From contig CP074575.1 of NCBI GenBank assembly GCA_018394315.1, positions 1,768,615 to 1,832,614 on the forward strand: a stretch of DNA of 64,000 nucleotides, read 5' to 3'. Shown here one piece after another: positions 1 through 64,000 of this stretch. The stretch's first letter is position 1; every line of letters begins with the position of its first letter. The notes beneath the pieces are model-generated. The model saw only the letters and a list, made by a program, of their open reading frames with translations, searched no databases and was not told the DNA's origin. Both the position numbers and the translations under genes were made by a program. Source of the stretch: Mycoplasmatota bacterium. Lineage in GTDB: Bacteria; Bacillota_I; Bacilli_A; MAG-NZ.

Positions 1-32
1 CCAAATCTTTGTAATCTAAGTTTAACTGCCAT
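1..32 (-). CDS. rpsP: 30S ribosomal protein S16, 5' end only (runs off window)
   Basis: Reverse strand reads MAVKLRLQRF after a GGAGGT RBS at ~40-45. Confidence 0.9.
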   Translation of the reverse strand, partial: MAVKLRLQRF

Positions 33-98
33 TTATACTACCTCCTATATAATTCTACCTAGTTATTATAACATACAGAAAACAAGTGTCAAGTATTT

Positions 99-341
99 TT
101 ACTTAACACTTACATTTTCTTCAAATGTTAAATTTGTCATATCGTAAAGTGATTCAATAACGCTACTAACACCTTTTACTTGTCTAATCTGTTTTGCATA
201 ACCCTTATATCTTTTTGCATCACAATAGGCAATTAGATACTTATTTTTTTTAGAGACATAAGTTACATTTGCGATATTTTCAATTTCTTTTCTTACTTTG
301 TGATTTCTAAAAAATACTACGAATCCTTTTCTGTTTACCAT
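99..341 (-). CDS. ylbG: YlbG/DUF2129 family protein
   Basis: R.GFVVF...NVTYVSKKNKYLIAYCD pattern; follows ylbD-ylbE as in Bacilli. Confidence 0.75.
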   Translation of the reverse strand: MVNRKGFVVFFRNHKVRKEIENIANVTYVSKKNKYLIAYCDAKRYKGYAKQIRQVKGVSSVIESLYDMTNLTFEENVSVK

Positions 342-350
342 AACACACCT

Positions 351-590
351 CTAGTTCTCTTTTAAATATTTTAAAAACATTGATAACATATCTAGTTGGT
401 TCTTTGCTGAATTTATTTTATCATATGTAGTTAATTTAAGAAACTCCTTCGCCTCATTCTCAAATAACTGATAATGGTTTGGATTTTCTGATAATCTTCT
501 ATACCAAATAGGATTGTACCTTAAATACTCAAGTAACTGAGAGCTTTCCTGTTTATATAGGTTACTCAATATCTCGTTACTTAATCCCAC
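351..590 (-). CDS. ylbE: YlbE-like sporulation protein
   Basis: YLRYNPIWYRRLSENP motif; synteny. Confidence 0.8.
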   Translation of the reverse strand: MGLSNEILSNLYKQESSQLLEYLRYNPIWYRRLSENPNHYQLFENEAKEFLKLTTYDKINSAKNQLDMLSMFLKYLKEN

Positions 591-949
591 TTACTAAACC
601 TTCTAAATAAAGGGTCTCTATTTTCATATACCGGTTGTTTATTGTTTGATGAATTAAGTCCTTGGAAAATCTGCATTATCTTTTGAACAGATCCAAGTGT
701 TTTTGTAATGTTATCAACATTTAGCTTTTGCGCGTACTTTACAACTGTGCGTAAAGTCTCTTGGCCTTCAGATGAGGCTAACAAACCTTCTTCTTCTTTA
801 TAATTCTCAAATGAGTCCTCACCAAGCAGGCTCCATTCTTCATATATATTTTGCCAGGTTCTATCTCCATCTCTAACCTTAAATTTTAGTTTAGGATATT
901 TTTTAACAAACTCTCTAAACTCTTCAATGCTTTTTCCCACAAATATCAC
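581..949 (-). CDS. ylbD: YlbD-like spore coat protein
   Basis: FREFVKKYPKL...TWQNIYEEWSLLGED motif and C-terminal DPLF. Confidence 0.8.
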   Translation of the reverse strand: MIFVGKSIEEFREFVKKYPKLKFKVRDGDRTWQNIYEEWSLLGEDSFENYKEEEGLLASSEGQETLRTVVKYAQKLNVDNITKTLGSVQKIMQIFQGLNSSNNKQPVYENRDPLFRRFSKWD

Positions 950-996
950 TCCCTAATACTAATTTATTTTAAGAAATGAAATATGTGCTTGTAATA

Positions 997-2652
997 TCAA
1001 AACTTATCGTCAGTTATCTTAAGTTTCTTCATAATATCTTGATAAGTTATTTTGGATTCAGTTATGATTCTCAAAAGACCAGTATAAAGCCCCATAACGA
1101 AGTAAAGTACTAATCCAATTATAAATGTAATAAACAAATATAACAAATTAGATAATTTACTTAGTTTATAGTCTATTGTTAGTTCTAGTAGTTGATCTAT
1201 AAATATTAGTATTATTCCCATAACTATCGATAGAAAAATAATAAATAGAAATCTCTTAAGTAAATAATTAAACTCAAACTCTGTATAATGTTGAATAACT
1301 ACAAAATTAAGTGTAACAGTTGTGATTAAACCTAGTGCACTAGATAATATTGCACCATCTACCCCCATAAATACGATAAAGATATAATTTGTCATTAGTT
1401 TTATTAACACACCAATAAGAATTGTAAAGAAAAGATATTTATGTCTATTTATTCCTTGGATAATACTCATTGAAACGGAGTTTAAACTAAAAATCAATAT
1501 GAGTGGTGCATAAGTTAATAATATGTTACCACCATAAGGATTATTTCCAAATAGTATATGGTAAATTTGATCATTAAAAACCATAGTATAAATTACTATA
1601 GGAAACGTAAAGAAGAAAATAATTTGAAAAGCTTTGATTATATTCTTTTCTACACCTGAAAGATTATTCTTTGCGAAATCATATGATATTGCTGGTACCA
1701 AGGTAGATGAAAATGCAACAGCTAGAGATATTGGGATAAAGATAATTTTATGAACTTCAAATGCATAAATACCGTATATATATTCTGGGTTAGTTTCCCC
1801 TACCGATAACATTGCTTTGTTGAAAGTCACAGAATCAATAAATTGATAAAGTGATAAGTTAATTCCATATATCGCAAAAGGTAACGCAACTATGAATAAT
1901 TGTTTTATCAATTTCAATACAGGCTCTGGATTCTTTACACTTTCATAATTTCTTTGAAACTGTCTGTCTGCACTACTTCTTATTACAAAGAAAATCAATA
2001 CACCAAATCCAACAAATGCAGAAATAACTGTTCCTTTAACCGCATAGCTTATTGCCCTTTCGTAGGTACCATCTAACATCTTTATTAATACAAAACTTGA
2101 GATTAAAATGAATGATATTCTGATGAATTGCTCAATAACTTGACTGATTGCTGTTGGAAGCATATTATTTTTACCTTGAAAAAATCCCCTTATAACACTC
2201 ATTGTCGGGATAACAATTAGTGCTATTGCAACGATTTGTAAAATTGAAGTTATACTTTCAACAGAGTTAACTATGGAAGATTGGCCTGCTAGCACTCTTT
2301 CAGCGTATGCAGGTGATAACTTATACATCGTAAATGCTGCTATAAAGCCTATTAAAACCATTGAAAGCATAGAGACTACAAATAATCTATGGCTTGATTT
2401 AAAATCACTCTCAGCGTCATATTTAGCAATTAACTTAGATAGACCCAGTGGTATACCAATAGTTGATAAATCTATAAATAAAGAAAATGGGACATAAGCA
2501 TATGAATATAAGGCTACACCTTCTTTACCAACTAAACTTGAAAAAGGAATCACAAATAGTAATCCCATCAATTTTACTAATACAATAGCAATTGATAAAG
2601 TCAATGCGCCACTTAAAAATTTACGCTCTTTCATTTTCTCACCGAACTTCAA
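997..2652 (-). CDS. murJ: MOP-superfamily flippase (YtgP/MurJ-SpoVB family)
   Basis: Polytopic 551 aa; FLSGALTLS, GIPLGLSKLIAKY, RGFFQG, AISQVIEQFIR motifs. Confidence 0.75.
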   Translation of the reverse strand: MKFGEKMKERKFLSGALTLSIAIVLVKLMGLLFVIPFSSLVGKEGVALYSYAYVPFSLFIDLSTIGIPLGLSKLIAKYDAESDFKSSHRLFVVSMLSMVLIGFIAAFTMYKLSPAYAERVLAGQSSIVNSVESITSILQIVAIALIVIPTMSVIRGFFQGKNNMLPTAISQVIEQFIRISFILISSFVLIKMLDGTYERAISYAVKGTVISAFVGFGVLIFFVIRSSADRQFQRNYESVKNPEPVLKLIKQLFIVALPFAIYGINLSLYQFIDSVTFNKAMLSVGETNPEYIYGIYAFEVHKIIFIPISLAVAFSSTLVPAISYDFAKNNLSGVEKNIIKAFQIIFFFTFPIVIYTMVFNDQIYHILFGNNPYGGNILLTYAPLILIFSLNSVSMSIIQGINRHKYLFFTILIGVLIKLMTNYIFIVFMGVDGAILSSALGLITTVTLNFVVIQHYTEFEFNYLLKRFLFIIFLSIVMGIILIFIDQLLELTIDYKLSKLSNLLYLFITFIIGLVLYFVMGLYTGLLRIITESKITYQDIMKKLKITDDKF

Positions 2653-2698
2653 TTTTCTAAATTATAACACATCCTTATTCTACATCATATTATATATA

Positions 2699-2941
2699 AT
2701 GAAAAGGAGTGAATTTATGTTTGGGAACAAACCTCAACAACAACATTACCAAGGTCCAGGACACGGTCAGCAACATTATCCATATTACTTAGAAAACCAA
2801 ATTAGACGTATGCAATATGAAATAGAACAAAACTCTAGACAGATCCGAAATTTAAATAAACGCGTTAAAAGAATTGAGAACTACTTAGGAATTCGAAAAA
2901 AAGATATAGATCAAGATGACTTTGAAGATGATATGGTGTAG
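2699..2941 (+). CDS. Small hypothetical protein, Gln/His-rich N-terminus and coiled coil (likely start ATG 2717)
   Basis: ORF with AAGGAG RBS and a downstream hairpin. Confidence 0.55.
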   Translation: MKRSEFMFGNKPQQQHYQGPGHGQQHYPYYLENQIRRMQYEIEQNSRQIRNLNKRVKRIENYLGIRKKDIDQDDFEDDMV

Positions 2942-3051
2942 GCACTCAATCACTAGAGTGCTTTTAATCAACTCTCTTCGATAGGTAAAAACACTGACTA
3001 ATAATCTAAACATTCATATATTAATATGAAACTATAAAAAGGAGGGATACA

Positions 3052-3243
3052 ATGTATTACTCAGGTTCAGGAAGCTATGGATACGGTGGTTACGGTTACG
3101 GCGGTGGACACGGTTACGGTGGATACGGTGGCTGTGGATGTGGTTACAATTACGGATGCTGTGGACACGGTGGAGGATCAGGTTACGCATTAGTATTGGT
3201 ATTATTTATACTATTAGTAATAATTGGAGCAACAAGAATCTAA
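3052..3243 (+). CDS. YjcZ/SscA-family sporulation membrane peptide
   Basis: Gly/Tyr/Cys-rich N-terminus then YALVLVLFILLVIIGA; GGAGG RBS; CATATATT at 3015-3022. Confidence 0.85.
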   Translation: MYYSGSGSYGYGGYGYGGGHGYGGYGGCGCGYNYGCCGHGGGSGYALVLVLFILLVIIGATRI

Positions 3244-3322
3244 TATAGGGGAACTTTAGTTCCCTTGTTTTATGAAACGATTTTGAATATAATAGTATTG
3301 TAAGTAATAAGGATGGTGCAAA

Positions 3323-3931
3323 ATGAAGTTAGAGATTATCAAAGAAGGAAACCCAATATTAAGACTAAACGCTAAAACCACAATTATTCCACTTAGTGAT
3401 GAAGATAAAATGAATATAAAACAAATGATGAATCACTTAATCAGAAGTCAAATACCTGAAATTGCTCAAGAAGAGAATATTCAACCCGGAGTTGGTATTG
3501 CAGCTCCACAGATAGGTATATCAAAAAGAATCTTTTGTGTCTTTGCAAGTGACTTAGACGGAAAATTACATAAATATGCATTTATTAATCCTGAAATTGT
3601 CAATAGGTCTAAAGAATTAATATATTTACCAGACGGAGAAGGATGTCTATCAGTGCCTAGAGAAGTTGAGGGAGTTGTTCTTAGAAACAAAGAAATTAAG
3701 GTCAAATCTTATATATATGACTTTGACAAAGATGTTACATTAAGAAAAACAATAACATTTAAAGATTTAATTAGTATTATTTTTCAACATGAATACGATC
3801 ATTTAGATGGAAAATTATTCGTTGATAGACTTATTAACCATGAAAGTATCCCAGATATTGCATCATCTTTATTTGATGATTTGGAAGAAGAAAAGGCATC
3901 AGAATGTACTGAACCCCAAAGTTCGGACTAA
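3323..3931 (+). CDS. def: Peptide deformylase (last 8 residues come from the IS3 end)
   Basis: GVGIAAPQ, EGCLS and QHEYDH motifs. Confidence 0.95.
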   Translation: MKLEIIKEGNPILRLNAKTTIIPLSDEDKMNIKQMMNHLIRSQIPEIAQEENIQPGVGIAAPQIGISKRIFCVFASDLDGKLHKYAFINPEIVNRSKELIYLPDGEGCLSVPREVEGVVLRNKEIKVKSYIYDFDKDVTLRKTITFKDLISIIFQHEYDHLDGKLFVDRLINHESIPDIASSLFDDLEEEKASECTEPQSSD

Positions 3932-3937
3932 TAAAAA

Positions 3938-4775
3938 CTAAATCAAGCAATGTTCTCGGTATTGTACCGGGGACATTTTTAGTTTAGTTACTATCCTTTC
4001 ATTATTATGATAATTAATGTATTTCTTAAGTTCTCTTATGAACTGTTTGACTGTTTTAAACTTATTCACATGGTAAAATTCCGCCTTTAGATGAGAGAAA
4101 AAGTTTTCAGCCTTAGAATTGTCCAAACAGTTGCCTCTTCTAGACATGCTTTGTGTTATTTCCTTGTCTTCTAGATATGTTTGGAATCTTCTGTTTTGAT
4201 ACTGGAATCCCTGATCTGAGTGGACTATGGTATTTTTCATCTTAGTAGTAATTCCCTTTTCTAACATTTCAATAACTAGTCTTACATTGGGACTAAATCC
4301 TACTGTATAGCTTATTACTTCGTCGTTATGGATATCTATTAACGGTGATAAGTATATCTTTCTACCATCTACCTTAAATTCAGTTATATCAGTTACTAAT
4401 TTTTCTTTGAATGTATTAGTGCTAAAATCCCGATTAAGTTCATTGTTGGCTATCTTACCAACTTCCCCTTTGTATGATCTATATTTTTTCACTCGTATTT
4501 TAGCCACTAATCCTAATGATTTCATTAATCTATATACTTTCTTGTGATTAATTACTAAACCCTCATTTCTTAAAACTATGGTTATTCGCCTATAACCATA
4601 TCTTCCCTTATGTTTATAGTATATATTGGTTATTTTGCTTTTTATTTCTTTATCGTTATCAGAATCTATATTTTTGAGCACATCAAAATAAGTAGACTTA
4701 GCTAAGTTGGCTATCTCAAGAATAGGTTTTAGAACTCCGTGTTTTTGCCTTAGTTCAAATACTATTCTTACTTTT
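3938..4775 (-). CDS. IS3 transposase OrfB (DDE); frame open to ~4775, probably reached by -1 frameshift
   Basis: YGYRRI, TDITEF, HSDQGFQY, SRRGNCLDN, ENFF motifs; GAAAAAG run at the end of orfA. Confidence 0.9.
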
Positions 4776-5244
4776 TCTTTCGTTCTCGCTCTTCCCGTTC
4801 TTGAACTAAGGCGTCTAGCTTTTTTAGATATTCTAGTTCCAATCTTAACCTTTGGTTTTCTGCTAATAGGTCTTGATTTTTATTCAAATCCTTTGGTTTT
4901 TGTACAATCTTACTTTTTCTTCCTCTTCCATCTATAGATAGTCCATCAATGCCGTACTCATGGTATTTTCTTTCCCATTTATGTAGTGTTCCAGCAACAA
5001 TACCATATTTCATGTCTGTTTCTGCGTATCCATATTCCCAAAAATATTCAAGTATCTCAAACTTTTTTTCGCTAGATATTTTCGTGTTTTTCTTTCTCAT
5101 AAATCCTGTAGTTTTACTCTTTCTAACCCACCTGTATATAGTTTCATCTGCCTTTAGGTTGAATTTATTCATTGTAGCAGTTAGACCATACTTATTATAG
5201 TAGCTAACTACTTTCACCTTAAATTCTACATCATATTTTGCCAA
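4768..5244 (-). CDS. IS3 OrfA (tandem HTH)
   Basis: KYDVEFKVKVV...LRLELEYLKKL; lies inside the IS ends. Confidence 0.9.
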   Translation of the reverse strand: MAKYDVEFKVKVVSYYNKYGLTATMNKFNLKADETIYRWVRKSKTTGFMRKKNTKISSEKKFEILEYFWEYGYAETDMKYGIVAGTLHKWERKYHEYGIDGLSIDGRGRKSKIVQKPKDLNKNQDLLAENQRLRLELEYLKKLDALVQEREERERKKK

Positions 5245-5315
5245 AGTAAAAGCACCCCTTCCTTTCTAAGTTTACTTAGTCCGGATTTTGGGGTGCATTA
5301 CAGAATAATGCCTTT

Positions 5316-6092
5316 TTATATTAGTTTAAAATGTTTTAGTGCATTGTATATTCCATCCTCTTGAATATCATCGGTAACATAATCAGATACTTCCTTTAGT
5401 TCTTCTCTTGCATTACCCATCGCAATACCAACACCAGCTACTCTTATCATCTCGATATCATTTAAAGCGTCCCCGAAAGCGAAAACATCCTCTAAATCAT
5501 AGTTTAACTTTTCTGCTAGTTTTCTAATACCAAATTCTTTAGATATTTCTTTTGGTAAAATATCAGCTCCATTATCATTCCAAGCTACAACCTTAAAATC
5601 GGGATTATGTTCTTGAATGTGCTTAAAATCATCATCATTTCCGAAAAAATATACTTGCATAACTTCATCATCATTAAATACTTCTTTAACTGGAGGAGGA
5701 ATTAAATTTACTGAATCAAAGTCTTTCTTAATATTTTCATTAACTTGACTTATATATTCTTCCTTAGAATTAAAATATCCGTAAATCAGTTTTCTATCTA
5801 TTAATGTTTTCTTTATTTTGTTAATACTTTCAGAATCTATTGTTTGTTTATAGATTTCTTCACCTTTATACATGATATGTAACCCGTTTAAGAAGATAAA
5901 AGCATCAAAATATTCAATTACTTCCTTCACTTTATCTATTAAAAAACAGGCTCTACCGGTAGCAATGGCAATTTCGACATTATCCTTTTCGCTCAATTGT
6001 TTAAGAGCTTCTATTGTACTTTTAGGAATATGATCATTTTTATAATCATACAAGGTACCGTCGATATCAAAGAAAACAAGTTTTTTGTTCAT
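5316..6092 (-). CDS. Cof-type HAD-IIB hydrolase
   Basis: FFDIDGTL, ATGR, FGDALND, AMGNA motifs. Confidence 0.92.
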   Translation of the reverse strand: MNKKLVFFDIDGTLYDYKNDHIPKSTIEALKQLSEKDNVEIAIATGRACFLIDKVKEVIEYFDAFIFLNGLHIMYKGEEIYKQTIDSESINKIKKTLIDRKLIYGYFNSKEEYISQVNENIKKDFDSVNLIPPPVKEVFNDDEVMQVYFFGNDDDFKHIQEHNPDFKVVAWNDNGADILPKEISKEFGIRKLAEKLNYDLEDVFAFGDALNDIEMIRVAGVGIAMGNAREELKEVSDYVTDDIQEDGIYNALKHFKLI

Positions 6093-6212
6093 CTAATCAC
6101 CTCATATATTGTATATATTATCACAGTTTTTCTTTAATATTTCATTTTTGTGGTTTTTTTTGGAATAATAAACTATAATAAATAAAGTATAGAGCTAAGA
6201 AAAGGAGTTTAT

Positions 6213-7880
6213 ATGAAAATATATAATAACGAAGTAGCAGTATTTTCACTAGGCGGACTATGCGAAGTAGGGAAAAACTGTTATATAATTCAATATCGTG
6301 ATGAGATTGTAGTTATTGATTGTGGTGGCCTTTTTCCAGATGATAGTCTATTAGGAGTCGATTTAGTACTTCCTAACCTAGATTATCTTGTCGCTAATCA
6401 AGACAAAATAATCGGAGTTTTTATTTCTCACGGACATGAAGACCATATTGGAGGAATATCTTATTTACTAAGTCAAGTAGATGTTCCGGTGGTTTACGCA
6501 AGTGGTTTGGCTAATGGACTAATAAAAAGAAAAGTGAAAAAGAATATTTTAGGTAATAAATTAAGGGATTTCCTTGAAGATGACATAATTAAATCAAAGT
6601 ATTTTGAAGTTACATTTTATCGTACTAATCATTCAATCCCTGATTCCTTTGCGATTGTAATTAAAACACCTCATGGAAACATCATACATTCAGGAGACTT
6701 TAAATTTGATTTCACACCTATTGGCCCAATGACTAATTTATCTAAAATATCAAGAATTGCTGATGAGGGAGTATTATGTTTACTATCTGATAGCACAAAC
6801 GCATTATTCCCAGGCTTTACAATGAGCGAAAGAAATGTTGGTCTTGGGATAAGAAACATATTCAATAATATTAAAGGACGTGTTATAGTCGCATCTTTTG
6901 CTTCAAATATTCACCGAGTTCAGCAAATTGTCGAAGCTAGCATAGATGTTGGTAGAAAAATTGCGATTTTCGGTAGAAGTATGGAAAATACTATTAAAGT
7001 CGGGACTGAGTTAAACTATATAAAGGCTCCAGCTGGAACTTTTATAAATGCAAAAGAACTTAGAAATAAAAAACATGATGAAATCACTATTTTATGTACA
7101 GGTTCACAGGGTGAACCATTGGCAGCATTAAGCAGAATAGCAACAGGTTCACATAAAGATATCAATATAATCCCGGGTGATACAGTAATTTTCTCTTCTA
7201 GTCCTATCCCTGGAAATAAATACTCAATAAACCGTACAATCAATAATTTGTTCAAACGCGGCGCACATGTAGTTGTTAACTCGCCACTAACAGGTACCCA
7301 TACATCTGGACATGGAGGTCAAGGTGAGCAACAATTGTTATTTGCTTTAACTAAACCAAAGCACTTTATTCCAATACATGGAGAATATCACATGCTATAT
7401 GAGCACGTTCAAACTGCAACTCTTTGTGGGTTACCAAAAGAAAACTGCCACATTCTTGAAAATGGAGAAGTAGTTGCTTTTAGTAAAAAGGGTGCAAGAA
7501 AAGCGGGACGAATAAATGCTGACGGAGTCTATGTTACCGGATCTAGAGTAAGCGATATTAGCAATGCAATACTTAGACAACGAAAACTGTTAAGTGAAAA
7601 CGGTATTCTTACTGTGGTTGTTACAGTGGATAAGAAAAAGAAACAACTTATGGGTAAACCATTAGTAATTTCTCGAGGATTTATTTATATGAAAGATAAC
7701 GAAGAATTAACTTATCGAATTAAAATGCTTTCTAAAGAAATTACTGAAAACTTCTTGAAAGAGAACAAAACTATTCAAAAAGAAAAACTTAAAAGTGCAA
7801 TTTCTGAACCAGTCTACAACTTGATATACGAAATCACTGAACGAAAACCAATGGTTATTCCAGTGATAATGACTGCCTAA
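6213..7880 (+). CDS. rnj: Ribonuclease J
   Basis: GGLCEVGKN, SHGHEDHIG, HSIPD, TGSQGEP, HTSGHG motifs. Confidence 0.95.
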   Translation: MKIYNNEVAVFSLGGLCEVGKNCYIIQYRDEIVVIDCGGLFPDDSLLGVDLVLPNLDYLVANQDKIIGVFISHGHEDHIGGISYLLSQVDVPVVYASGLANGLIKRKVKKNILGNKLRDFLEDDIIKSKYFEVTFYRTNHSIPDSFAIVIKTPHGNIIHSGDFKFDFTPIGPMTNLSKISRIADEGVLCLLSDSTNALFPGFTMSERNVGLGIRNIFNNIKGRVIVASFASNIHRVQQIVEASIDVGRKIAIFGRSMENTIKVGTELNYIKAPAGTFINAKELRNKKHDEITILCTGSQGEPLAALSRIATGSHKDINIIPGDTVIFSSSPIPGNKYSINRTINNLFKRGAHVVVNSPLTGTHTSGHGGQGEQQLLFALTKPKHFIPIHGEYHMLYEHVQTATLCGLPKENCHILENGEVVAFSKKGARKAGRINADGVYVTGSRVSDISNAILRQRKLLSENGILTVVVTVDKKKKQLMGKPLVISRGFIYMKDNEELTYRIKMLSKEITENFLKENKTIQKEKLKSAISEPVYNLIYEITERKPMVIPVIMTA

Positions 7881-8427
7881 TATAGTCTATAAATAAGTCA
7901 TCAGTTCTGATGGCTTTTATTTTTAGCTTAGGAAGATGATTGAAATGTGTACAACCTAAAACTAGTAAGTCTGTTTTTATACTGTTGATTATTTCTATAT
8001 CATAATTCTCTTTGTTCTCAATCTTATTTATTATTTCTTGGCCATCAATTTTTTTAGTAAATTTTGCACTAAACACGTCTGACGTAATAGTTTTTTTTGT
8101 TCCTATCAAGGCTATATCTTTTTCTTTTGCAGTCGCAAGAACTAAGTTCACTACATCGATTACAGTAATGATGGGTATATCAATATCCATTTTTTTGACT
8201 ACGGTACTAGCAGTAAAGCACGCAACAATAAACAAATCAATTTTCCTAAAATTATCAATTATATCTCTTAGAAACAATTTTATCTCATCTTCGGTTTTCT
8301 CACCGTAAGGGAAATTTTCTTTATCTGCCATATAAAAAAAAGAATGATTCGGAAAAAATCTAACTAACTTTTCAAAAATCGTTAGTCCCCCAATTCCCGA
8401 ATCCATGACAACAATATTCATAAACAC
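7855..8427 (-). CDS. murI: Glutamate racemase, short and divergent
   Basis: DSGIGGLT, FPYGEK, ACFTAS, LGCTHF motifs. Confidence 0.75.
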   Translation of the reverse strand: MFMNIVVMDSGIGGLTIFEKLVRFFPNHSFFYMADKENFPYGEKTEDEIKLFLRDIIDNFRKIDLFIVACFTASTVVKKMDIDIPIITVIDVVNLVLATAKEKDIALIGTKKTITSDVFSAKFTKKIDGQEIINKIENKENYDIEIINSIKTDLLVLGCTHFNHLPKLKIKAIRTDDLFIDYIRQSLSLE

Positions 8428-8435
8428 CCTTTAAA

Positions 8436-9302
8436 TTATATTGAAATATATTTCCTATTATTACATACTTCGATAAATTGATGATATATTAACCTAGTAA
8501 TTTTAGCATCTTCTAGGGCATTGTGACTCTGCTCTTCTATTTCAAAGCCATATGATTCATAACACCTAAACAAACCAATATCGTTCTTTAAATTGAAATA
8601 ATTCTTATGTAACTGTAACAAGTTAATAAACTTTTCTCTTGGAGTAATAATTTCCAAATTGATAATTCTTGCTAAATCTCTAAGAGCAATTATATCATTC
8701 TTACCCCAAACTATAATGACTGGATCATACTTTTCCATTAAATACTTTAATTTAGCATGATACTCTTTGGCTTCGATTCCAGAATCAACTTGTTCTTGAG
8801 TTATTTTCAAAAACTTTTCAGTTCTATTAGTGATCCTTGGAAATTTAACTGGCTTCACAAAATCAAATGTACTTTCAACTATATTTCCAGTACTATCTTC
8901 AACAACAATACCTGACTGAATTATTTCTTGAACAAAATTTCTTGATTTATAATATGGATGCATTGAAAGCTCTAAGTCTAAGAACATTCTATAAGAATCC
9001 TTCTCTAATAAATTTCTGATTCCCTCTTGAACAATTGAGATATCATAATAAACTACTTGCTTTCTATGCCTTTGCATAATTATCTTTATAAAATGCTCAA
9101 CTTGGTGAACTTTATATTTATTAATGATCCTACTCTCTTCACTTGTTTTAAAAGATATAAATCTACCTTTTACTAAGTATCTACCAAATCTTTTCATTAG
9201 ATTTCTTTGCAAATAAAAATACATTACTTTATTTTGAACCTGTAACGAAATAATTCTTTTTTTGGTATATATTTTTTTAATTGGTCCCGTAATTATACTC
9301 AT
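8436..9302 (-). CDS. DEDDh 3'-5' exonuclease, KapD-like, with an extra N-terminal domain
   Basis: FLDLE, EIIQSG, WGKND, HNALEDA motifs. Confidence 0.7.
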   Translation of the reverse strand: MSIITGPIKKIYTKKRIISLQVQNKVMYFYLQRNLMKRFGRYLVKGRFISFKTSEESRIINKYKVHQVEHFIKIIMQRHRKQVVYYDISIVQEGIRNLLEKDSYRMFLDLELSMHPYYKSRNFVQEIIQSGIVVEDSTGNIVESTFDFVKPVKFPRITNRTEKFLKITQEQVDSGIEAKEYHAKLKYLMEKYDPVIIVWGKNDIIALRDLARIINLEIITPREKFINLLQLHKNYFNLKNDIGLFRCYESYGFEIEEQSHNALEDAKITRLIYHQFIEVCNNRKYISI

Positions 9303-9384
9303 AATGATCTCTTTCTCTTTTATATATTTTTCAAGACTTATTATATCATATTTTTATTATAAGTAAAAAAGCAATAAAATTGCT

Positions 9385-9828
9385 TTAAAATTTCATTAAT
9401 TTCATTTTTGAATCTTTATCGTATTCTCTTTGTACCTTTTCATCAAAAACTTCCACAAACAACTCCATCATAGGATATGCAGTTAACTTTTTTAAATGAC
9501 CACCAAATGCATTGAAATCTCTATCTGCTATAGTTACATGAACATGTGGAGTAACTTCTTCACCAGTAAAACTTATACTTCCTTCAAAACTAGTAAGTTC
9601 GTATTCATCATTAAATTTTTTCCACTCGTATTCAGTCCCATTTAAAAAACCCAACTCAAGATCGGTACACGCTCCAATAGCACTTACTTTACATAAACTA
9701 TTATGCTCTTCTCCTATTTTAGTTAACATCGTCATAGCTTCTTCTCCGCGTTCAAGTCTATATAAAAATTTGTTTTTTCCTATTTCTTTTTTTAACATTT
9801 TTATCACCTCTAGACTAGTATACATCAT
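9385..9828 (-). CDS. PPC/DUF296 domain protein
   Basis: RLERGEE, SAIGA, PHVHVT, FGGHL motifs. Confidence 0.85.
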   Translation of the reverse strand: MMYTSLEVIKMLKKEIGKNKFLYRLERGEEAMTMLTKIGEEHNSLCKVSAIGACTDLELGFLNGTEYEWKKFNDEYELTSFEGSISFTGEEVTPHVHVTIADRDFNAFGGHLKKLTAYPMMELFVEVFDEKVQREYDKDSKMKLMKF

Positions 9829-9873
9829 AAAGAGAAGTTTTGAATAAAAAAAATAGAGACAAATTAATCGTCT

Positions 9874-10254
9874 CTATTCAACATATACTTCTACGATGTC
9901 CCCATCCGCACTTTCAATATCTACCAGTTTACCTATATTACCTTCATCAATCATATCAAGTATTGTTTCTAAATCTAAACCTAGTTGTTCAAAATCAACT
10001 CCATTGATCTTACCATTGAAATTAATTCCTTTTCCAGTTGATAGAGCGATTTTAGCAAGAGACAACGGAACTTGAATATTAACCTTATCTCCATCTTTTG
10101 ATAACACTCTTACTTTAAACATTTTAAAAGGACCTTTTTTAATAGGGGTTACTCTATCATGAGTATCAACAGAATCTAACAATGTCGCTCCCTCTTCAGC
10201 AGACACCATACCCTTTTCAATCATTTCCAATATTTTCATTTTTTCTTCTGACAT
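9874..10254 (-). CDS. SHOCT-like domain protein of a DUF2089 operon
   Basis: EEKMKILEMIEKGMVSAEEG; GDKVNIQVPL. Confidence 0.7.
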   Translation of the reverse strand: MSEEKMKILEMIEKGMVSAEEGATLLDSVDTHDRVTPIKKGPFKMFKVRVLSKDGDKVNIQVPLSLAKIALSTGKGINFNGKINGVDFEQLGLDLETILDMIDEGNIGKLVDIESADGDIVEVYVE

Positions 10255-10265
10255 TCTAACACTCC

Positions 10266-10616
10266 TTATTTTTTTAATAGTTCTGCAGCTACTTCTGGTG
10301 TGATTTCACCGTCTTCAAGCTGTTTCAGAACTTCCATACGGTTTGAACCTGTATCATACCCCAAAGCACTTATTACATCATCTAAGTTTTTCTTTACTGT
10401 GGGATATGAGATATTTAGTTCTTTCTCTATTGATTTAATATTTCCCTTATTCTTAATAAACACCTCAATAAAATATAAGTGTTCTTTTGATAAGTAACTA
10501 AATTTTGACAAGTAGAATTCTCCTTGTATCTTAGTGTCACATGATTCACATTTTAATTCTGTAACATGTAATAAATCTTCACAAACTGGACAATTTCCTA
10601 TAATTTGTTTCTTCAT
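10266..10616 (-). CDS. DUF2089 family Zn-ribbon/HTH protein
   Basis: CPVC...C..C, GNIKSIEKELNISYPTVK. Confidence 0.85.
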   Translation of the reverse strand: MKKQIIGNCPVCEDLLHVTELKCESCDTKIQGEFYLSKFSYLSKEHLYFIEVFIKNKGNIKSIEKELNISYPTVKKNLDDVISALGYDTGSNRMEVLKQLEDGEITPEVAAELLKK

Positions 10617-10619
10617 ATT

Positions 10620-10973
10620 TTATACCACCTTAATCAAGACTTTCGTATCTTTTGATTCTATATCAATAACAAGGCCTTTTGAAGAATCCAATAACAAATT
10701 AAAGTCTTGTTTAGAAATAATAAATTCTTTATGCTTATTGATAGCTCTTATAATCACTCCTGAAAACATCTTTACTAAAAAAATCGGGAATGGGATAAAT
10801 GTGATAACTTTTAATATTTTATTCGGAAGTGGCTCATTAGAAATATTTATACTGACTTTTACAAAACTCGATTTAGAGTGTATGAGTTTCCTTAAATCAA
10901 ACAATTTGTCATACGCTTCAACAGGTGCGATCTCGTTTTTTTCAAGGTCTTTCAGTATCACGTCTTTATTCAT
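10620..10973 (-). CDS. Hypothetical protein, first gene of the DUF2089 operon
   Basis: Tightly coupled ORF with AGGAGG RBS; C-terminus resembles 9874-10254 (VIDIESKD). Confidence 0.65.
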   Translation of the reverse strand: MNKDVILKDLEKNEIAPVEAYDKLFDLRKLIHSKSSFVKVSINISNEPLPNKILKVITFIPFPIFLVKMFSGVIIRAINKHKEFIISKQDFNLLLDSSKGLVIDIESKDTKVLIKVV

Positions 10974-11099
10974 ATTATCCTCCTTGTAGTTTACTTTATT
11001 AACTATATGATTAATAATATTAATTTATAACTTAATTATATTAATAAATCCTACCTTTGTCAAACAAAATAAAAACTAACTTTTGAAATATGTTAGTTT

Positions 11100-11306
11100 T
11101 TAAATACTTATTTCCTTTATTTTAATTAGTTCGATAATCGCTTGCGTTCTGCCTTTTACTCCTAATTTTTGAATAACGTTTGATATATGGTTTCTCACGG
11201 TTTTTTCACTAATCGAAAGCTTTGCAGCGATTGAGGACGTATCGTACTTTTTTAGAACTAAGTCAAATATTTCCCGTTCACGCTTTGTCAAGATACTATG
11301 AGACAA
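11100..11306 (-). CDS. gerE: GerE, stand-alone LuxR-type HTH sporulation regulator
   Basis: LTKREREIF...ISEKTVRNHISN..QKLGVKGR. Confidence 0.88.
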   Translation of the reverse strand: MSHSILTKREREIFDLVLKKYDTSSIAAKLSISEKTVRNHISNVIQKLGVKGRTQAIIELIKIKEISI

Positions 11307-11337
11307 TTAAAATCCCCCACTTTTTTCAATTCACTCT

Positions 11338-11345
11338 ATCATATG
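11338..11345 (-). promoter_or_regulatory. Putative SigK/SigE-type -10 box (CATATGAT) upstream of gerE
   Basis: Matches the CATA---T consensus ~30 bp before the start. Confidence 0.45.
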
Positions 11346-11353
11346 CCGTAATG

Positions 11354-13168
11354 CTATTCAGTGCTACTATTTAATTTAATTAATATTTTCTCTGATAGCT
11401 GTCTTGATAAACCAATATTTATTAAATCCTGAATACTACAATCTTTTAGTTCACTAATCGAAGAGAATTTTTTAAAAAGTAATCTTCTTCTTTTAGGTCC
11501 AATTCCATCAATATCATCAAGAATTGATGAAAAAGCATTTTTTGTTCTTCGCTGACGATGATAGTTTATTGCATATCTATGTACTTCTTCTTGAATTGCA
11601 TTCAGTAGTTTATATGAATTTGACTTTTTGTTTAGTTTTACTTCTTCATACTCAGAGTTGATGACAGAACTAGTGTTATGATTTTTATCTTTCTTCAAAC
11701 CTATAATGTTTAATTCTAAGTTAAGTGTATCTAAAACTTCCTTTGCAGCTCTTAATTGACCCTTACCGCCATCAACTATAACCAAGTCAGGTTTTTGCAG
11801 ATCATCAGTTATCACTTTCAAATATCTTCTATAAATAACTTCTCTCATAGTCGCATAATCATCGGGCCCATCAACAGTTTTTACTCTGTATTTACGGTAA
11901 AGGTTTTTAATTGGCCTTCCATCTATATAAGTAACCATTGCACTCACTGAATCTACTCCCATTAAATTTGAGTTATCAAATGCTTCAATAATACTAACAT
12001 GGTCCAATTCAAGAATTTCTGCTAGTTCCTTACATGCGTTTATGGTTCTATCTTGTTTTCTTTTAAAAAGGAGTTCTTGTTGTTCCATCATAACTTCAGC
12101 ATTATTTATTGCCATTTCCAATATTTTTTTCTTATTCCCTATTTTTGGAGTAATTACTTTAATCCCTAGTAACTCAGATAAACTAGAAGTTTCATCAAAC
12201 TGAACAAGTATTTCTTTCGGTTTTGGGTGATTGTAATTAGTATAATACTGCGCTATATAACTGTTTATTGCATCAACCTCATCTTCATAAAAGTCTGTAA
12301 TCGATATATCTCTAGCAACAATTTTGCCTTGTCTCATAAAGAAAATAGATAAACATAGCATATTTTCTTTTATATGATAACCAAAGATATCGCGATCAGT
12401 AAAATCGTTTAATGAAATTTGCTGCTTCTCGACTGTCTTCTCTATATGCGAAATTAAATCTCGGTACTCTTTTGCCTTTTCATATTCTAAGTTTTCACTA
12501 GCACCATTCATCTTATCTTTTAATTTATTTATTACTGATTTTGTATCCCCGTTTAAAAACTTATATATTTCCTCTTTAAGACTTATATATAGATTTGTAT
12601 CTACAGTTTTTATACAAGGCGCTAAGCACTGTCCCATGTGATAATATAAACACTCTCTTTTTGGTAATTTAACACAATTTCTAAGTGAATAGATTTTATT
12701 GAGTAATTTAACAGTTTCGTTCGCAGAGAAACTATTTGGAAAAGGTCCATAAACTTTTCCATGCTTCTTCTTTGGGTTTCTAGTAACTATTAATCTTGGA
12801 TGAACTTCGTTAGTAATTTGAATATATGGATATGTTGCATCATCATTTAACTTAATATTGAATTTTGGGGAGTGCCTTTTGATGAGATTCAGTTCTAAAA
12901 CTAAAGCTTCTAACTCTGTTTTAGTAATAACGAATTCTAAATCATAGATTTCAGAGACAAGCAAAGTCGTCTTCAAATCATGGGCACCTTTAAAATAAGA
13001 ATTTACTCTTTTTCGTAAGTTCTTTGACTTCCCTACATAAATAACTGTATTACGTTTATCTCTATAAAGATAGCATCCTGGTACTTCAGGAATAACTTGT
13101 AACTTATCGGTAAAGTTTTCTACTCTCATAGTTCCTCCCTCATGAATAATTATATCACAAAGGACCAA
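11354..13168 (-). CDS. uvrC: Excinuclease ABC subunit C
   Basis: GIY-YIG N-terminus (PGCYLY, IYVGKSKNL), FDNSN, DGGKGQ, HhH. Confidence 0.97.
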   Translation of the reverse strand: MVLCDIIIHEGGTMRVENFTDKLQVIPEVPGCYLYRDKRNTVIYVGKSKNLRKRVNSYFKGAHDLKTTLLVSEIYDLEFVITKTELEALVLELNLIKRHSPKFNIKLNDDATYPYIQITNEVHPRLIVTRNPKKKHGKVYGPFPNSFSANETVKLLNKIYSLRNCVKLPKRECLYYHMGQCLAPCIKTVDTNLYISLKEEIYKFLNGDTKSVINKLKDKMNGASENLEYEKAKEYRDLISHIEKTVEKQQISLNDFTDRDIFGYHIKENMLCLSIFFMRQGKIVARDISITDFYEDEVDAINSYIAQYYTNYNHPKPKEILVQFDETSSLSELLGIKVITPKIGNKKKILEMAINNAEVMMEQQELLFKRKQDRTINACKELAEILELDHVSIIEAFDNSNLMGVDSVSAMVTYIDGRPIKNLYRKYRVKTVDGPDDYATMREVIYRRYLKVITDDLQKPDLVIVDGGKGQLRAAKEVLDTLNLELNIIGLKKDKNHNTSSVINSEYEEVKLNKKSNSYKLLNAIQEEVHRYAINYHRQRRTKNAFSSILDDIDGIGPKRRRLLFKKFSSISELKDCSIQDLINIGLSRQLSEKILIKLNSSTE

Positions 13169-13170
13169 GG

Positions 13171-14610
13171 TTACCCTTGATCCGGTTTACGATTTTTTAC
13201 AGGAGGTTCTACTATTACTTCTCCTTCAATTGATTTCACTTCTAAGTTTTCAATTTCATAAAATTCATTAAAGTTTCTAAAGTGAAAATCTCCTAATGGG
13301 TTATCAATAACTATATCTTTAAAATAAACACTTTCTAAAGTGATATCACCCTCACTATTTGTAATATTTAGTTTTTCACCTAATCTAAGATAACTATCTA
13401 TATCACTTAGAAAAATAAATCCATCATCTACTGTAATACTCAATTCTACCGCCCACGAATCTAAAAGGTTTATGTTCCCTTCGTCAGATGTAATTGTCGC
13501 TTCTTGAACATCTACTTTATACATATTAATATCTCCACTATCAATTTCAATATCTAACACATCTGAATCATAGTGAAACATCTCAATATCGCTTTCTCCA
13601 GCATCAATATCTATTTCGTTAATTAATAAATCAGCAGGAACTGATACAGTCAACACCCCCTCATAAACTCCGAAGAATCCACCATTCAATTTATCTTCAT
13701 AAGTTTTAATATCTATTTTATTATTTTCATAATCAACAGAATATTTAAATAAGTCATCCATATTATATTCGTGAGTTATTTGTAACTCAGTTGATAAATT
13801 TCTAACTAGGTTAATATCTAAGTCGCCTACATCAATTTTAATGCTATAAGCCTCTTCTTCAATAATCTCTTCTGATAAGTCTTCTGGAAAAGTATTCTTA
13901 ATTGTTGGTTGGGCTCCTATTGTTGAAAGAATGTCATTATCAACTGTTGTGATAATCAAGAACGATATTGCTACTAAAGATATAGCAATCATACCTAAGT
14001 TAATGAAAACATTTCTTCCCATCTTCATTCTTCTCATCCACTCAAATAAAGATACCCGTTTAATCAGTCTAGATGTAGTCTTGTTTCTAGGAGACAATAC
14101 CTTAACATTCATTATTAAAATGTTTCTTATCACAATTATGGATATTTCTACCAAACCTAAGATTAGTAAAATCAACAGAGAATAAACTCCAAATGCTAAA
14201 ACTATAATAAGAATAATATCATTTATTCCAAAACTTGGAAGTGTTGCAATCACAAATGGAAATGTTACAAAAGTTGCAAATACCGACAGTGAAAGAAACA
14301 CAAGTAACGGGATTAACCAAGATGCTACAAAAACATCAAACATTAGTACTAATACCGCTCTTACAGTATTAATATCATCATTTCTTGCAGACTCCCATTT
14401 TTCAGGCTTTATACCATATGAAGAATATATCCGTTTAGCAAGGTCAAAGGGATCGCCCAATGATTTAATTATTTCTTCATCTGTTTTATTCTCAAATCTT
14501 TTCTCTTCATCAAATCTACTTCTATAATAATCTAATATATCATCAGCAATTTCCTCATCGAGTAAAATTAGTTCTTCATCAAGTTTGCGCAAATATTCTT
14601 TTTTTGTCAT
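13171..14610 (-). CDS. DUF1700 (HAAS)-TM-DUF4097 membrane protein
   Basis: MTKKEYL..L...DILDYY...LGDP N-terminus, TM helices, acidic beta-repeat C-terminus. Confidence 0.7.
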   Translation of the reverse strand: MTKKEYLRKLDEELILLDEEIADDILDYYRSRFDEEKRFENKTDEEIIKSLGDPFDLAKRIYSSYGIKPEKWESARNDDINTVRAVLVLMFDVFVASWLIPLLVFLSLSVFATFVTFPFVIATLPSFGINDIILIIVLAFGVYSLLILLILGLVEISIIVIRNILIMNVKVLSPRNKTTSRLIKRVSLFEWMRRMKMGRNVFINLGMIAISLVAISFLIITTVDNDILSTIGAQPTIKNTFPEDLSEEIIEEEAYSIKIDVGDLDINLVRNLSTELQITHEYNMDDLFKYSVDYENNKIDIKTYEDKLNGGFFGVYEGVLTVSVPADLLINEIDIDAGESDIEMFHYDSDVLDIEIDSGDINMYKVDVQEATITSDEGNINLLDSWAVELSITVDDGFIFLSDIDSYLRLGEKLNITNSEGDITLESVYFKDIVIDNPLGDFHFRNFNEFYEIENLEVKSIEGEVIVEPPVKNRKPDQG

Positions 14611-14686
14611 AATTTCACTCCTAACAATCTTTATTATACACTACTTATCAAGTTTATACAATCGAAAAAAAAGAGGCATAAACCTC

Positions 14687-15016
14687 TTATAATTGTTTTA
14701 AAATATCATCGATTTTATTACCATATTCCAGGGATTTATCATATTCAAATACCAAATCAGGGACTTTTCTAAGTTTCATCTTTTTAGCTATTGTTGATCT
14801 AATAAATCCTTTAGCTTTAATTAACGATTTTCTAACTGCTTCTTTTTTAGCATCTTGTCCTAGGACAGTATAATAAATAGTTGCAGTCGATAAATCTTTT
14901 AATACTTTAACTTCAGTTACGGTTACAAAAGAAATTGTTTTATCTTTCAATTCCCTTTGAAAAATCACTGAAATCAGCCTCGTCATTTCACTTTCTATTT
15001 TTTGAATGTTAGGCAT
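14687..15016 (-). CDS. rbfA: Ribosome-binding factor A
   Basis: VTVTEV..DLS.A, AKGFIRS, RKVPDLVFEYD; follows infB. Confidence 0.95.
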   Translation of the reverse strand: MPNIQKIESEMTRLISVIFQRELKDKTISFVTVTEVKVLKDLSTATIYYTVLGQDAKKEAVRKSLIKAKGFIRSTIAKKMKLRKVPDLVFEYDKSLEYGNKIDDILKQL

Positions 15017-15024
15017 TCTTTCAC

Positions 15025-16848
15025 CTACTTTTCTTCAGCCATTATATAGCACTCAATAATGTCTCCAACTTTTATATCATTATAGTTTGCTATTGTTATA
15101 CCACACTCATAACCACGATTAACTTCTTTAGCATCATCTTTAAATCTTTTAAGTGATGATAATTCTCCTTCATAGATTACTATACCATCTCTAATAAGCC
15201 TAATCATAGAATTGCGGTATATAACACCATCTGTTACATAACTACCTGCTATAGTCCCAATTTTAGAAGCTTTAAAGATATCTCTTACTTCTACTTGACC
15301 AGTAATCTTCTCTACATATACAGGATCTAATAAACCAGTCATTGCTGATTCTAATTCTTCGATAACTTTATAAATTATATTATGTAAGCGAATATCTACT
15401 CCGCTTTCTGCCGCAAGATTTCTAACCTTTGCAGTAGGTCTAACATTAAAGCCAATAACAATTGCATTTGAAGCCAACGCTAAGGTAATATCAGTTTCAG
15501 TTATTGTTCCAACACTTGCTCTAACAATGTTAACATCTACACCCTCTACATCAATATTAGCTAATGATCCTTTTAAAGCTTCTACTGACCCTTGGACATC
15601 TGCTTTAATAATAATATTAATATCCTTAGTGTCTCCGCCCTGTAAATTCGCAAATAAATCTTCTAAAGATACTGCTTTGCTTGCTGTCTTATCATTTTTC
15701 CAAGCAGCATGGGCTCTTTCTTCAGCTGTTTGTCTTGCAACTTTATCATCTTTTAAAATCATAAATTTATCGCCGGCTTGTGGTACTTCATTTAATCCAG
15801 CAATCTCACAAGGCATGGAAGGTCCAGCCTCGTCTATATTATTTCCTAAATCATCTCGCATCATTCTAACTTTTCCATATGTATTACCTACTACGATTGA
15901 ATCTCTAATTCGCATAGTCCCATTTTGTACTAATAAGGTTGCTACTGGACCTGTACTTTTATCTAGCTTTGCTTCTACAACAGTCCCTAAAGCTAAGCGG
16001 TTTGGATTTGCAGTAAAACTCTCAACTTCTGCTACTAATTGAATTACCTCTAATAGATTTTCAACACCATCACCTTTTAATGCAGAGATATTACAAAAGA
16101 TTGTATCTCCACCCCATTCTTCAGGTATTAAATTATACTCAGTTAGTTCTTGCTTCACTCTATCTGGATTTACACCTGGTTTATCAATTTTATTAACTGC
16201 AACAATGATTGGTACATTTGCAGCTTTTGCGTGATCAATTGCTTCGCGCGTTTGAGGCATTACCCCATCATCAGCAGCAACAACAATAATTACAATATCA
16301 GTAACTTGAGCTCCACGAGCCCTCATTTCTGTGAACGCAGCATGACCTGGTGTATCTAAGAAAGAAATCTTTTTCCCGTTTTTTTCTACTTGATACGCAC
16401 CTATATGTTGTGTAATACCACCAAATTCTCCAGTCACCACTCTACTAGATCTAATTGCATCTAGAAGTGTCGTTTTACCGTGATCAACATGCCCCATAAT
16501 AGTTACAACTGGAGGTCTTTCAACTAGGTCTTCCTCTTCATCCTCAATAGTAAATTCATCAAATCTTAAAATATCAGTTACAACTTCATCTTTTATTTCA
16601 ATATTGAAATCCTCTAGAACGACTTCCAAAGTCTCACGATCTACTACTTGATTTTGGTTTGCCATAACACCTAACATCATTAATTTCTTAATTAATTCAG
16701 TAACAGCGATTTTTGTAGAATCTGCAACCTCAATTAGAGTCATATCATCCTTAAAGTATAAAACTGTTTCAGAGTCATTTACTTTTTTAGGAGCATTTGA
16801 AATTCTATCTTCTTTTTGTTTTTTCTTTTTATTCACACTCATATTCAA
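15025..16848 (-). CDS. infB: Translation initiation factor IF-2 (short form, 607 aa)
   Basis: [32 protein letters not shown]. Confidence 0.98.
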
Positions 16849-17147
16849 TTCACCTCTTCTAATAATTTATGGATTGCCTTAGAGAAACCTTCATCTAAGC
16901 AAGCACAAACTACTCGATTATTTTTACCTATTGCTTGCGATATTTCATCTATTGAAAAATCACGATTCAACTTAACATTATTATGCAAACACTTATTAGT
17001 AATCTTTTTTGTAGTATTAGGTCCTGTATCAGTCCCTAAGAAAACTATTTTTGCTTTACTTATGTTTTTAATAACCATTTCTTCTCCAGAAATTAAGTTC
17101 CCAGATTTCATCGCTAATCCTAATAGGTTAAGAATTTTTTTCTTCAT
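16845..17147 (-). CDS. ylxQ: L7Ae-family RNA-binding protein YlxQ
   Basis: [15 protein letters not shown]; position in the nusA operon. Confidence 0.88.
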
Positions 17148-17412
17148 AATAATTCAATAATTCATTATAGATTTCTTCGTCGATCTTAGTATCAAATACT
17201 CTATCAAACAATTTTTTACTCATAGCTTTTTTAATATTCGCTTTTGTTAACGAGATATAAGCTCCTCTTCCATTAGCCTTACCCGTCTCATCTATAAAGA
17301 TCATCCCATCTTTATTTTTAACAATTCTCACCAATTCTTTTTTTGGTAATCTTTCACCCGATACAACGCATTTTCTTAGCGGTATCTTCTTACTCATCTT
17401 TATCACGCTCAA
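17128..17412 (-). CDS. ylxR: YlxR/RnpM RNA-binding protein
   Basis: KIPLRKCV, KELVRIV, GKANGRGAY. Confidence 0.92.
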   Translation of the reverse strand: MSVIKMSKKIPLRKCVVSGERLPKKELVRIVKNKDGMIFIDETGKANGRGAYISLTKANIKKAMSKKLFDRVFDTKIDEEIYNELLNYYEEKNS

Positions 17413-18490
17413 CTCTTTCGAAATGTAAATCCTCCTTTAGTGCTTCTGTCAAGGATTTAATATCGATTTTCCATCCGGAAGCTTGTACGGCTAATCTTAC
17501 GTTTTGTCCACGTTTTCCAATTGCTAAAGATAAATAATCATCAGCAACAATTGCGATTGCTTCTTTTTTCTTTGGATCTATTATAGCTCCAACTGTAACT
17601 GCAGGTTGTAAACTATTTGCAATCAAATACTTAGGATCATCGTGCCAAGCAAATACATCCACCTTCTCACCATCTAATCCACGTATTATTTCCTTTATTC
17701 TTGAACCGGCGTGCCCTAAACAAGCCCCAATCGGATCAACATTTTGATCGAAAGACATTACAGCAACTTTACTTCTATCTCCTGCATCACGAGCTAATCC
17801 CATTATCTCAACAGTTCCATCCATTATTTCTGGAACAATATTTTCGAACATTCTACGAACAAGGTTTCTATCTTTCCTTGATACATATATTTTAGGTCTT
17901 TTTTTATCTGCCTCAATTTCTACTTTAGTAATATAAACTCTTATTCTATCACCAATTTTAAACTGATCTCCTGGTACAAGTTCATTAACAGGCAAATTTG
18001 TAACAGTATTTTTTTCTAAATTAAGAGTAATGAAACTTTCATTCATTGCGACTACAATAGCCGAAATCATTTCATTCTCTAAGTTCTTAAAGTAATTATA
18101 AGCTAGTTCCTTTTCATAATCGCGTAATCCTTGATTTAATATTTGTTTAGTTTGTGAAGCGGCAAGTCTACCAAAATCCTTTGGAGTAATTTCTATATTA
18201 ATAACGTCTCCAATCTTAGCGGATTTTCTAGTTTTCAATGCTTCATGTAATGTAATATACTCAGCTTCATTACCATCCTCTGGAACTTCTTCAATTACTT
18301 CTTTTCTTGCAAATAACAGTATTTTATTTTTTTCAGGTTGAAATTCAACGACAACATTTTCTGCTTTATTATGTTGCTTCTTATATGCACTTTCTAACCC
18401 TTTTCTAAAAATTTCTAACAATCTTTCAACTGGAATTTCTCTTTCTACAGCGAGCAATGATAATACTCTAAAAAAATCTTTACTAATCAT
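17390..18490 (-). CDS. nusA: Transcription factor NusA
   Basis: FGRLAASQTKQ, ARDAGDRSKVAV, LSLAIGKRGQNVRLA. Confidence 0.97.
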   Translation of the reverse strand: MISKDFFRVLSLLAVEREIPVERLLEIFRKGLESAYKKQHNKAENVVVEFQPEKNKILLFARKEVIEEVPEDGNEAEYITLHEALKTRKSAKIGDVINIEITPKDFGRLAASQTKQILNQGLRDYEKELAYNYFKNLENEMISAIVVAMNESFITLNLEKNTVTNLPVNELVPGDQFKIGDRIRVYITKVEIEADKKRPKIYVSRKDRNLVRRMFENIVPEIMDGTVEIMGLARDAGDRSKVAVMSFDQNVDPIGACLGHAGSRIKEIIRGLDGEKVDVFAWHDDPKYLIANSLQPAVTVGAIIDPKKKEAIAIVADDYLSLAIGKRGQNVRLAVQASGWKIDIKSLTEALKEDLHFERVERDKDE

Positions 18491-18502
18491 TTTATTCTTC
18501 TC

Positions 18503-18940
18503 CTAAAATTTTATTGCTAATCTAATAGTAGCAACTTTATCATATGGAATTTTGACATCACCTTCATCTAAATAAATACAATTCCCCTTAACTTCATGTA
18601 AATAACCATAAAACTCCTTTTGATTATTAATCTTTTCAAATGTTTTTATAAAAACATATTTACCGACTGATTCTTCAACTTCACCAATATTTCGTAATTT
18701 TCTTTCAATACCAGGACTTGACACTTCAAGATTATATTCGTTAGGAATCAAATCATCACCAATTCTATCACATAATAGTCTATTAAGCTCTACACACTCT
18801 TCAATTTTGATTCCTTCTTTTGTATCAGCCAATACTCTTAAAACCCAAGACGAATGTTCCTTTTTATATTCTAAATCATAAAAATCCAGTTCCAGTTCCT
18901 CACAAGCTTTAATAATTATATCTTTTATCTGTTTATTCAA
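18503..18940 (-). CDS. rimP: Ribosome maturation factor RimP (likely TTG start at 18940)
   Basis: YNLEVSSPGIERKL; GGAGG RBS before TTG. Confidence 0.93.
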   Translation of the reverse strand: MNKQIKDIIIKACEELELDFYDLEYKKEHSSWVLRVLADTKEGIKIEECVELNRLLCDRIGDDLIPNEYNLEVSSPGIERKLRNIGEVEESVGKYVFIKTFEKINNQKEFYGYLHEVKGNCIYLDEGDVKIPYDKVATIRLAIKF

Positions 18941-18967
18941 GTAATGACCCTCCTTAACCATTAATAA

Positions 18968-18991
18968 AGGAGTGGGTTTGTCCCCACTCCT
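18968..18991 (-). promoter_or_regulatory. rimP-leader hairpin/attenuator
   Basis: Perfect 9-bp stem AGGAGTGGG/CCCACTCCT followed by TTTATT directly upstream of rimP. Confidence 0.7.
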
Positions 18992-19036
18992 ATTTCTAAT
19001 TTAGCTTGTTAATTTTACCATAGTAGCTACTCAATG

Positions 19037-19738
19037 TCAAATTCTAAAAACATACATTAAAATGCTTCCAGCTGTTGCGACATTTAATGACTCAATTGTA
19101 TCAGTTTCGATAAAAACAACATCGTCGCATATATTTAATATCTCTTTACTAATTCCTCTACTTTCATTACCTAAAATAATGGCAATTTTACCATCAACGG
19201 TATGATTACTAAGTCCTTTACCATTTAATGCTGAACCTAAAATATTGTAACCATTTAGTTTTGCAATTTCAGTTAATAAATCTCCTTTGATAATTTCTAC
19301 CTTAAATATTGCTCCTTGAGTGCTACGAAGTACTTTATCATTATAAATATCACAAGTATCTTTACTTACAATAATCTTCGAAAATCCAAATCCAACAGCA
19401 CTTCTAATTAAAGTCCCCAAATTCCCAGGATCACTTATATCATCTAGTATTAATATTCTGTTCGAATCATTCTTGATTTCGGTTATTTTACAAACTCCTA
19501 TTATTTTTTGTGGGCTTAAAGATTTACTAATTTTATCGATTATCTCTTTAGTCACAATAGTAACATTCTCAAAATCATAATTTTCTGTACATAGCACTTC
19601 TAACAGTGCACCAGAACTCTTCGCTTCTTCTACTAAATGAAACCCTTCAACAAGAAACTTTTTTTCTTTTAATCTATTCTTTTTGTTGTTCAAACTATTA
19701 ATATATTTAATTTTATTGTTTGTAAGTGATTTTATCAT
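19037..19738 (-). CDS. TrmH/SpoU RNA methyltransferase
   Basis: DPGNLGTLIRSA, GNESRGI, ESLNVATAG. Confidence 0.92.
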   Translation of the reverse strand: MIKSLTNNKIKYINSLNNKKNRLKEKKFLVEGFHLVEEAKSSGALLEVLCTENYDFENVTIVTKEIIDKISKSLSPQKIIGVCKITEIKNDSNRILILDDISDPGNLGTLIRSAVGFGFSKIIVSKDTCDIYNDKVLRSTQGAIFKVEIIKGDLLTEIAKLNGYNILGSALNGKGLSNHTVDGKIAIILGNESRGISKEILNICDDVVFIETDTIESLNVATAGSILMYVFRI

Positions 19739-19807
19739 ACAATCATCTCCAAAGTTATTATAACTGATATAAAGAAATAATCTAGAACTAAAATATAAAT
19801 ATTCTAT

Positions 19808-22800
19808 TTAGTTGCTAGAAAGTATGGATTTTACTACCTTTATTAAAACATCTACAATTTCGGGATCAAATTGTGTTCCTTTTTTGGACATCAATTCTTT
19901 TATCGCATCATCTATACTGATTTGATCACTATATAATCTTTGAGAAGTCATTATGTCAAAAGCATCACATACAGAAATAATTCTTGAATAAAGTGGTATC
20001 TCTAGACCCTTTAGTCCATAAGGATACCCAGAACCATCCCATTTTTCGTGATGATGTAAAACACTTTCTGCAATATGGTCAGAATTCAGTATATTAATAA
20101 TAATTTTATACCCTGCATCGGAATGCTTTTTTACTTCTTCATATTCCTCCGATGTTAGTTTTCCAGCCTTATTCAATATATCATATGAAACTGAAATCTT
20201 ACCAATATCATGTAATTTTGCCGATAAAGAAATATCTGACAATTCTCCATCTCTGCTAAATCCTAACTCTTTCAATACTTCACTCGCTAAAAATGCTAAT
20301 CTTTCACAATGCTCAGTGCTTTCTTCCGTCTTTTCGCTAAGAGTATAAAGAAGTGTATCTAGTATTCTACTTTTACGACTAGATCTATTTGAAAGTTTTT
20401 TTCTATACATCACATTTTCAGCTTCAGTAAATGCATTTTTGAATGCACCTGGATCGTTTTTAAGTACAATTTCATAGCCTGTTGATACACTAATTTGAAA
20501 ATTATTTCTAATACTATAATCTCTTAGGAAGATATCGACCTCTTTTATTTTATTATCTATAATTTTAGAATCTATATCCCTTAATATAATCGAAAATTCA
20601 TCGCCTCCGATTCTAAAAATAAAATCATCTTCGAAGACATCTTTAATAAAATCTGAAAAGTCCTTCAACACTTTGTCACCCATGTAGTGACCATAAATAT
20701 CATTTACTAATTTAAGGCCATCTATATCGAAAATGACAATTGTATAAACATCAAAACTTATTTCTCCAGTGAAATCCTCAAATTTGTTTCTGTTATAAAC
20801 CTCAGTAAGCATATCCATTTCTGCTAAATATTTAATCTTTCTTTCATTAAGAACTTCGTTAGTAATATCTTTCAAGAATCCTCCAACAGCTACAACAGTT
20901 CCATTGCTTATTCTTTCTTGAACTTGTGAATTATGTTCAAAATACAATATTTTATTATTAATTGGAGTTTTATGCTTAGTAACAAATTTTGATACCCCAT
21001 CAACTTCACCTTTTATTATTTTTTTATATTCCTTGTTAACTTTCGAAAACAGTTCACGTCCCTCTTCATCTAATAATAATGTATTGTAGTAATCATCATA
21101 TTTTATAAAATTTTGATCAGTAGTTATTTCTAATTTATCTAAAAAAACATCATTTACATATATATTATTACCAAAGTTATTCTCTAAATAGTTGATATTA
21201 AAGACTAACAACTCACCAGCTCTTACTGCAAGTTTGTTGAACCTTTGGTATTTATTGATTGAATTCTGTAACATCTCATTTAATTTTTTCTCATTTATTT
21301 CTTTGGTAACTTCAATCAAATATCCACTTAGATAACTAACTTTGCCATTTGATTCTCTGCTATGTACATTCACAAAATGTTTTGCATAAAGAACATTACC
21401 CGTTTTTAAATTTTTATGCTTTACAAGTATTTCTTTAAAGCCGTCAATTTTACCCTCATGTATCTCTTTTGTAAGGTGTTCAAGCTCATTTTCGGATAAA
21501 GAGTATTCATCATTTTCAATAATAGTATCAAGGTATTGTTCAATTGAAATTAATCCATCACTATTCTTGTCTAATCCTAAGATTTCAATAAAGTTTTCAT
21601 TCCCATAAAGGTATTCTCCGTTAGGGTGGTCGGTAAAATCAATACTAAAAATTAATAGATTCGACATTTCTATAGCTAATCTGTTAGCTTTATTTACTTT
21701 CAGAGTTTTCTTACTTAGCAAGTTTTGATATATTTTCGATTCAAATAAATCAGTAATATCAATGGCTGCACCTGAAATGGTATTAACAACACCATTATCA
21801 TCTTTGCTAACTGCATTAGATCTGATTTCTAGCCAATTTAAAAATCCTTTAGAATTAAATAAAGGAATTATAGATTTATATTCATTTATTAAACCGTTCA
21901 AAAGCGCTTCATATTTTTTCTGATCGTCTTCAAAAAATGTTATATACTCTGGATATTTGTCTATTACTTTTTTCTTGGCTAATTCCCACTCATTACTACT
22001 TGCAAACCCTAAGTTATTGGAAGTACAAAGATTACTAAAACCATAAAGTTCTCTAATCTTATCATTATATTTAAATTCTTCCTTACCGTTTTCAATTGAC
22101 ATAATCCAGATGCCTATGTTTGAGTTATTTAGTCCTTTATCAATGATCTTCTCAAACAGTTCGCCTTCTAACTTCGCTGCAATTTCATCAGAAATTATTG
22201 TATCAACGCCTATAATTAAAATTGGCTTCTTCTGTTTATCACGAGAAACTACTTTTCCAATTGTTTCAATCCAAACAATTTCATTATTTCTACTTAATAT
22301 TGGATACTTTCCATGCCAGGTATCAGTAATACCTAAAATACAGTCATCAAATGACTTTTGTTCAAGTCTAATTAGTTCTTTATATTCAGGTCGTAAATCT
22401 GCAGCTCTATTCATCATATCTTGAAAATCACTTATACCAGTAGTATAGTTCTCATTCTTGGTTCCATACAAAATATAACTGTCATAATACTGTTCATAAC
22501 CTTCAGAAAAGTCGACCCACCAAAACTTCGCGCTTGAAACATCGCTTATATATTCAAGCATATTTGATAGTGTATTATGATATCTCAAAAACTTATCAAT
22601 TTTAGGAGATACTAAATAACTATATATATATTCATCATCTAACTGAATGATCTTTTTACAGTAAACTGTCCGAATAGAGTCTTTACTCTTAAATTTGAAC
22701 TTTCTAAACTCCTCTTCTGTTTGAGCATTCTTTATAAATTTAACTAAATTATATATATCATTATTTTTGACAATTTCCTTATTATCATCTTGAATATATG

Positions 22801-22978
22801 AATTACACTTTATATTGTCTAATTTTAAAAATGACACAAAAAGACTATCAAATAGTACAGAGTGTTTAACATAATTGTATTTTATGATTCCTTGTTTAAG
22901 AGTAGACAAATCTAATTCAGTATTATCAATTTTTAAACTAGTAAGTTCCATAGTATGTCCTCCGATTTCCATAAACAT
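19808..22978 (-). CDS. Multi-PAS-like sensor, diguanylate cyclase (GGDEF) and HD-GYP phosphodiesterase
   Basis: DIDGLKLVND.YGH, RIGGDEF, LHDIGK, HHEKWDGSGYP. Confidence 0.9.
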   Translation of the reverse strand: MFMEIGGHTMELTSLKIDNTELDLSTLKQGIIKYNYVKHSVLFDSLFVSFLKLDNIKCNSYIQDDNKEIVKNNDIYNLVKFIKNAQTEEEFRKFKFKSKDSIRTVYCKKIIQLDDEYIYSYLVSPKIDKFLRYHNTLSNMLEYISDVSSAKFWWVDFSEGYEQYYDSYILYGTKNENYTTGISDFQDMMNRAADLRPEYKELIRLEQKSFDDCILGITDTWHGKYPILSRNNEIVWIETIGKVVSRDKQKKPILIIGVDTIISDEIAAKLEGELFEKIIDKGLNNSNIGIWIMSIENGKEEFKYNDKIRELYGFSNLCTSNNLGFASSNEWELAKKKVIDKYPEYITFFEDDQKKYEALLNGLINEYKSIIPLFNSKGFLNWLEIRSNAVSKDDNGVVNTISGAAIDITDLFESKIYQNLLSKKTLKVNKANRLAIEMSNLLIFSIDFTDHPNGEYLYGNENFIEILGLDKNSDGLISIEQYLDTIIENDEYSLSENELEHLTKEIHEGKIDGFKEILVKHKNLKTGNVLYAKHFVNVHSRESNGKVSYLSGYLIEVTKEINEKKLNEMLQNSINKYQRFNKLAVRAGELLVFNINYLENNFGNNIYVNDVFLDKLEITTDQNFIKYDDYYNTLLLDEEGRELFSKVNKEYKKIIKGEVDGVSKFVTKHKTPINNKILYFEHNSQVQERISNGTVVAVGGFLKDITNEVLNERKIKYLAEMDMLTEVYNRNKFEDFTGEISFDVYTIVIFDIDGLKLVNDIYGHYMGDKVLKDFSDFIKDVFEDDFIFRIGGDEFSIILRDIDSKIIDNKIKEVDIFLRDYSIRNNFQISVSTGYEIVLKNDPGAFKNAFTEAENVMYRKKLSNRSSRKSRILDTLLYTLSEKTEESTEHCERLAFLASEVLKELGFSRDGELSDISLSAKLHDIGKISVSYDILNKAGKLTSEEYEEVKKHSDAGYKIIINILNSDHIAESVLHHHEKWDGSGYPYGLKGLEIPLYSRIISVCDAFDIMTSQRLYSDQISIDDAIKELMSKKGTQFDPEIVDVLIKVVKSILSSN

Positions 22979-23212
22979 CCAAGGATAATTTAGCCATTTA
23001 GATATATTATTTTACATTTTATTATTTAAATTAATATTACCATATTCTGACAAAAAAATCATTAACACCTTTATCTGAGTAATTATTGTAGGTATATTTT
23101 ATGCTTTTTTAAAAAAATTTCTTAGAAACTTTCATAATTTATATCGGGAAAAACAATTTTTAAATGGGGGAAGGCTACATACTAAACGATAGCATAGTAG
23201 CCCATTCTAGTA

Positions 23213-23524
23213 TTAGTGTGGATAATGATGTTTAGTTAATTTTATTAATTCTATTACATTCTCTAGTTTGAACTCAAGTAACATCTCTTTTTTAATAGTT
23301 GCTATAATAGTCTTTCTTACACTTTCATTAGTTTCAAGTAGTTTCTCAAGTGAAACGTGTTTACCATCCCTATGGTAATTATATTGTTCAATTACTGCTT
23401 CAATCTTTTCTCCTTCTCCATATAAGATGTTAGCAAGTGCTAATTCTTCCTTAGCGATTGACTCTAATAATAAGTTTATTACTTCACTACTTACATGAGG
23501 TTTATGATGTTTACGTTCTTCCAC
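23213..23524 (-). CDS. Conserved hypothetical protein (SIA.EE.ALA.IL..EGEKI family)
   Basis: Motif recognised from uncharacterised proteins of spore-formers; strong RBS. Confidence 0.65.
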   Translation of the reverse strand: MEERKHHKPHVSSEVINLLLESIAKEELALANILYGEGEKIEAVIEQYNYHRDGKHVSLEKLLETNESVRKTIIATIKKEMLLEFKLENVIELIKLTKHHYPH

Positions 23525-23674
23525 AGCGCCTCCCCCCTTTCTTCACCTTTATATTATGCAACACTTATATTTCTGAATAGATATTTCGACTATAAAAAAA
23601 GTAAAAAAGAGTTATTATCATTACACAAAAGTATATATTTATTAATAATATAAATGTAGGGAGGTTGTCATTTT

Positions 23675-23998
23675 ATGGATATATCAAATAAAAATATCGA
23701 AATCGAGAATATTATCAGTAAACTTTTATCTTCACTCATTAAGGAAGAAGACGCTTTAACTAGAATCTCAAATAAAGTAACTATACTTTTAAATTCCATT
23801 AACAGGAATGATAAACTTTCTGATGACGAATATTTTAAACTTAAAAGAAGTATTGAAAATTTATTAAAAGCACTCTCAATTGAAAAAATGATCTTAGAAG
23901 ACAGGTCATATAAGGTTATAGAATTTGCAAATAAAAACAATTATAGAATAAATATAAGTATTAATAACAATAAAGATATCTTGTTTTCTAAATGGTAG
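23675..23998 (+). CDS. Hypothetical protein, probable divergent paralog of 23213-23524
   Basis: LLSSLIKEEDALTRI...IEKMILE aligns with LLESIAKEELALANI...KKEMLLE; GGAGG RBS. Confidence 0.55.
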   Translation: MDISNKNIEIENIISKLLSSLIKEEDALTRISNKVTILLNSINRNDKLSDDEYFKLKRSIENLLKALSIEKMILEDRSYKVIEFANKNNYRINISINNNKDILFSKW

Positions 23999-24184
23999 TA
24001 ATATCATAGTCATTTTCAAGAAACCTATTTTATATAGCGGTCGCTTAGGATAATCGATTCAGTTTTTTTTATAATGTGAATACTATTTTCTCAAGAAAAA
24101 AAGTGAATTAAATTTCTCTAATTCACTTTGTTAATATTCCTATGAAAGATTAAAAATTTTAATAACTTATTAATTACTTAACCT

Positions 24185-25948
24185 TTACTTAGACTCTTTC
24201 AAGTATTCTCTATTTTTATAATGAGTATGTAACATTTCATGAGCTCTGTGTGAATTTGGTTTTTCTAAGAACTCTTCATATGTAACCATAACTGCTCTAT
24301 TTTTATGTGATTTTCTCAAAGCCATATCTTTATCTTCGTCATATAACGCTTTTGAACGCAGTTCAATAAAGTCATTTTTCTCATATGTTTCTGGTAATGT
24401 TATTGGTTGTCCACCACCGTTTACACAACCACCTATACATCCCATAAACTCAACGAAATGATATTGTTTTTCACCAGATTTTAGTATTTCAAAGAATTCC
24501 TTGATTGCTCTTACACCATGAACTACTGCTACATTTACATCTATTCCGTGAACATTTAAAGTAGCTTCTTTTATTTCTTCAGTACCGCGTACCATTTTAT
24601 ATTCTACTTCATCAAAAGATTTACCTTCTAATACTTCTACTACTGTACGTAATGCTGCTTCCATAACTCCACCAGTAGCTCCAAAAATATTAGCAGCTCC
24701 TGTAAATTGTGATAACTGTCCTTTTGGTTTTAATTCTTCTAAATCTCTAAAGTTTATTTCATTGTATTTAATCATTCTTGCTAATTCTCTAGTTGTAATT
24801 ACAGCATCGACATCTCTATGACCATGCGATTGCATTTCAGGTCTTTCAATTTCGAACTTTTTAGCAATACATGGCATTACTGAAACAACAAAAACATCTT
24901 CTGGTTTAATATTCATCTTAGGTGCATAATATTGTTTTGTCATCGCTCCTTGCATCATATGAGGAGATTTAGCTGATGACAACGAAGGTAAATATTCAGC
25001 TTCATACCCTTCGATATATCTTATCCAACCTGGTGAACAAGAAGTAAACATCGGGAATACTCCACCATTTTGTAATCTATCAATAAACTCATAACCCTCT
25101 TCAATTATTGTAAGGTCAGCACTCCAGTTAACATCACCAATATCATCGAATCCCAATTCATCAAATGCTCTATACATTTTCCCTTCTACATTTGTTCCTA
25201 CAGGATATCCAAATTCCTCAGCCAAAGCAACTCTAACCGATGGTGCTGGTTGAATTACGACAAACTTTTTAGGGTCATTTAATGCTTCTTGAACTTTCAT
25301 TATTCCGTCTTTTTCTGTTAATGCTCCAACAGGACAAGCTTGAATACATTTACCACAATAAACACAACCTGAGTTATCAATAGAAATAGGATCAATACTT
25401 TCTACTATTGAGTCACTTCCTCTTTTATTGATAGACAGTATATCTAATCCTGTATAAGTATGACATGCAGATACGCATCTACCACACAATAAACATTTAC
25501 CACTATCTAGAACTAAAGAAACACTTGAATCCCTAATAACACGTTCTTTCCTACCATGTTCTTGTTTTTCGGCAAGTGGATTTTGAACATTATTTTTTCT
25601 TAATAATCTTAAAAATTCACAATTATGTTCTCTTGAACATGCCCAACATTCAAACGAATGATTTGCTGCTAATAACTCAAGTGAGTTTTTAACACTGCTT
25701 TTTACTTTTTCATTTCCAGTATTAACTTTCATTCCCTCATAAACTTCTAGTTTGCACGAGCTTTTAAGACCATTTTGACCATCTACATCAACAACGCAAA
25801 CTCTACAATCACCCTCATTATTAATTCCCTTTAAGTAGCACAAGCGAGGTATATAGATGCCATTTTCTTCAGCAACCTCTAAAACTGTCTGCCCTTTTCT
25901 CGCTTTTAATTCTATGTCATTGATTGTCATTTTTACAAAATCTGACAT
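24185..25948 (-). CDS. hydA: [FeFe]-hydrogenase catalytic subunit (group A, NuoG-like N-terminus)
   Basis: H-cluster motifs TSCSPGW, MPCIAKKFE, EFMGCIGGCVNGGGQP; accessory Fe-S Cys motifs. Confidence 0.96.
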   Translation of the reverse strand: MSDFVKMTINDIELKARKGQTVLEVAEENGIYIPRLCYLKGINNEGDCRVCVVDVDGQNGLKSSCKLEVYEGMKVNTGNEKVKSSVKNSLELLAANHSFECWACSREHNCEFLRLLRKNNVQNPLAEKQEHGRKERVIRDSSVSLVLDSGKCLLCGRCVSACHTYTGLDILSINKRGSDSIVESIDPISIDNSGCVYCGKCIQACPVGALTEKDGIMKVQEALNDPKKFVVIQPAPSVRVALAEEFGYPVGTNVEGKMYRAFDELGFDDIGDVNWSADLTIIEEGYEFIDRLQNGGVFPMFTSCSPGWIRYIEGYEAEYLPSLSSAKSPHMMQGAMTKQYYAPKMNIKPEDVFVVSVMPCIAKKFEIERPEMQSHGHRDVDAVITTRELARMIKYNEINFRDLEELKPKGQLSQFTGAANIFGATGGVMEAALRTVVEVLEGKSFDEVEYKMVRGTEEIKEATLNVHGIDVNVAVVHGVRAIKEFFEILKSGEKQYHFVEFMGCIGGCVNGGGQPITLPETYEKNDFIELRSKALYDEDKDMALRKSHKNRAVMVTYEEFLEKPNSHRAHEMLHTHYKNREYLKESK

Positions 25949-27298
25949 TTATTTACCCTCCCCAAAATTATATAATTTATTTTGAAATTCATTTCTAAAC
26001 TTATCTAATCCTGATAATACAGGATTAGGAGCTGATTGACCTAAACCACAGAAAGCTGAATTAATCATATAATATGATAAATCTTCTAGTTGTATTAAAT
26101 CTTTATCTGTACCCATTCCTGATTCTATCTTCTTAAGAAGTTCGTATATTCTAACAGTACCCTCTCTACAAGGTGTACATCTACCACATGATTCTTTCAT
26201 GTTAAATTTCATGAATGAGCGACAAAGACTAACAATATCATTTGATTCGTCTAAAACGATTAAGCCTCCTGCTCCCATTTGAACACCATTCTTAGCTAAC
26301 GTGTCAAATCCTGTTCTTCTAAACAGTTCGTCTTTTTTTAAGAAACCACCACTAGGACCACTAAATAGAACAGCCTTAAAATCACTTCCATTTGCCATAC
26401 CACCAGCAACTTGCTCTAAAATTGTCTTAATTGGCATACCAGTTGGTAATTCATAGTATCCAGGTCTTTTTACCTTACCAGAGATTGTGTGAATTTTAGT
26501 ACCAGGAGTTTCAGGATTACCAATTTTATGATACCAATGTCCACCTTTTTGAATGATTTGAGGAACAATACATAGAGTTTCTACATTATTTACAACTGTT
26601 GGTTTTCCATACAATCCTTCAGTAACTGGGAAAGGTGGTTTGTTTCTAGGCTGACCTTTCATTCCTTCAATTGATTCAATTAATGCAGTTTCTTCCCCAC
26701 ATATATAAGCCCCTGCTCCGATTCTTAATTCAATATCAAATTTGAAATCGGTATTAAACAAAGGACTACCCAAAATTCCTAATTCATAAGCGTCTTTAAT
26801 AGCCTTTTCAAGAACAACTTTACATTTTGGATACTCAATTCTTAAATATATAAATCCTTTTGTCGCTCCGATAGCCATACCAGCAATTAACATTCCCTCA
26901 ATAACTGAGTGAGGATCGCTTTCCATAATGATTCTATCCATGTAATCCCCTGGAATACCTTCATCTGCATTCATGATAATGTATTTTTGATCAGCATTCG
27001 CATCGTGCGCGAACTGCCATTTTAGACCAGTAGGAAATCCAGCTCCTCCTCGTCCTCTAAGTCCTGATTTCTTCATCTCTTGAATTATATCAGTTTGTTT
27101 CATTTGACTTGCCTTTAAAGCGCCTAAGTAACCATCTCTAGCAATATACTCTTCTATTGATAATGGGTTAATTACACCTGCATTTCTAAGCTTGTCCCTA
27201 ATTTCTAAAGAATTTAATTCAATATTTTTATTGAATTTATCTCCTACTTCATTCAAAGTTTTCTCTTTGATTTTCATTAATTTAGCTAAAGTTATCAT
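25949..27298 (-). CDS. hydB: NADH/FMN-binding NuoF-like hydrogenase beta subunit (short form)
   Basis: GLRGRGGAGFPTG, NADEG, GAYICGEETAL, ESCGRCTPCREG, CGLGQ. Confidence 0.93.
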   Translation of the reverse strand: MITLAKLMKIKEKTLNEVGDKFNKNIELNSLEIRDKLRNAGVINPLSIEEYIARDGYLGALKASQMKQTDIIQEMKKSGLRGRGGAGFPTGLKWQFAHDANADQKYIIMNADEGIPGDYMDRIIMESDPHSVIEGMLIAGMAIGATKGFIYLRIEYPKCKVVLEKAIKDAYELGILGSPLFNTDFKFDIELRIGAGAYICGEETALIESIEGMKGQPRNKPPFPVTEGLYGKPTVVNNVETLCIVPQIIQKGGHWYHKIGNPETPGTKIHTISGKVKRPGYYELPTGMPIKTILEQVAGGMANGSDFKAVLFSGPSGGFLKKDELFRRTGFDTLAKNGVQMGAGGLIVLDESNDIVSLCRSFMKFNMKESCGRCTPCREGTVRIYELLKKIESGMGTDKDLIQLEDLSYYMINSAFCGLGQSAPNPVLSGLDKFRNEFQNKLYNFGEGK

Positions 27299-27662
27299 TT
27301 CAGATGCTCCTTTACAATTGAACCTAATTCAAAGACATCTACATTAGTATGTAGCTCATCATTAACTGTAATAGTTGGAGACTGATCACAGTGACCATTA
27401 CAATAAGTAACTTCTACAGATACTTTTCCATCTTCAGTAGTGTGTTCATCTTCTAGATTTAACTTGCTTTTAAGAACCTTAGTTAAGTCTTCAGAACCAT
27501 TTACTACACAACTTGCTCCCTCACAAATCCTAATGACAATATCACCCATTGGTTTTTCAGTAAAGTAATCATAAAATGTAGCAGTTGAGTTGACTTGTGA
27601 CATAGGGATCCCTAATTCCAATGAAATCAACTTGCTAGCAGCAAGTGGTATACACTTATAGA

Positions 27663-29169
27663 GGCTGTAAAATTAAGTTTGGGGTAAGAGAGTTATTCTC
27701 TTATTTCAAACTTTTTTAATGGAAACAAAAAAAGTGCATAATAATCCGATATAATTTAAGCGCTCAAACCTAATTAGAAAGGAAATTATTATGCACTCAA
27801 ATTCTATCACATTTAATAATGATATAAAATCTATTTTCAATATCCACGATAAATCTATAGTCCTAGATAACTATGAAATTATCGATGACTCAATAATCAT
27901 TCATCTTTCAAGGAATCGCCAATTAGTCAAATGTTCAGTCTGTGGAGAATTAACTGATAAGGTCCACGACTATTATATTCGCACTATTAATCATGGTGTT
28001 TTCAATAACCGTAAGTGTTTTATTAAATACAAGCAACGTAGATATCGTTGTGATTGTGGTAAGAGATTCTCTTTACCTAATCAATTTGTTGAGAAGTACA
28101 ATAAGATTAGTTCTAACTCTAAATGGAGTATCATTAACGAGGCTATACTTGTTTCTTCTTTCAAAGACATGGGGAAAAGACTTAATATGTCTTCTACCAC
28201 TGTAAGAAGAATATTTAATATGCATTGTAAACAATCTAGAAAGTCTTTACCTAGAGTATTAAGCATTGATGAATTCAAAGGTAATAGTGGTGGATACAAA
28301 TACAATCTAAGTATTTGTGATCCTTCTAATAGACAAATAATAGATATATTACCTTGTAGATATAAGGATTACTTACACCACTACTTTAGTACGTTTTCTT
28401 CTGAAGAACTAAGTAATGTAGAGGTTATTACTATGGATATGTATCATACTTACCACGATATTTGTAAGGAATTCTTTCCTAACGCTACTATAGTAATCGA
28501 TACTTTCCACTTTGTTAGACTAGTTACCAATGCAGCTAATAATGTAAGGATTAGAATTATGAAGAAGTTTAATCGAATTGATAAGCAATACAAAGTCCTC
28601 AAATCTAGATGGAGATTATTTAATACTAAACCAGATTGCATCTCGGATAAATGGATATTTGATAAAAGGAGTAAGCAATGGACAAGTGATTCATCATTAC
28701 TTGATTACATGAGAAACATTCATCCAGAGTTAGGTAAGACCAGAGAGTTACTAGAATCGTTTTATGAGATTGTTCATAACTCAAGCTATCCTACCGTTTA
28801 TCATGAGCTCAATAATTGGATCATTGAAGCGAAGAAAACTAACATTGGTGAAGTTAGAGAAGCAGCATTATCTATAGAAAGGTGGTTACCTGAGATAGTT
28901 AATTCGTTTATGATTAATCCTGATACTGAAACTAAATACACCTCAGCCTTTATTGAAGGTAGTAATAACTATATCAAAGTGATAAAACGTACTTCATATG
29001 GATTTAGATGTTTCAATACTTTTAGAAACAAAATACTTTATCATCACAATAATTCAAGACATATTATATCTGCATAGTTATGCACAAAAAAAGGACATAG
29101 ATTTTTTCAATCTATATCCTTAAACTCTTACTCATTTATTGAGTTTACCCCAATCCTTGACTTAGAGCC
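27663..29169 (+). mobile_element. ISL3-family insertion sequence, 1507 bp
   Basis: Ends GGCTGTAAAATT... / ...CTTAGAGCC; 8-bp TSD CTTATAGA at 27655-27662 and 29170-29177. Confidence 0.95.
27791..29077 (+). CDS. ISL3 transposase
   Basis: Zn ribbon, SIDEF, TMDMY, DTFHFV, EGSNNYIKVIKRTSYGFR. Confidence 0.95.
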   Translation: MHSNSITFNNDIKSIFNIHDKSIVLDNYEIIDDSIIIHLSRNRQLVKCSVCGELTDKVHDYYIRTINHGVFNNRKCFIKYKQRRYRCDCGKRFSLPNQFVEKYNKISSNSKWSIINEAILVSSFKDMGKRLNMSSTTVRRIFNMHCKQSRKSLPRVLSIDEFKGNSGGYKYNLSICDPSNRQIIDILPCRYKDYLHHYFSTFSSEELSNVEVITMDMYHTYHDICKEFFPNATIVIDTFHFVRLVTNAANNVRIRIMKKFNRIDKQYKVLKSRWRLFNTKPDCISDKWIFDKRSKQWTSDSSLLDYMRNIHPELGKTRELLESFYEIVHNSSYPTVYHELNNWIIEAKKTNIGEVREAALSIERWLPEIVNSFMINPDTETKYTSAFIEGSNNYIKVIKRTSYGFRCFNTFRNKILYHHNNSRHIISA

Positions 29170-29557
29170 CTTATAGATTCCATTGATCTCGTGTAGTATT
29201 TCAATAAGTGGTGTCTCATAAGCAGAATATTTCGCTACAATATCCCTTATTGCTTGTGCCTCTTTCTTTGACATTTTTACTAATCCCATTAAACCCCTCC
29301 TAATTTATCATAAAAAATATTTTCACAAGTAAATGACTACAATAAATTGTACTCGTACTCTTATGAAATTTCTTATTTATTTAACTAAAATCGTGCTGAT
29401 TAATCCATCCATAATTTGCATATTCAATATCGATTAAAGTATCAATCACCACGAAGTTTTTTATTTGTTTCCGTCTTAAAAATACTTAATTAGTAACGAG
29501 CCACGACCGAAAATCAATTTTTTTATATTTTTATCCACTATAAGTATCTACGCTGTC

Positions 29558-29585
29558 ATTATAACACCATATAATTCATAGTCAA
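29558..29585 (-). promoter_or_regulatory. Putative SigA promoter of the hydrogenase operon
   Basis: TTGACT-16 nt-TATAAT with an extended TG motif. Confidence 0.55.
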
Positions 29586-29850
29586 TGACAAATCGTCAAT
29601 TTTCTTAAAAATGGCTTTATTGTGCCACTTATACATTTATTATAGGTATCAAATGTTACCTTTAAAATGCAAAAATATATTTGAATAATCCTGGAAAAGT
29701 TTACGTTTAATGAATGAGACAAAGAGAAAGATAAGAATACTATATAAGTATAAAATTTTATCGATACAACATTAAATGGATGAAATTAGTTTAATTTTTT
29801 TAATTTATGTGTGATACGTCTAAAGCACCTAATATGATTTTGTGATAGAA

Positions 29851-29989
29851 AAAGAAAGTTTTTTAAGCTTTCTTTTATATAATAATTTTAATATATTGTT
29901 TATTATATGTCCCTTGACTTGGGCCAGCAAAACCCATTTGTTGCTGAGCCATAGAAACCAATCTATCAGTACTAACACAAGAAGCCAAC
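29851..29989 (-). repeat. sspA 3'-end/terminator copy E (most degenerate) with 50-bp att-like site 29940-29989
   Basis: Aligns to 51304-51436. Confidence 0.9.
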
Positions 29990-29991
29990 TA

Positions 29992-30510
29992 TTATTGCTT
30001 TAAAATTACTTCCTCTTGTATAAAATTTTCTTTTTCTTCATAACTATTTATTTCGATAACTTTCCCCTTAAATGAGGATAATACTTCATTTATCCTTGGA
30101 TAGTTATTCTTTTCAAAATCTCTAACAAATTGAGAAAATTCTTCATTCACTATTCCTCCATCGAATCCAGATGCTATATCAGAACATTTTTTATACTTGC
30201 TTGATTCTTGTCTTTTGTAAATATTATCTAAACAAATTTCACCAGGAATTTTCATGAAGATTATTGTATCCGCATACTCGCTTCTGAACTGTAATGTTGC
30301 ATTATAATTTCCATCAATGATCCATTTATTGTTTGATAGAGCAAAATCGGTAATAATTGATTTCAATTCTTCTTTTGATATTGTATGATTATTATTAATG
30401 TGAAACACCCTGTCTAAATGTAAAATGGGATACTTCAACACTAAACCTAATTGTTTAGCAAAAGTACTTTTACCAGCTCCTGGGCTTCCAATTATTAAAA
30501 TTTTATTCAT
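29992..30510 (-). CDS. Topology-modulation protein FlaR / adenylate-kinase-like P-loop protein
   Basis: KILIIGSPGAGKST, LHLD, WIIDGNY; RBS supports ATG 30510. Confidence 0.85.
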   Translation of the reverse strand: MNKILIIGSPGAGKSTFAKQLGLVLKYPILHLDRVFHINNNHTISKEELKSIITDFALSNNKWIIDGNYNATLQFRSEYADTIIFMKIPGEICLDNIYKRQESSKYKKCSDIASGFDGGIVNEEFSQFVRDFEKNNYPRINEVLSSFKGKVIEINSYEEKENFIQEEVILKQ

Positions 30511-30548
30511 GGATATCACCTCATATAAAGAATACCATAATATCATTT

Positions 30549-30655
30549 TCTAAAATAAGAAAGTTTTAGAAAACTTTCTTCTATATAATATTTATTTTTA
30601 TATTAATTTATTATATATCCCTTGACTTGGGGCAGCAGAACCCATTTGTTGCTGA
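30549..30655 (-). repeat. sspA 3'-end/terminator copy D (truncated before the att centre)
   Basis: Aligns to ~51304-51418. Confidence 0.9.
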
Positions 30656-30682
30656 TAGAATGACTACGCCAGAATGTCAGTT

Positions 30683-30761
30683 ATCCATTTGTAATAGTTA
30701 GAAAAAAGACAAGATTTCAGTAAAATCAAGTCTCTTTATCTAGTCCCTAACTTACAGCTTA
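30683..30761 (-). repeat. Repeat R4 (terminator-like), also at ~44596-44674 and ~47408-47452
   Basis: Shared GACAAGATTTC...GTCT.TTT.TCTAGTC; TAACTTACAGCTTA shared with the 44.6-kb copy. Confidence 0.8.
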
Positions 30762-30852
30762 GATGGAAATCCTACCTAGAAATACAGTTAGTTCTATACT
30801 TTCATACTGCGAGTATCATTAAAAGGTATGTAATTTCATTTTAGGTCAACAC

Positions 30853-31821
30853 TTATAATCGTATTACGACATTCCCAACTTTATGTCCTTTATCTACATA
30901 AGTGTGGGCTTCTTTAAATTGATCAAAGTCAAAAGTTTTATCGATTATTGATTTTAATTGATTCAATTTAATCTGCTCGTTAAAGAAAAGAAAATCCTTC
31001 TTCTTCTCCGGGCCTTTCCTTAGTCCTGTAGCCGCAAACGTCGCTTTTTTTCCTTTAACAATAGACGTCATCATAGCTGAAAACATTACCGATAGATTCG
31101 GTACTGTTGTCATATAAATCCCATTAGATGTAAGCGCCATTTTGCATTTTTTAAAGCTGCTTTTACCTACCGCATCAAATATAACATCATATTTGGATAC
31201 TGCCTTAGTAAAATCATCTTTGGTATAGTCAACAACTTCATCCGCACCAAGTTCCTTCACCATCTGTACATTTTTACCACTACATACCGCAGTCACTTTT
31301 GCCCCGTAGTTTTTAGACAGTTGAATGGCATAAGTACCTATAGCCCCTGACGCACCATTAATTAATATATGTTGTCCTGCTTGAAGCTTTGCAACATCTC
31401 TTAGAAATGGCAACGCTGTAATTGCACCATCGCCAATACCTGCAGCTTCATCAAAACTTAGTTGCTCCGGTTTTCTTACAATAGGACTCTCACTGCTCAG
31501 ACATATATATTCTGCATGAGCCCCTGATTTTGGTGCACTAGTCCCATATACTTCATCTCCAACAGCAAATTCTGTGACACCCTCGCCTATAGCATCTATA
31601 ACTCCTGCAATACTATCTCCTGGGATATCTCTTGGTCTTAATAATCCAGCAAATAACCTTGTAATAGCAGGTTCTGCTCTTCTCACTGCACAGTCTGTTG
31701 GGGTTACAGTTGTTGCTTTTATTCTAATTCTATATTCGCCTTCTTTGGGCTCTGGGGTTGTTTCATTCACAACCTTAATAACATCTGGTGATCCATATTT
31801 TGTGTATCTTATCGCTTTCAT
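30853..31821 (-). CDS. NAD(P)-dependent MDR-family oxidoreductase (quinone-reductase/ADH-like)
   Basis: YGSPDV, INGASGAIGT, YDVIFDAVG, GHKVGNVVI. Confidence 0.9.
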   Translation of the reverse strand: MKAIRYTKYGSPDVIKVVNETTPEPKEGEYRIRIKATTVTPTDCAVRRAEPAITRLFAGLLRPRDIPGDSIAGVIDAIGEGVTEFAVGDEVYGTSAPKSGAHAEYICLSSESPIVRKPEQLSFDEAAGIGDGAITALPFLRDVAKLQAGQHILINGASGAIGTYAIQLSKNYGAKVTAVCSGKNVQMVKELGADEVVDYTKDDFTKAVSKYDVIFDAVGKSSFKKCKMALTSNGIYMTTVPNLSVMFSAMMTSIVKGKKATFAATGLRKGPEKKKDFLFFNEQIKLNQLKSIIDKTFDFDQFKEAHTYVDKGHKVGNVVIRL

Positions 31822-31860
31822 TTGCTTCTCTCCTTTTCTTTATTAACATAAAAAACTTCT

Positions 31861-31953
31861 TCAATTGACACACCAAGGAGCTAGTTGATCTTTCTTTTCT
31901 TCTTGATCAAACTTACTTGCCATATTGTTCCAAAACTTCTCTGATTGATTCAT
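31861..31953 (-). pseudogene. 30-codon N-terminal remnant resembling a class I SAM methyltransferase
   Basis: MNQSEKFWNNMASKFD with AGGAG RBS, then truncation. Confidence 0.45.
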
Positions 31954-31978
31954 TTCACTTTCTCCTGACTGTGATTTA

Positions 31979-32680
31979 TTAAAGTTTAGCAATACCGCAT
32001 TTATATCCAGAATATATCACTGATGTATTGAATCCTTTTACAATCAGCCATATCGCCAAAATCATTTCTAGTAAGGCCATTGGCAGACTTAAAACAATGT
32101 AGATTGGTGTTATGATGTCGATGAATTGGAACATTACTAATAAGCTTGCTAACATGGTCAATACTGTACCTATTAAACCCCAACCTGATAACCACCTAGG
32201 AACTAGTTTTGTTTTGTAGAAAATGTAATAAAGCATTAGCCCTCCTAAACTATGAACTAGTATCATTGCCACATGGTTCACTAAATCACGTCCTGCTCGA
32301 AGTAATACACCTAAAGTGTGAAAATAGGATGAATCAGGTGCTCCAGCTTTGATAAACTCCTGACTTAATATCAGTAGTAATAGTATGGCAATCACTCCAA
32401 TTATATTGAACACGCCAGCAATAAACCTAAAACCAATGAATCCAATTGCTAGACCTTCGTTAAATTTTCTTAAGATAGGATACATCAAAAAAGCAAAGCC
32501 AACATATGCTACGGCCATAATAAACTGAAAAATTGATGCAATTATTACTTGGTTAGCATTTGCAGAAGCTTTGAACAAATAATCTGATGCATCGATTGCT
32601 GGAGCAATGCTTAGTATCCCAGCAATGGTACCAATTATAAATAATAATCCAGCAATTATTGTAGTTTTTCTTAAACTCAT
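31979..32680 (-). CDS. DUF4386 family membrane protein
   Basis: AGLLFIIGTIAGILS, KTKLVPRWLSGWGLIG, EMILAIWLIVKGF. Confidence 0.85.
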   Translation of the reverse strand: MSLRKTTIIAGLLFIIGTIAGILSIAPAIDASDYLFKASANANQVIIASIFQFIMAVAYVGFAFLMYPILRKFNEGLAIGFIGFRFIAGVFNIIGVIAILLLLILSQEFIKAGAPDSSYFHTLGVLLRAGRDLVNHVAMILVHSLGGLMLYYIFYKTKLVPRWLSGWGLIGTVLTMLASLLVMFQFIDIITPIYIVLSLPMALLEMILAIWLIVKGFNTSVIYSGYKCGIAKL

Positions 32681-33376
32681 AATTTCACTCTTTCCCTTCT
32701 ATCTATATGCAGTTACTCAACTGCATAATCATTTCACTACAGCTAAAATCATAATCGCTATTTAAACTTTAAAATTAAATCTTTCATTTTCTCCCTCCAA
32801 TTAATTCTATAAGCTCATTATATGAACTAATTATTAAACAACAACTACTAAATTATTAAGAATTTATTAAGTTTCATTTTTTTGAATTTTGATTAATATG
32901 ATGAATTGCCAAACATATCAAGAATTCACAAGAATAAAAAGATTACTTTTTTATTGTAAAGCTTACTTAATTATAGTTATACTCTCCCTTCATTTGATAT
33001 CATAATATTACATGTAAGGTCTTAATTAATACTAAATTAAATCTTAAAAAAGTCTTAATTTTATTCTTGCATTTTATACCCAATACCCCAAACAGTCTGT
33101 ATGTATTTATCTAACGGCCGAAATTTACCTTTAGAACGATTATTACTAATGTGAACATTAATTGTGTTATCATCACAAATAAACTCTTGCTTCCAAATGC
33201 TTTCAAAGAGATTATTTTACGTATCCGTTCTCCAAAGGAGTAAGATCCGAAAAAAAGGTGTATGAGCGTTACTAAATAATAAAAAAATCTTTCTTTAATT
33301 AGATAGATTTTCAATTTATAAATATTAATATTTTTCGCACAGAACATAGTGATTGTACTATAGCGTCTATTTTCAA

Positions 33377-33404
33377 TGGTGGAGCTGGGGGGAGCCGAAC
33401 TCCC
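33377..33404 (-). repeat. tmRNA/tRNA-Ala-like 3'-end fragment (att-like, R2)
   Basis: GGGAGTTCGGCTCCCCCCAGCTCCACCA; no 5' half upstream. Confidence 0.75.
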
Positions 33405-33597
33405 TTATAGTAGCTTAACGACTCAAATTTTATTATATTTGTCATTATCAAAGATCAAATCACTAACACTCCATAATTACATTATAATTTTAAGCTCGGC
33501 ATATTATTGCAAACTAAAATAAAAAAGTATTTTCACTACTTTTTTAAAAATCAACTCTCTTACTGTTCCAGTAATAGTTCACTAGAGGTTCTACTGT

Positions 33598-34329
33598 CTA
33601 GACAGGTAACATAGAAATCAAGATTGCCCCCAAAATCAAGCTCGCAAAGTTCGCAACTATCGCGAAAGAAAATGCTCTTCGCTTACTATGCTCACGAAGA
33701 AGTATTGTGAATCCTAACACTTCAACAAGGAACACAAGAAGTTCGCCAGCAATTAGATTAAACAATAAATAACTCGGAATAATCGGAGAACCATTTATCA
33801 ACCAAATGTTTAACCATAATTGAGTAATTAAATTAATAATTAAAAATGTAACCCAGCTCTTTCTTGATTTATAGAGAAATACCACCAAAATAAATCCTTC
33901 TAACAACAAAGTAAGTATTAATCTTATACCTACTAAGATAGTTGTTCTTAGTGGATATTCTCCAGGAACTAATCTCTCATTATCTACATCCAGGGTGAAA
34001 ACATTTGTATATTTTTCAAGATTATCAGTATTAATTTCGAAAGTCTTTGCCCTCGTAGTCACTACTATCTTGTACTGTGAGATAGAATTTAAGGATACAG
34101 AATAAAATATATAATAGTCTTCCCAAGCTACTTCTTTATGTCTACCAGTTTCGAAGAAATCATCAGAAAAGATGGCTACCTCCATATCTTTGGGTGGATT
34201 GGTTACCAAAATAACTATAGAAGGAGGTTGTGCGGAATTAGCACTAACACTTCTTGGAAAAGCAAAGAGTAACAACACTAATATCATTAAACCAAATATT
34301 ATTTTAACACTATATCTATTTAGAGTCAC
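33598..34329 (-). CDS. Conserved hypothetical membrane protein with signal peptide
   Basis: ANSAQPPS..., four C-terminal TM helices (INLITQ, ANFASL). Confidence 0.7.
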   Translation of the reverse strand: MTLNRYSVKIIFGLMILVLLLFAFPRSVSANSAQPPSIVILVTNPPKDMEVAIFSDDFFETGRHKEVAWEDYYIFYSVSLNSISQYKIVVTTRAKTFEINTDNLEKYTNVFTLDVDNERLVPGEYPLRTTILVGIRLILTLLLEGFILVVFLYKSRKSWVTFLIINLITQLWLNIWLINGSPIIPSYLLFNLIAGELLVFLVEVLGFTILLREHSKRRAFSFAIVANFASLILGAILISMLPV

Positions 34330-34434
34330 TTTGAAATCACCGTCCTTTAAATTTCTTTTTTCATGATTTTACAACACAAAGACTTTTTAGTCCTTTAATC
34401 TTGCTTGTGAGACATTTATCAATTTGAATCTAAA

Positions 34435-34899
34435 CTATTTTATAATCAGCGGTACTTCAATATCCATAATTAATCTATTAGAATCACTCTCAAAAAAATC
34501 AGCAGTTATGAGTAGAATCACTTCTTTTTTCTTATTCCATTCAAACCACTCAAGTGGGAGCTCATAAAAATTGATGTCGTCTTCATTAGTTCTAAGTACT
34601 GTTGAGTTCATCAATAAATCAGGAATCATAAAAGGCTTCACAACCCCATCCTCTATAACATGCAAATATATGTAATCTTTCGAATGTTTTACTTTTTCTT
34701 CTTTTTTTGAACCAGAGTACTTTAGAGAAGTTGAGAGAACTAGATTATCGTCTTCGTTCAAAACATTATCATTCAGATTAATACTAAATGTAAAATCACC
34801 ATTAGTGATTACCTGGTTGAGAGAATTGTTTTTTTCTATACAACCTAGTAGACTAACCATAATAAGTAGTAGCGATAAAATATAAATAATTAGTCTCAT
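34435..34899 (-). CDS. Hypothetical lipoprotein
   Basis: LLGC lipobox. Confidence 0.7.
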   Translation of the reverse strand: MRLIIYILSLLLIMVSLLGCIEKNNSLNQVITNGDFTFSINLNDNVLNEDDNLVLSTSLKYSGSKKEEKVKHSKDYIYLHVIEDGVVKPFMIPDLLMNSTVLRTNEDDINFYELPLEWFEWNKKKEVILLITADFFESDSNRLIMDIEVPLIIK

Positions 34900-35185
34900 A
34901 TTAACTTACTCACATCGTCTTTAGCACTACCTTGCATAATTATTGACGACATGCAAATAACCATCATATTAATTACAATCTTTTTCATTTTTTTCCTTCT
35001 TTCTTTAAAATAAATATCGTAATCACATCAATAATTAGATATTGATGCAACTTTAATATTGCCTCTAGCAGAATATTATCAAAAAAAATCCTACAAATTG
35101 GCGATGTGAGTGTCATGACATATGTAATTCATCAATTGATGACTAATTGTATCATATGCTTTTTCAAATCACAAAAAAATGAGCT

Positions 35186-35250
35186 TCTAGCAACATTGTC
35201 CAAAAAAACCCTCTTTAAACAGGGGTTTTGGGGTGTTTGATGCAAGATTT
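35186..35250. repeat. Repeat R3 (~65 bp, imperfect terminal IR), second copy at 50088-50152
   Basis: TCTAGCAACATTGT.CAAAAAAC...GGGTGTT(T)GATGCAAGATTT in both copies. Confidence 0.8.
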
Positions 35251-35328
35251 ATGCTGTTGTTTCAGGAAATGAAATGAGAGTGGGGATTTGAACTCCATTA
35301 CACATACTCTCAAAACTCAAACATTTAT

Positions 35329-35359
35329 TGGTGGAGCTGGGGGGGAGTCGAACTCCCTC
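35329..35359 (-). repeat. tmRNA/tRNA-Ala-like 3'-end fragment (R2); a weaker T-arm fragment lies at 35275-35296
   Basis: GAGGGAGTTCGACTCCCCCCCAGCTCCACCA. Confidence 0.75.
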
Positions 35360-35470
35360 ACTTTATTTTGATTGAAGCATTTATTTATCGTCTAATTTCT
35401 ATAATGGCAAAATCGATTATCATAAATATAATTACCAGATCTAGAATGCTCCAGATTTAAAAGGAGTGTT

Positions 35471-35626
35471 TCTAAAGAAAGAAAGTTTTTTAAAACTTTC
35501 TTCTATATAATATTTAGTTTTATTTTAATTTATTATTTTTTATATGTCCTTTGACTTGGGGCAGCAGAACCCATTTGTTGCTGAGCCATAGAAACCAATC
35601 TATCTGTAGCTCCATAAAAAGCCAAC
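35471..35626 (-). repeat. sspA 3'-end/terminator copy C with 50-bp att-like site 35577-35626
   Basis: Near-identical to 51304-51436. Confidence 0.95.
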
Positions 35627-35848
35627 TTCATACTTCCAATAATTGGTTTAATTCTATTCTAACACAAAGCTATAAGCTATACAAAATTATTAGTGTGCAC
35701 AAAAAGGTATACCAAGCATCTTGTTAATTCCTAAAAGAAAAACCTCTTTTATAATTTTCTACAAATAAGGGGTTAATCTTATTAATTATTAATACTCAGT
35801 ATCTAAAATTCTAAACTGTAGCATGATTTTAGGTCACTATACTATATT

Positions 35849-36085
35849 TCACCATTCCACACTAAATGGAACATTTTCTTTAAGTGTGTAGGTCTCACTA
35901 TTATATTCAAACCGAATTATAAATTCTGCTATGTATTCTCTACCCTTACTTTGGTTAAACTTACTTATGTCATCCGTATAAGTGAAATTATACGGAACTC
36001 CATTAGTGAGTTTTATTTGTGAGTCGGGATGATAAAGATAATCTTTAGTAGTTGAAGTGTATACATACTCATCATCCTGGTTCTT
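35849..36085 (-). pseudogene. Start-less 3' gene fragment (~78 open codons)
   Basis: Open frame KNQDDEYVYT...NVPFSVEW* with no start codon or RBS. Confidence 0.45.
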
Positions 36086-36171
36086 TATATCAATAGTTCG
36101 AATAATATTAATATTTTAATATTTATTTCGATTACTTCGCCATTATAATCTATATCATGTTTATTACATTC

Positions 36172-36585
36172 TTAATCTAACAATTCTACATCATAGCCTA
36201 TGATTTCAAGTAATTCTATTAATTCTTCTATTTCTTTATTGGTTTCATTTATTTTCAACGTTTGATTAGTTATATTAAACTCCAAATCTGATATACCTTC
36301 ACCTAAAAAGAAACTTCTTATTTCACTTTCAATATCTTCTTCAATTGGATTTAATATCTTCAATACTATTTGAGTATCCTTTGTTTTATAAGTTTTATCA
36401 ATTAAATATCCTGCTTTTTCTATTGCTTTATAAGCGTCTCTCACGCTAAGATCTCCTTCTTCAATCATGACAATATCATTAAGCATGTCAAATTTCACTA
36501 TTGAAAAGCCTGCAGAAATCAGCTCTGATTCGATCTTTAATCTACAATGCCCACATGCCATATTGACAACTTTTATTTCCTTCAT
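36172..36585 (-). CDS. Heavy-metal-associated (HMA) domain protein
   Basis: MACGHC motif; a second, Cys-less HMA-like domain follows. Confidence 0.8.
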   Translation of the reverse strand: MKEIKVVNMACGHCRLKIESELISAGFSIVKFDMLNDIVMIEEGDLSVRDAYKAIEKAGYLIDKTYKTKDTQIVLKILNPIEEDIESEIRSFFLGEGISDLEFNITNQTLKINETNKEIEELIELLEIIGYDVELLD

Positions 36586-36586
36586 T

Positions 36587-37138
36587 TTATCTCAACTCCA
36601 TTGTAGTAAGACAAGTTAGATCACCATCAAACGTAGAAATAGTTGAAGTACTGCTAAGCCCATTATAATTTACAGTAATAGTACCTTCTATTTCTCTAGG
36701 TAACCAAAGTTCAAAGAACCCATTTCTCAAACTTGTAACTTCGTTATTAAATATTTCTTTACCATAGCTATCTTTTACAATAACCTCAAATCTTTTCTCA
36801 ACCAGTTCAGCTCTACATCCTGTAGCACTATGGATTAGTCAGGTATGAGTAGTGTTTTCATATGGAGCAACAGCTACATAAAACATTTCTTCAGGCATTT
36901 CGTACTTCAGCTCAACAGAACCTGATCGTATGACTAGTTTGTCATCATATACTGAAGCACCCACATCCTTTATTGAAGTAGACATTTCTCCCAATTTGTA
37001 AATAATCTCCTCTATTGAAAGTTCCTCAATTCCTAGATTTTCTTTTAATTTTAACTCATCCGAAATTCCAGATTTAGTACATCCAGTTAATATTAGTACC
37101 AACACAAATATTATTACCAACTTCTTCACTTTAATCAC
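36587..37138 (-). CDS. cueP: CueP-family copper-binding lipoprotein with in-frame TGA (36839-36841); candidate selenoprotein, 183 aa
   Basis: LTGC lipobox; APYENTTHT*LIHSATGCRAEL...NGFFELWLPR...TCLTTMEL; frame stays open for 83 codons after the TGA. Confidence 0.85.
36809..36829 (-). promoter_or_regulatory. Candidate bacterial SECIS hairpin
   Basis: AGUGCUACA-GGA-UGUAGAGCU, G-led apical loop 18 nt after the UGA. Confidence 0.6.
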
Positions 37139-37153
37139 TACTTCCTATAGATT

Positions 37154-37345
37154 TTACTTATTAAAATTACTATTACTTTTGGATTTTTTCGTACATTCGG
37201 TATGCTTGCACATATCACAATCAATCTCAATTTCTATACCATCAGGAGCAGGGGTATTGTTATTAAGTAAATAAGAACCAATATATATTGCTACCATACC
37301 TAAAACAAATAAAACGACAATAAGATTTTGAATCATTGTCTTCAC
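37154..37345 (-). CDS. Small membrane protein with a Cys-rich tail
   Basis: One TM helix then CDMCKHTEC; AAGGAG RBS. Confidence 0.65.
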   Translation of the reverse strand: MKTMIQNLIVVLFVLGMVAIYIGSYLLNNNTPAPDGIEIEIDCDMCKHTECTKKSKSNSNFNK

Positions 37346-37378
37346 TCCTTTCTACTTTTGTTTATATTCTATTATATA

Positions 37379-37398
37379 AATATGAACAGAATATGAAT
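37379..37398 (-). promoter_or_regulatory. Direct repeat ATTCATATT-N2-GTTCATATT, candidate OmpR-family regulator box
   Basis: 11-bp-phased repeat next to TATAAT; a degenerate copy at 38160-38179. Confidence 0.55.
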
Positions 37399-37459
37399 TA
37401 TTAGATTGATATATTCTTCATAAGAAAAGGAGTGTCTATACACCCCTAAAATATATATA

Positions 37460-38119
37460 CTAGAATCCTCTAGAAGATCTGTAACTAGTATTTCTTCTAT
37501 AATTATTATATGAACCATGGCAACTACCGTAGAATCTACTATTAGATCCGTATCCATTCATAAATCCACCCATGTAATCGCCATATCCGTAATAGTCTAG
37601 TCCTAATTCATTAGCTTTGTCTTCAACTAAAGAATCAATAGTTTCGCGAGCGTTAATTGTTTCTTCTTCACTCATACTCGCCCAGTCATATGAGAACATC
37701 AAGTTGTGCATATAATACATTAACTCTGTCTGTTCATCTGAAGCGTAACCATACATCATTCCTGGTCGAAAACCAGCCCCAAAATCAGGTAAGTCTAATC
37801 CAAGTTCGATTGCTTTTTGATCTAAGAGTTGATTCATTTGAGATTGTGCTTCCCTGATTTCTTCAGCAGTCATTGCCGAGAAGTCATAAGCCTCAATTAA
37901 TTCAATCTGATAGTCCATGAATTGTTTCATTTCTTCATCAATAAATAATCTGTTCATACCTCCATGCATACCAAACCCACCATATTCTTGTGTTTCTTCA
38001 AATCCTAATTTTTGAGTCGCCATATGATAATAATCTTTTACTTGATTTTGTACACCATCATATGTTGCTGCAAATCCTCCAGTTAATAATGAAATAGATA
38101 ATAATAAACCTTTCATCAT
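37460..38119 (-). CDS. Secreted Met/Gly/Tyr-rich protein with two internal repeats
   Basis: Signal-like N-terminus; YDFSAMTAEE...KAIELGLD and YDWASMSEEE...KANELGLD. Confidence 0.7.
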   Translation of the reverse strand: MMKGLLLSISLLTGGFAATYDGVQNQVKDYYHMATQKLGFEETQEYGGFGMHGGMNRLFIDEEMKQFMDYQIELIEAYDFSAMTAEEIREAQSQMNQLLDQKAIELGLDLPDFGAGFRPGMMYGYASDEQTELMYYMHNLMFSYDWASMSEEETINARETIDSLVEDKANELGLDYYGYGDYMGGFMNGYGSNSRFYGSCHGSYNNYRRNTSYRSSRGF

Positions 38120-38361
38120 ATTCCTCCTTTCTTATTTTACTATTATATTATAGATAATAAATGTATAGTAAATATGAATTTCAATTTCCAATACGATTTA
38201 GAGAACCATCATAGAGCAAGCTCTAAATTACAAAAACCCCGTTCTTTATAGAATCGAACAAGGGTCTTAATTTATTTCTCAAGAAGTTTTCATAAACTGT
38301 TTTACAGTTTAGTAATTATTTTAGTTTTATTATTTCCTAACACTTGAATTACTAAATTTAT

Positions 38362-38748
38362 CTAATTGTTAACAATCTCCTCAATTTTCTCTTTACAACA
38401 TCCAAATTCAGAAACTCCGCAGTACTCTTCAATTTCTGAAACTGTAGTAGCTCCTTTTGAAATTGATTCTTCAATTTTAGCTTTACTAATGTTGTGACAA
38501 CAACATATGATTTCCTCAACTTCATTTTGACTAACAGTAAATCCTGCATCTTTTATAGTTTTTAAAATTATTTCCTCATTCTGACCGTTGAGTTCTACAT
38601 CAACAATTTTATCCTCTAAAGATATTTTATAACTTTCTATCCCTAAATCAATTAGCGCTTTTTCAATCTTTTCAGAACATGTTATACAGTTCATATCTTC
38701 TACTTTTACTTTCATTTTTGTATACTCCTTCTTATTGTAATTACTCAT
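38362..38748 (-). CDS. CopZ-like HMA domain fused to a BFD-like [2Fe-2S] domain
   Basis: MNCITC then ICCCHNIS...GATTVSEI..YCG...GCC. Confidence 0.75.
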   Translation of the reverse strand: MSNYNKKEYTKMKVKVEDMNCITCSEKIEKALIDLGIESYKISLEDKIVDVELNGQNEEIILKTIKDAGFTVSQNEVEEIICCCHNISKAKIEESISKGATTVSEIEEYCGVSEFGCCKEKIEEIVNN

Positions 38749-38755
38749 GTTACTT

Positions 38756-41224
38756 CTAATTTTCTGTTTTGAATCTCTTTAACCTTAATGCATTTAACAG
38801 TACAGAAATAGAACTGAAACTCATTGCTGCTGCAGCAAACATTGGATTTAACTTAGGCCCACCAAATGCAAAGAATAGACCAGCTGCTAGAGGTATTCCC
38901 GCAGAGTTATATGCAAATGCCCAAAATAAATTTTGTTTAATGTTTTTAATAGTGCTTTTACTAAGATGAAGAGCTGTTACAACGTCTAGTAAATCGCTTC
39001 TCATTAAAACTATATCGGCAGATTCCATGGCTACATCTGTTCCAGAACCTATTGCTATTCCTACATCTGCTTGAGCTAAAGCAGGAGCATCATTAATACC
39101 ATCACCAACCATAGCTACAGCCTTACCTAAGTCTTGAAGTTTCTTAACTTCATTCGCTTTATCTTCAGGTAATACTTCCGCTAAAACTCTATCAATTCCA
39201 ACACTTTCAGCAATAGCTGCTGCTGTACGTTTATTATCACCAGTAATCATCGTAACTTCAATACCTAACTGGTGTAATCTCTTTATAGCTCGAATACTAC
39301 TTACTTTTACAACATCAGCAACAGCAATGACACCTAATACCTGTTTCTCAGTAGAAACAAACATTGGAGTTTTACCTTCTTTAGCTAAGCGTTCAGAATC
39401 TTTCTTAAGAGATGTTATCTCAATATCTCTATCTCTCATCAATTTCTCGTTTCCAAGCAAGTAACTTTTCTTATTAACTTCTACTTCTATACCATGCCCT
39501 GGTATTGCATTAAATTTCTCAATTTGATATAAGTCAATATTTTTATTTGCTGCACCTCTCACAATAGCCTCACCTAGAGGATGTTCCGAGCTCTTTTCTG
39601 CAGATGCAGCTATCTTTAACAACTTTGTTTCGTCAAATTCATCTACAGTTATAATGTCTGTTAATTCTGGACGACCTTCAGTTATAGTCCCTGTTTTATC
39701 AAATACAATGGTATCTATTTTATGTGCAGTTTCTAACGCCACTCCACTTTTAATTAATACACCATTTTCTGCTCCTTTACCAGTTCCAACCATAATTGCA
39801 GTTGGAGTAGCAAGTCCCAGTGCACACGGACAAGCGATGACAAGAACCGATATGAAAATTGTCAGCGAAAAGACAACAGTGCTTCCAGTTATATACCAAG
39901 CAAATCCTGATATAATAGCAATTAAAAGTACTATTGGAACAAAATAACCACTAATAACATCTGCTAACTTAGCAATTGGTGCTTTAGATCCTTGTGCATC
40001 TTCCACAAGTTTTATAATCTGAGCAAGCGTAGTATCTTTACCCACTTTAGTAGCTTTGAACTGAATTGAACCAGTTTTGTTTATACTTGCACCAATAACA
40101 TGGTCACCAACATTCTTTTCAACCGGTATACTTTCCCCTGTAATCATTGCTACATCTACAGCAGTATTGCCTTTAGTAACTATCCCATCAACAGGAATCT
40201 TTTGACCTGGTTTAACAAGAACTATATCACCTTCTATTACATCGTCAATAGATACTTCTATCTCATTCCCATCCCTTATAATAGTAGCAGTCTTAGGGGC
40301 TAGACCCATCAATTTTTTTATCGCATCTGAAGTCTTCCCTTTAGCAATAGACTCTAAGTATTTTCCGAGTAATATTAACGTGATAATTACTCCTGCTGTT
40401 TCGAAGTATAAATCGCTTGCGTAAGCAATTCTCACTTCATAAGTTCCAGTTATAATCTTATATATAGCGAATAATCCATAAAGAATCGCTGCTCCAGTAC
40501 CTAAAGCAATTAAAGAGTCCATATTAGGTGAACGTTTCATTAATGTCTTAACGCCGACTACATAGAACTTATTACCAGCTATTATAACTGGTATTGTAAG
40601 CAATAATTGTACTAAGGCAAAATTAAGACTATGCTCCATAGGATCTAGAATACTAGGAATTGGTAGTTTCATCATATGTCCCATAGCTAAATAGAGTAAA
40701 GGAACTGTAAAAATCGCAGAAACTATAAATTTCTTCCACAATTTCTTCATCTCTAAACTCTTTCTTATTTTCTCCTCTTCATTACTATCGCTCTTAGATG
40801 AATCTAGTGGATTATAACCCGACTTTATTATAGAATCTCTCAACAATTTTTCAGTCACAACAGAGCCATCATATTTAATGTTAGCTGTTTCTGTTGCGAA
40901 ATTAACAGTAGCATTGATAACTCCATCAACATTACTTAGGTCTCTTTCGACAGTATTAACACAGGTTGCACATGTCATTCCTTCAATTTTTATAATAATG
41001 TTCTTAGATGCAACATCATCTTTAGCAATATATCCCGCTTTAGATACTGCTTGAATAATTTCATCATTATCTAAAATATCATTGTTATATTTCACGCTCA
41101 TTTTTTCTGTAGTTAAGTTAACTGAAACCTCTTTTACTCCATCTAGTTTAGATACTGCTTTTTCTACAGAACTAGCACAACTAGCACAAGTCATTCCACT
41201 CACTTTATATTTCTTAGTCTCCAT
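38756..41224 (-). CDS. copA: Cu(I)-exporting P1B-type ATPase
   Basis: Two GMTCxxC domains, CPC, DKTGT, HP, GDGIND, YN and MxxSS motifs. Confidence 0.97.
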   Translation of the reverse strand: METKKYKVSGMTCASCASSVEKAVSKLDGVKEVSVNLTTEKMSVKYNNDILDNDEIIQAVSKAGYIAKDDVASKNIIIKIEGMTCATCVNTVERDLSNVDGVINATVNFATETANIKYDGSVVTEKLLRDSIIKSGYNPLDSSKSDSNEEEKIRKSLEMKKLWKKFIVSAIFTVPLLYLAMGHMMKLPIPSILDPMEHSLNFALVQLLLTIPVIIAGNKFYVVGVKTLMKRSPNMDSLIALGTGAAILYGLFAIYKIITGTYEVRIAYASDLYFETAGVIITLILLGKYLESIAKGKTSDAIKKLMGLAPKTATIIRDGNEIEVSIDDVIEGDIVLVKPGQKIPVDGIVTKGNTAVDVAMITGESIPVEKNVGDHVIGASINKTGSIQFKATKVGKDTTLAQIIKLVEDAQGSKAPIAKLADVISGYFVPIVLLIAIISGFAWYITGSTVVFSLTIFISVLVIACPCALGLATPTAIMVGTGKGAENGVLIKSGVALETAHKIDTIVFDKTGTITEGRPELTDIITVDEFDETKLLKIAASAEKSSEHPLGEAIVRGAANKNIDLYQIEKFNAIPGHGIEVEVNKKSYLLGNEKLMRDRDIEITSLKKDSERLAKEGKTPMFVSTEKQVLGVIAVADVVKVSSIRAIKRLHQLGIEVTMITGDNKRTAAAIAESVGIDRVLAEVLPEDKANEVKKLQDLGKAVAMVGDGINDAPALAQADVGIAIGSGTDVAMESADIVLMRSDLLDVVTALHLSKSTIKNIKQNLFWAFAYNSAGIPLAAGLFFAFGGPKLNPMFAAAAMSFSSISVLLNALRLKRFKTEN

Positions 41225-41290
41225 AATAACACCTCATATTCTTCATATTCATAAAGTAATCAATCGTTATTTACTTTTGGGTTTATATAT

Positions 41291-41645
41291 TCAACATAAC
41301 GTACTGGGTATATTTTCTTTACTCTTCTATATACGAATATTGATATTCCAATGATTATCAATATAATTGACACAAATCTTGCTATCTGAATGGTTCCGAA
41401 CATTAAGCTTTCCGTTCTCGTATTTTCTATAAAGAATCTACCAACTGAATACCATATTAATTAAAATGATAAGTTGTCTTCTATTCAATACTTCTTTATG
41501 CCTCAGCATTTAATCGTAATTTTTCAACATCACGGTAACTTATTCATAATGCTACTAGAATACCTGATAAAATCGCTCTAGCATAGGACTGGATAAATAA
41601 AGGGCCAATCTGAATAGATTTCCTTAATGATAATAGCTCTTTCAT
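41291..41645 (-). pseudogene. lgt: Prolipoprotein diacylglyceryl transferase remnant (internal deletion, stops)
   Basis: N-terminal IQIGPLFIQSYA..ILSGILVAL* and C-terminal [18 protein letters not shown] fragments. Confidence 0.8.
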
Positions 41646-41646
41646 A

Positions 41647-41808
41647 TTATTCACTTTGTACTTGTCTTATGTGTTTATAATCATCTATTGATATTTCATC
41701 TCTAGCAAGTCTTTCATTTAATATTTCAGAAGCACTTTTCAAAGATGGTTTATCTTTATAACCCGTATAAACAAATACTAACAAAATCAAGAACAGAATA
41801 ATCCTCAT
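41647..41808 (-). CDS. Small TM+SHOCT protein, 53 aa (absent from the ORF track)
   Basis: MRIILFLILLVFVY...SASEILNERLARDEISIDDY. Confidence 0.75.
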   Translation of the reverse strand: MRIILFLILLVFVYTGYKDKPSLKSASEILNERLARDEISIDDYKHIRQVQSE

Positions 41809-41810
41809 TT

Positions 41811-42152
41811 CTATCTTCCCCTTTCAATCTCAGATTTAATTCTATTATATTCTTCTATCGTAATATCTCCATTTGCTAGTCTATTGTCTAAGATTTTTTG
41901 AGCACTAACGTCTTTCTTTTCCACTTGGAAAATTAATCTGTAGATAAATGCTACTACAAAATAGATAATTACCCAACAAACTACTATCCAAATCATCCCA
42001 AATGGCCAATAACTACCACCATAATGTCCCATCATGTGGCCACCATAATAGTAATCACCTCTTAATACATTATTTGATTGATAATTGAGAAACCAAATAC
42101 CACCAAGTATCAACACTAATATAACTATAGTAAATATAACTATTTTTTTCAT
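41811..42152 (-). CDS. SHOCT-domain membrane protein with a His/Met-rich loop
   Basis: GGHMMGHYGG; AQKILDNRLANGDITIEEY. Confidence 0.8.
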   Translation of the reverse strand: MKKIVIFTIVILVLILGGIWFLNYQSNNVLRGDYYYGGHMMGHYGGSYWPFGMIWIVVCWVIIYFVVAFIYRLIFQVEKKDVSAQKILDNRLANGDITIEEYNRIKSEIERGR

Positions 42153-42199
42153 CTTATCTCCTCCTACATTAATCTTATAAAATAACTATGAATAGATTA

Positions 42200-43465
42200 T
42201 TATTTAAACTCATTAAGGAATATTTTGAATTCTGTTCCAACTCCCTCTTTACTTAATACTTCAAGCTTTCCCCCTAAATCCAGTACAAGCAAGTTGACAA
42301 TATAAAGACCTAATCCAGATCCTTTTTTATGTAAATCAGTAGCACTTTCAACTCTATAATCCTTTTTAAATATATTTTTTAAGTGTTTATCTTGAATACC
42401 AATGCCTTTATCCTTTACAGAGAATATAATCATTTCACTCCTCTTGAGTGAGACCTCAACATAACTACTGGTTTTAGAATAGTAATAGCTATTTGATAGT
42501 AAATTGTAGATGATTCTAGAAACAGATTCCCTTTCACCTGTTATCATAATCCCTTCTTCTACATCTACCGATAAGTTGATATCTTTTGTATCAAAAACGT
42601 TTAGAAATCGCTCACAATGCTCTACTATCATTTCTGATAAATTAATTTCCTCCAAGATATACTCACTCTCGCAACTATTGACTGACTCAATTAGATTATT
42701 TAGTGTTGCAACTTCCTCTTTTAGTATTGTTAGAACGTCACCATTAATTTTAAGTCTATTAGATTCAACTCCTTCTAAATAACTCAATAATATTGTTAAG
42801 GGCGTCTTCATATCGTGTGTGATTGTTTGAAGCTCTTTTGTTCTAGATATCTTTAGTTTCGCATAATCATTGGTTATCCTATCAACTTCATTGTAAATTT
42901 CATGGAAATCTTGAAAATGAAATTCCTTATCTATAGTATCACTTTTGTTTATTTTCAATTTAAGTTTACTCATATCTTTCAAAACCTTATTAACCCTGAT
43001 CGAGATGTAATTATAATAGAAAATAAGACTTGCTATATAAACTACCAAGATAAAAAGATTAGTTACTAATAAAAATGTATTATTTAATAACGTATTTACC
43101 GAATAGGTACTGTCAATCAATACCTTACCCACTATTTCATCCTCTATATTTAGTGTGTATGATTTATAGTTACTTCCTATCAATTCAGTTTCATATAATA
43201 AGGAATCATTATAGAAGTACTTGATTGATGTGTTGTGAATATGTGAGTAGTGCTCGATGTATTCATTAACAGAATCTTTTCCATTATCTCTTATCATATG
43301 TTCCACTACCGAAGCAAAAGCTATTTCCTTTTGTACAGTTGAATGGTTTTCATAGTTGTTATTAAACAAAAATATTCCTATATTCATAATAAAGAAAATC
43401 AATGTAAACATTATACTTAGTTTTAGTACAAAATCTCTCTTGAAAAATCTTTTAAAGTCATTCAT
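42200..43465 (-). CDS. Sensor histidine kinase
   Basis: THDMKTPL, NLLSNS, DKGIGI, GSGLGL. Confidence 0.93.
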   Translation of the reverse strand: MNDFKRFFKRDFVLKLSIMFTLIFFIMNIGIFLFNNNYENHSTVQKEIAFASVVEHMIRDNGKDSVNEYIEHYSHIHNTSIKYFYNDSLLYETELIGSNYKSYTLNIEDEIVGKVLIDSTYSVNTLLNNTFLLVTNLFILVVYIASLIFYYNYISIRVNKVLKDMSKLKLKINKSDTIDKEFHFQDFHEIYNEVDRITNDYAKLKISRTKELQTITHDMKTPLTILLSYLEGVESNRLKINGDVLTILKEEVATLNNLIESVNSCESEYILEEINLSEMIVEHCERFLNVFDTKDINLSVDVEEGIMITGERESVSRIIYNLLSNSYYYSKTSSYVEVSLKRSEMIIFSVKDKGIGIQDKHLKNIFKKDYRVESATDLHKKGSGLGLYIVNLLVLDLGGKLEVLSKEGVGTEFKIFLNEFK

Positions 43466-44156
43466 CTAAATTACCTATAAACTTATATCCTAAACCATAG
43501 ATAGTCTTGATGAAAGAAGGATTCTTAATATCATCCTTTATTTTCTTTCTTATATTTTTAATATAGACATCAATAACTCTATCAAAGACATCTGAACCAT
43601 TGCCAAAACAATATTCCAACAATTGATCTCGAGTGAATATTTGAAAAGGATTTGAAGCTAGGTGTAATAGCACTCTATATTCATTACTCGTAAGTTCCAT
43701 ATCAGTATCACCTACTTTTATTATGTTGTTTTTAAGTGAAATTAATAATTTACCTCTGTTAAATGAAAGTATGTTTTTAACATTTTTGTTTCTCTTCTTA
43801 AGGAAATTTTTAATTTTTAGAAGTAGCTCATCACAGGAGAATGGCTTTACTATATAGTCATCTGCACCGATCTTCAATCCATATAATTTATCATCTATAT
43901 TAGTTTTAGCCGTTAATATAATAATATGGACATCTGAATTAACTCTTATCCTTTTAATCATTTCTTCACCTGATAATCCAGGAAGCATTAAATCAGATAT
44001 TACAATATCAATATCATAATTATTGAAAATTTCTAACCCTTCTTCCGCGCTAAGTGCTGAATAAACACTGTATCCTTCCTGCCCACAGTAAAGTGATATT
44101 AGGTTGTTGATTTTTTGGTTATCTTCGACTATCAAAATATTATTCAAATTTAACAC
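43458..44156 (-). CDS. OmpR-family response regulator
   Basis: IVED, DLMLPG, GADDYIVKPF, winged-helix IKTIYGLGY. Confidence 0.95.
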   Translation of the reverse strand: MLNLNNILIVEDNQKINNLISLYCGQEGYSVYSALSAEEGLEIFNNYDIDIVISDLMLPGLSGEEMIKRIRVNSDVHIIILTAKTNIDDKLYGLKIGADDYIVKPFSCDELLLKIKNFLKKRNKNVKNILSFNRGKLLISLKNNIIKVGDTDMELTSNEYRVLLHLASNPFQIFTRDQLLEYCFGNGSDVFDRVIDVYIKNIRKKIKDDIKNPSFIKTIYGLGYKFIGNLDE

Positions 44157-44336
44157 CTCTACTTATAATTAATATAACCACTAATTATATGGGAAATGTG
44201 TTGTTTGAATATTATATAAAAAAAATACTGAGTATCAGTAGTTAATGTTTGTTATTTCCTATATATAATAACTCAAACGTATAGTCAAAATTTATGTGAG
44301 TTGAAGTGGTTTCTTAATATTGGAGTGGATTTTGAT

Positions 44337-44492
44337 TCTAAAGAAAGAAAGTTTTTTAAAACTTTCTTCTATATAATATTTAGTTTTATTTTAATTTATT
44401 ATTTTTTATATATCCCTTGACTTGGGGCAGCAGAACCCATTTGTTGCTGAGCCATAGAAACCAATCTATCTGTAGCTTCATAAACCACCAAC
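44337..44492 (-). repeat. sspA 3'-end/terminator copy B with 50-bp att-like site 44443-44492
   Basis: Near-identical to 51304-51436. Confidence 0.95.
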
Positions 44493-44682
44493 TTTTGACA
44501 ACTTATTACAAAGATTTACATGTACTGATTCAAAGTCCTCTTTTACTAGCTATTACCGAAAAATCAGATAGAATGTCCACTTCAAGATGTTAATTAATCC
44601 TTTGTAATTATTAGATAAAAGGACAAGATTTCAACAAACCTAGTCTTTTTATCTAGTCCTTAACTTACAGCTTAAATAATAA

Positions 44683-47037
44683 CTAATCATTTCTTATTTC
44701 TAAGTTTGGATGGTAATAGGAAATATTATAGTTAGCTATTCCATTTCCTCTATTAATCTTAAAAAATTCTAATATATAATCCTTGTCCTTATCATCATAC
44801 GAGTGTTCTTGTGTTTTATTTGTAATAAACTGACCCGTTCCACCCAACTCATAATATATGTCAATTATATTGAACCACTTCTCAGGCATATCACGTCCAA
44901 TTAAGCCTATTAATAAATCTCTTTCTTCTTCTGTGAACGTGTCATACCCCCAAAGAGGATCATTAGTGTCTAGCATTCCAAGATGGAATAATTTAGGTAA
45001 ATCACCATATGTTTTACTATCAAATTCAGAACCAAATAAGTATTCATGATTAGCTATTCCTACAGGATAAATCAGTTCAGACCCTTGATAATTATCACTT
45101 GGTAAAATTGGATGATGAATTCCTCCAACATAAACAGCTTTGAATTCTTCCGGATAAATTGATGATAATCTATTTGCAAATGCTCCTCCTGTTGAAAATC
45201 CACCAATAAATACTTTCTCCTCAAGGTCAAATCCAGCTTCACTTAGTCTTTCCTTCGCATCATCTAGTATATTCATCATCTGGACCTCATAGTTTTTGAG
45301 TAACTCAAGGTCTTCTCGAGTATATATAGAACCCTTACTAATTTCCATATTTTCAAATTCATCTTCCAAGTACATAGTAGTACTATCTAAGTCTTGTGGC
45401 TTTATAACTTCAGTTACTTCACTTGTGATGTTTCTAACATCAGGTCGTGGAGTTATTGGCATTACTCTTGGGACATGAAGTTCATCAGAAACATAATACA
45501 TTACTCTCCAATTTTCATGTAGCGACTCATAAGCCTCAATAATAGTTTCTATGAAATTGTCATTAGACTTAGGGTTATTAGTTTCAAATATTAGATATGA
45601 TAAGTCATTACTATTTATTAATTGATTATTGGATGTTGGTAGTTGTATAAAATATGGATAATTAAAACCTTTATCTGGATTAGCAGGTATAAATACAATT
45701 TTACCATAATCCGTATTTTTGAAACTTGTTCCAAGTTCTATAATCTCCCTCATTTCTCTCTCTTGCCATGAAAGAATCTCTGAAATATCAGCTATCCCTG
45801 ATATTTCAGATGTAAATAAATCATCTGGTAATACTTCAAACATCTTGATTAAGTTTGACTCACTACTAGCGTTAAGTATAATAATATGCTTTCCATCATA
45901 ATTTCTTGACAAGTATTGATTTTCTTCAAGTCTTGAAGCTTCTGGAATCAATTCTTTTATATACAATGGGAAATCTTGATTCGGAATATTTAAAACAATT
46001 ATTTGACTGGCGTAGTCTATTTCATTTTGAGTCACATTCTGATTTGATTGTTTACTACAATTATCAAATTGATAAAAATCTATCATTCTATTTACAGATT
46101 CTCTTTGTCCAATAATCAAATTATCCTTTAAATCATCTTCATTATAGAATTCCATTTCGGGATCAGATGGAGGAGTAATAATTTCATGTACGTCTTTCAC
46201 AATTTCAATACGTGACAATTTATTATTTGGAGGTGCAATAACACCTTCTTTGTCAGTATATATTGTATATACGTCAACATTCATCGGGTTAATTGGACTA
46301 AATACATTAGTTTCCCTAAATAAATTATCTATATATGCCCTATAATCAGATTCACCAGTATTAACATATAATACTAACTGTTCTCCATCTACTATTAAGT
46401 TGTATCCATTTTTCAATTCAAAAAAAACTGGAATTCTCCTCTCAAGAAGAATATACCAATCCCACCATGCTGGATTACTAAAATGATAATTCCCGTCTAA
46501 CAAAATTGAGTGAACTTGATCTCCTCTTTCTATTTCTTCATTTTCAACAAACTCTCGAACATTCTTCATACTTGCCAACCAGTATGGTAAGTCTATCCCT
46601 AGCGTATGATGTACGTGCCTTTGTAAGTAATTTAGTGCATCTTCATCTCCGGCAACGAAAAAATTATCATCGACGAAATATTCGTCTACAATTATTTTTA
46701 ATTCTTCATAAGATATTTGGTAACCTTCTTTTAAAGAATTAATGACATCAGTGAGTTGAATTACTTCCTCTTTTTTTTCTGTTGAGACATCAGAATCATC
46801 TTCTCGAGTGTTGCCCTCTGTATCAATTACATCGACAATCTCACTTGGAACATTATCTCCAGTTCCATCATCTGTTGTAATTTTTTCAGTAGTCTCACCA
46901 GAATCACTTTCTGCTAAAGTTTCTTCTTGTTCAATAATTCCCGCTACCTCACCAATTCCAGCAGTGTTATCTGTACATCCAATCAACATAAAAACTATTA
47001 AGAGTATCATTACTTTTTTCCACATAAGTACCTCCAT
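44683..47037 (-). CDS. Large acidic lipoprotein with a C-terminal alpha/beta-hydrolase-like domain
   Basis: LIGC lipobox, acidic linker, GGFSTGG nucleophile elbow, candidate Asp (DTND) and His (QEHSY). Confidence 0.65.
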   Translation of the reverse strand: MEVLMWKKVMILLIVFMLIGCTDNTAGIGEVAGIIEQEETLAESDSGETTEKITTDDGTGDNVPSEIVDVIDTEGNTREDDSDVSTEKKEEVIQLTDVINSLKEGYQISYEELKIIVDEYFVDDNFFVAGDEDALNYLQRHVHHTLGIDLPYWLASMKNVREFVENEEIERGDQVHSILLDGNYHFSNPAWWDWYILLERRIPVFFELKNGYNLIVDGEQLVLYVNTGESDYRAYIDNLFRETNVFSPINPMNVDVYTIYTDKEGVIAPPNNKLSRIEIVKDVHEIITPPSDPEMEFYNEDDLKDNLIIGQRESVNRMIDFYQFDNCSKQSNQNVTQNEIDYASQIIVLNIPNQDFPLYIKELIPEASRLEENQYLSRNYDGKHIIILNASSESNLIKMFEVLPDDLFTSEISGIADISEILSWQEREMREIIELGTSFKNTDYGKIVFIPANPDKGFNYPYFIQLPTSNNQLINSNDLSYLIFETNNPKSNDNFIETIIEAYESLHENWRVMYYVSDELHVPRVMPITPRPDVRNITSEVTEVIKPQDLDSTTMYLEDEFENMEISKGSIYTREDLELLKNYEVQMMNILDDAKERLSEAGFDLEEKVFIGGFSTGGAFANRLSSIYPEEFKAVYVGGIHHPILPSDNYQGSELIYPVGIANHEYLFGSEFDSKTYGDLPKLFHLGMLDTNDPLWGYDTFTEEERDLLIGLIGRDMPEKWFNIIDIYYELGGTGQFITNKTQEHSYDDKDKDYILEFFKINRGNGIANYNISYYHPNLEIRND

Positions 47038-47158
47038 CTATAGAATGTATTGACTTATTATATCATGAATAAATATTTATAGAGTTCAATTAAGATGCAA
47101 TCCTTCGACAAAGATTAACTGAATCTAGATTGAGGTCAGATTCAATATGATAGTTTAA

Positions 47159-47236
47159 GGAGAGACTAAAGGGAATCGAACCCTCGTAAGTCAAACATAC
47201 ACTTATTTCAATATGTATTTTTTCAAAGATCGATCG
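47159..47236 (-). repeat. tRNA-like T-arm fragment plus flank (R2), homologous to 51124-51203
   Basis: CGAGGGTTCGATTCCCTTTAGTCTCTCC; flank aligns with the 51.1-kb copy. Confidence 0.7.
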
Positions 47237-47454
47237 TATTCTATTTGATGAATGATGAGTTTATTATATCTGTAAATGATTAACCTCATCAATTCATCTA
47301 CTTCTATTATAAGATTTATACGGAATGATTCGTTCTGTTCAAAAAAATAATTTAATTTTTTGATTTACCATAGAAATAATTATAGATATAATATCTGCTT
47401 ATAACAAAAAAAAGACAAGATTTCTTTAAAATCATGTCTTTTTCTAGTCATTAA

Positions 47455-47660
47455 TATAATCATTTCATATTTCTAGGTTTGGATGGTAATATGATATATT
47501 ATAGTTAGCTACTCCATCTCCTATATTAACCTTAAAAAATTATAATATATATATATATTCCATACCGTCTTGATCATAAAAATATTTTTGTGTCTTATCA
47601 TACCCCCAACGAGGATCATTAGTGTCCAACATTCCAAGATGGAATAATTTAGATAAATTA
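47455..47660 (-). pseudogene. Degenerate duplicate of the 3' end of the 784-aa lipoprotein gene
   Basis: Matches ~44685-44820 and ~44943-45003 with the middle deleted; followed by the same R4 terminator. Confidence 0.8.
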
Positions 47661-47780
47661 TTTTATAATCAAAAATATATGTGTGTAAATGACAAAATCG
47701 AAGAATGAGTTGTTAACACTTTTTTTATATATGAATCACTAATTTCCTTCAAAATTTCTATGACCTCACTAACATAGGAA

Positions 47781-48617
47781 TTACCCATTACCTGATCCGG
47801 AGATTGGATCTGGGAAGTACATTCCTTCAAAATTAAAAAGTCCATTTTCAATAGCATATGTTAACGTCATTATTTCATCATTGACCAAAAAAACATAATC
47901 AGAAAATGATCCACCTACAATAGTGTGATTATCAATGGATTCTTCGTAATCAGAATCATAACTATGATTAGTATTGTAATATAATGGCATTTTGCGATAC
48001 ATTCCAAGATAAACGCTATTCTTGCCTAGATAATCAATGATGATATCTGGAACAAAGTCCTTTTCATTTATCAGTACTGCTTTAGCCGAAGTCTTTCCAG
48101 GAAAAGATTCCAACATAACATCATAAGTTATTTCAACTAGGTTTCCAACCTCAAACTCATCTGAAACTCCTTTGCAAAACTTTGGTTTTTTTTCAATATT
48201 TACAATAGTCATACCCTCATCAAGAGTATTAACCCAAATACTTTCTTCTTTTACTTTGACAATGGGTCCCAACACATTGTAATTAACTTCATAAATTGCT
48301 GGATAGTTTGCCTTTACAGCAGTGGCATTCCATGGATAACTAGATTTATCAAGATCCTTAATTTCAAATTCTAGATGATGTCGCCACAGTTCAACCTCAG
48401 GAAAATTGTCTGGAAGTTCAGTTTCATAATTAATCTCAACCCACACATAACCATAGTTAGATAACCTATCTGGTATCAATAATTTATTATCCTTTTGATC
48501 TCTTGGCCTTCCTGCAACCATGTTATCAAATAATGGATTATTATCAACCGGAGAACAATTATTGTCTTTACAACCTACTAAATTTAGTAATAAAATCAGG
48601 AATATGATTTTTCTCAT
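47781..48617 (-). CDS. Lipoprotein with a DUF3221/YobA-like domain
   Basis: LVGC lipobox; VGNLVEITYDVMLESFPGK. Confidence 0.65.
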   Translation of the reverse strand: MRKIIFLILLLNLVGCKDNNCSPVDNNPLFDNMVAGRPRDQKDNKLLIPDRLSNYGYVWVEINYETELPDNFPEVELWRHHLEFEIKDLDKSSYPWNATAVKANYPAIYEVNYNVLGPIVKVKEESIWVNTLDEGMTIVNIEKKPKFCKGVSDEFEVGNLVEITYDVMLESFPGKTSAKAVLINEKDFVPDIIIDYLGKNSVYLGMYRKMPLYYNTNHSYDSDYEESIDNHTIVGGSFSDYVFLVNDEIMTLTYAIENGLFNFEGMYFPDPISGSGNG

Positions 48618-48922
48618 AACTTAAGACTCCTTATACTTTTGATCTCATCATTAAAAAACATTCATCAGAGTAAACATAAATTCTAATATTATAATCCCAT
48701 AAAATGTAGATATGGAATAAATCTTTTCGATCTTTATACATCTACTGTTTAGGATTTAAAACAATTACAGTAAAATTGTATTATTAGACCAATAATTGAA
48801 GAACGTATTTTATTTGAAGAGTGTACTCTTTTTAAGTAACGTATATTTTAAGAATCGTATAGATTCGACAATAACAAGGTCAATTCCAATACGATTCTAC
48901 TACTTAAATTTACGATTATGGA

Positions 48923-49867
48923 TTAACTAATATGATTGCTTTCTAAATATGATTTTAGCCATGAACTCATTTTCCTTGCGATATTCATGGGTTCTCCAGT
49001 CACTCCACCGTTATGTATCGCTACAATCCTATTTTGTGAATCATAAACAGGTGAACCGCTTTGACCAGATGTAGCATCAACTTTATACTCAATAGTATAT
49101 AGATTGAGATCATAAACTGGTCCATCAGCGGTCCACATTGTCTTTGACGTTGCATCTGGAGTTGTGTTAGGATAGCCAGTTAAGTTAATGTTTTGTGCAA
49201 TTAATACATTATCATGTAAATCAAATATTTTTACTCCGCTGTCCACGTTAGAAGAAAGAGTGATTACTCCCCAATCATGATTAGTTGAACCGCTACTCTC
49301 CCACTGAGATGCAACTGAAATTGTTGCTGCATACTCCGTACTAAAATGATTAGTATTTTCGTCTACTCCCGGAGACACAGTAACCGCATAAGCCCATCCT
49401 AAGTTATCTTTATGATCATACAGACAATGTCCAGCAGTTAGTACACTGTTTGCATCTATCATTGCACCTGTACAATAGCCGTTATATATATCATTATTCA
49501 CATCCTTGTAGTACATTTTCAGGTGTACTATTCCTGAATACGGATCGGCAGTTGTGTCAGTAACCCTAACTCGATCGTCATCTGATGGTGTTGGTAAGAT
49601 ACTTTTAATATCGTTATCAAGACCTAAATGTGCTTCAGCATAAGTCGGATAATCACCTAGCACTCTATCACCTACAGTTAACTGTCCTGTTTCGCTATCA
49701 TATACAACTTTCTCTAAATCAATACTGATTTCTTCTATCTCTTCCTTATATTTTCCATTCTTAGCAAGTACGTCTTGTCCGGAAATAGTGAATAAACATA
49801 AAAACAAACACATCATAATTACTTTTTTCATCCCAAATCTCACTTTCTTTTTTTTTGTGAATTCCAT
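48923..49867 (-). CDS. Secreted trypsin-like serine protease (V8/Mpr glutamyl-endopeptidase type); likely start ATG 49831
   Basis: CTG, LTAGHC, DWGVI, GQSGSPV catalytic triad motifs. Confidence 0.88.
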   Translation of the reverse strand: MEFTKKKKVRFGMKKVIMMCLFLCLFTISGQDVLAKNGKYKEEIEEISIDLEKVVYDSETGQLTVGDRVLGDYPTYAEAHLGLDNDIKSILPTPSDDDRVRVTDTTADPYSGIVHLKMYYKDVNNDIYNGYCTGAMIDANSVLTAGHCLYDHKDNLGWAYAVTVSPGVDENTNHFSTEYAATISVASQWESSGSTNHDWGVITLSSNVDSGVKIFDLHDNVLIAQNINLTGYPNTTPDATSKTMWTADGPVYDLNLYTIEYKVDATSGQSGSPVYDSQNRIVAIHNGGVTGEPMNIARKMSSWLKSYLESNHIS

Positions 49868-50087
49868 AGTTTAATGTCTTAAATATTGTATCCTCTTAAA
49901 TACTCCTTTCTAATACTAATATGAAATAGTGTTTGTACTATTGATGTGCGAAAAAAATGTAATAGTCCCTACTATCAAATATTAATTTCATCGTTATAAT
50001 CAACACTTAAGAACTCAAAAACAAATATATTTGAATTCACAATTAAATTATACACTGACTATTATAGAATTCAAAATTTTTTTGTAG

Positions 50088-50152
50088 TCTAGCAACATTG
50101 TTCAAAAAACACTGCTTTAAGGGGGGTAATTTAGGGTGTTGATGCAAGATTT
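50088..50152. repeat. Repeat R3, second copy
   Basis: Aligns with 35186-35250. Confidence 0.8.
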
Positions 50153-50627
50153 CATATAAAAGTTAAAAAAAGAAATGATATAAGAAATAATATTGACAGC
50201 AAATATCTCCAAAAAGGGTATCAATGATTAAGTGGATTTAATATCTTTTTTTATGAATGGAGAAAGTTCAACTTATTCCATATCAAGGAGAAATTATACT
50301 CAATCAGTTGACTATAATTCTTAAATTAGCAATTGCCCTTGCTAACTTAATCTATATAAGTAACAATAATTGAATCTACATAAACTCGTCTATCTCATAC
50401 AATAGCTTGTTTAGACGTGAGTCACTAAAGTATGTATACTTACAAAAGTGTCAATTAACTGTTTGTGAGGAGACACACACTTACTACTACAAGCAGCTAA
50501 ACCATACCATTGGTTTTTAAAATCAGCAGGCATTATCAATACATCTCAAGTAAGTGATCGAATGGTGGAATTATATGTACTCATATTAACTCTCACCAAT
50601 TTATCTACTTCCATTATATCACTTACT

Positions 50628-50825
50628 CTAAAATCTTATATGGACCACTCTTTTAAATTGATTTGACCTCCTCAATACAATAGATAACTCTTCAGCTAGG
50701 TTTTCTGATTCAATAAGTGATGCTTTATTACTTATGCTCCAAAGTTCCAAATTGTCTTCATAAATGCAGATTCCATGTATGCGGTCATCTTTATCCACAA
50801 TGCTTATTAGATTCATATTAATCAC
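50628..50825 (-). pseudogene. Short ORF with RBS, probably the 5' remnant of a decayed gene
   Basis: AAGGAG RBS; downstream 50200-50620 is stop-ridden; family not recognised. Confidence 0.35.
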
Positions 50826-51123
50826 TCCTTATGAAAAGGATAGTGAATCTTTTACTACAAATCAATATAATATAATTGAATAATTAATTATTTTCTATTA
50901 CACTCTATAAATTTCTTTTAGTACAAACAGTATAGCAAAGATGGATGTCCAATCGTTCTTCCAGTGTTTACTCAATACATATTCAAGTCATCTATGTACA
51001 AAATTAAAATCATTATTCAGTCATAGAAATCCATTCACAGAGGACTAAGTATCGACAATAATCAGATACTGACTATGTAAATAAAAAAGATTAGATGTAA
51101 TCATCCAATCTCATGAGTCTCAA

Positions 51124-51203
51124 TGGGGTGACTGAAGGAATCGAACCCTCATACGTTAAACTTATACTTACTTCAATATATAATCTTTCAAAAAATAAAT
51201 CGC
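51124..51203 (-). repeat. tRNA(His-like) 3'-end fragment plus flank (R2)
   Basis: GAGGGTTCGATTCCTTCAGTCACCCCA; no 5' half. Confidence 0.7.
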
Positions 51204-51312
51204 TAAAAAACAGTATTGACTAAACTTATATAAAAAGTTCATTTCGATTAACGTACAGTATAATTTTCATAGTTCCTAAGCACCAGAATTAAAATGATTA
51301 TACTCTAAAAGA

Positions 51313-51336
51313 AAGAAAGTTTTTTAAAACTTTCTT
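51313..51336 (-). terminator. Intrinsic terminator of sspA
   Basis: AAGAAAGTTTT/AAAACTTTCTT stem followed by TCTTTT. Confidence 0.7.
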
Positions 51337-51366
51337 CTATATAATATTTAGTTTTATTTTAATTTA

Positions 51367-51588
51367 TTATTTTTTATATGTCCCTTGACTTGGGGCAGCA
51401 GAACCCATTTGTTGTTGAGCCATTGAAACCAATCTACGAGTTATTTCTCCACCAACTGACCCGTTTTGTCTAGCCGTACTGTCAGGTCCTAATGTTACAC
51501 CAAGTTCACTGGCAATCTCGTATTTCATTTGATCGATTGCAGCCTGTGCTCCTGGAACTACTAATTTATTATAAGAGTTTTGAGCCAT
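51367..51588 (-). CDS. sspA: Alpha/beta-type small acid-soluble spore protein
   Basis: [25 protein letters not shown]...[15 protein letters not shown]; downstream of thiI as in Bacillus; GGAGGTG RBS. Confidence 0.95.
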
Positions 51589-51647
51589 AATGTCACCTCC
51601 TGTCAATAATATCTTTTACATTACTGACAAGATGATACTCAAATTCA

Positions 51648-52862
51648 TTATGTAATTTTTACCTCAAAACCTTCTTTTGGTAAATCAAGACTTGAATTAG
51701 TTTTTATTACTGCTGTTTGTGTATTCTCTACACACCAATCTACCATTGATTCATAATCAAATATTTCTTCTCTAATACATTTTTCAATTTTTGGTTTAGT
51801 AACTGGTTTACTTGGTACATAAACTGTGCAACAATCTTCAAAAGGTCTTATTGAAATATCGTAAGTATTAACATTTTTTGATATTTTTACTATTTCCGAT
51901 TTATCCATAGATATTAATGGTCTTAGTACAGGAATATTAACAACATCATTTATCGAATTAATACTTTCAATTGTTTGTGATGCGACTTGACCTAAACTTT
52001 CACCTGTTATTAAACAATTACTGCCGAATTTTTTTGCTAGTTTTTCTGATATTCTAAACATCATTCTTCTCATTATAGTTATCTTATATGAGTCATTTAC
52101 TTTTTCTAGGATTTTCATATGCAAGTCCTTAAACGGTACGAAATGAACCTTTATACCTCTATTTGGCGCATACTCAGCCATTTTTTTAGTTAACTCTACA
52201 ACTTTTTGAGCTGACTCAATTGGAGTCAAAGGAGTGGATTCAAAATGTATACCTTCTACTTCCATTCCTCTTTTCATCGTCAAAAACCCTGCTACAGGCG
52301 AATCAATTCCACCAGATAAAAGAAGCATTCCCTTACCTGATACACCAATCGGAAGACCACCTAAACCCATAGTTTTATCAAAATAAAGATAACTTGAATC
52401 CTGCCTTATTTCAATATAAAGCTTAACATCAGGATTTTTCATTTTTACTTTGTAATTATCAGTATTTTGAAGCACATAAGCAGCTACTTCTTTTGTAATA
52501 TCCATTGAAGTTAGAGGATATCTCTTATCGCTACGTTTTGTTTCTACTTTAAAAGTTTTTTCTTCCTTAATAGACTTTGATAATTCTAAAGCCAATTTCT
52601 TTATATCATTCATATCTTTTGAAGTTGTCGCAACTAAACTATATGAATGTAATCCAAAAACTTTATTTAGTCTTTCAACAACATTAGTATATTTTTCCCC
52701 ATTCAAAATAATATATAATCTATCGTGTCTTTTATCAAAAGAAATTTTTTCCAAATCATTACACTTATCTCTTACCATCTGATAAACTCTATTGATAAAA
52801 TCTTTTTTATTTTTCCCTTTTAAAGTTAATTCACCATATCTTATTAATATTCTATCGTACAT
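51648..52862 (-). CDS. thiI: tRNA 4-thiouridine synthase ThiI
   Basis: RYGELTLKGKN, LLSGGIDSPVA, TGESLGQVASQT, EDCC. Confidence 0.96.
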   Translation of the reverse strand: MYDRILIRYGELTLKGKNKKDFINRVYQMVRDKCNDLEKISFDKRHDRLYIILNGEKYTNVVERLNKVFGLHSYSLVATTSKDMNDIKKLALELSKSIKEEKTFKVETKRSDKRYPLTSMDITKEVAAYVLQNTDNYKVKMKNPDVKLYIEIRQDSSYLYFDKTMGLGGLPIGVSGKGMLLLSGGIDSPVAGFLTMKRGMEVEGIHFESTPLTPIESAQKVVELTKKMAEYAPNRGIKVHFVPFKDLHMKILEKVNDSYKITIMRRMMFRISEKLAKKFGSNCLITGESLGQVASQTIESINSINDVVNIPVLRPLISMDKSEIVKISKNVNTYDISIRPFEDCCTVYVPSKPVTKPKIEKCIREEIFDYESMVDWCVENTQTAVIKTNSSLDLPKEGFEVKIT

Positions 52863-53010
52863 TTTTTACCTCCAATATTAGAATTGCAACTAACTATATC
52901 GTAATACTGATGTCTTTTCAACTATTAATTTTACCATTTTACATATATATAAACAAATATATCTAGCAATTAAAAATACTTTAAGTATAATTATTGTAAG
53001 AGGTGATTCT

Positions 53011-53499
53011 ATGTTCGAAAAACAAAATATTAGCAATAATAAGGAAGAAATGTATTCTTTAATAATAAAGCAATTAAATTATCTATTAGAGGATGTAAAT
53101 GATAATATAGCGAATCTAAGTAATACATCTGCACTTTTAAATGTGTATTTAGAAAATATCAATTGGGTTGGTTTCTATCTTTACAAGAATAGTGAATTAG
53201 TACTTGGTCCATTCCAAGGTATGCCTGCATGTACTAAAATACAGATAGGTAATGGTGTATGTGGTACAGCAGCAAAAACATTATCAACTATGGTGGTAGA
53301 TGATGTAGGAGCGTTCCCAGGACACATTGCCTGCGATGGAGCTTCCAAATCAGAGATAGTAGTTCCAATAATTATAGAAGACAAATTATTTGGATTACTT
53401 GATATTGATAGCCCAATACTATCAAGATTCGATGAAGATGATAAACTATACCTAGAAAATGTCATAAATACTATAATATCTTACATATCCATTGACTAG
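53011..53499 (+). CDS. msrC: GAF-domain free methionine-(R)-sulfoxide reductase
   Basis: NWVGFY, LGPFQG..AC, GVCG, HIACD..SKSEIVVP, LDIDS. Confidence 0.9.
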   Translation: MFEKQNISNNKEEMYSLIIKQLNYLLEDVNDNIANLSNTSALLNVYLENINWVGFYLYKNSELVLGPFQGMPACTKIQIGNGVCGTAAKTLSTMVVDDVGAFPGHIACDGASKSEIVVPIIIEDKLFGLLDIDSPILSRFDEDDKLYLENVINTIISYISID

Positions 53500-53689
53500 T
53501 ATCACAAATTACTATATAATTATATTTGCGAAATAATGGCAGTGGCATACTTAGTTACTCAACGTGTTTATTCTGTTTAGGTGTATCGGTAGTCTTTGGC
53601 TGCAAGATGAGGATATATAATAGACTCCCTGAGATAAACTACATGTGCAAGTCGTTGTTTTAAAATAAAACAATGAAGGAGGAACATAC
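53492..53689 (+). promoter_or_regulatory. rpsD SigA promoter and ~160-nt S4 autoregulatory leader
   Basis: TTGACT-17-TATAAT (53492-53520); long, relatively GC-rich 5' UTR as known for Firmicutes rpsD. Confidence 0.65.
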
Positions 53690-54292
53690 ATGGCAAGATA
53701 TACTGGTCCAGTATGGAAGAAGTCTCGTCGTTTAGGGTTTTCAACTCTTGAAACGGGAAAAGAGCTTCAAAGACGTCCTTTTGCTCCAGGTCAACACGGG
53801 CAAAAGCGTAGAGGAAGATTATCAAATTACGGTTTACAATTACATGAGAAACAAAAAGTGCGTTTCACTTATGGATTAACTGAAAAGCAATTCAGAAGAA
53901 TCTTCAATGATGCAACTAAATTACCTGGTAAAGCAGGGGAAAATTTCTTATTCTTATTAGAATCAAGATTAGATTCACTAGTTTATAGAGCTGGTTTCGC
54001 TAGTACTAGAAGACAAGCTAGGCAGTTAGTAAATCACGGTCATATTACTGTAGATGGTAAAAGAGTGGATATACCTTCGTACAGAGTTAGACCAGGTCAA
54101 ACTATCTCATTAAGAGAAAAATCTAGAAGTTTACAAATTATTAAAGATGCTTTAGAAGCAACAACTTCAAGAAAAGAATTCATCTCTTATGATGAAAACA
54201 AATTAGAAGTTACATATGTAAGATTACCTGAAAGAGCAGAAGTTATGACTGAAATTTCAGAAAACTTAATTGTAGAGTATTACAGTAGATAA
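53690..54292 (+). CDS. rpsD: 30S ribosomal protein S4
   Basis: [34 protein letters not shown]. Confidence 0.98.
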
Positions 54293-54299
54293 GTAAAAT

Positions 54300-55805
54300 G
54301 GCTCTAAGTCAAGGATTGGGGTAAACTCAATAAAAGAGTAAGAGCTCAAAGGATGTAGATTGAAAAATCTATGTCCTTTTTTTGTGCATAACTATGCAGA
54401 TACAACGTGTCTTGAATTATTGTGATGATAAAGGATCTTGTTTCTAAAGGTATTGAAACATCTGAACCCGTATGAAGTACGTTTAATCACTTTGATATAG
54501 TTGTTAGATCCTTCTATAAAAGAACTAGTATATTTAGTATTCGTATCAGGATTAATCATAAATGAATTGACTATTTCAGGTAACCATCGTTCAATTGATA
54601 ATGCTGCTTCTCTATATTCACCAATGTTAGATTTTTTAGATTCAATTATCCAACTAGAGATTTTAGAATAAACATCAGGATAAGTAGAGCTATGAACAAT
54701 CTCATAAAATGATTCTAGTAGTTCCCTAGCTGTAGCTAACTCTGGATGGATGTTTCTCATATAATCTAGTAAGTAAGAATCGCTAGTCCATTGTTTAGTT
54801 CTTTTGTCAAACTTCCAATCATTAGAGATGTTTTCCGGCTTTGTATTAAATAATCTCCACCTAGACTTGAGAACTTTATATTCTTTATCAGTACGATTAA
54901 ATTTCTTCATAATCCGTATTCTTATCTTTTTAGCTGCATTGGTGACTAGTCTCACAAAATGGAATGTATCAATAACTATAGTAGCGTTAGGGAAGAACTC
55001 CTTACAAATATCATAGTAAGTATGATACATATCCATAGTAATAACCTCTACATTATTAAGTTCTTCAGAACTAAACTTACTAAAGTAATGATGTAAATAA
55101 TCCTTATACCTACATGGTAATATGTCGATTATCTTTCTGTTCGACGGATCACATAGAGATAGATTATACTTATATCCACCACTATTACCTTTGAATTCGT
55201 CAATGCTTAATACTCTAGGTAAAGACTTTCTAGATTGTTTACAATACATATTAAATATTCTTCTTACAGTGGTAGAAGACATATTAAGTCTTTTCCCCAT
55301 GTCTTTGAAAGAAGAAACAAGTATAGCTTCTTTAATAACACTCCATTTAGAGTTAGTACTTATCTTATTGTACTTCTCTACGAATTGATTAGGTAAAGAG
55401 AACCTCTTACCACAATCACAACGATATCTACGTTGTTTGTATCTAATAAAACACTTACGGTTATTGAAAACACCGTGATTAATAGTTCGAGTATAGTAGT
55501 CATGAACTTTATCAGTTAGCTCTCCGCATACAGGACATTTAGATAACTGACGCTCTCTGGATAAGTTAATTATAATTTCATCTCCTACATGTTCATAACC
55601 ATCAATGTGAATATTTTGATCATCAATGTTGAATAGTGATTTCAAATCTTCATTAAATGTGATAAAATTTCTTTGCATAATACACCTCTTTTAATTGGGT
55701 TTCGTCGCTTTAATTATAACGTGTTATTATGCACTTTTTTTATTTCCGCTAAAAAAGTTTGAAATAAGAGAATAACTCTCTTACCCCAAACTTAATTTTA
55801 CAGCC
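54300..55805 (-). mobile_element. ISL3-family insertion sequence, 1506 bp (isoform of 27663-29169)
   Basis: Same ends; 8-bp TSD AGTAAAAT at 54292-54299 and 55806-55813. Confidence 0.95.
54392..55678 (-). CDS. ISL3 transposase
   Basis: 428 aa, colinear with 27791-29077. Confidence 0.95.
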   Translation of the reverse strand: MQRNFITFNEDLKSLFNIDDQNIHIDGYEHVGDEIIINLSRERQLSKCPVCGELTDKVHDYYTRTINHGVFNNRKCFIRYKQRRYRCDCGKRFSLPNQFVEKYNKISTNSKWSVIKEAILVSSFKDMGKRLNMSSTTVRRIFNMYCKQSRKSLPRVLSIDEFKGNSGGYKYNLSLCDPSNRKIIDILPCRYKDYLHHYFSKFSSEELNNVEVITMDMYHTYYDICKEFFPNATIVIDTFHFVRLVTNAAKKIRIRIMKKFNRTDKEYKVLKSRWRLFNTKPENISNDWKFDKRTKQWTSDSYLLDYMRNIHPELATARELLESFYEIVHSSTYPDVYSKISSWIIESKKSNIGEYREAALSIERWLPEIVNSFMINPDTNTKYTSSFIEGSNNYIKVIKRTSYGFRCFNTFRNKILYHHNNSRHVVSA

Positions 55806-55808
55806 AGT

Positions 55809-55836
55809 AAAATCCCTCATGAAGAGGGATTTTTTT
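55809..55836. terminator. Bidirectional terminator (rpsD/degV), now separated from rpsD by the IS
   Basis: AAAATCCCTC...GAGGGATTTT followed by a T-run. Confidence 0.75.
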
Positions 55837-55839
55837 TAT

Positions 55840-56694
55840 TTATTTTTTAACATAACCAACTGCAACTACTTTTGCATCTGCATGACATCCTATTACTGGT
55901 GTAACAGGTGCTATTAAAACTTCTTTATTTGGATAGTTTTTAGCAACTTCGTCTTGAATAAATTTCTCTGCTTCTGGATTGTTCGATGTATGTATAAGAA
56001 TAGTGAAATCTTCAATTTCTTTAACTTCATCAAGGAAGTGGTCAACCAATTTGCGTAATGCTTTTTTAGTTGATCTTACTTTCATTAATGTTTGAATCTT
56101 TCCTTCTTCATCAATTTCTAAGATAGGCTTTATTTTCAATGCAGTACCGATAAATCCACTTGCATTGCTTAATCTACCATTTTTTATTAATAATCTTAGC
56201 GAATCAACCACAAAGAATATTTTTTGATTATCATGAATACGTTCAAGTTTCTCAATTATTTCTTGAACATTTTTTCCTTCTTCAGCTAATTTAGCTGCTT
56301 CTATAGCTACGTAACCCTCAGGTAAAGCAACTTTTTTACTATCATATACTGTTATTTTTACATTACCTTCATATTCTTCAGCTGCGTTTACAGCAATTGA
56401 ATAAGACGCACTTAAATTAGAAGAAATTGTGATAATTATTACTTCTTCGCAACCTTCGTCTTCAAATTCCTTAATCAAATCTTGGAATTCAACATAATTA
56501 GGTGTAGATGATGAAGGCAATATCTCAGGATTTTCCTCTAACATATCGAAAAATTTATCAGCAGTCAATTCGGTGTAATCCAAATAACTTTTGTCCCCCA
56601 TTACAACTCTCATTCTAGCAGTTTTAATGTTATACCCATGATTTAAATAGTCAGTACAACCAGTAGAAGTATTTATGATTCCTATTTTTTTCAT
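55840..56694 (-). CDS. DegV/FakB fatty-acid-binding protein
   Basis: PSSSTP, ISSNLSASY, KNGRLS, LKIKPIL, PVIGCH. Confidence 0.9.
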   Translation of the reverse strand: MKKIGIINTSTGCTDYLNHGYNIKTARMRVVMGDKSYLDYTELTADKFFDMLEENPEILPSSSTPNYVEFQDLIKEFEDEGCEEVIIITISSNLSASYSIAVNAAEEYEGNVKITVYDSKKVALPEGYVAIEAAKLAEEGKNVQEIIEKLERIHDNQKIFFVVDSLRLLIKNGRLSNASGFIGTALKIKPILEIDEEGKIQTLMKVRSTKKALRKLVDHFLDEVKEIEDFTILIHTSNNPEAEKFIQDEVAKNYPNKEVLIAPVTPVIGCHADAKVVAVGYVKK

Positions 56695-58208
56695 TCTTTT
56701 TCCTCACTTATATTATAAATTTTTGAATATTTATCTTTTAAGTATCTTACATAGTATTCAGGACTAAAATCTTCACCCGTTGCTATTTTTATAAGTTCTC
56801 TAGGTGATTTTGTAGATCCATACTTGTGAAGATGCTCTTTTAAATAATCGTTCACTTTGTAAATCTCGTTGTTTTTAATTAACTGTTCTAGATTGATATC
56901 AGATTTATAATAAATTTGAGAAGCTATTGCACTTCCTAATGCGTATGTTGGGAAATACCCAAACATTCCCCATGACCAGTGAATATCTTGTAAAATACCT
57001 TCCGAATCATTATTCGGTCTAATACCTAAGTATTTTTCATATAGATCATTCCATCTTTTAGGTAATTCATCTACAGAAATATTAGTATTACATATTAGCT
57101 TTTCCATCTCATATCTTATTAATATATGTAATGGATAAGTTAATTCATCCGCCTCAACTCGAATTAATGATGCTTTTACTTTGTTAATTCCTTTATAAAA
57201 ATCTTCTAATGAAACATTAGTTAATTCATTACTAAAAATACTCTGTAATTTTTTATAATGAACTTGCCAAAAGTCGTAACTTTTACCAATTATGTTCTCA
57301 TAGAATCTCGACTGAGATTCATGCATTCCTGGACTTGCGCCTCTTGCTAGATTAGTGTTAATCAATTCTTCTGATACTTGCTGTTCATATAATGCGTGTC
57401 CAAGTTCGTGAATTCCCGCAAAGATACTAGAAGGTAAAAAATCTTCTAAATATCTTACTGTTAATCTAACGTCATTACAATTTATTCCAGAAGTAAAAGG
57501 ATGTACGCTCTCTCTTAATAAACCTCTATCTAGATCAAAATTAAAGACATCTAATAAATAATTAATAAACTCTCTTTGTTTACTTATATCGTATAATTTT
57601 GAAGTAATAAAGTTATCATCTACTTCAGGCTTTGACAACACTTCCAATACAAAAGGAACTAAGTTCTCCTTCAAATACTCAAAAAACTCATCGTATTTAT
57701 TAATAGTATATCCTTCTTCAAAATCATCTAATTTTACATCATACACGTTTTCGTCTGGATTTGTGTACTCGTTAAACTTTTTAATGTATTTGATTAATTC
57801 CTTAAAATGGTCTTTAAAAATATTATAATCACTTTTTTGTTTAGCTTCTTCCCACTTAGTATTAGCTAAAGAAAGAGTCTTTCTAAATGCAATGTATTCT
57901 TCTTTAGGGATATTTTTTTCTCTATTAATATCTTTATAAACTTTCTCGATTTCCCTTTTAAGATTTTCCTCTAATTGATCCTTAATACCAAAAAGCTCAT
58001 TTACTATTTTTATATATTCATCTGAAGTCGAAATCTTAAAAGCTTCTCCTGATAAGGTACTTATCATTTCAGCTCGGTATTTAGCACTTTTCTTAGGTGC
58101 AATTGTTTGAGCATCAAAACTAATTGTACTAAGCGCAAAACCGTATGACTTAATAATTTTTCGGTAATTTTCATACTTTTTAATTATCTCCATAACAAAA
58201 CCTCCCAA
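56691..58208 (-). CDS. Carboxypeptidase, M32 family
   Basis: HPF, HELGHALYEQ, HESQSRF, IRVEADE, QDIHWS, GYFPTY. Confidence 0.95.
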   Translation of the reverse strand: MGGFVMEIIKKYENYRKIIKSYGFALSTISFDAQTIAPKKSAKYRAEMISTLSGEAFKISTSDEYIKIVNELFGIKDQLEENLKREIEKVYKDINREKNIPKEEYIAFRKTLSLANTKWEEAKQKSDYNIFKDHFKELIKYIKKFNEYTNPDENVYDVKLDDFEEGYTINKYDEFFEYLKENLVPFVLEVLSKPEVDDNFITSKLYDISKQREFINYLLDVFNFDLDRGLLRESVHPFTSGINCNDVRLTVRYLEDFLPSSIFAGIHELGHALYEQQVSEELINTNLARGASPGMHESQSRFYENIIGKSYDFWQVHYKKLQSIFSNELTNVSLEDFYKGINKVKASLIRVEADELTYPLHILIRYEMEKLICNTNISVDELPKRWNDLYEKYLGIRPNNDSEGILQDIHWSWGMFGYFPTYALGSAIASQIYYKSDINLEQLIKNNEIYKVNDYLKEHLHKYGSTKSPRELIKIATGEDFSPEYYVRYLKDKYSKIYNISEEKE

Positions 58209-58299
58209 TGTTTATTTTAACATAATATAAAAAAAATAGATAATATTTCCATTGATAGATTCATGATATAATCAAAAAATAATTATGGAGGTGAATTTT

Positions 58300-58461
58300 A
58301 TGACAAATGGGAATCAATCAATAAAATGTGTTGTCTCTGAGTGCACTCATCATGCAAATACCAATCAGTTATGCACTCTTACTTCTATTTCTGTTGGGAA
58401 ATCGGATTCAAATGTAAATAATAGCGAATGTACAGAGTGTAGTTCATTTAGATTAAAATAA
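58300..58461 (+). CDS. DUF1540 Cys-rich small protein, 53 aa (absent from the ORF track)
   Basis: IKCVVSECTHH...LCTLTSISVG...TECSSF; GGAGGTG RBS. Confidence 0.85.
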   Translation: MTNGNQSIKCVVSECTHHANTNQLCTLTSISVGKSDSNVNNSECTECSSFRLK

Positions 58462-58484
58462 AACCTTACTAGGTTTTATTTTTT

Positions 58485-59495
58485 TTATAGACTTTTGATA
58501 ATTCTTATCAATTTTTCAATATCCTTTTTATCTATATCATTATGGCAAGCAAATCTAAATCCTCCTGGCCTATATCCTCCAATAATAATGTTTTCATCAA
58601 ACAGTATTTTTTGCAACTCTTCTTTTCTTATATGATTCATATCAAAAAATACCATATTTATATCTAATCTATCTTTATCTACATTTATAAACTCAAACTT
58701 ATCTAATTCATTCGCTAGGAATTTAGCATTATCATGGTCATCACTTAGTCTCTTAGTCATCTTTTCAAGAGCTATTATACCTGGCGCAGCTATCACTCCA
58801 ACCTGTCTCATTCCTCCGCCTAACATCTTGCGATATTTCCTAGCTTTTTTTATGAATTTAGCCTCTCCAACTAATAGAGAACCTATAGGTGCACTCAATC
58901 CTTTAGATAAACAAATACTTATGGAATCTGAATATTTTGCTAATTCCCTCGCCTCAACGTTTAATGCTACTGCTGCATTGAATAATCTAGCGCCATCTAG
59001 ATGAACTTTTATATTATTATCTTTAGCAATTTTATATACTTCTTTCATATATTCTAAATCTAAAGCTATTCCATCATGTGCATTCTCAATACATATTAGT
59101 TTAGTCTCAGGATAATGAATATCGTTGCCTCTAATAGCACGTGAAATTTCACTTAAATCCATTTTTCCTCTTTTACTTCGTATGGCATGAATATTAACTC
59201 CTGATAAACCCCCAACTGCTCCTACTTCATATTTTTTTATATGTGCATTCTCCTCTACAATAATTTCATCGCCTCGATTTGTATGAGTCATTATAGATAA
59301 TTGGTTAGAGAAAGTTCCAGTTGGTACAAATAGCGCTGCTTCTTTTCCTAGAATATCTTTAGCTAATTGCTCTAATCTTAATACAGTAGGGTCATCTTCA
59401 TAAACATCATCACCTACACATGAAGAGTACATTGCTTCTCTCATTTCTTTAGTTGGTTTTGTAACTGTATCACTTCTAAAATCAATTACTTTCAT
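58485..59495 (-). CDS. ltaE: Low-specificity L-threonine aldolase
   Basis: DFRSDTVTKP, GDDVY.DDP, HLDGARLFNA, CLSKGLSAPIG. Confidence 0.93.
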   Translation of the reverse strand: MKVIDFRSDTVTKPTKEMREAMYSSCVGDDVYEDDPTVLRLEQLAKDILGKEAALFVPTGTFSNQLSIMTHTNRGDEIIVEENAHIKKYEVGAVGGLSGVNIHAIRSKRGKMDLSEISRAIRGNDIHYPETKLICIENAHDGIALDLEYMKEVYKIAKDNNIKVHLDGARLFNAAVALNVEARELAKYSDSISICLSKGLSAPIGSLLVGEAKFIKKARKYRKMLGGGMRQVGVIAAPGIIALEKMTKRLSDDHDNAKFLANELDKFEFINVDKDRLDINMVFFDMNHIRKEELQKILFDENIIIGGYRPGGFRFACHNDIDKKDIEKLIRIIKSL

Positions 59496-60280
59496 AATAT
59501 TTCTCCTTTCAATTGTTTGTTTCGATATATAAATAGATATGTAATTATAAAGTTAACTGAAAAGAGTCCTATCAGTAATAATTCTAAACCAATTATATAT
59601 TTTGGCCACTCACCAAATAAGTCAACCAATAAAGGTACAGATGTATTTACTAACATCATATACGATCCATCTATAAGTGTATTAACAACAATTATTGGGA
59701 TTGCTATAATATGAACTATTAACATACTCTTGAGAATAGAATTTTTACTAGGAACAAGATCATGAACAAAAACCATATAATAAGTTGAAAAAATAATCAA
59801 GATATGAAAAATAAAGAATTCCCAGTATCTATATTGTAAATGAGTAAACCTTAGATCAGGATAAAACATAGCTATAAAAGCACCACCAATACTTATATAG
59901 TAAACAAAATCCATAATTTTTTTGCTTTTAGTTATTAAAACAATTTCAATTGCTAAAGCAGAGAATGAACATAAATGAAGTGGCAATGTATGTGTTATAT
60001 TATAAGTTCCTGTTAAACCTCTCCACAGTACAATGGTTATTTCACAAAATATTAAGAAAATAACTAAAAATATTCTAAAATGCTTCTCATATTTCCATGA
60101 CTTAAAAAAATTTCTTTTATAATATAAAAGTATTACTAATACAATAGTTATCAAAAGCGGAATTATATGTTCTAGGGAATATAAAGTCATTTTAGGATCG
60201 GGTTCAGTTGAAAAAAAATTCGGTAACATAATATCTATCCTCCTTGAAAGTATTTTACCCTGCTTTACATTTTTTGACAA
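59492..60280 (-). CDS. YwaF/TMEM164-family integral membrane protein
   Basis: LPLHLCS, FFIFH, FGEWP.YI; true start probably nearer 60229. Confidence 0.8.
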   Translation of the reverse strand: MSKNVKQGKILSRRIDIMLPNFFSTEPDPKMTLYSLEHIIPLLITIVLVILLYYKRNFFKSWKYEKHFRIFLVIFLIFCEITIVLWRGLTGTYNITHTLPLHLCSFSALAIEIVLITKSKKIMDFVYYISIGGAFIAMFYPDLRFTHLQYRYWEFFIFHILIIFSTYYMVFVHDLVPSKNSILKSMLIVHIIAIPIIVVNTLIDGSYMMLVNTSVPLLVDLFGEWPKYIIGLELLLIGLFSVNFIITYLFIYRNKQLKGEIL

Positions 60281-60308
60281 CTTGATTTATTATATAATAT
60301 GGATATAA

Positions 60309-61454
60309 TTGAATAGAAATGGGGGATTAATTATGAAAAAAATATTTTTAATATTAGTTTTATTACTTGTAGGTTGTAAGCAAAATTTACCCTACAACGA
60401 ATACATAAAAGAAAACAATCCGGAAGTAACAATTATTTTTGACGATAATTCCGAAATTAAACTGCAACTATTCCCAGAAGTTGCTCCTAACACTGTAAAT
60501 AATTTTATCTATCTTGCAGAATCTGATTTTTATGACAATTTAATATTCCATAGAATCATTGAAGGATTTATGATGCAAGGCGGAAGTCCAGAAATGAGTG
60601 GAGGAATTGGTGTTGATTATAAAATAAAGGGAGAATTCTCAAAAAACAGTTTTGAGAATAACTTATCTCATTATAGAGGAACGATTTCGATGGCTAGAGC
60701 TGCAAGTCTAGATAGTGCAAGTTCACAGTTTTTCCTAGTCCATAAAGATTCTTCATTCTTAGACGGCAGTTATGCGGCATTCGGTGCAATAATTGAGGGA
60801 TTTGAAGTTCTTGATAAATTCTGCACAGTAGATACTAGTAATGAAAAACCTGTTAACGACGTTGTAATCAAAGATGTAATCATCGATACTAAGGGTATAA
60901 GCTATGATGAACCTGAAAAGGTAGCTCCACTTTCAGATGAGTTTTTCTTACCTGATGAATACATTAAAGAAGATAACCCTGAAGTAAAAATAACATTCAA
61001 TGATGATATGACAATAACACTTCAATTGTTCCCAGAAGTAGCTCCAATTACAGTTGAAAACTTTCTCAAGTTAATTGAAGATAACTTCTATGAAGAAATT
61101 ATTATGCACCGTATAATTGAAGGATTTATGATTCAAGGTGGTGACCCAGCGGGGACGGGAGCTAGTGGCTCTGATGAAAAAATCATAGGTGAATTCAAGG
61201 CTAATGGTGTAGATAACTCTTTATCACATGTTCGTGGAGTAATCTCAATGGCAAGAAAGCCAACTGATCTAAATAGTGCAAGTTCACAATTTTTCATTGT
61301 TCATCAAGATTCAGAATTCTTAAATGGTAACTACGCGGCGTTCGGAATGGTCATTGATGGTTTTGATACCTTAGACTCAATTGCGACTGTTGAAACCACA
61401 AATGACAAACCGGTAAGTGACATTACAATAACATCTATAACAATAAAAAAATAG
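60309..61454 (+). CDS. Lipoprotein with two tandem cyclophilin-type PPIase domains (likely start ATG 60333)
   Basis: LVGC lipobox; HRIIEGFM.QGG, ISMAR and SASSQFF each occur twice. Confidence 0.9.
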   Translation: MNRNGGLIMKKIFLILVLLLVGCKQNLPYNEYIKENNPEVTIIFDDNSEIKLQLFPEVAPNTVNNFIYLAESDFYDNLIFHRIIEGFMMQGGSPEMSGGIGVDYKIKGEFSKNSFENNLSHYRGTISMARAASLDSASSQFFLVHKDSSFLDGSYAAFGAIIEGFEVLDKFCTVDTSNEKPVNDVVIKDVIIDTKGISYDEPEKVAPLSDEFFLPDEYIKEDNPEVKITFNDDMTITLQLFPEVAPITVENFLKLIEDNFYEEIIMHRIIEGFMIQGGDPAGTGASGSDEKIIGEFKANGVDNSLSHVRGVISMARKPTDLNSASSQFFIVHQDSEFLNGNYAAFGMVIDGFDTLDSIATVETTNDKPVSDITITSITIKK

Positions 61455-61530
61455 GCGAACTGCCTATTTTTTTTAGACCTGCTTAACTCATCTTAAGATA
61501 ATATTAACTTAAAACATGTTTCAATAGTTA

Positions 61531-62058
61531 TTACTCACCTGCAGCTTCTGCAGCAGCTATAACTGATTGTAAGTATCCATAATTTCCTGTTAAAGTAGAA
61601 CCTGCTATAGTATCTGTATCTTCTTTAAATTCTTTTAGCTCAGAAATAGTCTTATCTACAGCGTAATCTTCAATTGCTTTAATTGATTCTATCCATTCTT
61701 GAGTTGCTCCTGCAATATCTGTCATTTTAGCACTATAAACGTCATTATTTGCCCTCTTTGACCCGAGACACTTAGTTGAAGAGTCATAATTTCCTCCAAA
61801 GCCTTCAACATCTTTTCCGTTTGGAACGCAAACTACTTCATCATAGCTCTCATATTTCCAAAATTGATATTCTTCTATAGTAACTCCTACGATTTTATCA
61901 TCACTCATTGCTACTGAGGTAACTGAAAATGATCTGTTTCCATGAGGAGCATATTCGATTGTTCCAATTTTTATTTCTGTAGGTTCTTTTCCACAACCTA
62001 TCATCAATAAAGATATAGTTATAAATGCGATTATTTTTTTCATATTAACCTCCTTCAA
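61531..62058 (-). CDS. Lipoprotein, putative FMN-binding (flavinylation-type) domain
   Basis: MIGC lipobox; DTIAGSTL resembles the Dxx(S/T)GA(S/T) motif. Confidence 0.5.
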   Translation of the reverse strand: MKEVNMKKIIAFITISLLMIGCGKEPTEIKIGTIEYAPHGNRSFSVTSVAMSDDKIVGVTIEEYQFWKYESYDEVVCVPNGKDVEGFGGNYDSSTKCLGSKRANNDVYSAKMTDIAGATQEWIESIKAIEDYAVDKTISELKEFKEDTDTIAGSTLTGNYGYLQSVIAAAEAAGE

Positions 62059-62353
62059 TTTATTTTCCGTTGAATAATATCCTTTTATACTTAATTATTT
62101 GCTTTCTATTCTAAATGATATCTCCTCAAATTTTTAAGAAGACTTTTTCAACTTTTTAAATTTAGGTATTATTAAATTCACTACGAAATATACAATTTTA
62201 TATCTTGAATTATTTTTCCCTTTTATGAAAATAATATAATCACTCTTAATAATTATATTTAATAGTCAAACTCATATATAAATAGAAGTATAATTGTTGA
62301 ATTCATTCTTAAATTATGTCAAAATTAATTAAGATTAAATAAAGGAGAATATT

Positions 62354-62743
62354 ATGGCTAATCAAGTAAAAGTAAATTTCAATGAGGCTTTTTCGGGAGA
62401 ATTAATTGCACCAAGAGGAACTTCTAAAATTGGATCAACAGAAGGAACACTTGCTCCTTATGACATGTTGTTAGGTGCTCTTGCATCATGTGTACATGCA
62501 ACATATCTGGGTATTTGCAGAAAGAAAAAAGTAGCATATGAGTCTATTACATATGACATAGAAGGAATTAAAAAAGATGAGATTCCAACTACTCTTAAAG
62601 ATGTATATGTGAAAGTAATAATTAAGAATTCAGAAAATGAGAAAAAAACTTCTTCTTCAATGGAATTAGCTGTTAAATACTGTTCTATATACCAAACATT
62701 AGCAAAAGTTGCTGATATGCACTTAGATATAACTCATATATAA
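62354..62743 (+). CDS. OsmC family protein
   Basis: PYDMLLGALASC ... KYCSI. Confidence 0.85.
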   Translation: MANQVKVNFNEAFSGELIAPRGTSKIGSTEGTLAPYDMLLGALASCVHATYLGICRKKKVAYESITYDIEGIKKDEIPTTLKDVYVKVIIKNSENEKKTSSSMELAVKYCSIYQTLAKVADMHLDITHI

Positions 62744-62781
62744 AAATCCATTTTAAAAATGGATTTTTTTGATTTAATTTA

Positions 62782-63507
62782 TCATAATATGCTTGCTTCT
62801 TCAGTCTTAATAGAGTTTTTAATTAGTCTATTAAGTTCACTCATTTCACTCTTCGATAACGATCTCCATTTACCTATTTCTAAATCCAAACTAACATTCA
62901 TAATGCGTATTCTCTTTAGTTTTGTAACTTCATAATCAAAATGAGCACACATTCTTCTAATTTGTCTATTTAATCCCTGTGTTAGTACTATTTTAAATCT
63001 TTTAGAATCTAATTGCTCTATTATACATGGTTTTGTAATTGTATCTAAAATAGGTACTCCATGACGCATCTTATAAAGAAACTTATCTGTTATCTTTTTA
63101 TTAACAGTTACAATGTATTCTTTTTCATGTAAATTACCTGATCTTAATATCTTGTTAACAATATCTCCATCATTAGTTAAGAATATTAAACCCTCACTAT
63201 CCTTATCAAGTCTTCCAATATGAAAAATTCTTTCCTTATGATTAATAAAATCTACTATATTATTTTTTTTACTTCTATCGGTTGTACATACAATTCCTAC
63301 CGGCTTATTAAAGGCAATGAAAACATATTTACTGGTTTTCTTTACAATAGAACCATTTACTTTAATAATGTCACCTATAGATACTTTATATCCAATTACA
63401 GGAATAGTATCATTTACAGTTACCTTGCCAGCTTCTATGAGTCTATCAGCCTCTCTTCTTGAACAATATCCAACCTCTGATAGGTACTTATTTAATCTAG
63501 TTTGAAT
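62782..63507 (-). CDS. rluF: 23S rRNA pseudouridine synthase (RluF-like), 241 aa, ATT start
   Basis: Unbroken frame [18 protein letters not shown]...NKPVGIVCT...[10 protein letters not shown]...[16 protein letters not shown] 6 nt before ATT. Confidence 0.85.
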
Positions 63508-63576
63508 AAGACCACCTCCAAAACAAAACCATAATCTACTTAATTATAATAATTATGGTTTATTTTTAAATCAAAA

Positions 63577-64000
63577 TTACTTTACTAGCTCACTTACTCT
63601 AAAACCATTTGTATAAACATTCATTTTTTTACTCCTTGCAAAGCCAATTAGTGTGATTCCATATTTTTCAGCAAGCCTTATTGCTAATGACGTAGGAGCA
63701 CTTCTCGAAATTAACACAGGAATTTTAGCAAGTAAACACTTTAGTACCATATCACTTGATAATCTACCACTTACAACTAATAGGCCATTTGTGTAAATAT
63801 TATTATTTAATAAATGCCCAATGATTTTATCTACAGCGTTGTGCCTTCCAATGTCTTCTTTAAAGATGATTTTATCACCAATTTTATAAATTGCAGAATG
63901 TACTCCACCTGTTGCTTTAAATAACTCGCTTTCCTGAGCTAAATATTTTGTTAACCAATAAACTACTTCCGGATGAACTTTTGAATCGTTTTCTAACATG
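63577..64000 (-). CDS. fdhD: Formate dehydrogenase accessory sulfurtransferase, 3' part (runs off window)
   Basis: TGGVHSA, EDIGRHNAVDK, SGRLS, SAPTSLA, LIGFAR. Confidence 0.92.
   Translation of the reverse strand, partial: MLENDSKVHPEVVYWLTKYLAQESELFKATGGVHSAIYKIGDKIIFKEDIGRHNAVDKIIGHLLNNNIYTNGLLVVSGRLSSDMVLKCLLAKIPVLISRSAPTSLAIRLAEKYGITLIGFARSKKMNVYTNGFRVSELVK

What the first reader, a model, noticed from the sequence alone, without database searches (positions are those of the whole stretch)
29851..51456. Integrase-free array of cargo modules accreted at the 3' end of the spore gene sspA
Seen: the last ~22 codons of sspA, its 3' UTR and its terminator (~135 bp) recur four more times as direct repeats (44337, 35471, 30549, 29851), decaying with distance from the intact gene. 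They delimit modules of about 7.0, 8.7, 4.8 and 0.6 kb. All credible genes are co-oriented with sspA, and no recombinase gene lies in the tract. The copies share synonymous differences from the intact gene (CAA->CAG in all four; TCA->TCT in the three that extend that far), so they derive from a functional replacement allele rather than random duplication. Known: tandem accretion of ICEs/CIMEs at gene 3' ends, and serine-recombinase elements that target sporulation genes (sigK, spsM, gerE). Inference: sspA is an integration hotspot for a family of non-autonomous elements that restore the gene. I do not know of sspA described as such a target.
Basis: partly seen in the sequence, partly recalled or inferred. 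Interest (0 to 1): 0.88.

Follow-up and report, generated by a model that had tools for sequence, protein, structure and literature searches.

The report
Gene islands stacked behind spore gene
In this spore-forming bacterium, four blocks of foreign genes were inserted one after another at the end of a spore-protecting gene, each insertion giving the gene a spare ending so that it still works; stacking of this kind is known at other genes, but this target appears to be new and the enzyme responsible is missing.

Summary
The repeat is real: the last 22 codons, UTR and terminator of sspA recur four times (98, 98, 87, 85% identical), only here in the genome. Three copies are preceded by a 26-bp non-sspA arm. 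The same arm, fused to an in-frame recoded sspA end, lies in a second genus (G004). Relatives show the empty order thiI-sspA-trmH. So sspA is a reused, gene-restoring integration site with recombinase-less cargo stacked behind it, like known cis-mobilizable islands.

New here: arm and gene share only 4 bp, and the geometry (26/22-bp half-sites, 4-bp shifted motif, SPbeta-like core) points to a large serine recombinase. This is inferred; no intact one is encoded and no cognate enzyme was found. The three large modules also carry tRNA-His or tmRNA attachment-site pieces and cargo shared with other arrays, so the locus is one anchor in a genome-wide set of cassette arrays.

Corrections: one tyrosine-integrase stub lies in the tract; co-orientation is weak evidence; hydC is not the native neighbour. 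No paper on sspA as a target was found in nine searches. This scan earlier noted a similar array at spoIVB on other DNA (unchecked). Verdict: new variant of a known kind.

The parts
51367..51588 (-). Intact sspA (73-aa alpha/beta-type SASP), the genome's only SASP-family gene; proposed crossover at the AG of Arg52 (51434-51435)
   Evidence: PF00269; junction analysis
51308..51366 (-). sspA 3' UTR and terminator-like hairpin (51315-51334)
51116..51194 (-). tRNA-His-type attachment-site piece with upstream arm, nested in module 1
   Evidence: 85% to sites in the tRNA-His array at C1:253-267 kb
50419..50517 (+). N-terminal stub of a tyrosine integrase (pseudogene), convergent like the integrases beside this genome's tRNA arrays
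   Evidence: modest signal
48923..49867 (-). Module 1 cargo: trypsin-like serine protease
   Evidence: PF00089
47781..48617 (-). Module 1 cargo: lipoprotein-like ORF with four paralogues (56-60% aa) in the array behind tRNA-Arg
47164..47360 (-). Second tRNA-His-type site with a ~200-bp arm
   Evidence: 85-87% to C1:253453-253649 and 266524-266719
44683..47037 (-). Module 1 cargo: 784-aa lipoprotein-like ORF, no Pfam family
44468..44493 (-). 26-bp element arm (P half-site) 1
44340..44467 (-). Displaced sspA 3' end + terminator, copy 1 (98%)
44233..44301 (-). Arm resembling the DNA that follows tmRNA ends in G004, at the start of module 2
   Evidence: 76-77% identity
36172..44156 (-). Module 2 cargo: copper-handling block (response regulator, kinase, SHOCT protein, lgt pseudogene, heavy-metal P-type ATPase, HMA proteins, CueP-like)
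   Evidence: related blocks in G001 and G005, no sspA-site match in the fetched flanks
35602..35627 (-). 26-bp element arm 2
35474..35601 (-). Displaced sspA 3' end + terminator, copy 2 (98%); ~60 bp past the terminator also match the intact locus
35330..35357 (-). tmRNA 3'-end fragment (nested site 1 of module 3)
33598..34899 (-). Module 3 cargo between the two tmRNA fragments: two ORFs without Pfam family
33377..33404 (-). tmRNA 3'-end fragment (nested site 2 of module 3)
30853..33250 (-). Module 3 cargo: response-regulator pseudogene (95% DNA to C1:1436 kb), DUF4386 gene (98% to C1:1741 kb, 87% to G004), zinc-binding dehydrogenase
30549..30655 (-). Displaced sspA 3' end, copy 3 (87%); arm lost by a deletion; the 110 bp upstream are 79% identical to the right end of module 1
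29992..30546 (-). Module 4: a single nucleotide-kinase-like (FlaR/topology-modulation-like) ORF whose stop codon ends 1 bp before the arm
29965..29990 (-). 26-bp element arm 3
29851..29964 (-). Displaced sspA 3' end, copy 4 (85%), probably the oldest
19764..29850 (-). Further 10 kb not syntenic with relatives (hydrogenase operon, ISL3, GGDEF/HD-GYP gene) between the last copy and trmH; no sspA repeat at its end; link to the array not shown

Best explanation
sspA carries an attachment site centred on the AG of its Arg52 codon. Circular elements carry a matching site: a 26-bp arm, the same AG, then a replacement copy of the last 22 codons, UTR and terminator. A site-specific recombinase, most likely a large serine recombinase, joins them. 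The gene is rebuilt and stays a target, while the previous 3' end is pushed to the far side of the new element. Four rounds gave the four modules. The recombinase gene was later lost from each module or was only ever supplied in trans, so the array is now frozen. Separately, tyrosine-integrase elements that normally use tRNA-His and tmRNA added cargo at sites carried just behind the terminators, and cargo has moved between arrays. SHOWN: repeats, arm, empty site in relatives, nested sites, shared cargo, lack of an intact recombinase. INFERRED: crossover position, enzyme class, order of events, mobility.
For: Arm: 14 of 26 columns invariant in four arms from two genera, against 2 of 60 further upstream. 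With up to 2 mismatches the arm pattern hits only these 4 places in 401 genomes (the pattern was built from them, so only the lack of further hits is informative). Gene and arms share only TAGA at the junction across both genera, too short for the ~7-bp overlap of tyrosine integrases (established knowledge). The GTWGG motif sits 4 bp further out in the arms than in the gene, and its W matches the host in both genera. SPbeta integrase has a 4-bp shift (PMC11722253) and minimal sites of 52 and 44 bp (PMC5499854), i.e. half-sites of 26 and 22 as here. Two junctions match the SPbeta 16-bp core at 11 of 16; 104 of 127,968 window positions reach that. The G004 fragment is recoded in frame right after AGA. 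In G000 the shared differences are synonymous (2 of 2) and the private ones are all non-synonymous or remove the stop. Empty site: G002 has trmH ~80 bp after sspA; 27 of 82 sspA matches have trmH within 8.6 kb downstream, 19 of them within 1.1 kb. Serine recombinases occur in this family: 4 in G004, one catalytic-less half in G000.
Against: No cognate recombinase was found: no Recombinase or Resolvase domain in G000, no likeness between the arms and the ends of the G004/G000 serine recombinase genes, and none beside sspA in 123 matches in 119 loci, 72 with 5 kb or more downstream. A plain identity scan does not single out the +4 shift: shifts +7 and -3 score as well. Dyad symmetry about the centre is not above other registers. 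No right half-site shows the outward-shifted spacing expected of an attP' half. The SPbeta likeness was noticed after the fact and the gene side is constrained by SASP codons. Three of four arms come from one genome. Only two genomes show the site. No strain-level empty allele or reads were available.
Confidence: 0.6

Rival explanations
1. Same tandem accretion, but by a tyrosine integrase of the kind that serves this genome's tRNA arrays. It crosses over within the 11-bp core shared by all copies (Gln-Gln-Met-Gly codons), and everything upstream, including TCT and CAG, is element arm (about 46 bp).
For: G000 has 10 tyrosine-integrase matches, several beside tRNA/tmRNA arrays, with ~40-45-bp arms. 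The 11-bp core is identical in all 7 sequences. It explains simply why all copies share TCT/CAG while the intact gene does not. A tyrosine-integrase stub lies in module 1.
Against: It leaves the in-frame, third-position divergence upstream of the core in G004 unexplained. The stub sits beside a tRNA-His site and is better assigned to that nested element. The sspA arm does not resemble the A+T-rich tRNA-type arms. No clear dyad around the core.
Confidence: 0.2
2. One old event fused the arm to an sspA end. Since then circles carrying this ~130-bp homology have integrated by RecA-dependent single crossover, with no sspA-specific enzyme; the circles are made by the tRNA/tmRNA integrases.
For: The 3' part tracks the host (98% in G000; 83% to G004's own gene). 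Copies 1 and 3 share both an upstream flank and a downstream change, as if junctions travel as units. All three large modules start with a tRNA/tmRNA-type site. No cognate enzyme exists in the data.
Against: Conservation stops sharply 26 bp from the junction in four different flanks, which fits a protein-binding site better than passive inheritance. Module 4 is one ORF abutting the arm, with no tRNA-type site detected. 130 bp is short for efficient homologous integration (established knowledge).
Confidence: 0.15
3. Assembly artefact or neutral local duplication.
For: No sequencing reads could be checked; the window's genome is the only one with the array.
Against: Each copy has private changes and different flanks; the modules do not duplicate each other; an independent genome holds the same arm-plus-fragment structure.
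Confidence: 0.05

Closest known systems
Tandem accretion of ICEs/IMEs with cis-mobilizable elements (CIMEs) at gene 3' ends (PMC5704250, passages read)
   Same: Stacked modules separated by copies of the target gene's end; most modules lack integration and transfer genes; the target stays intact.
   Different: Target is a spore-protein gene; no autonomous member is present; the site looks serine-type; duplicated block is ~130 bp with the terminator; modules carry nested sites for other integrases.
Dehalococcoides ssrA genomic islands with the serine integrase DsiB, and the related SCC/CcrB system (PMC3146451, passages read)
   Same: Serine recombinase building tandem islands behind a single-copy gene; that paper reports 15 islands without an integration module.
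   Different: There the repeat is 20 bp of tmRNA and 16 islands keep the integration module; here the target is a protein-coding gene with a recoded replacement end and no module keeps the enzyme.
Sporulation-gene intervening elements: SPbeta/spsM, skin/sigK, gin/gerE, vfbin, vrin (PMC4191935, PMC5499854, PMC5595907, PMC6957869; passages read)
   Same: A sporulation gene is the target; site geometry and core resemble the SPbeta att sites.
   Different: Those elements interrupt the gene, encode their recombinase and excise in the mother cell; PMC6957869 notes that almost all sit in mother-cell genes. sspA is a forespore gene (recalled, not tested here), is not interrupted, and the modules encode no recombinase.
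Streptococcal serine-integrase ICEs at rumA (PMC4701971, passages read)
   Same: Serine integrase exchanging the 3' part of a protein-coding gene.
   Different: There the site lies inside the integrase gene and alters the target's C-terminus; here the arm shows no consistent reading frame, no likeness to the local recombinase gene ends, and the protein end is preserved.
Integrons
   Same: Module 4 and the tRNA-Phe-type arrays elsewhere in G000/G004 are single ORFs between recombination sites.
   Different: No integrase beside the array; sites are copies of a host gene end; modules reach 8.7 kb.

Membership tests
CIME-type tandem accretion | Modules bounded by direct copies of the target gene's 3' end | tested here: met
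   4 copies, 85-98%
CIME-type tandem accretion | No intact integrase or transfer genes in the modules | tested here: met
   Pfam scan of 34 ORFs; only a 33-aa tyrosine-integrase stub
CIME-type tandem accretion | Empty site in relatives | tested here: met
   G002 and 19 of 82 more distant sspA matches have trmH within 1.1 kb; family level or wider, no strain pair
CIME-type tandem accretion | Sites still excise or are mobilised with a helper | not testable with these tools
   No reads could be laid; needs PCR or long reads
Large serine recombinase att system | Very short identity core between attP and attB | tested here: met
   Only TAGA is common to genes and arms in both genera
Large serine recombinase att system | Outer motif 4-5 bp further from the centre in P than in B half-sites | tested here: inconclusive
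   GTWGG shifted by 4 in all four arms, but other shifts score as well by identity
Large serine recombinase att system | A P-type right half-site with shifted spacing | tested here: not met
   All right halves keep the gene's spacing
Large serine recombinase att system | Cognate recombinase gene at the element end | tested here: not met
   None in the tract or intact in G000
Sporulation-gene intervening elements (skin, SPbeta, gin) | Target gene is interrupted until excision | tested here: not met
   sspA reads through as a 73-aa ORF
Sporulation-gene intervening elements (skin, SPbeta, gin) | Element encodes recombinase and directionality factor | tested here: not met
   No recombinase; directionality factors were not searched for
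Integron | Integrase gene next to the array | tested here: not met
Integron | attC-type folded sites after each cassette | not tested
   No attC model was run; Rfam scan of the window gave 0 matches
REP/MITE dispersed repeat | Copies scattered over the genome | tested here: not met
   All 5 core copies and 3 arms lie in this tract

The most novel reading that the evidence does not exclude
This family runs a genome-wide, multi-anchor gene-cassette exchange: small modules carry sites for several unrelated recombinases (a serine type at sspA; tyrosine types at tRNA-His, -Phe, -Trp, -Ser, -Arg and tmRNA) and hop between arrays, giving an integron-like reservoir without an integron integrase. sspA would be the first forespore gene used as such an anchor, served by an SPbeta-like enzyme that restores rather than interrupts its target. 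Support: nested sites in all three large modules, an sspA site inside a tRNA-Phe cassette in G004's tmRNA-type array, near-identical cargo in different arrays, and 54 tRNA-Phe-type sites in G004.
Probability: 0.3. Interest if true: 0.8.

Novelty: new variant of a known kind. Interest (0 to 1): 0.6.

Why it matters
Known elements in sporulation genes interrupt mother-cell genes and must excise. A forespore gene cannot be used that way without risking the germ line, so a gene-restoring site in sspA would show a second way for mobile DNA to exploit the sporulation programme. The SASP motif at the site is widely conserved, so a cognate recombinase, if found, could be a neutral landing-pad tool for spore formers. 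The nested sites offer a concrete, testable route by which cargo such as copper resistance moves between hot spots of one genome. The weight is limited by two genomes and a missing enzyme.

Tried and rejected
Cognate enzyme: arm or junction patterns gave 0 hits in metagenome contigs and viral contigs; a looser pattern gave 7 viral loci, none with an sspA-like continuation or a recombinase nearby; a pattern for the native codons gave 2 metagenome loci, both ordinary sspA genes without repeat; phage and plasmid BLAST gave only short chance matches (8 records, none covering over 21%) or nothing. A phylum-wide pattern search gave G000 and one chance hit inside a gene of G177, 2 of 401 (G004 was not in that sample).

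80 loci (82 matches) were tested for tyrosine integrases and synteny and all 119 (123 matches) for serine recombinases and displaced ends: none; one locus has tandem whole genes.

Sequencing runs: none was listed; this is no evidence either way.

Rejected ideas: the two 58-aa antisense ORFs over the copies are chance; the arm is not a recombinase-gene scar; G004's 7.4-kb insert behind its own sspA has no displaced copy; promoter scan was at chance level, 42 vs 38.5; no tRNA genes or Rfam families in the window. My first reading (tyrosine integrase) was lowered after the junction analysis. My note that G000 has no serine recombinase at all was corrected: a C-terminal half exists at C1:1082948-1083703.

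Literature: nine searches gave no paper naming sspA/SASP as an integration target. PMC13245101's 'sspA' hits are the SspABCD defence system. PMC8270828 mentions SASP only as phage cargo. The 8 held supplements of PMC10083194 had 0 hits even for 'spore', so its target annotations are probably not in the searchable text and could still bear on novelty; subscription papers were not searchable.
Full report
1. Observation. The window lies in a closed 2.17-Mb, 31% G+C genome that encodes Spo0A and one SASP gene. Named records with the same thiI-sspA-trmH order are titled Bacilli, Acholeplasmataceae or Mollicutes bacterium. sspA reads 51588 to 51367. Its last 22 codons, UTR and hairpin recur at 44340-44468, 35474-35602, 30549-30655 and 29851-29965 with 98, 98, 87 and 85% identity. 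Scores are 139-220 bits against at most 37.4 in 50 shuffles, and the 11-bp core occurs only at these five places in the genome. The repeat is therefore neither chance nor a dispersed element. Module G+C (0.28-0.32) is like the flanks, so composition adds nothing.

2. Empty site. In G002, trmH starts about 80 bp after sspA; in G004 a different 7.4-kb block lies between them, without a displaced copy. Among 82 sspA matches in 80 GTDB loci, 27 have trmH within 8.6 kb downstream and 19 within 1.1 kb. So 31.5 kb (51300 to 19764) is extra in G000. The repeats bound 21.5 kb of it. The remaining 10 kb holds a hydrogenase operon that sits elsewhere, with other neighbours, in G004 and G005; its link to the array is not shown. 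The only same-genus genome (G001, 55% complete) gave no sspA match.

3. The arm. Three copies continue upstream into a sequence that is not sspA; the fourth lost it by a deletion. G004, another genus, holds the same arm joined to an sspA end, UTR and terminator at C1:1553822-1553964, 760 kb from its sspA. That terminator region matches G004's own gene best (83%). Across the four arms, 14 of the 26 columns next to the junction are invariant, against 2 of the next 60. With 2 mismatches allowed, the arm pattern finds these four places and nothing else in 401 genomes. In module 4 the single ORF stops 1 bp before the arm. A short, sharply bounded motif shared by four unrelated flanks is what a recombinase binding site looks like (inference).

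4. Where the crossover lies. Genes and arms of both genera share only TAGA. Immediately after it the G004 fragment keeps the frame and 12 of 14 residues, with 7 of 11 changes at third codon positions (p 0.039; with the two shared G000 changes 9 of 13, p 0.009). In G000 the two shared differences are synonymous, while every private change is non-synonymous or removes the stop. This fits ends that were translated until they were displaced and decayed afterwards, and puts the crossover at or near AG. It is not proof: synonymous changes in the intact gene would give the same G000 pattern, and a crossover in the 11-bp core further on would also explain the shared TCT/CAG.

5. Which enzyme. A 4-bp identity is too short for a tyrosine integrase and typical of serine recombinases (established knowledge). 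The motif GTWGG starts 4 bp further from AG in the arms than in the gene, with T in both G000 partners and A in both G004 partners. Large serine integrases tell attP from attB by such a shift, usually 5 bp and 4 bp for SPbeta (PMC11722253, passages). SPbeta's minimal sites are 52 and 44 bp (PMC5499854, passages), matching half-sites of 26 and 22 bp here, and two junctions match its 16-bp core at 11 positions, a level reached at 104 of 127,968 window positions. Against: other shifts score as well by plain identity, dyad symmetry is unremarkable, no right half has P-type spacing, and the SPbeta comparison was made after the fact. G000 has no Recombinase or Resolvase domain, only a C-terminal half of a CcrB-like enzyme in its tmRNA array. 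G004 has four such enzymes; their gene ends do not resemble the arm. The cognate enzyme was not found anywhere searched (see Tried and rejected).

6. Nested sites and shared cargo. Each large module begins within about 160 bp of the terminator with a piece of another system: a tRNA-His site (module 1, with a second at 47164), an arm like that behind tmRNA (module 2), and a tmRNA end (module 3, with a second at 33404). A tyrosine-integrase stub lies 0.6 kb behind the first His site. G000 has rows of tRNA fragments behind tRNA-Ser, -His, -Gln, -Arg, -Trp and tmRNA, four with an intact integrase beside the RNA gene. Cargo of the sspA array has twins there: DUF4386 at 98%, a regulator remnant at 95%, a lipoprotein with four paralogues. 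Conversely, G004's sspA site lies inside a row of tmRNA-type sites (10 between 1514 and 1576 kb), between two tRNA-Phe-type sites, near an 87% identical DUF4386 gene and a second whole sspA carried as cargo. G004 has 54 matches to the Phe motif and G000 9; most other genomes among 151 have 0 to 2. The simplest reading is that circles carrying more than one kind of site enter whichever anchor has an enzyme at hand (inference).

7. Mechanism in brief. Shown: structure, arm, empty site, nested sites, shared cargo, no intact enzyme for this site. Inferred: repeated site-specific integration (about 0.8), by a serine recombinase (about 0.6 overall), newest module next to the gene, array now frozen. 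The terminator copies would insulate each module from the very active sspA promoter (inference from recalled knowledge of SASP expression).

8. Comparison and novelty. It works like CIME accretion (PMC5704250, passages) and like the Dehalococcoides ssrA islands (PMC3146451, passages); it meets the testable CIME features. It is not a skin/SPbeta/gin-type element, since the gene is whole and no enzyme is encoded (PMC4191935, PMC6957869, PMC5595907, passages). Nine searches found no paper with sspA as target; PMC10083194 was seen as passages plus a supplement search that is uninformative; PMC8270828, PMC13245101 and PMC4701971 were seen as passages. This scan's notes hold no sspA case but do hold an unchecked, similar array at spoIVB and several integrase-less tRNA arrays on other DNA.

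9. Verdict. Interest 0.6: a new kind of target with a specific, testable prediction, held back by two genomes and a missing enzyme.

Noticed in passing
G000:C1:576073-583883: Row of 11 tRNA-Phe anticodon-arm fragments, 0.4-1.5 kb apart with one or two ORFs between, 110 kb from the tRNA-Phe gene and with no integrase found nearby.
   Followed up: partly
G004 (L031-L034, L039, L041, L193-L195): 54 matches to the tRNA-Phe motif in several arrays, mostly one ORF per interval and often followed by a hairpin; a tyrosine integrase lies right behind tRNA-Phe. Looks like an integron-like cassette system and may deserve its own study.
   Followed up: partly
L196 (G084) 7659-13400; L197 (G135) 7275-11200: Rows of small-ORF cassettes separated by tRNA-Phe 3' halves directly behind tRNA-Phe (9 and 5 matches including the gene), no tyrosine-integrase hit in 20 kb; another family of the class.
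   Followed up: partly
G000:C1:1421011-1468735: At least 10 copies of a T-loop-like site with a conserved 45-bp arm whose downstream half matches no tRNA of the genome, in the array behind tRNA-Arg.
   Followed up: no
L033:5441-5674 (G004): A second whole sspA gene carried as cargo right behind a tmRNA-type site; its tail lacks the 11-bp core.
   Followed up: partly
G004:C1:2017659-2092489: Nine copies of the last bases of tRNA-Leu(tag) plus terminator; two CcrB-like serine recombinase elements with primase/polymerase-like genes lie inside, each followed by the same ~45-codon Asn/Gln-rich ORF; one 125-bp recombinase-end scar.
   Followed up: partly
G000:C1:1082948-1083703: C-terminal half of a CcrB-like serine recombinase, 75% identical to a G004 enzyme, at the end of the tmRNA array.
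   Followed up: yes
window 35186-35250 and 50088-50152: A 65-bp sequence shared (82%) by modules 1 and 3 only, not found elsewhere in the genome; role unknown.
   Followed up: partly
window 47452-47551 and 47598-47658: Pieces (89-93%) of the 3' end of the 784-aa gene, upstream of that gene: remains of an earlier paralogous cassette.
   Followed up: no
window 41224-41820: Broken lgt (prolipoprotein diacylglyceryl transferase-like; name recalled) gene inside the copper block.
   Followed up: no
window 27663-29175 and 54294-55805: Two ISL3 copies of different subgroups (84% alike); the first splits the 5' end of the hydrogenase small-subunit gene from its promoter region.
   Followed up: no
L029:10516-10529 (G004): A tRNA-Sec/Trp-type anticodon fragment about 110 bp behind G004's own sspA terminator, at the start of its 7.4-kb insert.
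   Followed up: partly
G000:C1 tRNA-Trp and tRNA-Sec: Both have ACA instead of the usual AAA 3' of the anticodon (sequence printed; 'usual' is recalled).
   Followed up: no

Follow-up and report, generated by a model that had tools for sequence, protein, structure and literature searches.

A predicted selenocysteine-containing CueP lipoprotein encoded in a copper gene cluster of a Mycoplasmatota bacterium

The cueP gene and its genomic surroundings

Within the analyzed window, a 64,000-nucleotide stretch of a Mycoplasmatota bacterium genome (G000), a gene of the CueP family was located whose reading frame is interrupted by an in-frame TGA at codon 100 (Table 1). The frame continues beyond the TGA for 83 codons up to a TAA at positions 36589-36587 and, after a gap of a single base, the next gene starts with its ATG at 36585. 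The read-through sequence comprises the stretches TH-T-*-LI-HS-ATGCRAEL, NGFFELWLPR and TCLTTMEL (the asterisk denotes the TGA), and coordinates as well as motifs of the extension are as claimed in the earlier note on this DNA. A plus-strand reading of 36587..37138 was rejected, since this frame is closed.

Translated with U read as C, the 183-residue product matched the Pfam CueP profile PF21172 with 135.5 bits (cut-off 27; profile positions 2-137 of 138) and the NCBIfam model NF038094 with 145.2 bits (cut-off 60). Scored separately, the two halves covered the adjacent profile positions 2-55 and 59-137, and the TGA therefore interrupts a single domain; the intact CueP C-terminal half that had been proposed to follow the TGA corresponds to the second of these matches. 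The Salmonella-type model NF038095 was not reached by the window CueP (126.5 bits versus a cut-off of 195), and a Neobacillus CueP homolog scored 139.3 bits on the same model (cut-off 195). The N-terminal hydrophobic stretch ends in L-T-G-C, which we take to be a lipobox, and a lipobox was also found by regular expression in 113 of the 130 TGA loci with at least 85 residues upstream. The window CueP is thus predicted to be a lipoprotein anchored at the outer face of the membrane.

Table 1. Features of the cueP locus and further genes referred to in the text. Positions are those of the window unless a contig (C1) of genome G000 is given.
Feature	Position	Strand	Remarks
cueP	36587..37138	minus	183 aa with TGA as Sec; start GTG 37138 or GTG 37126
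Lipoprotein signal peptide (predicted)	37079..37138	minus	hydrophobic stretch ending in lipobox L-T-G-C, Cys20; by eye
Proposed Sec codon TGA	36839..36841	minus	codon 100; equivalent of Salmonella CueP Cys96 by 4GQZ alignment
Putative metal/redox site H98, U100, H103, C108, C176	36611..36847	minus	= Salmonella His94, Cys96, His99, Cys104, Cys172
SECIS-like hairpin AGUGCUACA-GGA-UGUAGAGCU	36809..36829	minus	GGA loop 36820-36818, 18 nt after UGA
HMA-domain (CopZ-like) gene	36172..36585	minus	starts one base past cueP TAA
Two upstream genes without Pfam match	37154..38119	minus	63 aa with CDMCKH; 219 aa, exported-looking, Gly/Met/His-rich
HMA + BFD-like [2Fe-2S] protein	38362..38748	minus	Pfam
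Copper-translocating P1B-type ATPase, two HMA domains	38756..41224	minus	TIGR01511, 621 bits vs cut-off 397
SHOCT-domain membrane protein, similar 53-aa protein without Pfam match, histidine kinase, response regulator	41647..44156	minus	cluster head
Left direct repeat of copper module	35467..35628		duplicated ssp 3' end + downstream DNA
Right direct repeat of copper module	44333..44494		96% identical to left repeat
fdhD	63577-63999		window edge; C-terminal part of 443-codon ORF
GrdA/GrdB selenoprotein sets	C1:227987 and 231327; C1:1616683 and 1617850-1618293

The neighbors of cueP on the same strand are genes encoding the response regulator, the histidine kinase, the copper ATPase and the HMA/BFD-like protein upstream and the CopZ-like protein downstream. 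This copper block spans 8.9 kb and is flanked by 162-nt direct repeats, which copy the 3' end of an alpha/beta SASP gene (ssp) present in intact form at 51367-51588. In total, five such ssp-end repeats (at 29830, 30547, 35467, 44333 and 51301) were observed, splitting the region from 29 to 51 kb into gene modules; in the whole G000 genome they occur in this window only. An integrase was not identified among the scanned window ORFs. The mobile copper island described earlier is supported only in part, by the enclosure of the cluster between two 96%-identical ssp-end duplications. Judged from the repeats, the arrangement looks like tandem islands integrated at an ssp hotspot.

Further traces of rearrangement were noted in this part of the window. 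Two ISL3 transposase genes (27791-29077 and 54392-55678), inverted relative to each other and 84% alike, bracket the module region, and the first copy is located where a nuoE-like gene begins; this gene (27295-27630; fragment at 29128-29289) belongs to an [FeFe] hydrogenase operon. Moreover, stretches of a gene encoding a 784-aa exported protein recur directly upstream of it with 91-93% identity (44683-47037 and 47457-47658), probably as a decayed duplicate.

Decoding of the in-frame TGA

The only PDB sequence match of the read-through product was Salmonella CueP (4GQZ, E 3e-27), and the TGA column coincides with the Cys of the Salmonella motif THPCFNH, i.e., Cys96 in the published numbering (PMC3935622). 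In a 92-row alignment, from which W-bearing and truncated sequences were excluded and in which U was read as C, positions H98, C100, H103 and C176 were invariant and C108 was nearly so. The earlier placement of the TGA at a conserved Cys of CueP thus agrees with both the alignment to Cys96 and the family column. An AlphaFold model of the read-through product (pLDDT 93.5) was superposed on 4GQZ with an rmsd of 1.5 A, TM scores of 0.80/0.91 and 36% identity, and the three 4GQZ chains were the only structure matches in the PDB at E <= 0.001.

A search of G000 (one contig, 2.17 Mb, 31% GC, 93.6% complete by markers) for selA, selB, selC and selD, as proposed in the earlier note, recovered all four genes side by side: the tRNA-Sec gene at C1:712683-712779 is followed by selD, selA and selB (cluster C1:712683-717055). 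The deduced SelD, SelA and SelB proteins each scored above the curated cut-off, and selD has a TGA of its own. Selenoproteins of known families encoded in G000 are SelD and two GrdA/GrdB sets; both GrdA contain a TGA, and the two GrdB profile matches end at a TGA followed by G-T-C. The presence of fdhD had been read as a hint of a Sec-type formate dehydrogenase. This sign did not hold, since the adjoining enzyme (C1 about 1833500-1836200) is a Cys form (ARLCH) in which an in-frame TGA is absent. The N-terminal half of the fdhD ORF resembles, by eye, a MobA-type nucleotidyltransferase.

Alternatively, the UGA could be decoded as Trp (genetic code 4) or Cys, or could be a programmed stop yielding a 99-aa product. 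Database proteins with W at the CueP column (10/154 and 8/120) and database records of 91-99 aa ending at the TGA are in line with such readings. For one of the W-bearing proteins, P0002, the corresponding DNA locus (L229) has TGA, which points to the genetic code applied by the gene caller. Moreover, G000 encodes the release factor gene prfB and a single Trp tRNA with anticodon CCA, and TGA ends 140 of its 1146 ORFs of at least 250 codons; genetic code 4 was rejected for G000 in view of prfB and the TGA gene ends. The homologs carry Cys rather than Trp at the column, TGA-CueP without selA was not found among complete genomes, which speaks against insertion of another residue, and a 99-aa product would miss four of the five site residues. 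Based on these findings, the decoding alternatives are considered very improbable.

Conservation of the TGA was analyzed in several genome sets. Among 101 relatives, CueP was found in 14, with TGA at the column in 7 matches from 6 genomes and TGT in 8 matches from 8 genomes. Five of the 6 TGA-CueP relatives encode SelA above the cut-off (the sixth is 55% complete and has no selA match), versus 1 of the 8 Cys-CueP relatives. A sample of 400 genomes of the phylum contained CueP matches in 30 genomes and added no new TGA genome. The closest CueP homolog among named records was that of an 'uncultured Mollicutes bacterium' (L061). According to a 2022 review, Mollicutes appeared to be without Sec (PMC9312934); in the present data, selA was above the cut-off in 11 of the 101 relatives and the Sec system of G000 is complete.

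A GTDB locus search with the window protein returned no locus, and a search with the DNA pattern P-[YF]-x3-T-H-x-TGA-x2-H-x3-G-[CU] was successful, yielding at least 119 loci. At least 113 of these were CueP (>50 bits) according to a profile built from the matches in the 101 relatives and the 400-genome phylum sample, and 6 were chance matches. Of the TGA loci, one ends at a contig edge, one stops after 27 codons and the rest continue for 82-88 codons; likewise, all 34 TGA loci detected in metagenomes read on for 82-93 codons. Among the matches listed, TGA loci originated mostly from Neobacillus, Mesobacillus, Cytobacillus, Robertmurraya, Salipaludibacillus, Halalkalibacter and kin, and Mollicutes, Erysipelotrichia and Bacilli MAG records with TGA cueP were also represented. 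Most of the loci are from Bacillaceae, and several families are represented. In searches of plasmid records (22 and 23 records), distant CueP matches only were found, in genera outside the TGA set. Both TGA and Cys codons were thus encountered at the homologous column, and instead of missing Sec machinery together with TGY in all close homologs, the combination named by the earlier note as contradicting a Sec assignment, the machinery is present and many homologs have TGA.

Co-occurrence with selA was evaluated for the Bacillaceae family of genome G432 (251 genomes). CueP was present in 132 and selA (E <= 1e-60) in 228 of these genomes, i.e., Sec use is nearly universal in this family; three of the 23 selA-less genomes were identified by elimination, and two partial CueP matches were left out. 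TGA-CueP occurred in 109 selA-positive genomes and in none lacking selA, versus 11 selA-positive and 10 selA-negative genomes with the open/Cys form only (Fisher p 1e-9, a value that overstates independence, as the genomes are related). In all 16 inspected loci of this sample the TGA was at the exact site, and the remaining TGA-CueP genomes were counted by a single TGA in the tabulated match. Since 11 selA-positive genomes have Cys-only CueP, Sec is dispensable in this protein.

A recent nonsense mutation or a sequencing error in a pseudogene would be a further explanation of the TGA, to which the IS elements and gene fragments close by could point. It is contradicted by the identical TGA and the open downstream frame in more than 100 genomes from several families and is regarded as having a negligible chance of being correct.

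In a CueP tree of 238 de-duplicated rows, computed with the site masked and with W scored as Sec, Sec and Cys forms were interleaved with 17 parsimony changes at weak support, which suggests several Sec-Cys exchanges within the family. As the tree is poorly resolved, the order of these events was not inferred.

The earlier note had furthermore described a SECIS-like hairpin behind the TGA. Published criteria for bacterial SECIS elements are a loop of 3-9 nt whose first two positions contain G, a spacing of 16-37 nt, a stem of 4-16 bp and an MFE of <= -7.5 (PMC13188914). The window element falls within these ranges, the energy value being reached by stretches of 39-60 nt and not by the bare hairpin: the 21-nt hairpin by itself has -4.9 kcal/mol and a 50-60 nt stretch -9.5 kcal/mol. 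With its 3-nt G-led loop, 18-nt spacing and short stem, it is also similar to the bacterial SECIS consensus (PMC13188914, Fig. 2A). The stem contains one G.A mismatch, unlike the homologs, which mostly carry a perfect 7-bp stem, and folding energy was no better than that of shuffled sequences (z -0.2 to -1.3). No Rfam match was obtained within window positions 26000-56000.

Comparison of homologs was more informative. The five inner pairs were complete in 100 of 101 distinct TGA sites versus 3 of 37 distinct Cys sites, the mean energy of the region from +9 to +38 was -8.0 versus -3.4 kcal/mol, respectively, and the loop was GGN in all 101 distinct TGA sites. Within the one Bacillaceae family, all seven pairs were formed in 16/16 TGA loci versus 1/13 Cys loci, a comparison from which L196 was left out because it was dropped by the regular expression. 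For covariation, each hairpin variant was represented by a single row (25 rows); pairing was seen in 96.6% of the cells, and four of the seven pairs change on both sides, counts that overstate independence because the source genomes are related. The covariation value of 0.395 was reached by none of 500 shuffles, slid controls remained at or below 0.16, and two of the five measures, namely pair types and pairs changed on both sides, were not above shuffles. Furthermore, in all 94 TGA sites encoding L-[TA]-G-C-Q, Leu TTG occurs with Gln CAA (80 sites) and CTG with CAG (14 sites). This pairing is silent in the protein, and protein constraint is therefore no explanation, but the pattern may reflect few events. 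Poor fits among TGA loci were L020 (3/5 inner pairs) and L245 (2/7 pairs in the standard register). The hairpin with its G-led loop 18 nt downstream is thus in place as described, and folding energy gave no support for it; its support is homolog conservation and covariation, not the window sequence alone.

Some Cys-codon cueP genes (L189, L183, L179 and L043) have all or most of the hairpin, which is complete in L189 and L043. Three of them lie nested within Sec forms in the tree, which suggests that Sec recently reverted to Cys in these genes. A genome-wide scan of G000 for perfect stems retained 33 of 3293 TGA sites, including selD, both grdB genes and a gene adjacent to selC. The cueP site fell below the cut-off because of its G.A mismatch; as cueP and grdA were missed, the scan is unusable as a detector. 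The geometry seen in cueP recurs in both grdB genes of G000, whose hairpins present a 3-nt GGN loop at +18.

Because of the Sec machinery, the conserved TGA at the Cys column in many genomes, the co-occurrence with selA and the covarying hairpin, the candidate Sec-containing CueP with SECIS put forward in the earlier note is very likely real and, judged from these comparisons, the window CueP is almost certainly a selenoprotein.

Proposed role of Sec-CueP in copper defense

For CueP of Salmonella enterica Typhimurium, a putative copper site comprising His94, Cys96, His99, Cys104 and Cys172 was described; Cu(II) induces a Cys96-Cys104 disulfide in this protein, coupled to copper reduction, and single site mutants, C96S included, each lose protection against Fenton chemistry (PMC3935622). 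The window CueP is like the Salmonella protein in its modelled fold, in the five-residue site in register, in its predicted export and in copper context. However, the latter is a soluble periplasmic protein with Cys96, whereas the window gene features a proposed Sec codon with SECIS and a predicted lipoprotein signal. CueP of Corynebacterium diphtheriae, also a monoderm, is presumed to be attached on the outside of the membrane, with a Dsb-type protein keeping it in the reduced state; it was described with cysteine (PMC4546943), in contrast to the Sec codon of the window gene.

Based on these data, SelB would recognize the hairpin 18 nt past the UGA, Sec would be inserted at codon 100, and a 183-aa lipoprotein would result in which Sec stands for Salmonella Cys96 within a His-Sec-His-Cys-Cys site. 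Selenolate, two His and two Cys residues would then bind Cu(I) exiting the neighboring P1B-ATPase; copper is presumed to be the metal bound. Alternatively, Cu(II) might be reduced while U100 and C108 become joined by an Se-S bond, which would correspond to the disulfide that copper induces between Cys96 and Cys104. The outcome would be less copper-driven damage at the cell surface. Compared to a thiolate, a selenolate is a softer and more fully ionized ligand that is harder to over-oxidize, and these properties would suit an exposed copper site. A probability of roughly 0.8 is assigned to this explanation as a whole, i.e., that Sec-CueP represents a surface lipoprotein trapping Cu(I) or reducing Cu(II) next to the copper ATPase; the role in copper sequestration or reduction, taken by itself, is considered probable.

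The selenoprotein could instead function as a copper-delivery chaperone loading an extracellular cuproprotein, since a role towards the client SodCII was reported for Salmonella CueP (PMC3935622) and all five site residues are kept in the window CueP. However, a Cu,Zn-SOD (PF00080) was not found in the single, 93.6% complete contig of G000. Moreover, [FeFe] hydrogenases, Rnf-like genes and glycine-reductase-type genes were detected in this genome and suggest an anaerobic host, which argues against SOD delivery. A delivery function is therefore considered unlikely.

Sequestration or reduction of copper also has to be weighed against a selenoprotein whose target is an oxidant or a soft metal other than copper (Ag, Au or Hg), for which the copper cluster would be one setting among several. 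Bacillaceae neighborhoods vary in this respect: a copper ATPase was absent beside cueP at six inspected Bacillaceae loci and at L026, and several metal-type selenoproteins were linked to Hg and As in a 2026 review (PMC13188914). On the other hand, a heavy-metal P-type ATPase adjoins TGA cueP not only in G000 but also in L020, L022, L023 and L024, as judged from translations, and the characterized relative from Salmonella acts on copper (PMC3935622). A different target appears even less likely than copper delivery. Given the Bacillaceae loci lacking an adjoining copper ATPase, the evidence for copper comes from the family and from the lineages near G000. That Sec-CueP forms a widespread and so far undescribed selenoprotein family of hundreds of Bacillaceae and related lineages, with Sec as copper ligand or redox center and repeated Sec-Cys exchanges, is given a slightly better than even chance.

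If Sec-CueP is true, copper defense could be coupled to selenium supply: without selenium, translation halts at codon 100, just before the closely spaced CopZ-like gene, making a selenium-copper coupling possible. Sec-CueP would also offer a clean system for Sec function in an extracellular copper site, given the characterized Cys ortholog. The question why Sec is used in a copper site is directly testable, because a Cys counterpart with structure and mutants as well as natural Sec/Cys pairs in close relatives are available.

Annotation status and a second candidate selenoprotein

Characterized selenoproteins are mostly redox enzymes, and exported Sec metal ligands have so far mostly been predicted. 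Table 1 of a 2026 catalogue (PMC13188914) contains the predicted metal selenoproteins CopZ-like (2Fe-2S) forms 1 and 2, UxxU NF041115, the SO_0444 Cu/Zn efflux transporter, a P1B-ATPase and SaoB/SaoC/SaoX, none of which is in its experimentally verified block. They share with Sec-CueP the use of Sec as a proposed soft-metal ligand, and SaoB, SaoC and SaoX are extracytoplasmic, as is predicted for Sec-CueP; the families and motifs of all these proteins differ from the CueP motif H-x-U-x-x-H. Neither CueP nor this motif is among the 119 families of that table, which includes a 'GenBank annotated' class, nor is CueP mentioned in the catalogue's text (PMC13188914). Moreover, CueP is unmentioned in the BSepDB main text (PMC13326102), four deep-Sep supplements (PMC12013277), SelCysML (PMC13745706), the 2022 review (PMC9312934) and the main text of the Haft and Gwadz preprint, and full-text literature searches returned no publication on Sec-CueP recognizable by title or start of the abstract. 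The Sec variant of the CueP family is thus apparently uncatalogued in print. It would enlarge the bacterial selenoproteome by a family frequently encountered in culturable Bacillaceae (109/251 genomes of one family).

Regarding sequence databases, the GenBank records at five Bacillaceae loci end at the TGA (91-99 aa), and the named ones are mostly termed 'hypothetical protein'. The TGA-ended CueP records among the matches listed are all without a WP_ accession, as is compatible with RefSeq treating the gene either as a pseudogene or as encoding Sec. U-bearing CueP was not among the database proteins listed; the SelD control was likewise without a full-length NCBI-sourced record among 120 matches listed, and this collection thus does not discriminate between the two treatments. 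The name of NF038094 lacks the '(seleno)' tag, unlike that of NF041115, which is a weak hint. An existing annotation of Sec at CueP by RefSeq is considered possible but less likely than not.

In addition to cueP, a gene encoding a 221-aa lipoprotein immediately upstream of selC (L010:588-1253, plus strand; G000:C1:711912-712577) was recognized as a candidate selenoprotein gene. It encodes S-C-T-TGA-R, and a hairpin follows whose GGT loop lies at roughly +26. No Pfam family was assigned to its product, and NCBIfam matches were at the level of the signal peptide only. TGA was present in three selA-positive genomes (G000, G004 and G005) and Cys in nine homologs, eight of them in selA-less genomes. 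The tRNA-Sec gene shares the locus with this candidate in G000 and G004, and the lipoprotein may handle selenium uptake or delivery. The gene preceding the candidate in G000 resembles, by eye, a tandem-rhodanese lipoprotein gene.

Follow-up and report, generated by a model that had tools for sequence, protein, structure and literature searches.

The window, which is the whole 64,000-nucleotide stretch of DNA analysed here, comes from the single-contig, 2.17-Mb genome of a Mycoplasmatota bacterium (G000), and positions are those of the window unless they are marked as genome or C1 positions. On the minus strand, which carries all the features of the array, the backbone gene thiI (51648..52862; Pfam ThiI/THUMP) lies upstream of an intact sspA (51367..51588; PF00269, E 2e-22), the sole SASP gene recovered from this genome with the query used. 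A terminator-like hairpin, read from the sequence at 51310..51338, stands 3' of sspA and is repeated 3' of every copy of its tail. Four such copies split the 21 kb behind the gene into four cargo modules. Module A (44493..51300, ~6.8 kb) encodes a trypsin-like protease and two lipoprotein-like proteins and holds two att-like fragments of a tRNA-His 3' end: one at 51109..51198, with a partial arm, is an att site of another system with matches to the tRNA-His gene and to the array copies of it at genome 253-270 kb, and the other at 47164..47360, with a conserved arm of ~170 bp, is 85-87% identical over 198 bp to those array copies. It ends at the attP-like junction c44 (44443..44492; TA at 44467-44468), composed of a 24-bp arm and an sspA-type right arm, after which the remaining sspA replacement 3' end and its terminator (44336..44442) continue in frame to the stop. 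Module B (35627..44335, ~8.7 kb) is a copper/heavy-metal cluster with a two-component system, a P-type ATPase with HMA domains, HMA proteins and a split cueP, and is followed by the attP-like junction c35 (35577..35626; TA at 35601-35602) with the rest of its replacement 3' end and terminator (35469..35576). Module C (30656..35468, ~4.8 kb) contains lipoprotein-like and membrane genes, a DUF4386 gene and a zinc-type dehydrogenase; the degenerate junction c30 (30547..30655), an sspA tail and terminator with the core and left arm missing, separates it from module D (29990..30546), a single gene for a P-loop kinase-like protein of 184 aa whose stop abuts the junction. The attP-like junction c29 (29940..29989; TA at 29964-29965) is the farthest from sspA, and its diverged tail and terminator (29851..29939) differ from those of c44 at 9 of 91 positions beyond the arm.

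Every copy reads as an in-frame SspA tail to the stop and then the hairpin; all four stand directly behind sspA, none was found elsewhere in the genome, and the copies most distant from the gene are the most diverged. The degenerate c30 has a flank (30654-30764) that is 79% identical over 112 bp to 44567-44677, upstream of c44, with the join at a GA microhomology, so its core and left arm were apparently lost by a deletion of ~116 bp relative to c44. The locus differs in G004 and G002, two family relatives having sspA: the backbone order is the same, with thiI-sspA leading on to trmH-like, rimP and nusA genes (names assigned by reading the translations), with no repeated tail there. Direct repeats of the sspA 3' end separate cargo devoid of mobility genes. 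The feature is genuine: a tandem accretion array without an integrase, at a target gene that is new. We set aside the co-orientation of the cargo as evidence since the GC skew suggests that the minus strand is leading at the locus, which makes it uninformative. The genome has spo0A, so the host is probably a spore former.

Several observations concern the cargo itself. The DUF4386 gene (31879-32723) has another copy at genome 1740631-1741475 with 98% identity and one in the tmRNA array of G004 with 87%, which indicates recent cargo movement. The cueP-like gene (36590-37138) occupies two frames, split by an in-frame stop or a frameshift, and the lipoprotein-like gene at 47781-48617 has four paralogues (67-70%) in a repeat-rich region at genome 1.42-1.46 Mb. 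Two inverted ISL3 copies of different subtypes (27662-29175 and 54294-55812, 84% identical) flank the whole array together with thiI-rpsD, and near-identical copies of them occur elsewhere in the genome.

A sequence-only reading of this DNA, which missed the degenerate c30, had proposed that three of the junctions have the geometry of a large-serine-recombinase (LSR) attP and that the intact gene is attB-like. Much of the description holds: c29, c35 and c44 each measure exactly 50 bp from GTTG to CAAC around a central TA, and the homology to sspA stops at that TA (GA-TA-GATTGG in the copies, CG-TA-GATTGG in the gene). The conservation claimed for the half that does not derive from sspA is far beyond chance, since 12 of the 24 left-arm positions are invariant among the three window sites and a fourth site found in G004, against 1, 0 and 2 of 24 in three blocks upstream of the arm and a mean of 0.74 (maximum 6 of 24) in 200,000 random draws. 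In all four sites the arm homology ends abruptly at -24/-25, with unrelated DNA beyond, which gives a half-site of ~24-25 bp on the element side. Because the copies share ancestry, this conservation is evidence of homology with a sharp boundary rather than of independent selection. The arms differ at 4-10 of 24 positions within the window and at 6-10 of 24 between the two genera, while the distal tails of the two genera differ by ~30%.

The attB-like site of sspA (51411..51460; TA at 51435-51436) carries the outer motif GTTGGTGG at 51449-51456, 4 bp nearer to the centre than in the copies, as had been claimed. A matrix built from the four arms places this motif in the left half of the gene at a shift of exactly 4 bp, where the outer nine positions score 10.0 and the next best shift 1.5; the inner G(-11) and AC(-5,-4) occupy identical positions in arm and gene. 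The right arm behaves differently: its outer five positions score 4.8 at shift 0 in gene and copies alike and -3.2 at shift 4, so that the motif score does not tell P' from B', and GTTG occurs in the right arm of the gene at shifts 0 and +3. The outer motif also follows the host, being GTTGG in the gene and all three copies of this genome and GTAGG in the thiI-linked gene of G004 and its copy, a covariation of one position in one comparison. The TA is common to copies and gene, and the core that the G004 copy and gene have in common is at most TAGA.

The symmetry attributed to the site was overstated. The self-complementary pairs number 11, 10, 7 and 9 of 25, counts reached by 7%, 15%, 59% and 27% of regional 50-mers and hence at chance level; the intact gene, with 14 of 50 matches, equals the copy at 29940, and the right-hand CAAC belongs to the Gln codons of the gene and is present in the intact gene too. 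These are not the pseudo-palindromes expected of attP. What stands of the attP/attB assignment is the length of the left arm, the 4-bp shift, the coinciding inner G and AC, the host-matched motif and the core of at most 4 bp common to copy and gene in G004, and the serine identity that we infer for the sites is probable. Taken together, the sharp arm, the shift, the match to the host allele and the TAGA-only core in G004 favour the geometry of LSR attP and attB sites, and we consider it likely that the junctions are of LSR type. Three further leads were discarded: a match of ACAGATA to the SPbeta core occurs in only two of the four sites, a likeness of the arm to the start of an LSR remnant is absent from the top matches of the arm matrix, and the single IS110 copy of the genome has no arm-like site nearby among the top matrix matches.

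The fourth site extends these findings to a second genus of the same family. At C1:1553913-1553962, G004 has a single junction in which the arm and the TA recur, the tail reads RLVTHAQQQMGSTK and the terminator resembles that of its own sspA. This junction is not at sspA; it belongs to a long tandem array that follows the tmRNA gene, where the sspA-type site precedes a tRNA-Phe-type site. Compared with the gene of its host, this copy differs at 9 of 24 arm bases and 11 of 94 distal ones (Fisher p 0.005), and it keeps L, V and A through synonymous codons despite the arm differences; at a position occupied by M, Q, L, Y or R in the 31 distinct SASP tails of the metagenome loci, it encodes His. 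Its tail resembles that of G004 and not that of the window's genome. A recoded replacement arm would look like this, although the copy may instead stem from a donor of an unsampled species. Of 8 genomes of the family, 2 have the junction pattern, and in a scan of 401 genomes of the class these were again the only two; a looser pattern had 0 matches among 201 genomes of another class.

The recombinase had been supposed to be lost or to act in trans, and an HMM search for Resolvase, Recombinase and Zn-ribbon proteins had been called for. The part of this supposition that stands is that no intact serine recombinase was found in the single-contig, 93.6%-complete genome: PF07508 and PF00239 had 0 matches, no cognate Resolvase + Recombinase + Zn-ribbon gene was found on the element or in the genome, and neither the annotated frames of the array nor 115 intergenic frames contained a recombinase of any family. 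An HMM made from the four LSRs of G004, the only one of eight family genomes with LSRs, recovered two unrelated-looking C-terminal remnants elsewhere in the genome, at 1082945-1083730 (79% to an LSR of the G004 tmRNA array) and at 100711-101022, and a weak match of 73 aa at genome 857713 (E 0.007). None of the four LSRs of G004 adjoins its sspA-type site, the nearest lying ~42 kb away.

Searches in wider collections gave a similar picture. Viral pattern scans produced 1, 0, 3, 1 and 2 matches, all judged chance on reading, the junction pattern had 0 matches in metagenomes, and its 2 matches in the genome collection were both intact genes; in all, no further junction was found in the viral, metagenome, genome, phage and plasmid collections or in the sets of 401 and 201 genomes. 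The best 80 of 401 metagenome SASP loci, many of them short, contained no LSR and no orphan tail, and the viral and phage SASP matches were whole genes (60 of the 70 phage matches listed); LSR-like frames in the viral loci L071 and L051 were taken as the prophages' own integrases. The 30 LSR loci inspected, out of ~224 matches in 150 genomes, showed no SASP tail within 1.5 kb (one genome unscored), and an LSR lying 34 kb from a SASP cluster in G034 was dismissed as unrelated. The literature searched, with weak coverage of subscription papers and bioRxiv supplements, contained no SASP-targeting recombinase, and no SASP terms were found in the searched text of the eight supplementary files of PMC10083194. 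As the lineage is thinly sampled, none of these searches for recombinase or junction is evidence of absence.

The way in which the array was built can be approached through the alleles. Integration at the TA should put the right arm of the element on the gene and that of the host on the last junction. Between the intact gene and the three full copies there are two consistent differences, both of them synonymous and in the arm, against none over 101 distal bp (p 0.036); at the two positions the gene has the alleles found in the sspA genes of G004 and G002. Even c29, for all its divergence, matches the other full copies exactly in this arm, and the coreless c30 has the variant allele at the sole position that it retained. 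The gene thus carries outgroup-type alleles and the three full copies the variant ones, and the simplest reading of the array is attB...attP...attP, not attL...attR, an argument of two bases that would mean that an integrase alone did not build it. Entry by RecA through ~100 bp of common tail is the likelier route on this pattern, and with it a side remark of the sequence-only reading, that the elements may have entered by homologous recombination through the shared tail, gains in weight. The genome has recA and comEC. Precise excision of an integrase-bearing element after the accretion of the modules would also explain the pattern.

We therefore give about equal weight to the truth and the failure of the following complete model. 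The junctions would be orphan attP-type sites (P-TA-P') of a gene-restoring LSR whose target, and presumed point of crossover, is the TA in the Arg-Arg codons of sspA. P' would be a spare in-frame sspA tail with its terminator, so that integration would leave the gene whole. Circles of cargo bearing P-P' may have entered mostly through RecA, crossing over in the ~100 bp of tail plus terminator distal to the arm; the gene would then retain the arm of the host (B-B') and each junction that of the element (P-P'). An element carrying the LSR may once have been present and later have been excised precisely. Should an integrase arrive in trans, attB and attP in direct repeat would make the modules deletable one-way. 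Besides the failure to find a cognate recombinase, the chance-level symmetry, the undiscriminating right arm, the 5-bp shift of most LSRs and the small base of the allele argument, two further facts count against this model: the site was found in only two genomes, and the other arrays of the lineage stand at tRNA and tmRNA ends, several of them next to tyrosine integrases.

Since the allele case consists of two bases, an array built by successive integrase entries, with a right arm that tolerates them, is still a serious rival, if one that we judge rather unlikely. Here the sites would again be of LSR type, the array would have been built by repeated site-specific integration, and the newest element alone would account for the two allele differences. 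The position of all four copies directly behind sspA and nowhere else, the greater divergence of the farthest ones and the two registers of GTTG in the right arm speak for it; through its Gln-codon repeats this arm would tolerate both registers, and the restored gene would stay usable as attB, in the manner of SCC at rlmH or the ssrA islands of Dehalococcoides. Tandem serine-recombinase islands with integrase-less members have moreover been described (PMC3146451). Against it, repeated integration needs two private changes in the arm of the gene, both matching the outgroup alleles and none distal, and it does not sit well with the strongly recoded arm of the G004 copy, which is unlike its gene.

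A tyrosine recombinase acting in trans on a minimal 24-bp arm, with its overlap to the right of the TA, is also unlikely. The genome has 10 PF00589 matches, one of which could be the enzyme, several stand beside tRNA or tmRNA genes, and tandem 3'-end copies are common in it, being present at several tRNAs and at the tmRNA. Everything to the right of the TA is homologous in this genome, so that the crossover is not placeable from it alone. An att site of a tyrosine integrase has an identical overlap of 6-8 bp and a long arm region. In G004, the identity of copy and gene at the core spans 4 bp, too few for such an overlap, and the sspA-type arm has 24 bp whereas the tRNA-His and tmRNA att copies of these genomes keep arms of 100-170 bp (~170 bp at the tRNA-His copies). 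The array contains no tyrosine recombinase or remnant, and the 4-bp motif shift would be left unexplained.

A third explanation dispenses with a site-specific enzyme: one old illegitimate fusion of an sspA tail to foreign DNA would have been multiplied by recombination, homologous or unequal, with nothing but shared ancestry behind the arm. The failure to find a recombinase, the chance-level symmetry and the presence of competence and RecA genes agree with this, but we hold it to be very improbable because four sites have the same sharp edge at -24/-25 with unrelated DNA beyond, the arm homology is as high between genera as in the window despite the divergence of the distal tails, and the tail of the G004 copy resembles that of its own host. 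Finally, the idea that elements of the skin or gin type interrupted sspA and left the copies as attR scars, which would suit the frequent splitting of sporulation genes by LSR elements (PMC5595907) and, as P-B' hybrids, would need no symmetry, is largely refuted: sspA is intact and not split into 5' and 3' parts, no orphan 5' half of it and no second, non-sspA arm were found, and interruption does not yield several tandem tails.

These genomes contain further arrays, which we describe as observations in their own right. Tyrosine recombinases with open frames of 304-359 aa lie at G000:C1:7305, 657959, 1043219 and 1479139, adjoining tRNA-Trp, tRNA-Ser, tmRNA and tRNA-Arg, each with downstream repeats of the 3' end. 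Behind the tmRNA and its integrase, at G000:C1:1050158-1057766, genes for membrane and secreted proteins may possibly form a filamentous-phage-like or conjugative element, an impression from the translations. Outside the window, at G000:C1:576073-583883 and far from the tRNA-Phe gene, twelve units ~400-900 bp apart, mostly of one gene each, start with a fragment of the tRNA-Phe anticodon arm (GGATTGAAAATCC core); this array is integron-like and no recombinase was seen beside it. In G004, an array of more than 130 kb behind the tmRNA (C1:1530000-1663500) contains many tmRNA 3' copies with a common arm of ~100 bp, ~20 units of the tRNA-Phe-core type, two LSRs and a second sspA as cargo, and C1:2017600-2062330 holds seven copies of another hairpin site of ~65 bp among two LSR/primase elements.

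Because module A holds two tRNA-His att fragments and the sspA-type site of G004 is followed by a tRNA-Phe-type one, the cargo blocks carry sites of several systems. A broader scheme, which we consider speculative and doubtful, is that the lineage runs integrase-less, multi-address cassettes: blocks with docking sites of several unrelated systems (sspA-type, tRNA-His, tRNA-Phe core and tmRNA) would use any address open to them, in many cases by RecA recombination in a spare gene tail, and the outcome would be adjacent attB and attP sites in direct repeat. With these in place, an incoming serine integrase could remove selected blocks in a one-way reaction and at the same time rewrite the end of a spore DNA-protecting protein.

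The array suggests a previously undescribed chromosomal landing pad. If the preferred model of orphan LSR sites and mainly RecA entry is true, a SASP gene joins the targets of recombinases, with a gene-restoring rather than a gene-splitting design, and LSR-type sites become readable from sequence alone through arm length, motif shift and host covariation. The natural variants of the site in two genera may define the likely binding motif and could provide bait for a new integrase, and the attB...attP arrangement would be an unusual natural substrate. The cargo includes a copper-handling cluster, which makes the site a real adaptive hotspot. As no enzyme accompanies it, the array is a well-supported lead and not a system.

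Among known systems, the closest in geometry are the att sites of LI/A118 and SPbeta SprA. The LI integrase has 25-bp half-sites with a 9-bp ZD motif at positions 16-24 and a 5-bp shift (PMC3783163); most LSRs show a 5-bp shift and SPbeta a 4-bp one (PMC11722253), and the minimal SPbeta sites measure 52 bp for attP, which is highly symmetric, and 44 bp for attB (PMC5499854). The sspA sites share with them a length of ~50 bp, half-sites of 24-25 bp, an outer motif that on the left arm lies further in at the host site (by 4 bp, the SPbeta figure, against 5 bp for LI) and a short shared core. They differ from them in being weakly symmetric, in having as right arm a coding replacement tail, in coming with no enzyme that was found and in standing attB...attP in cis, not attL...attR. 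Since symmetry, enzyme and attL/attR arrangement were each looked for and not found, the array is not assignable to an LSR system.

The elements skin, SPbeta in spsM and gin in gerE likewise have an LSR-type site inside a sporulation gene, and they split the gene (PMC5595907) and excise to restore it, whereas sspA was never split and has several modules stacked behind it. SASP genes, in the case of sspC, are expressed in the forespore, so that a split of sspA would presumably be heritable. The cis-mobilizable elements at tRNA and tmRNA ends resemble the array in having cargo without mobility genes between repeated target ends, and differ in target, in the short sspA arm (24 bp) and probably in enzyme class. 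The staphylococcal SCC arrays integrate at rlmH. Together with the tandem serine-recombinase islands at the ssrA gene of Dehalococcoides, they have in common with the sspA array the tandem islands behind a single-copy, non-tRNA gene, the direct repeats of its end and the integrase-less members; they have a serine recombinase and a 20-bp repeat, while the sspA array has no integration module left and its repeat is the recoded ~130-bp tail of a protein-coding spore gene. That the array works like the tandem ssrA islands, with the whole of the model above, has in our judgement roughly an even chance.
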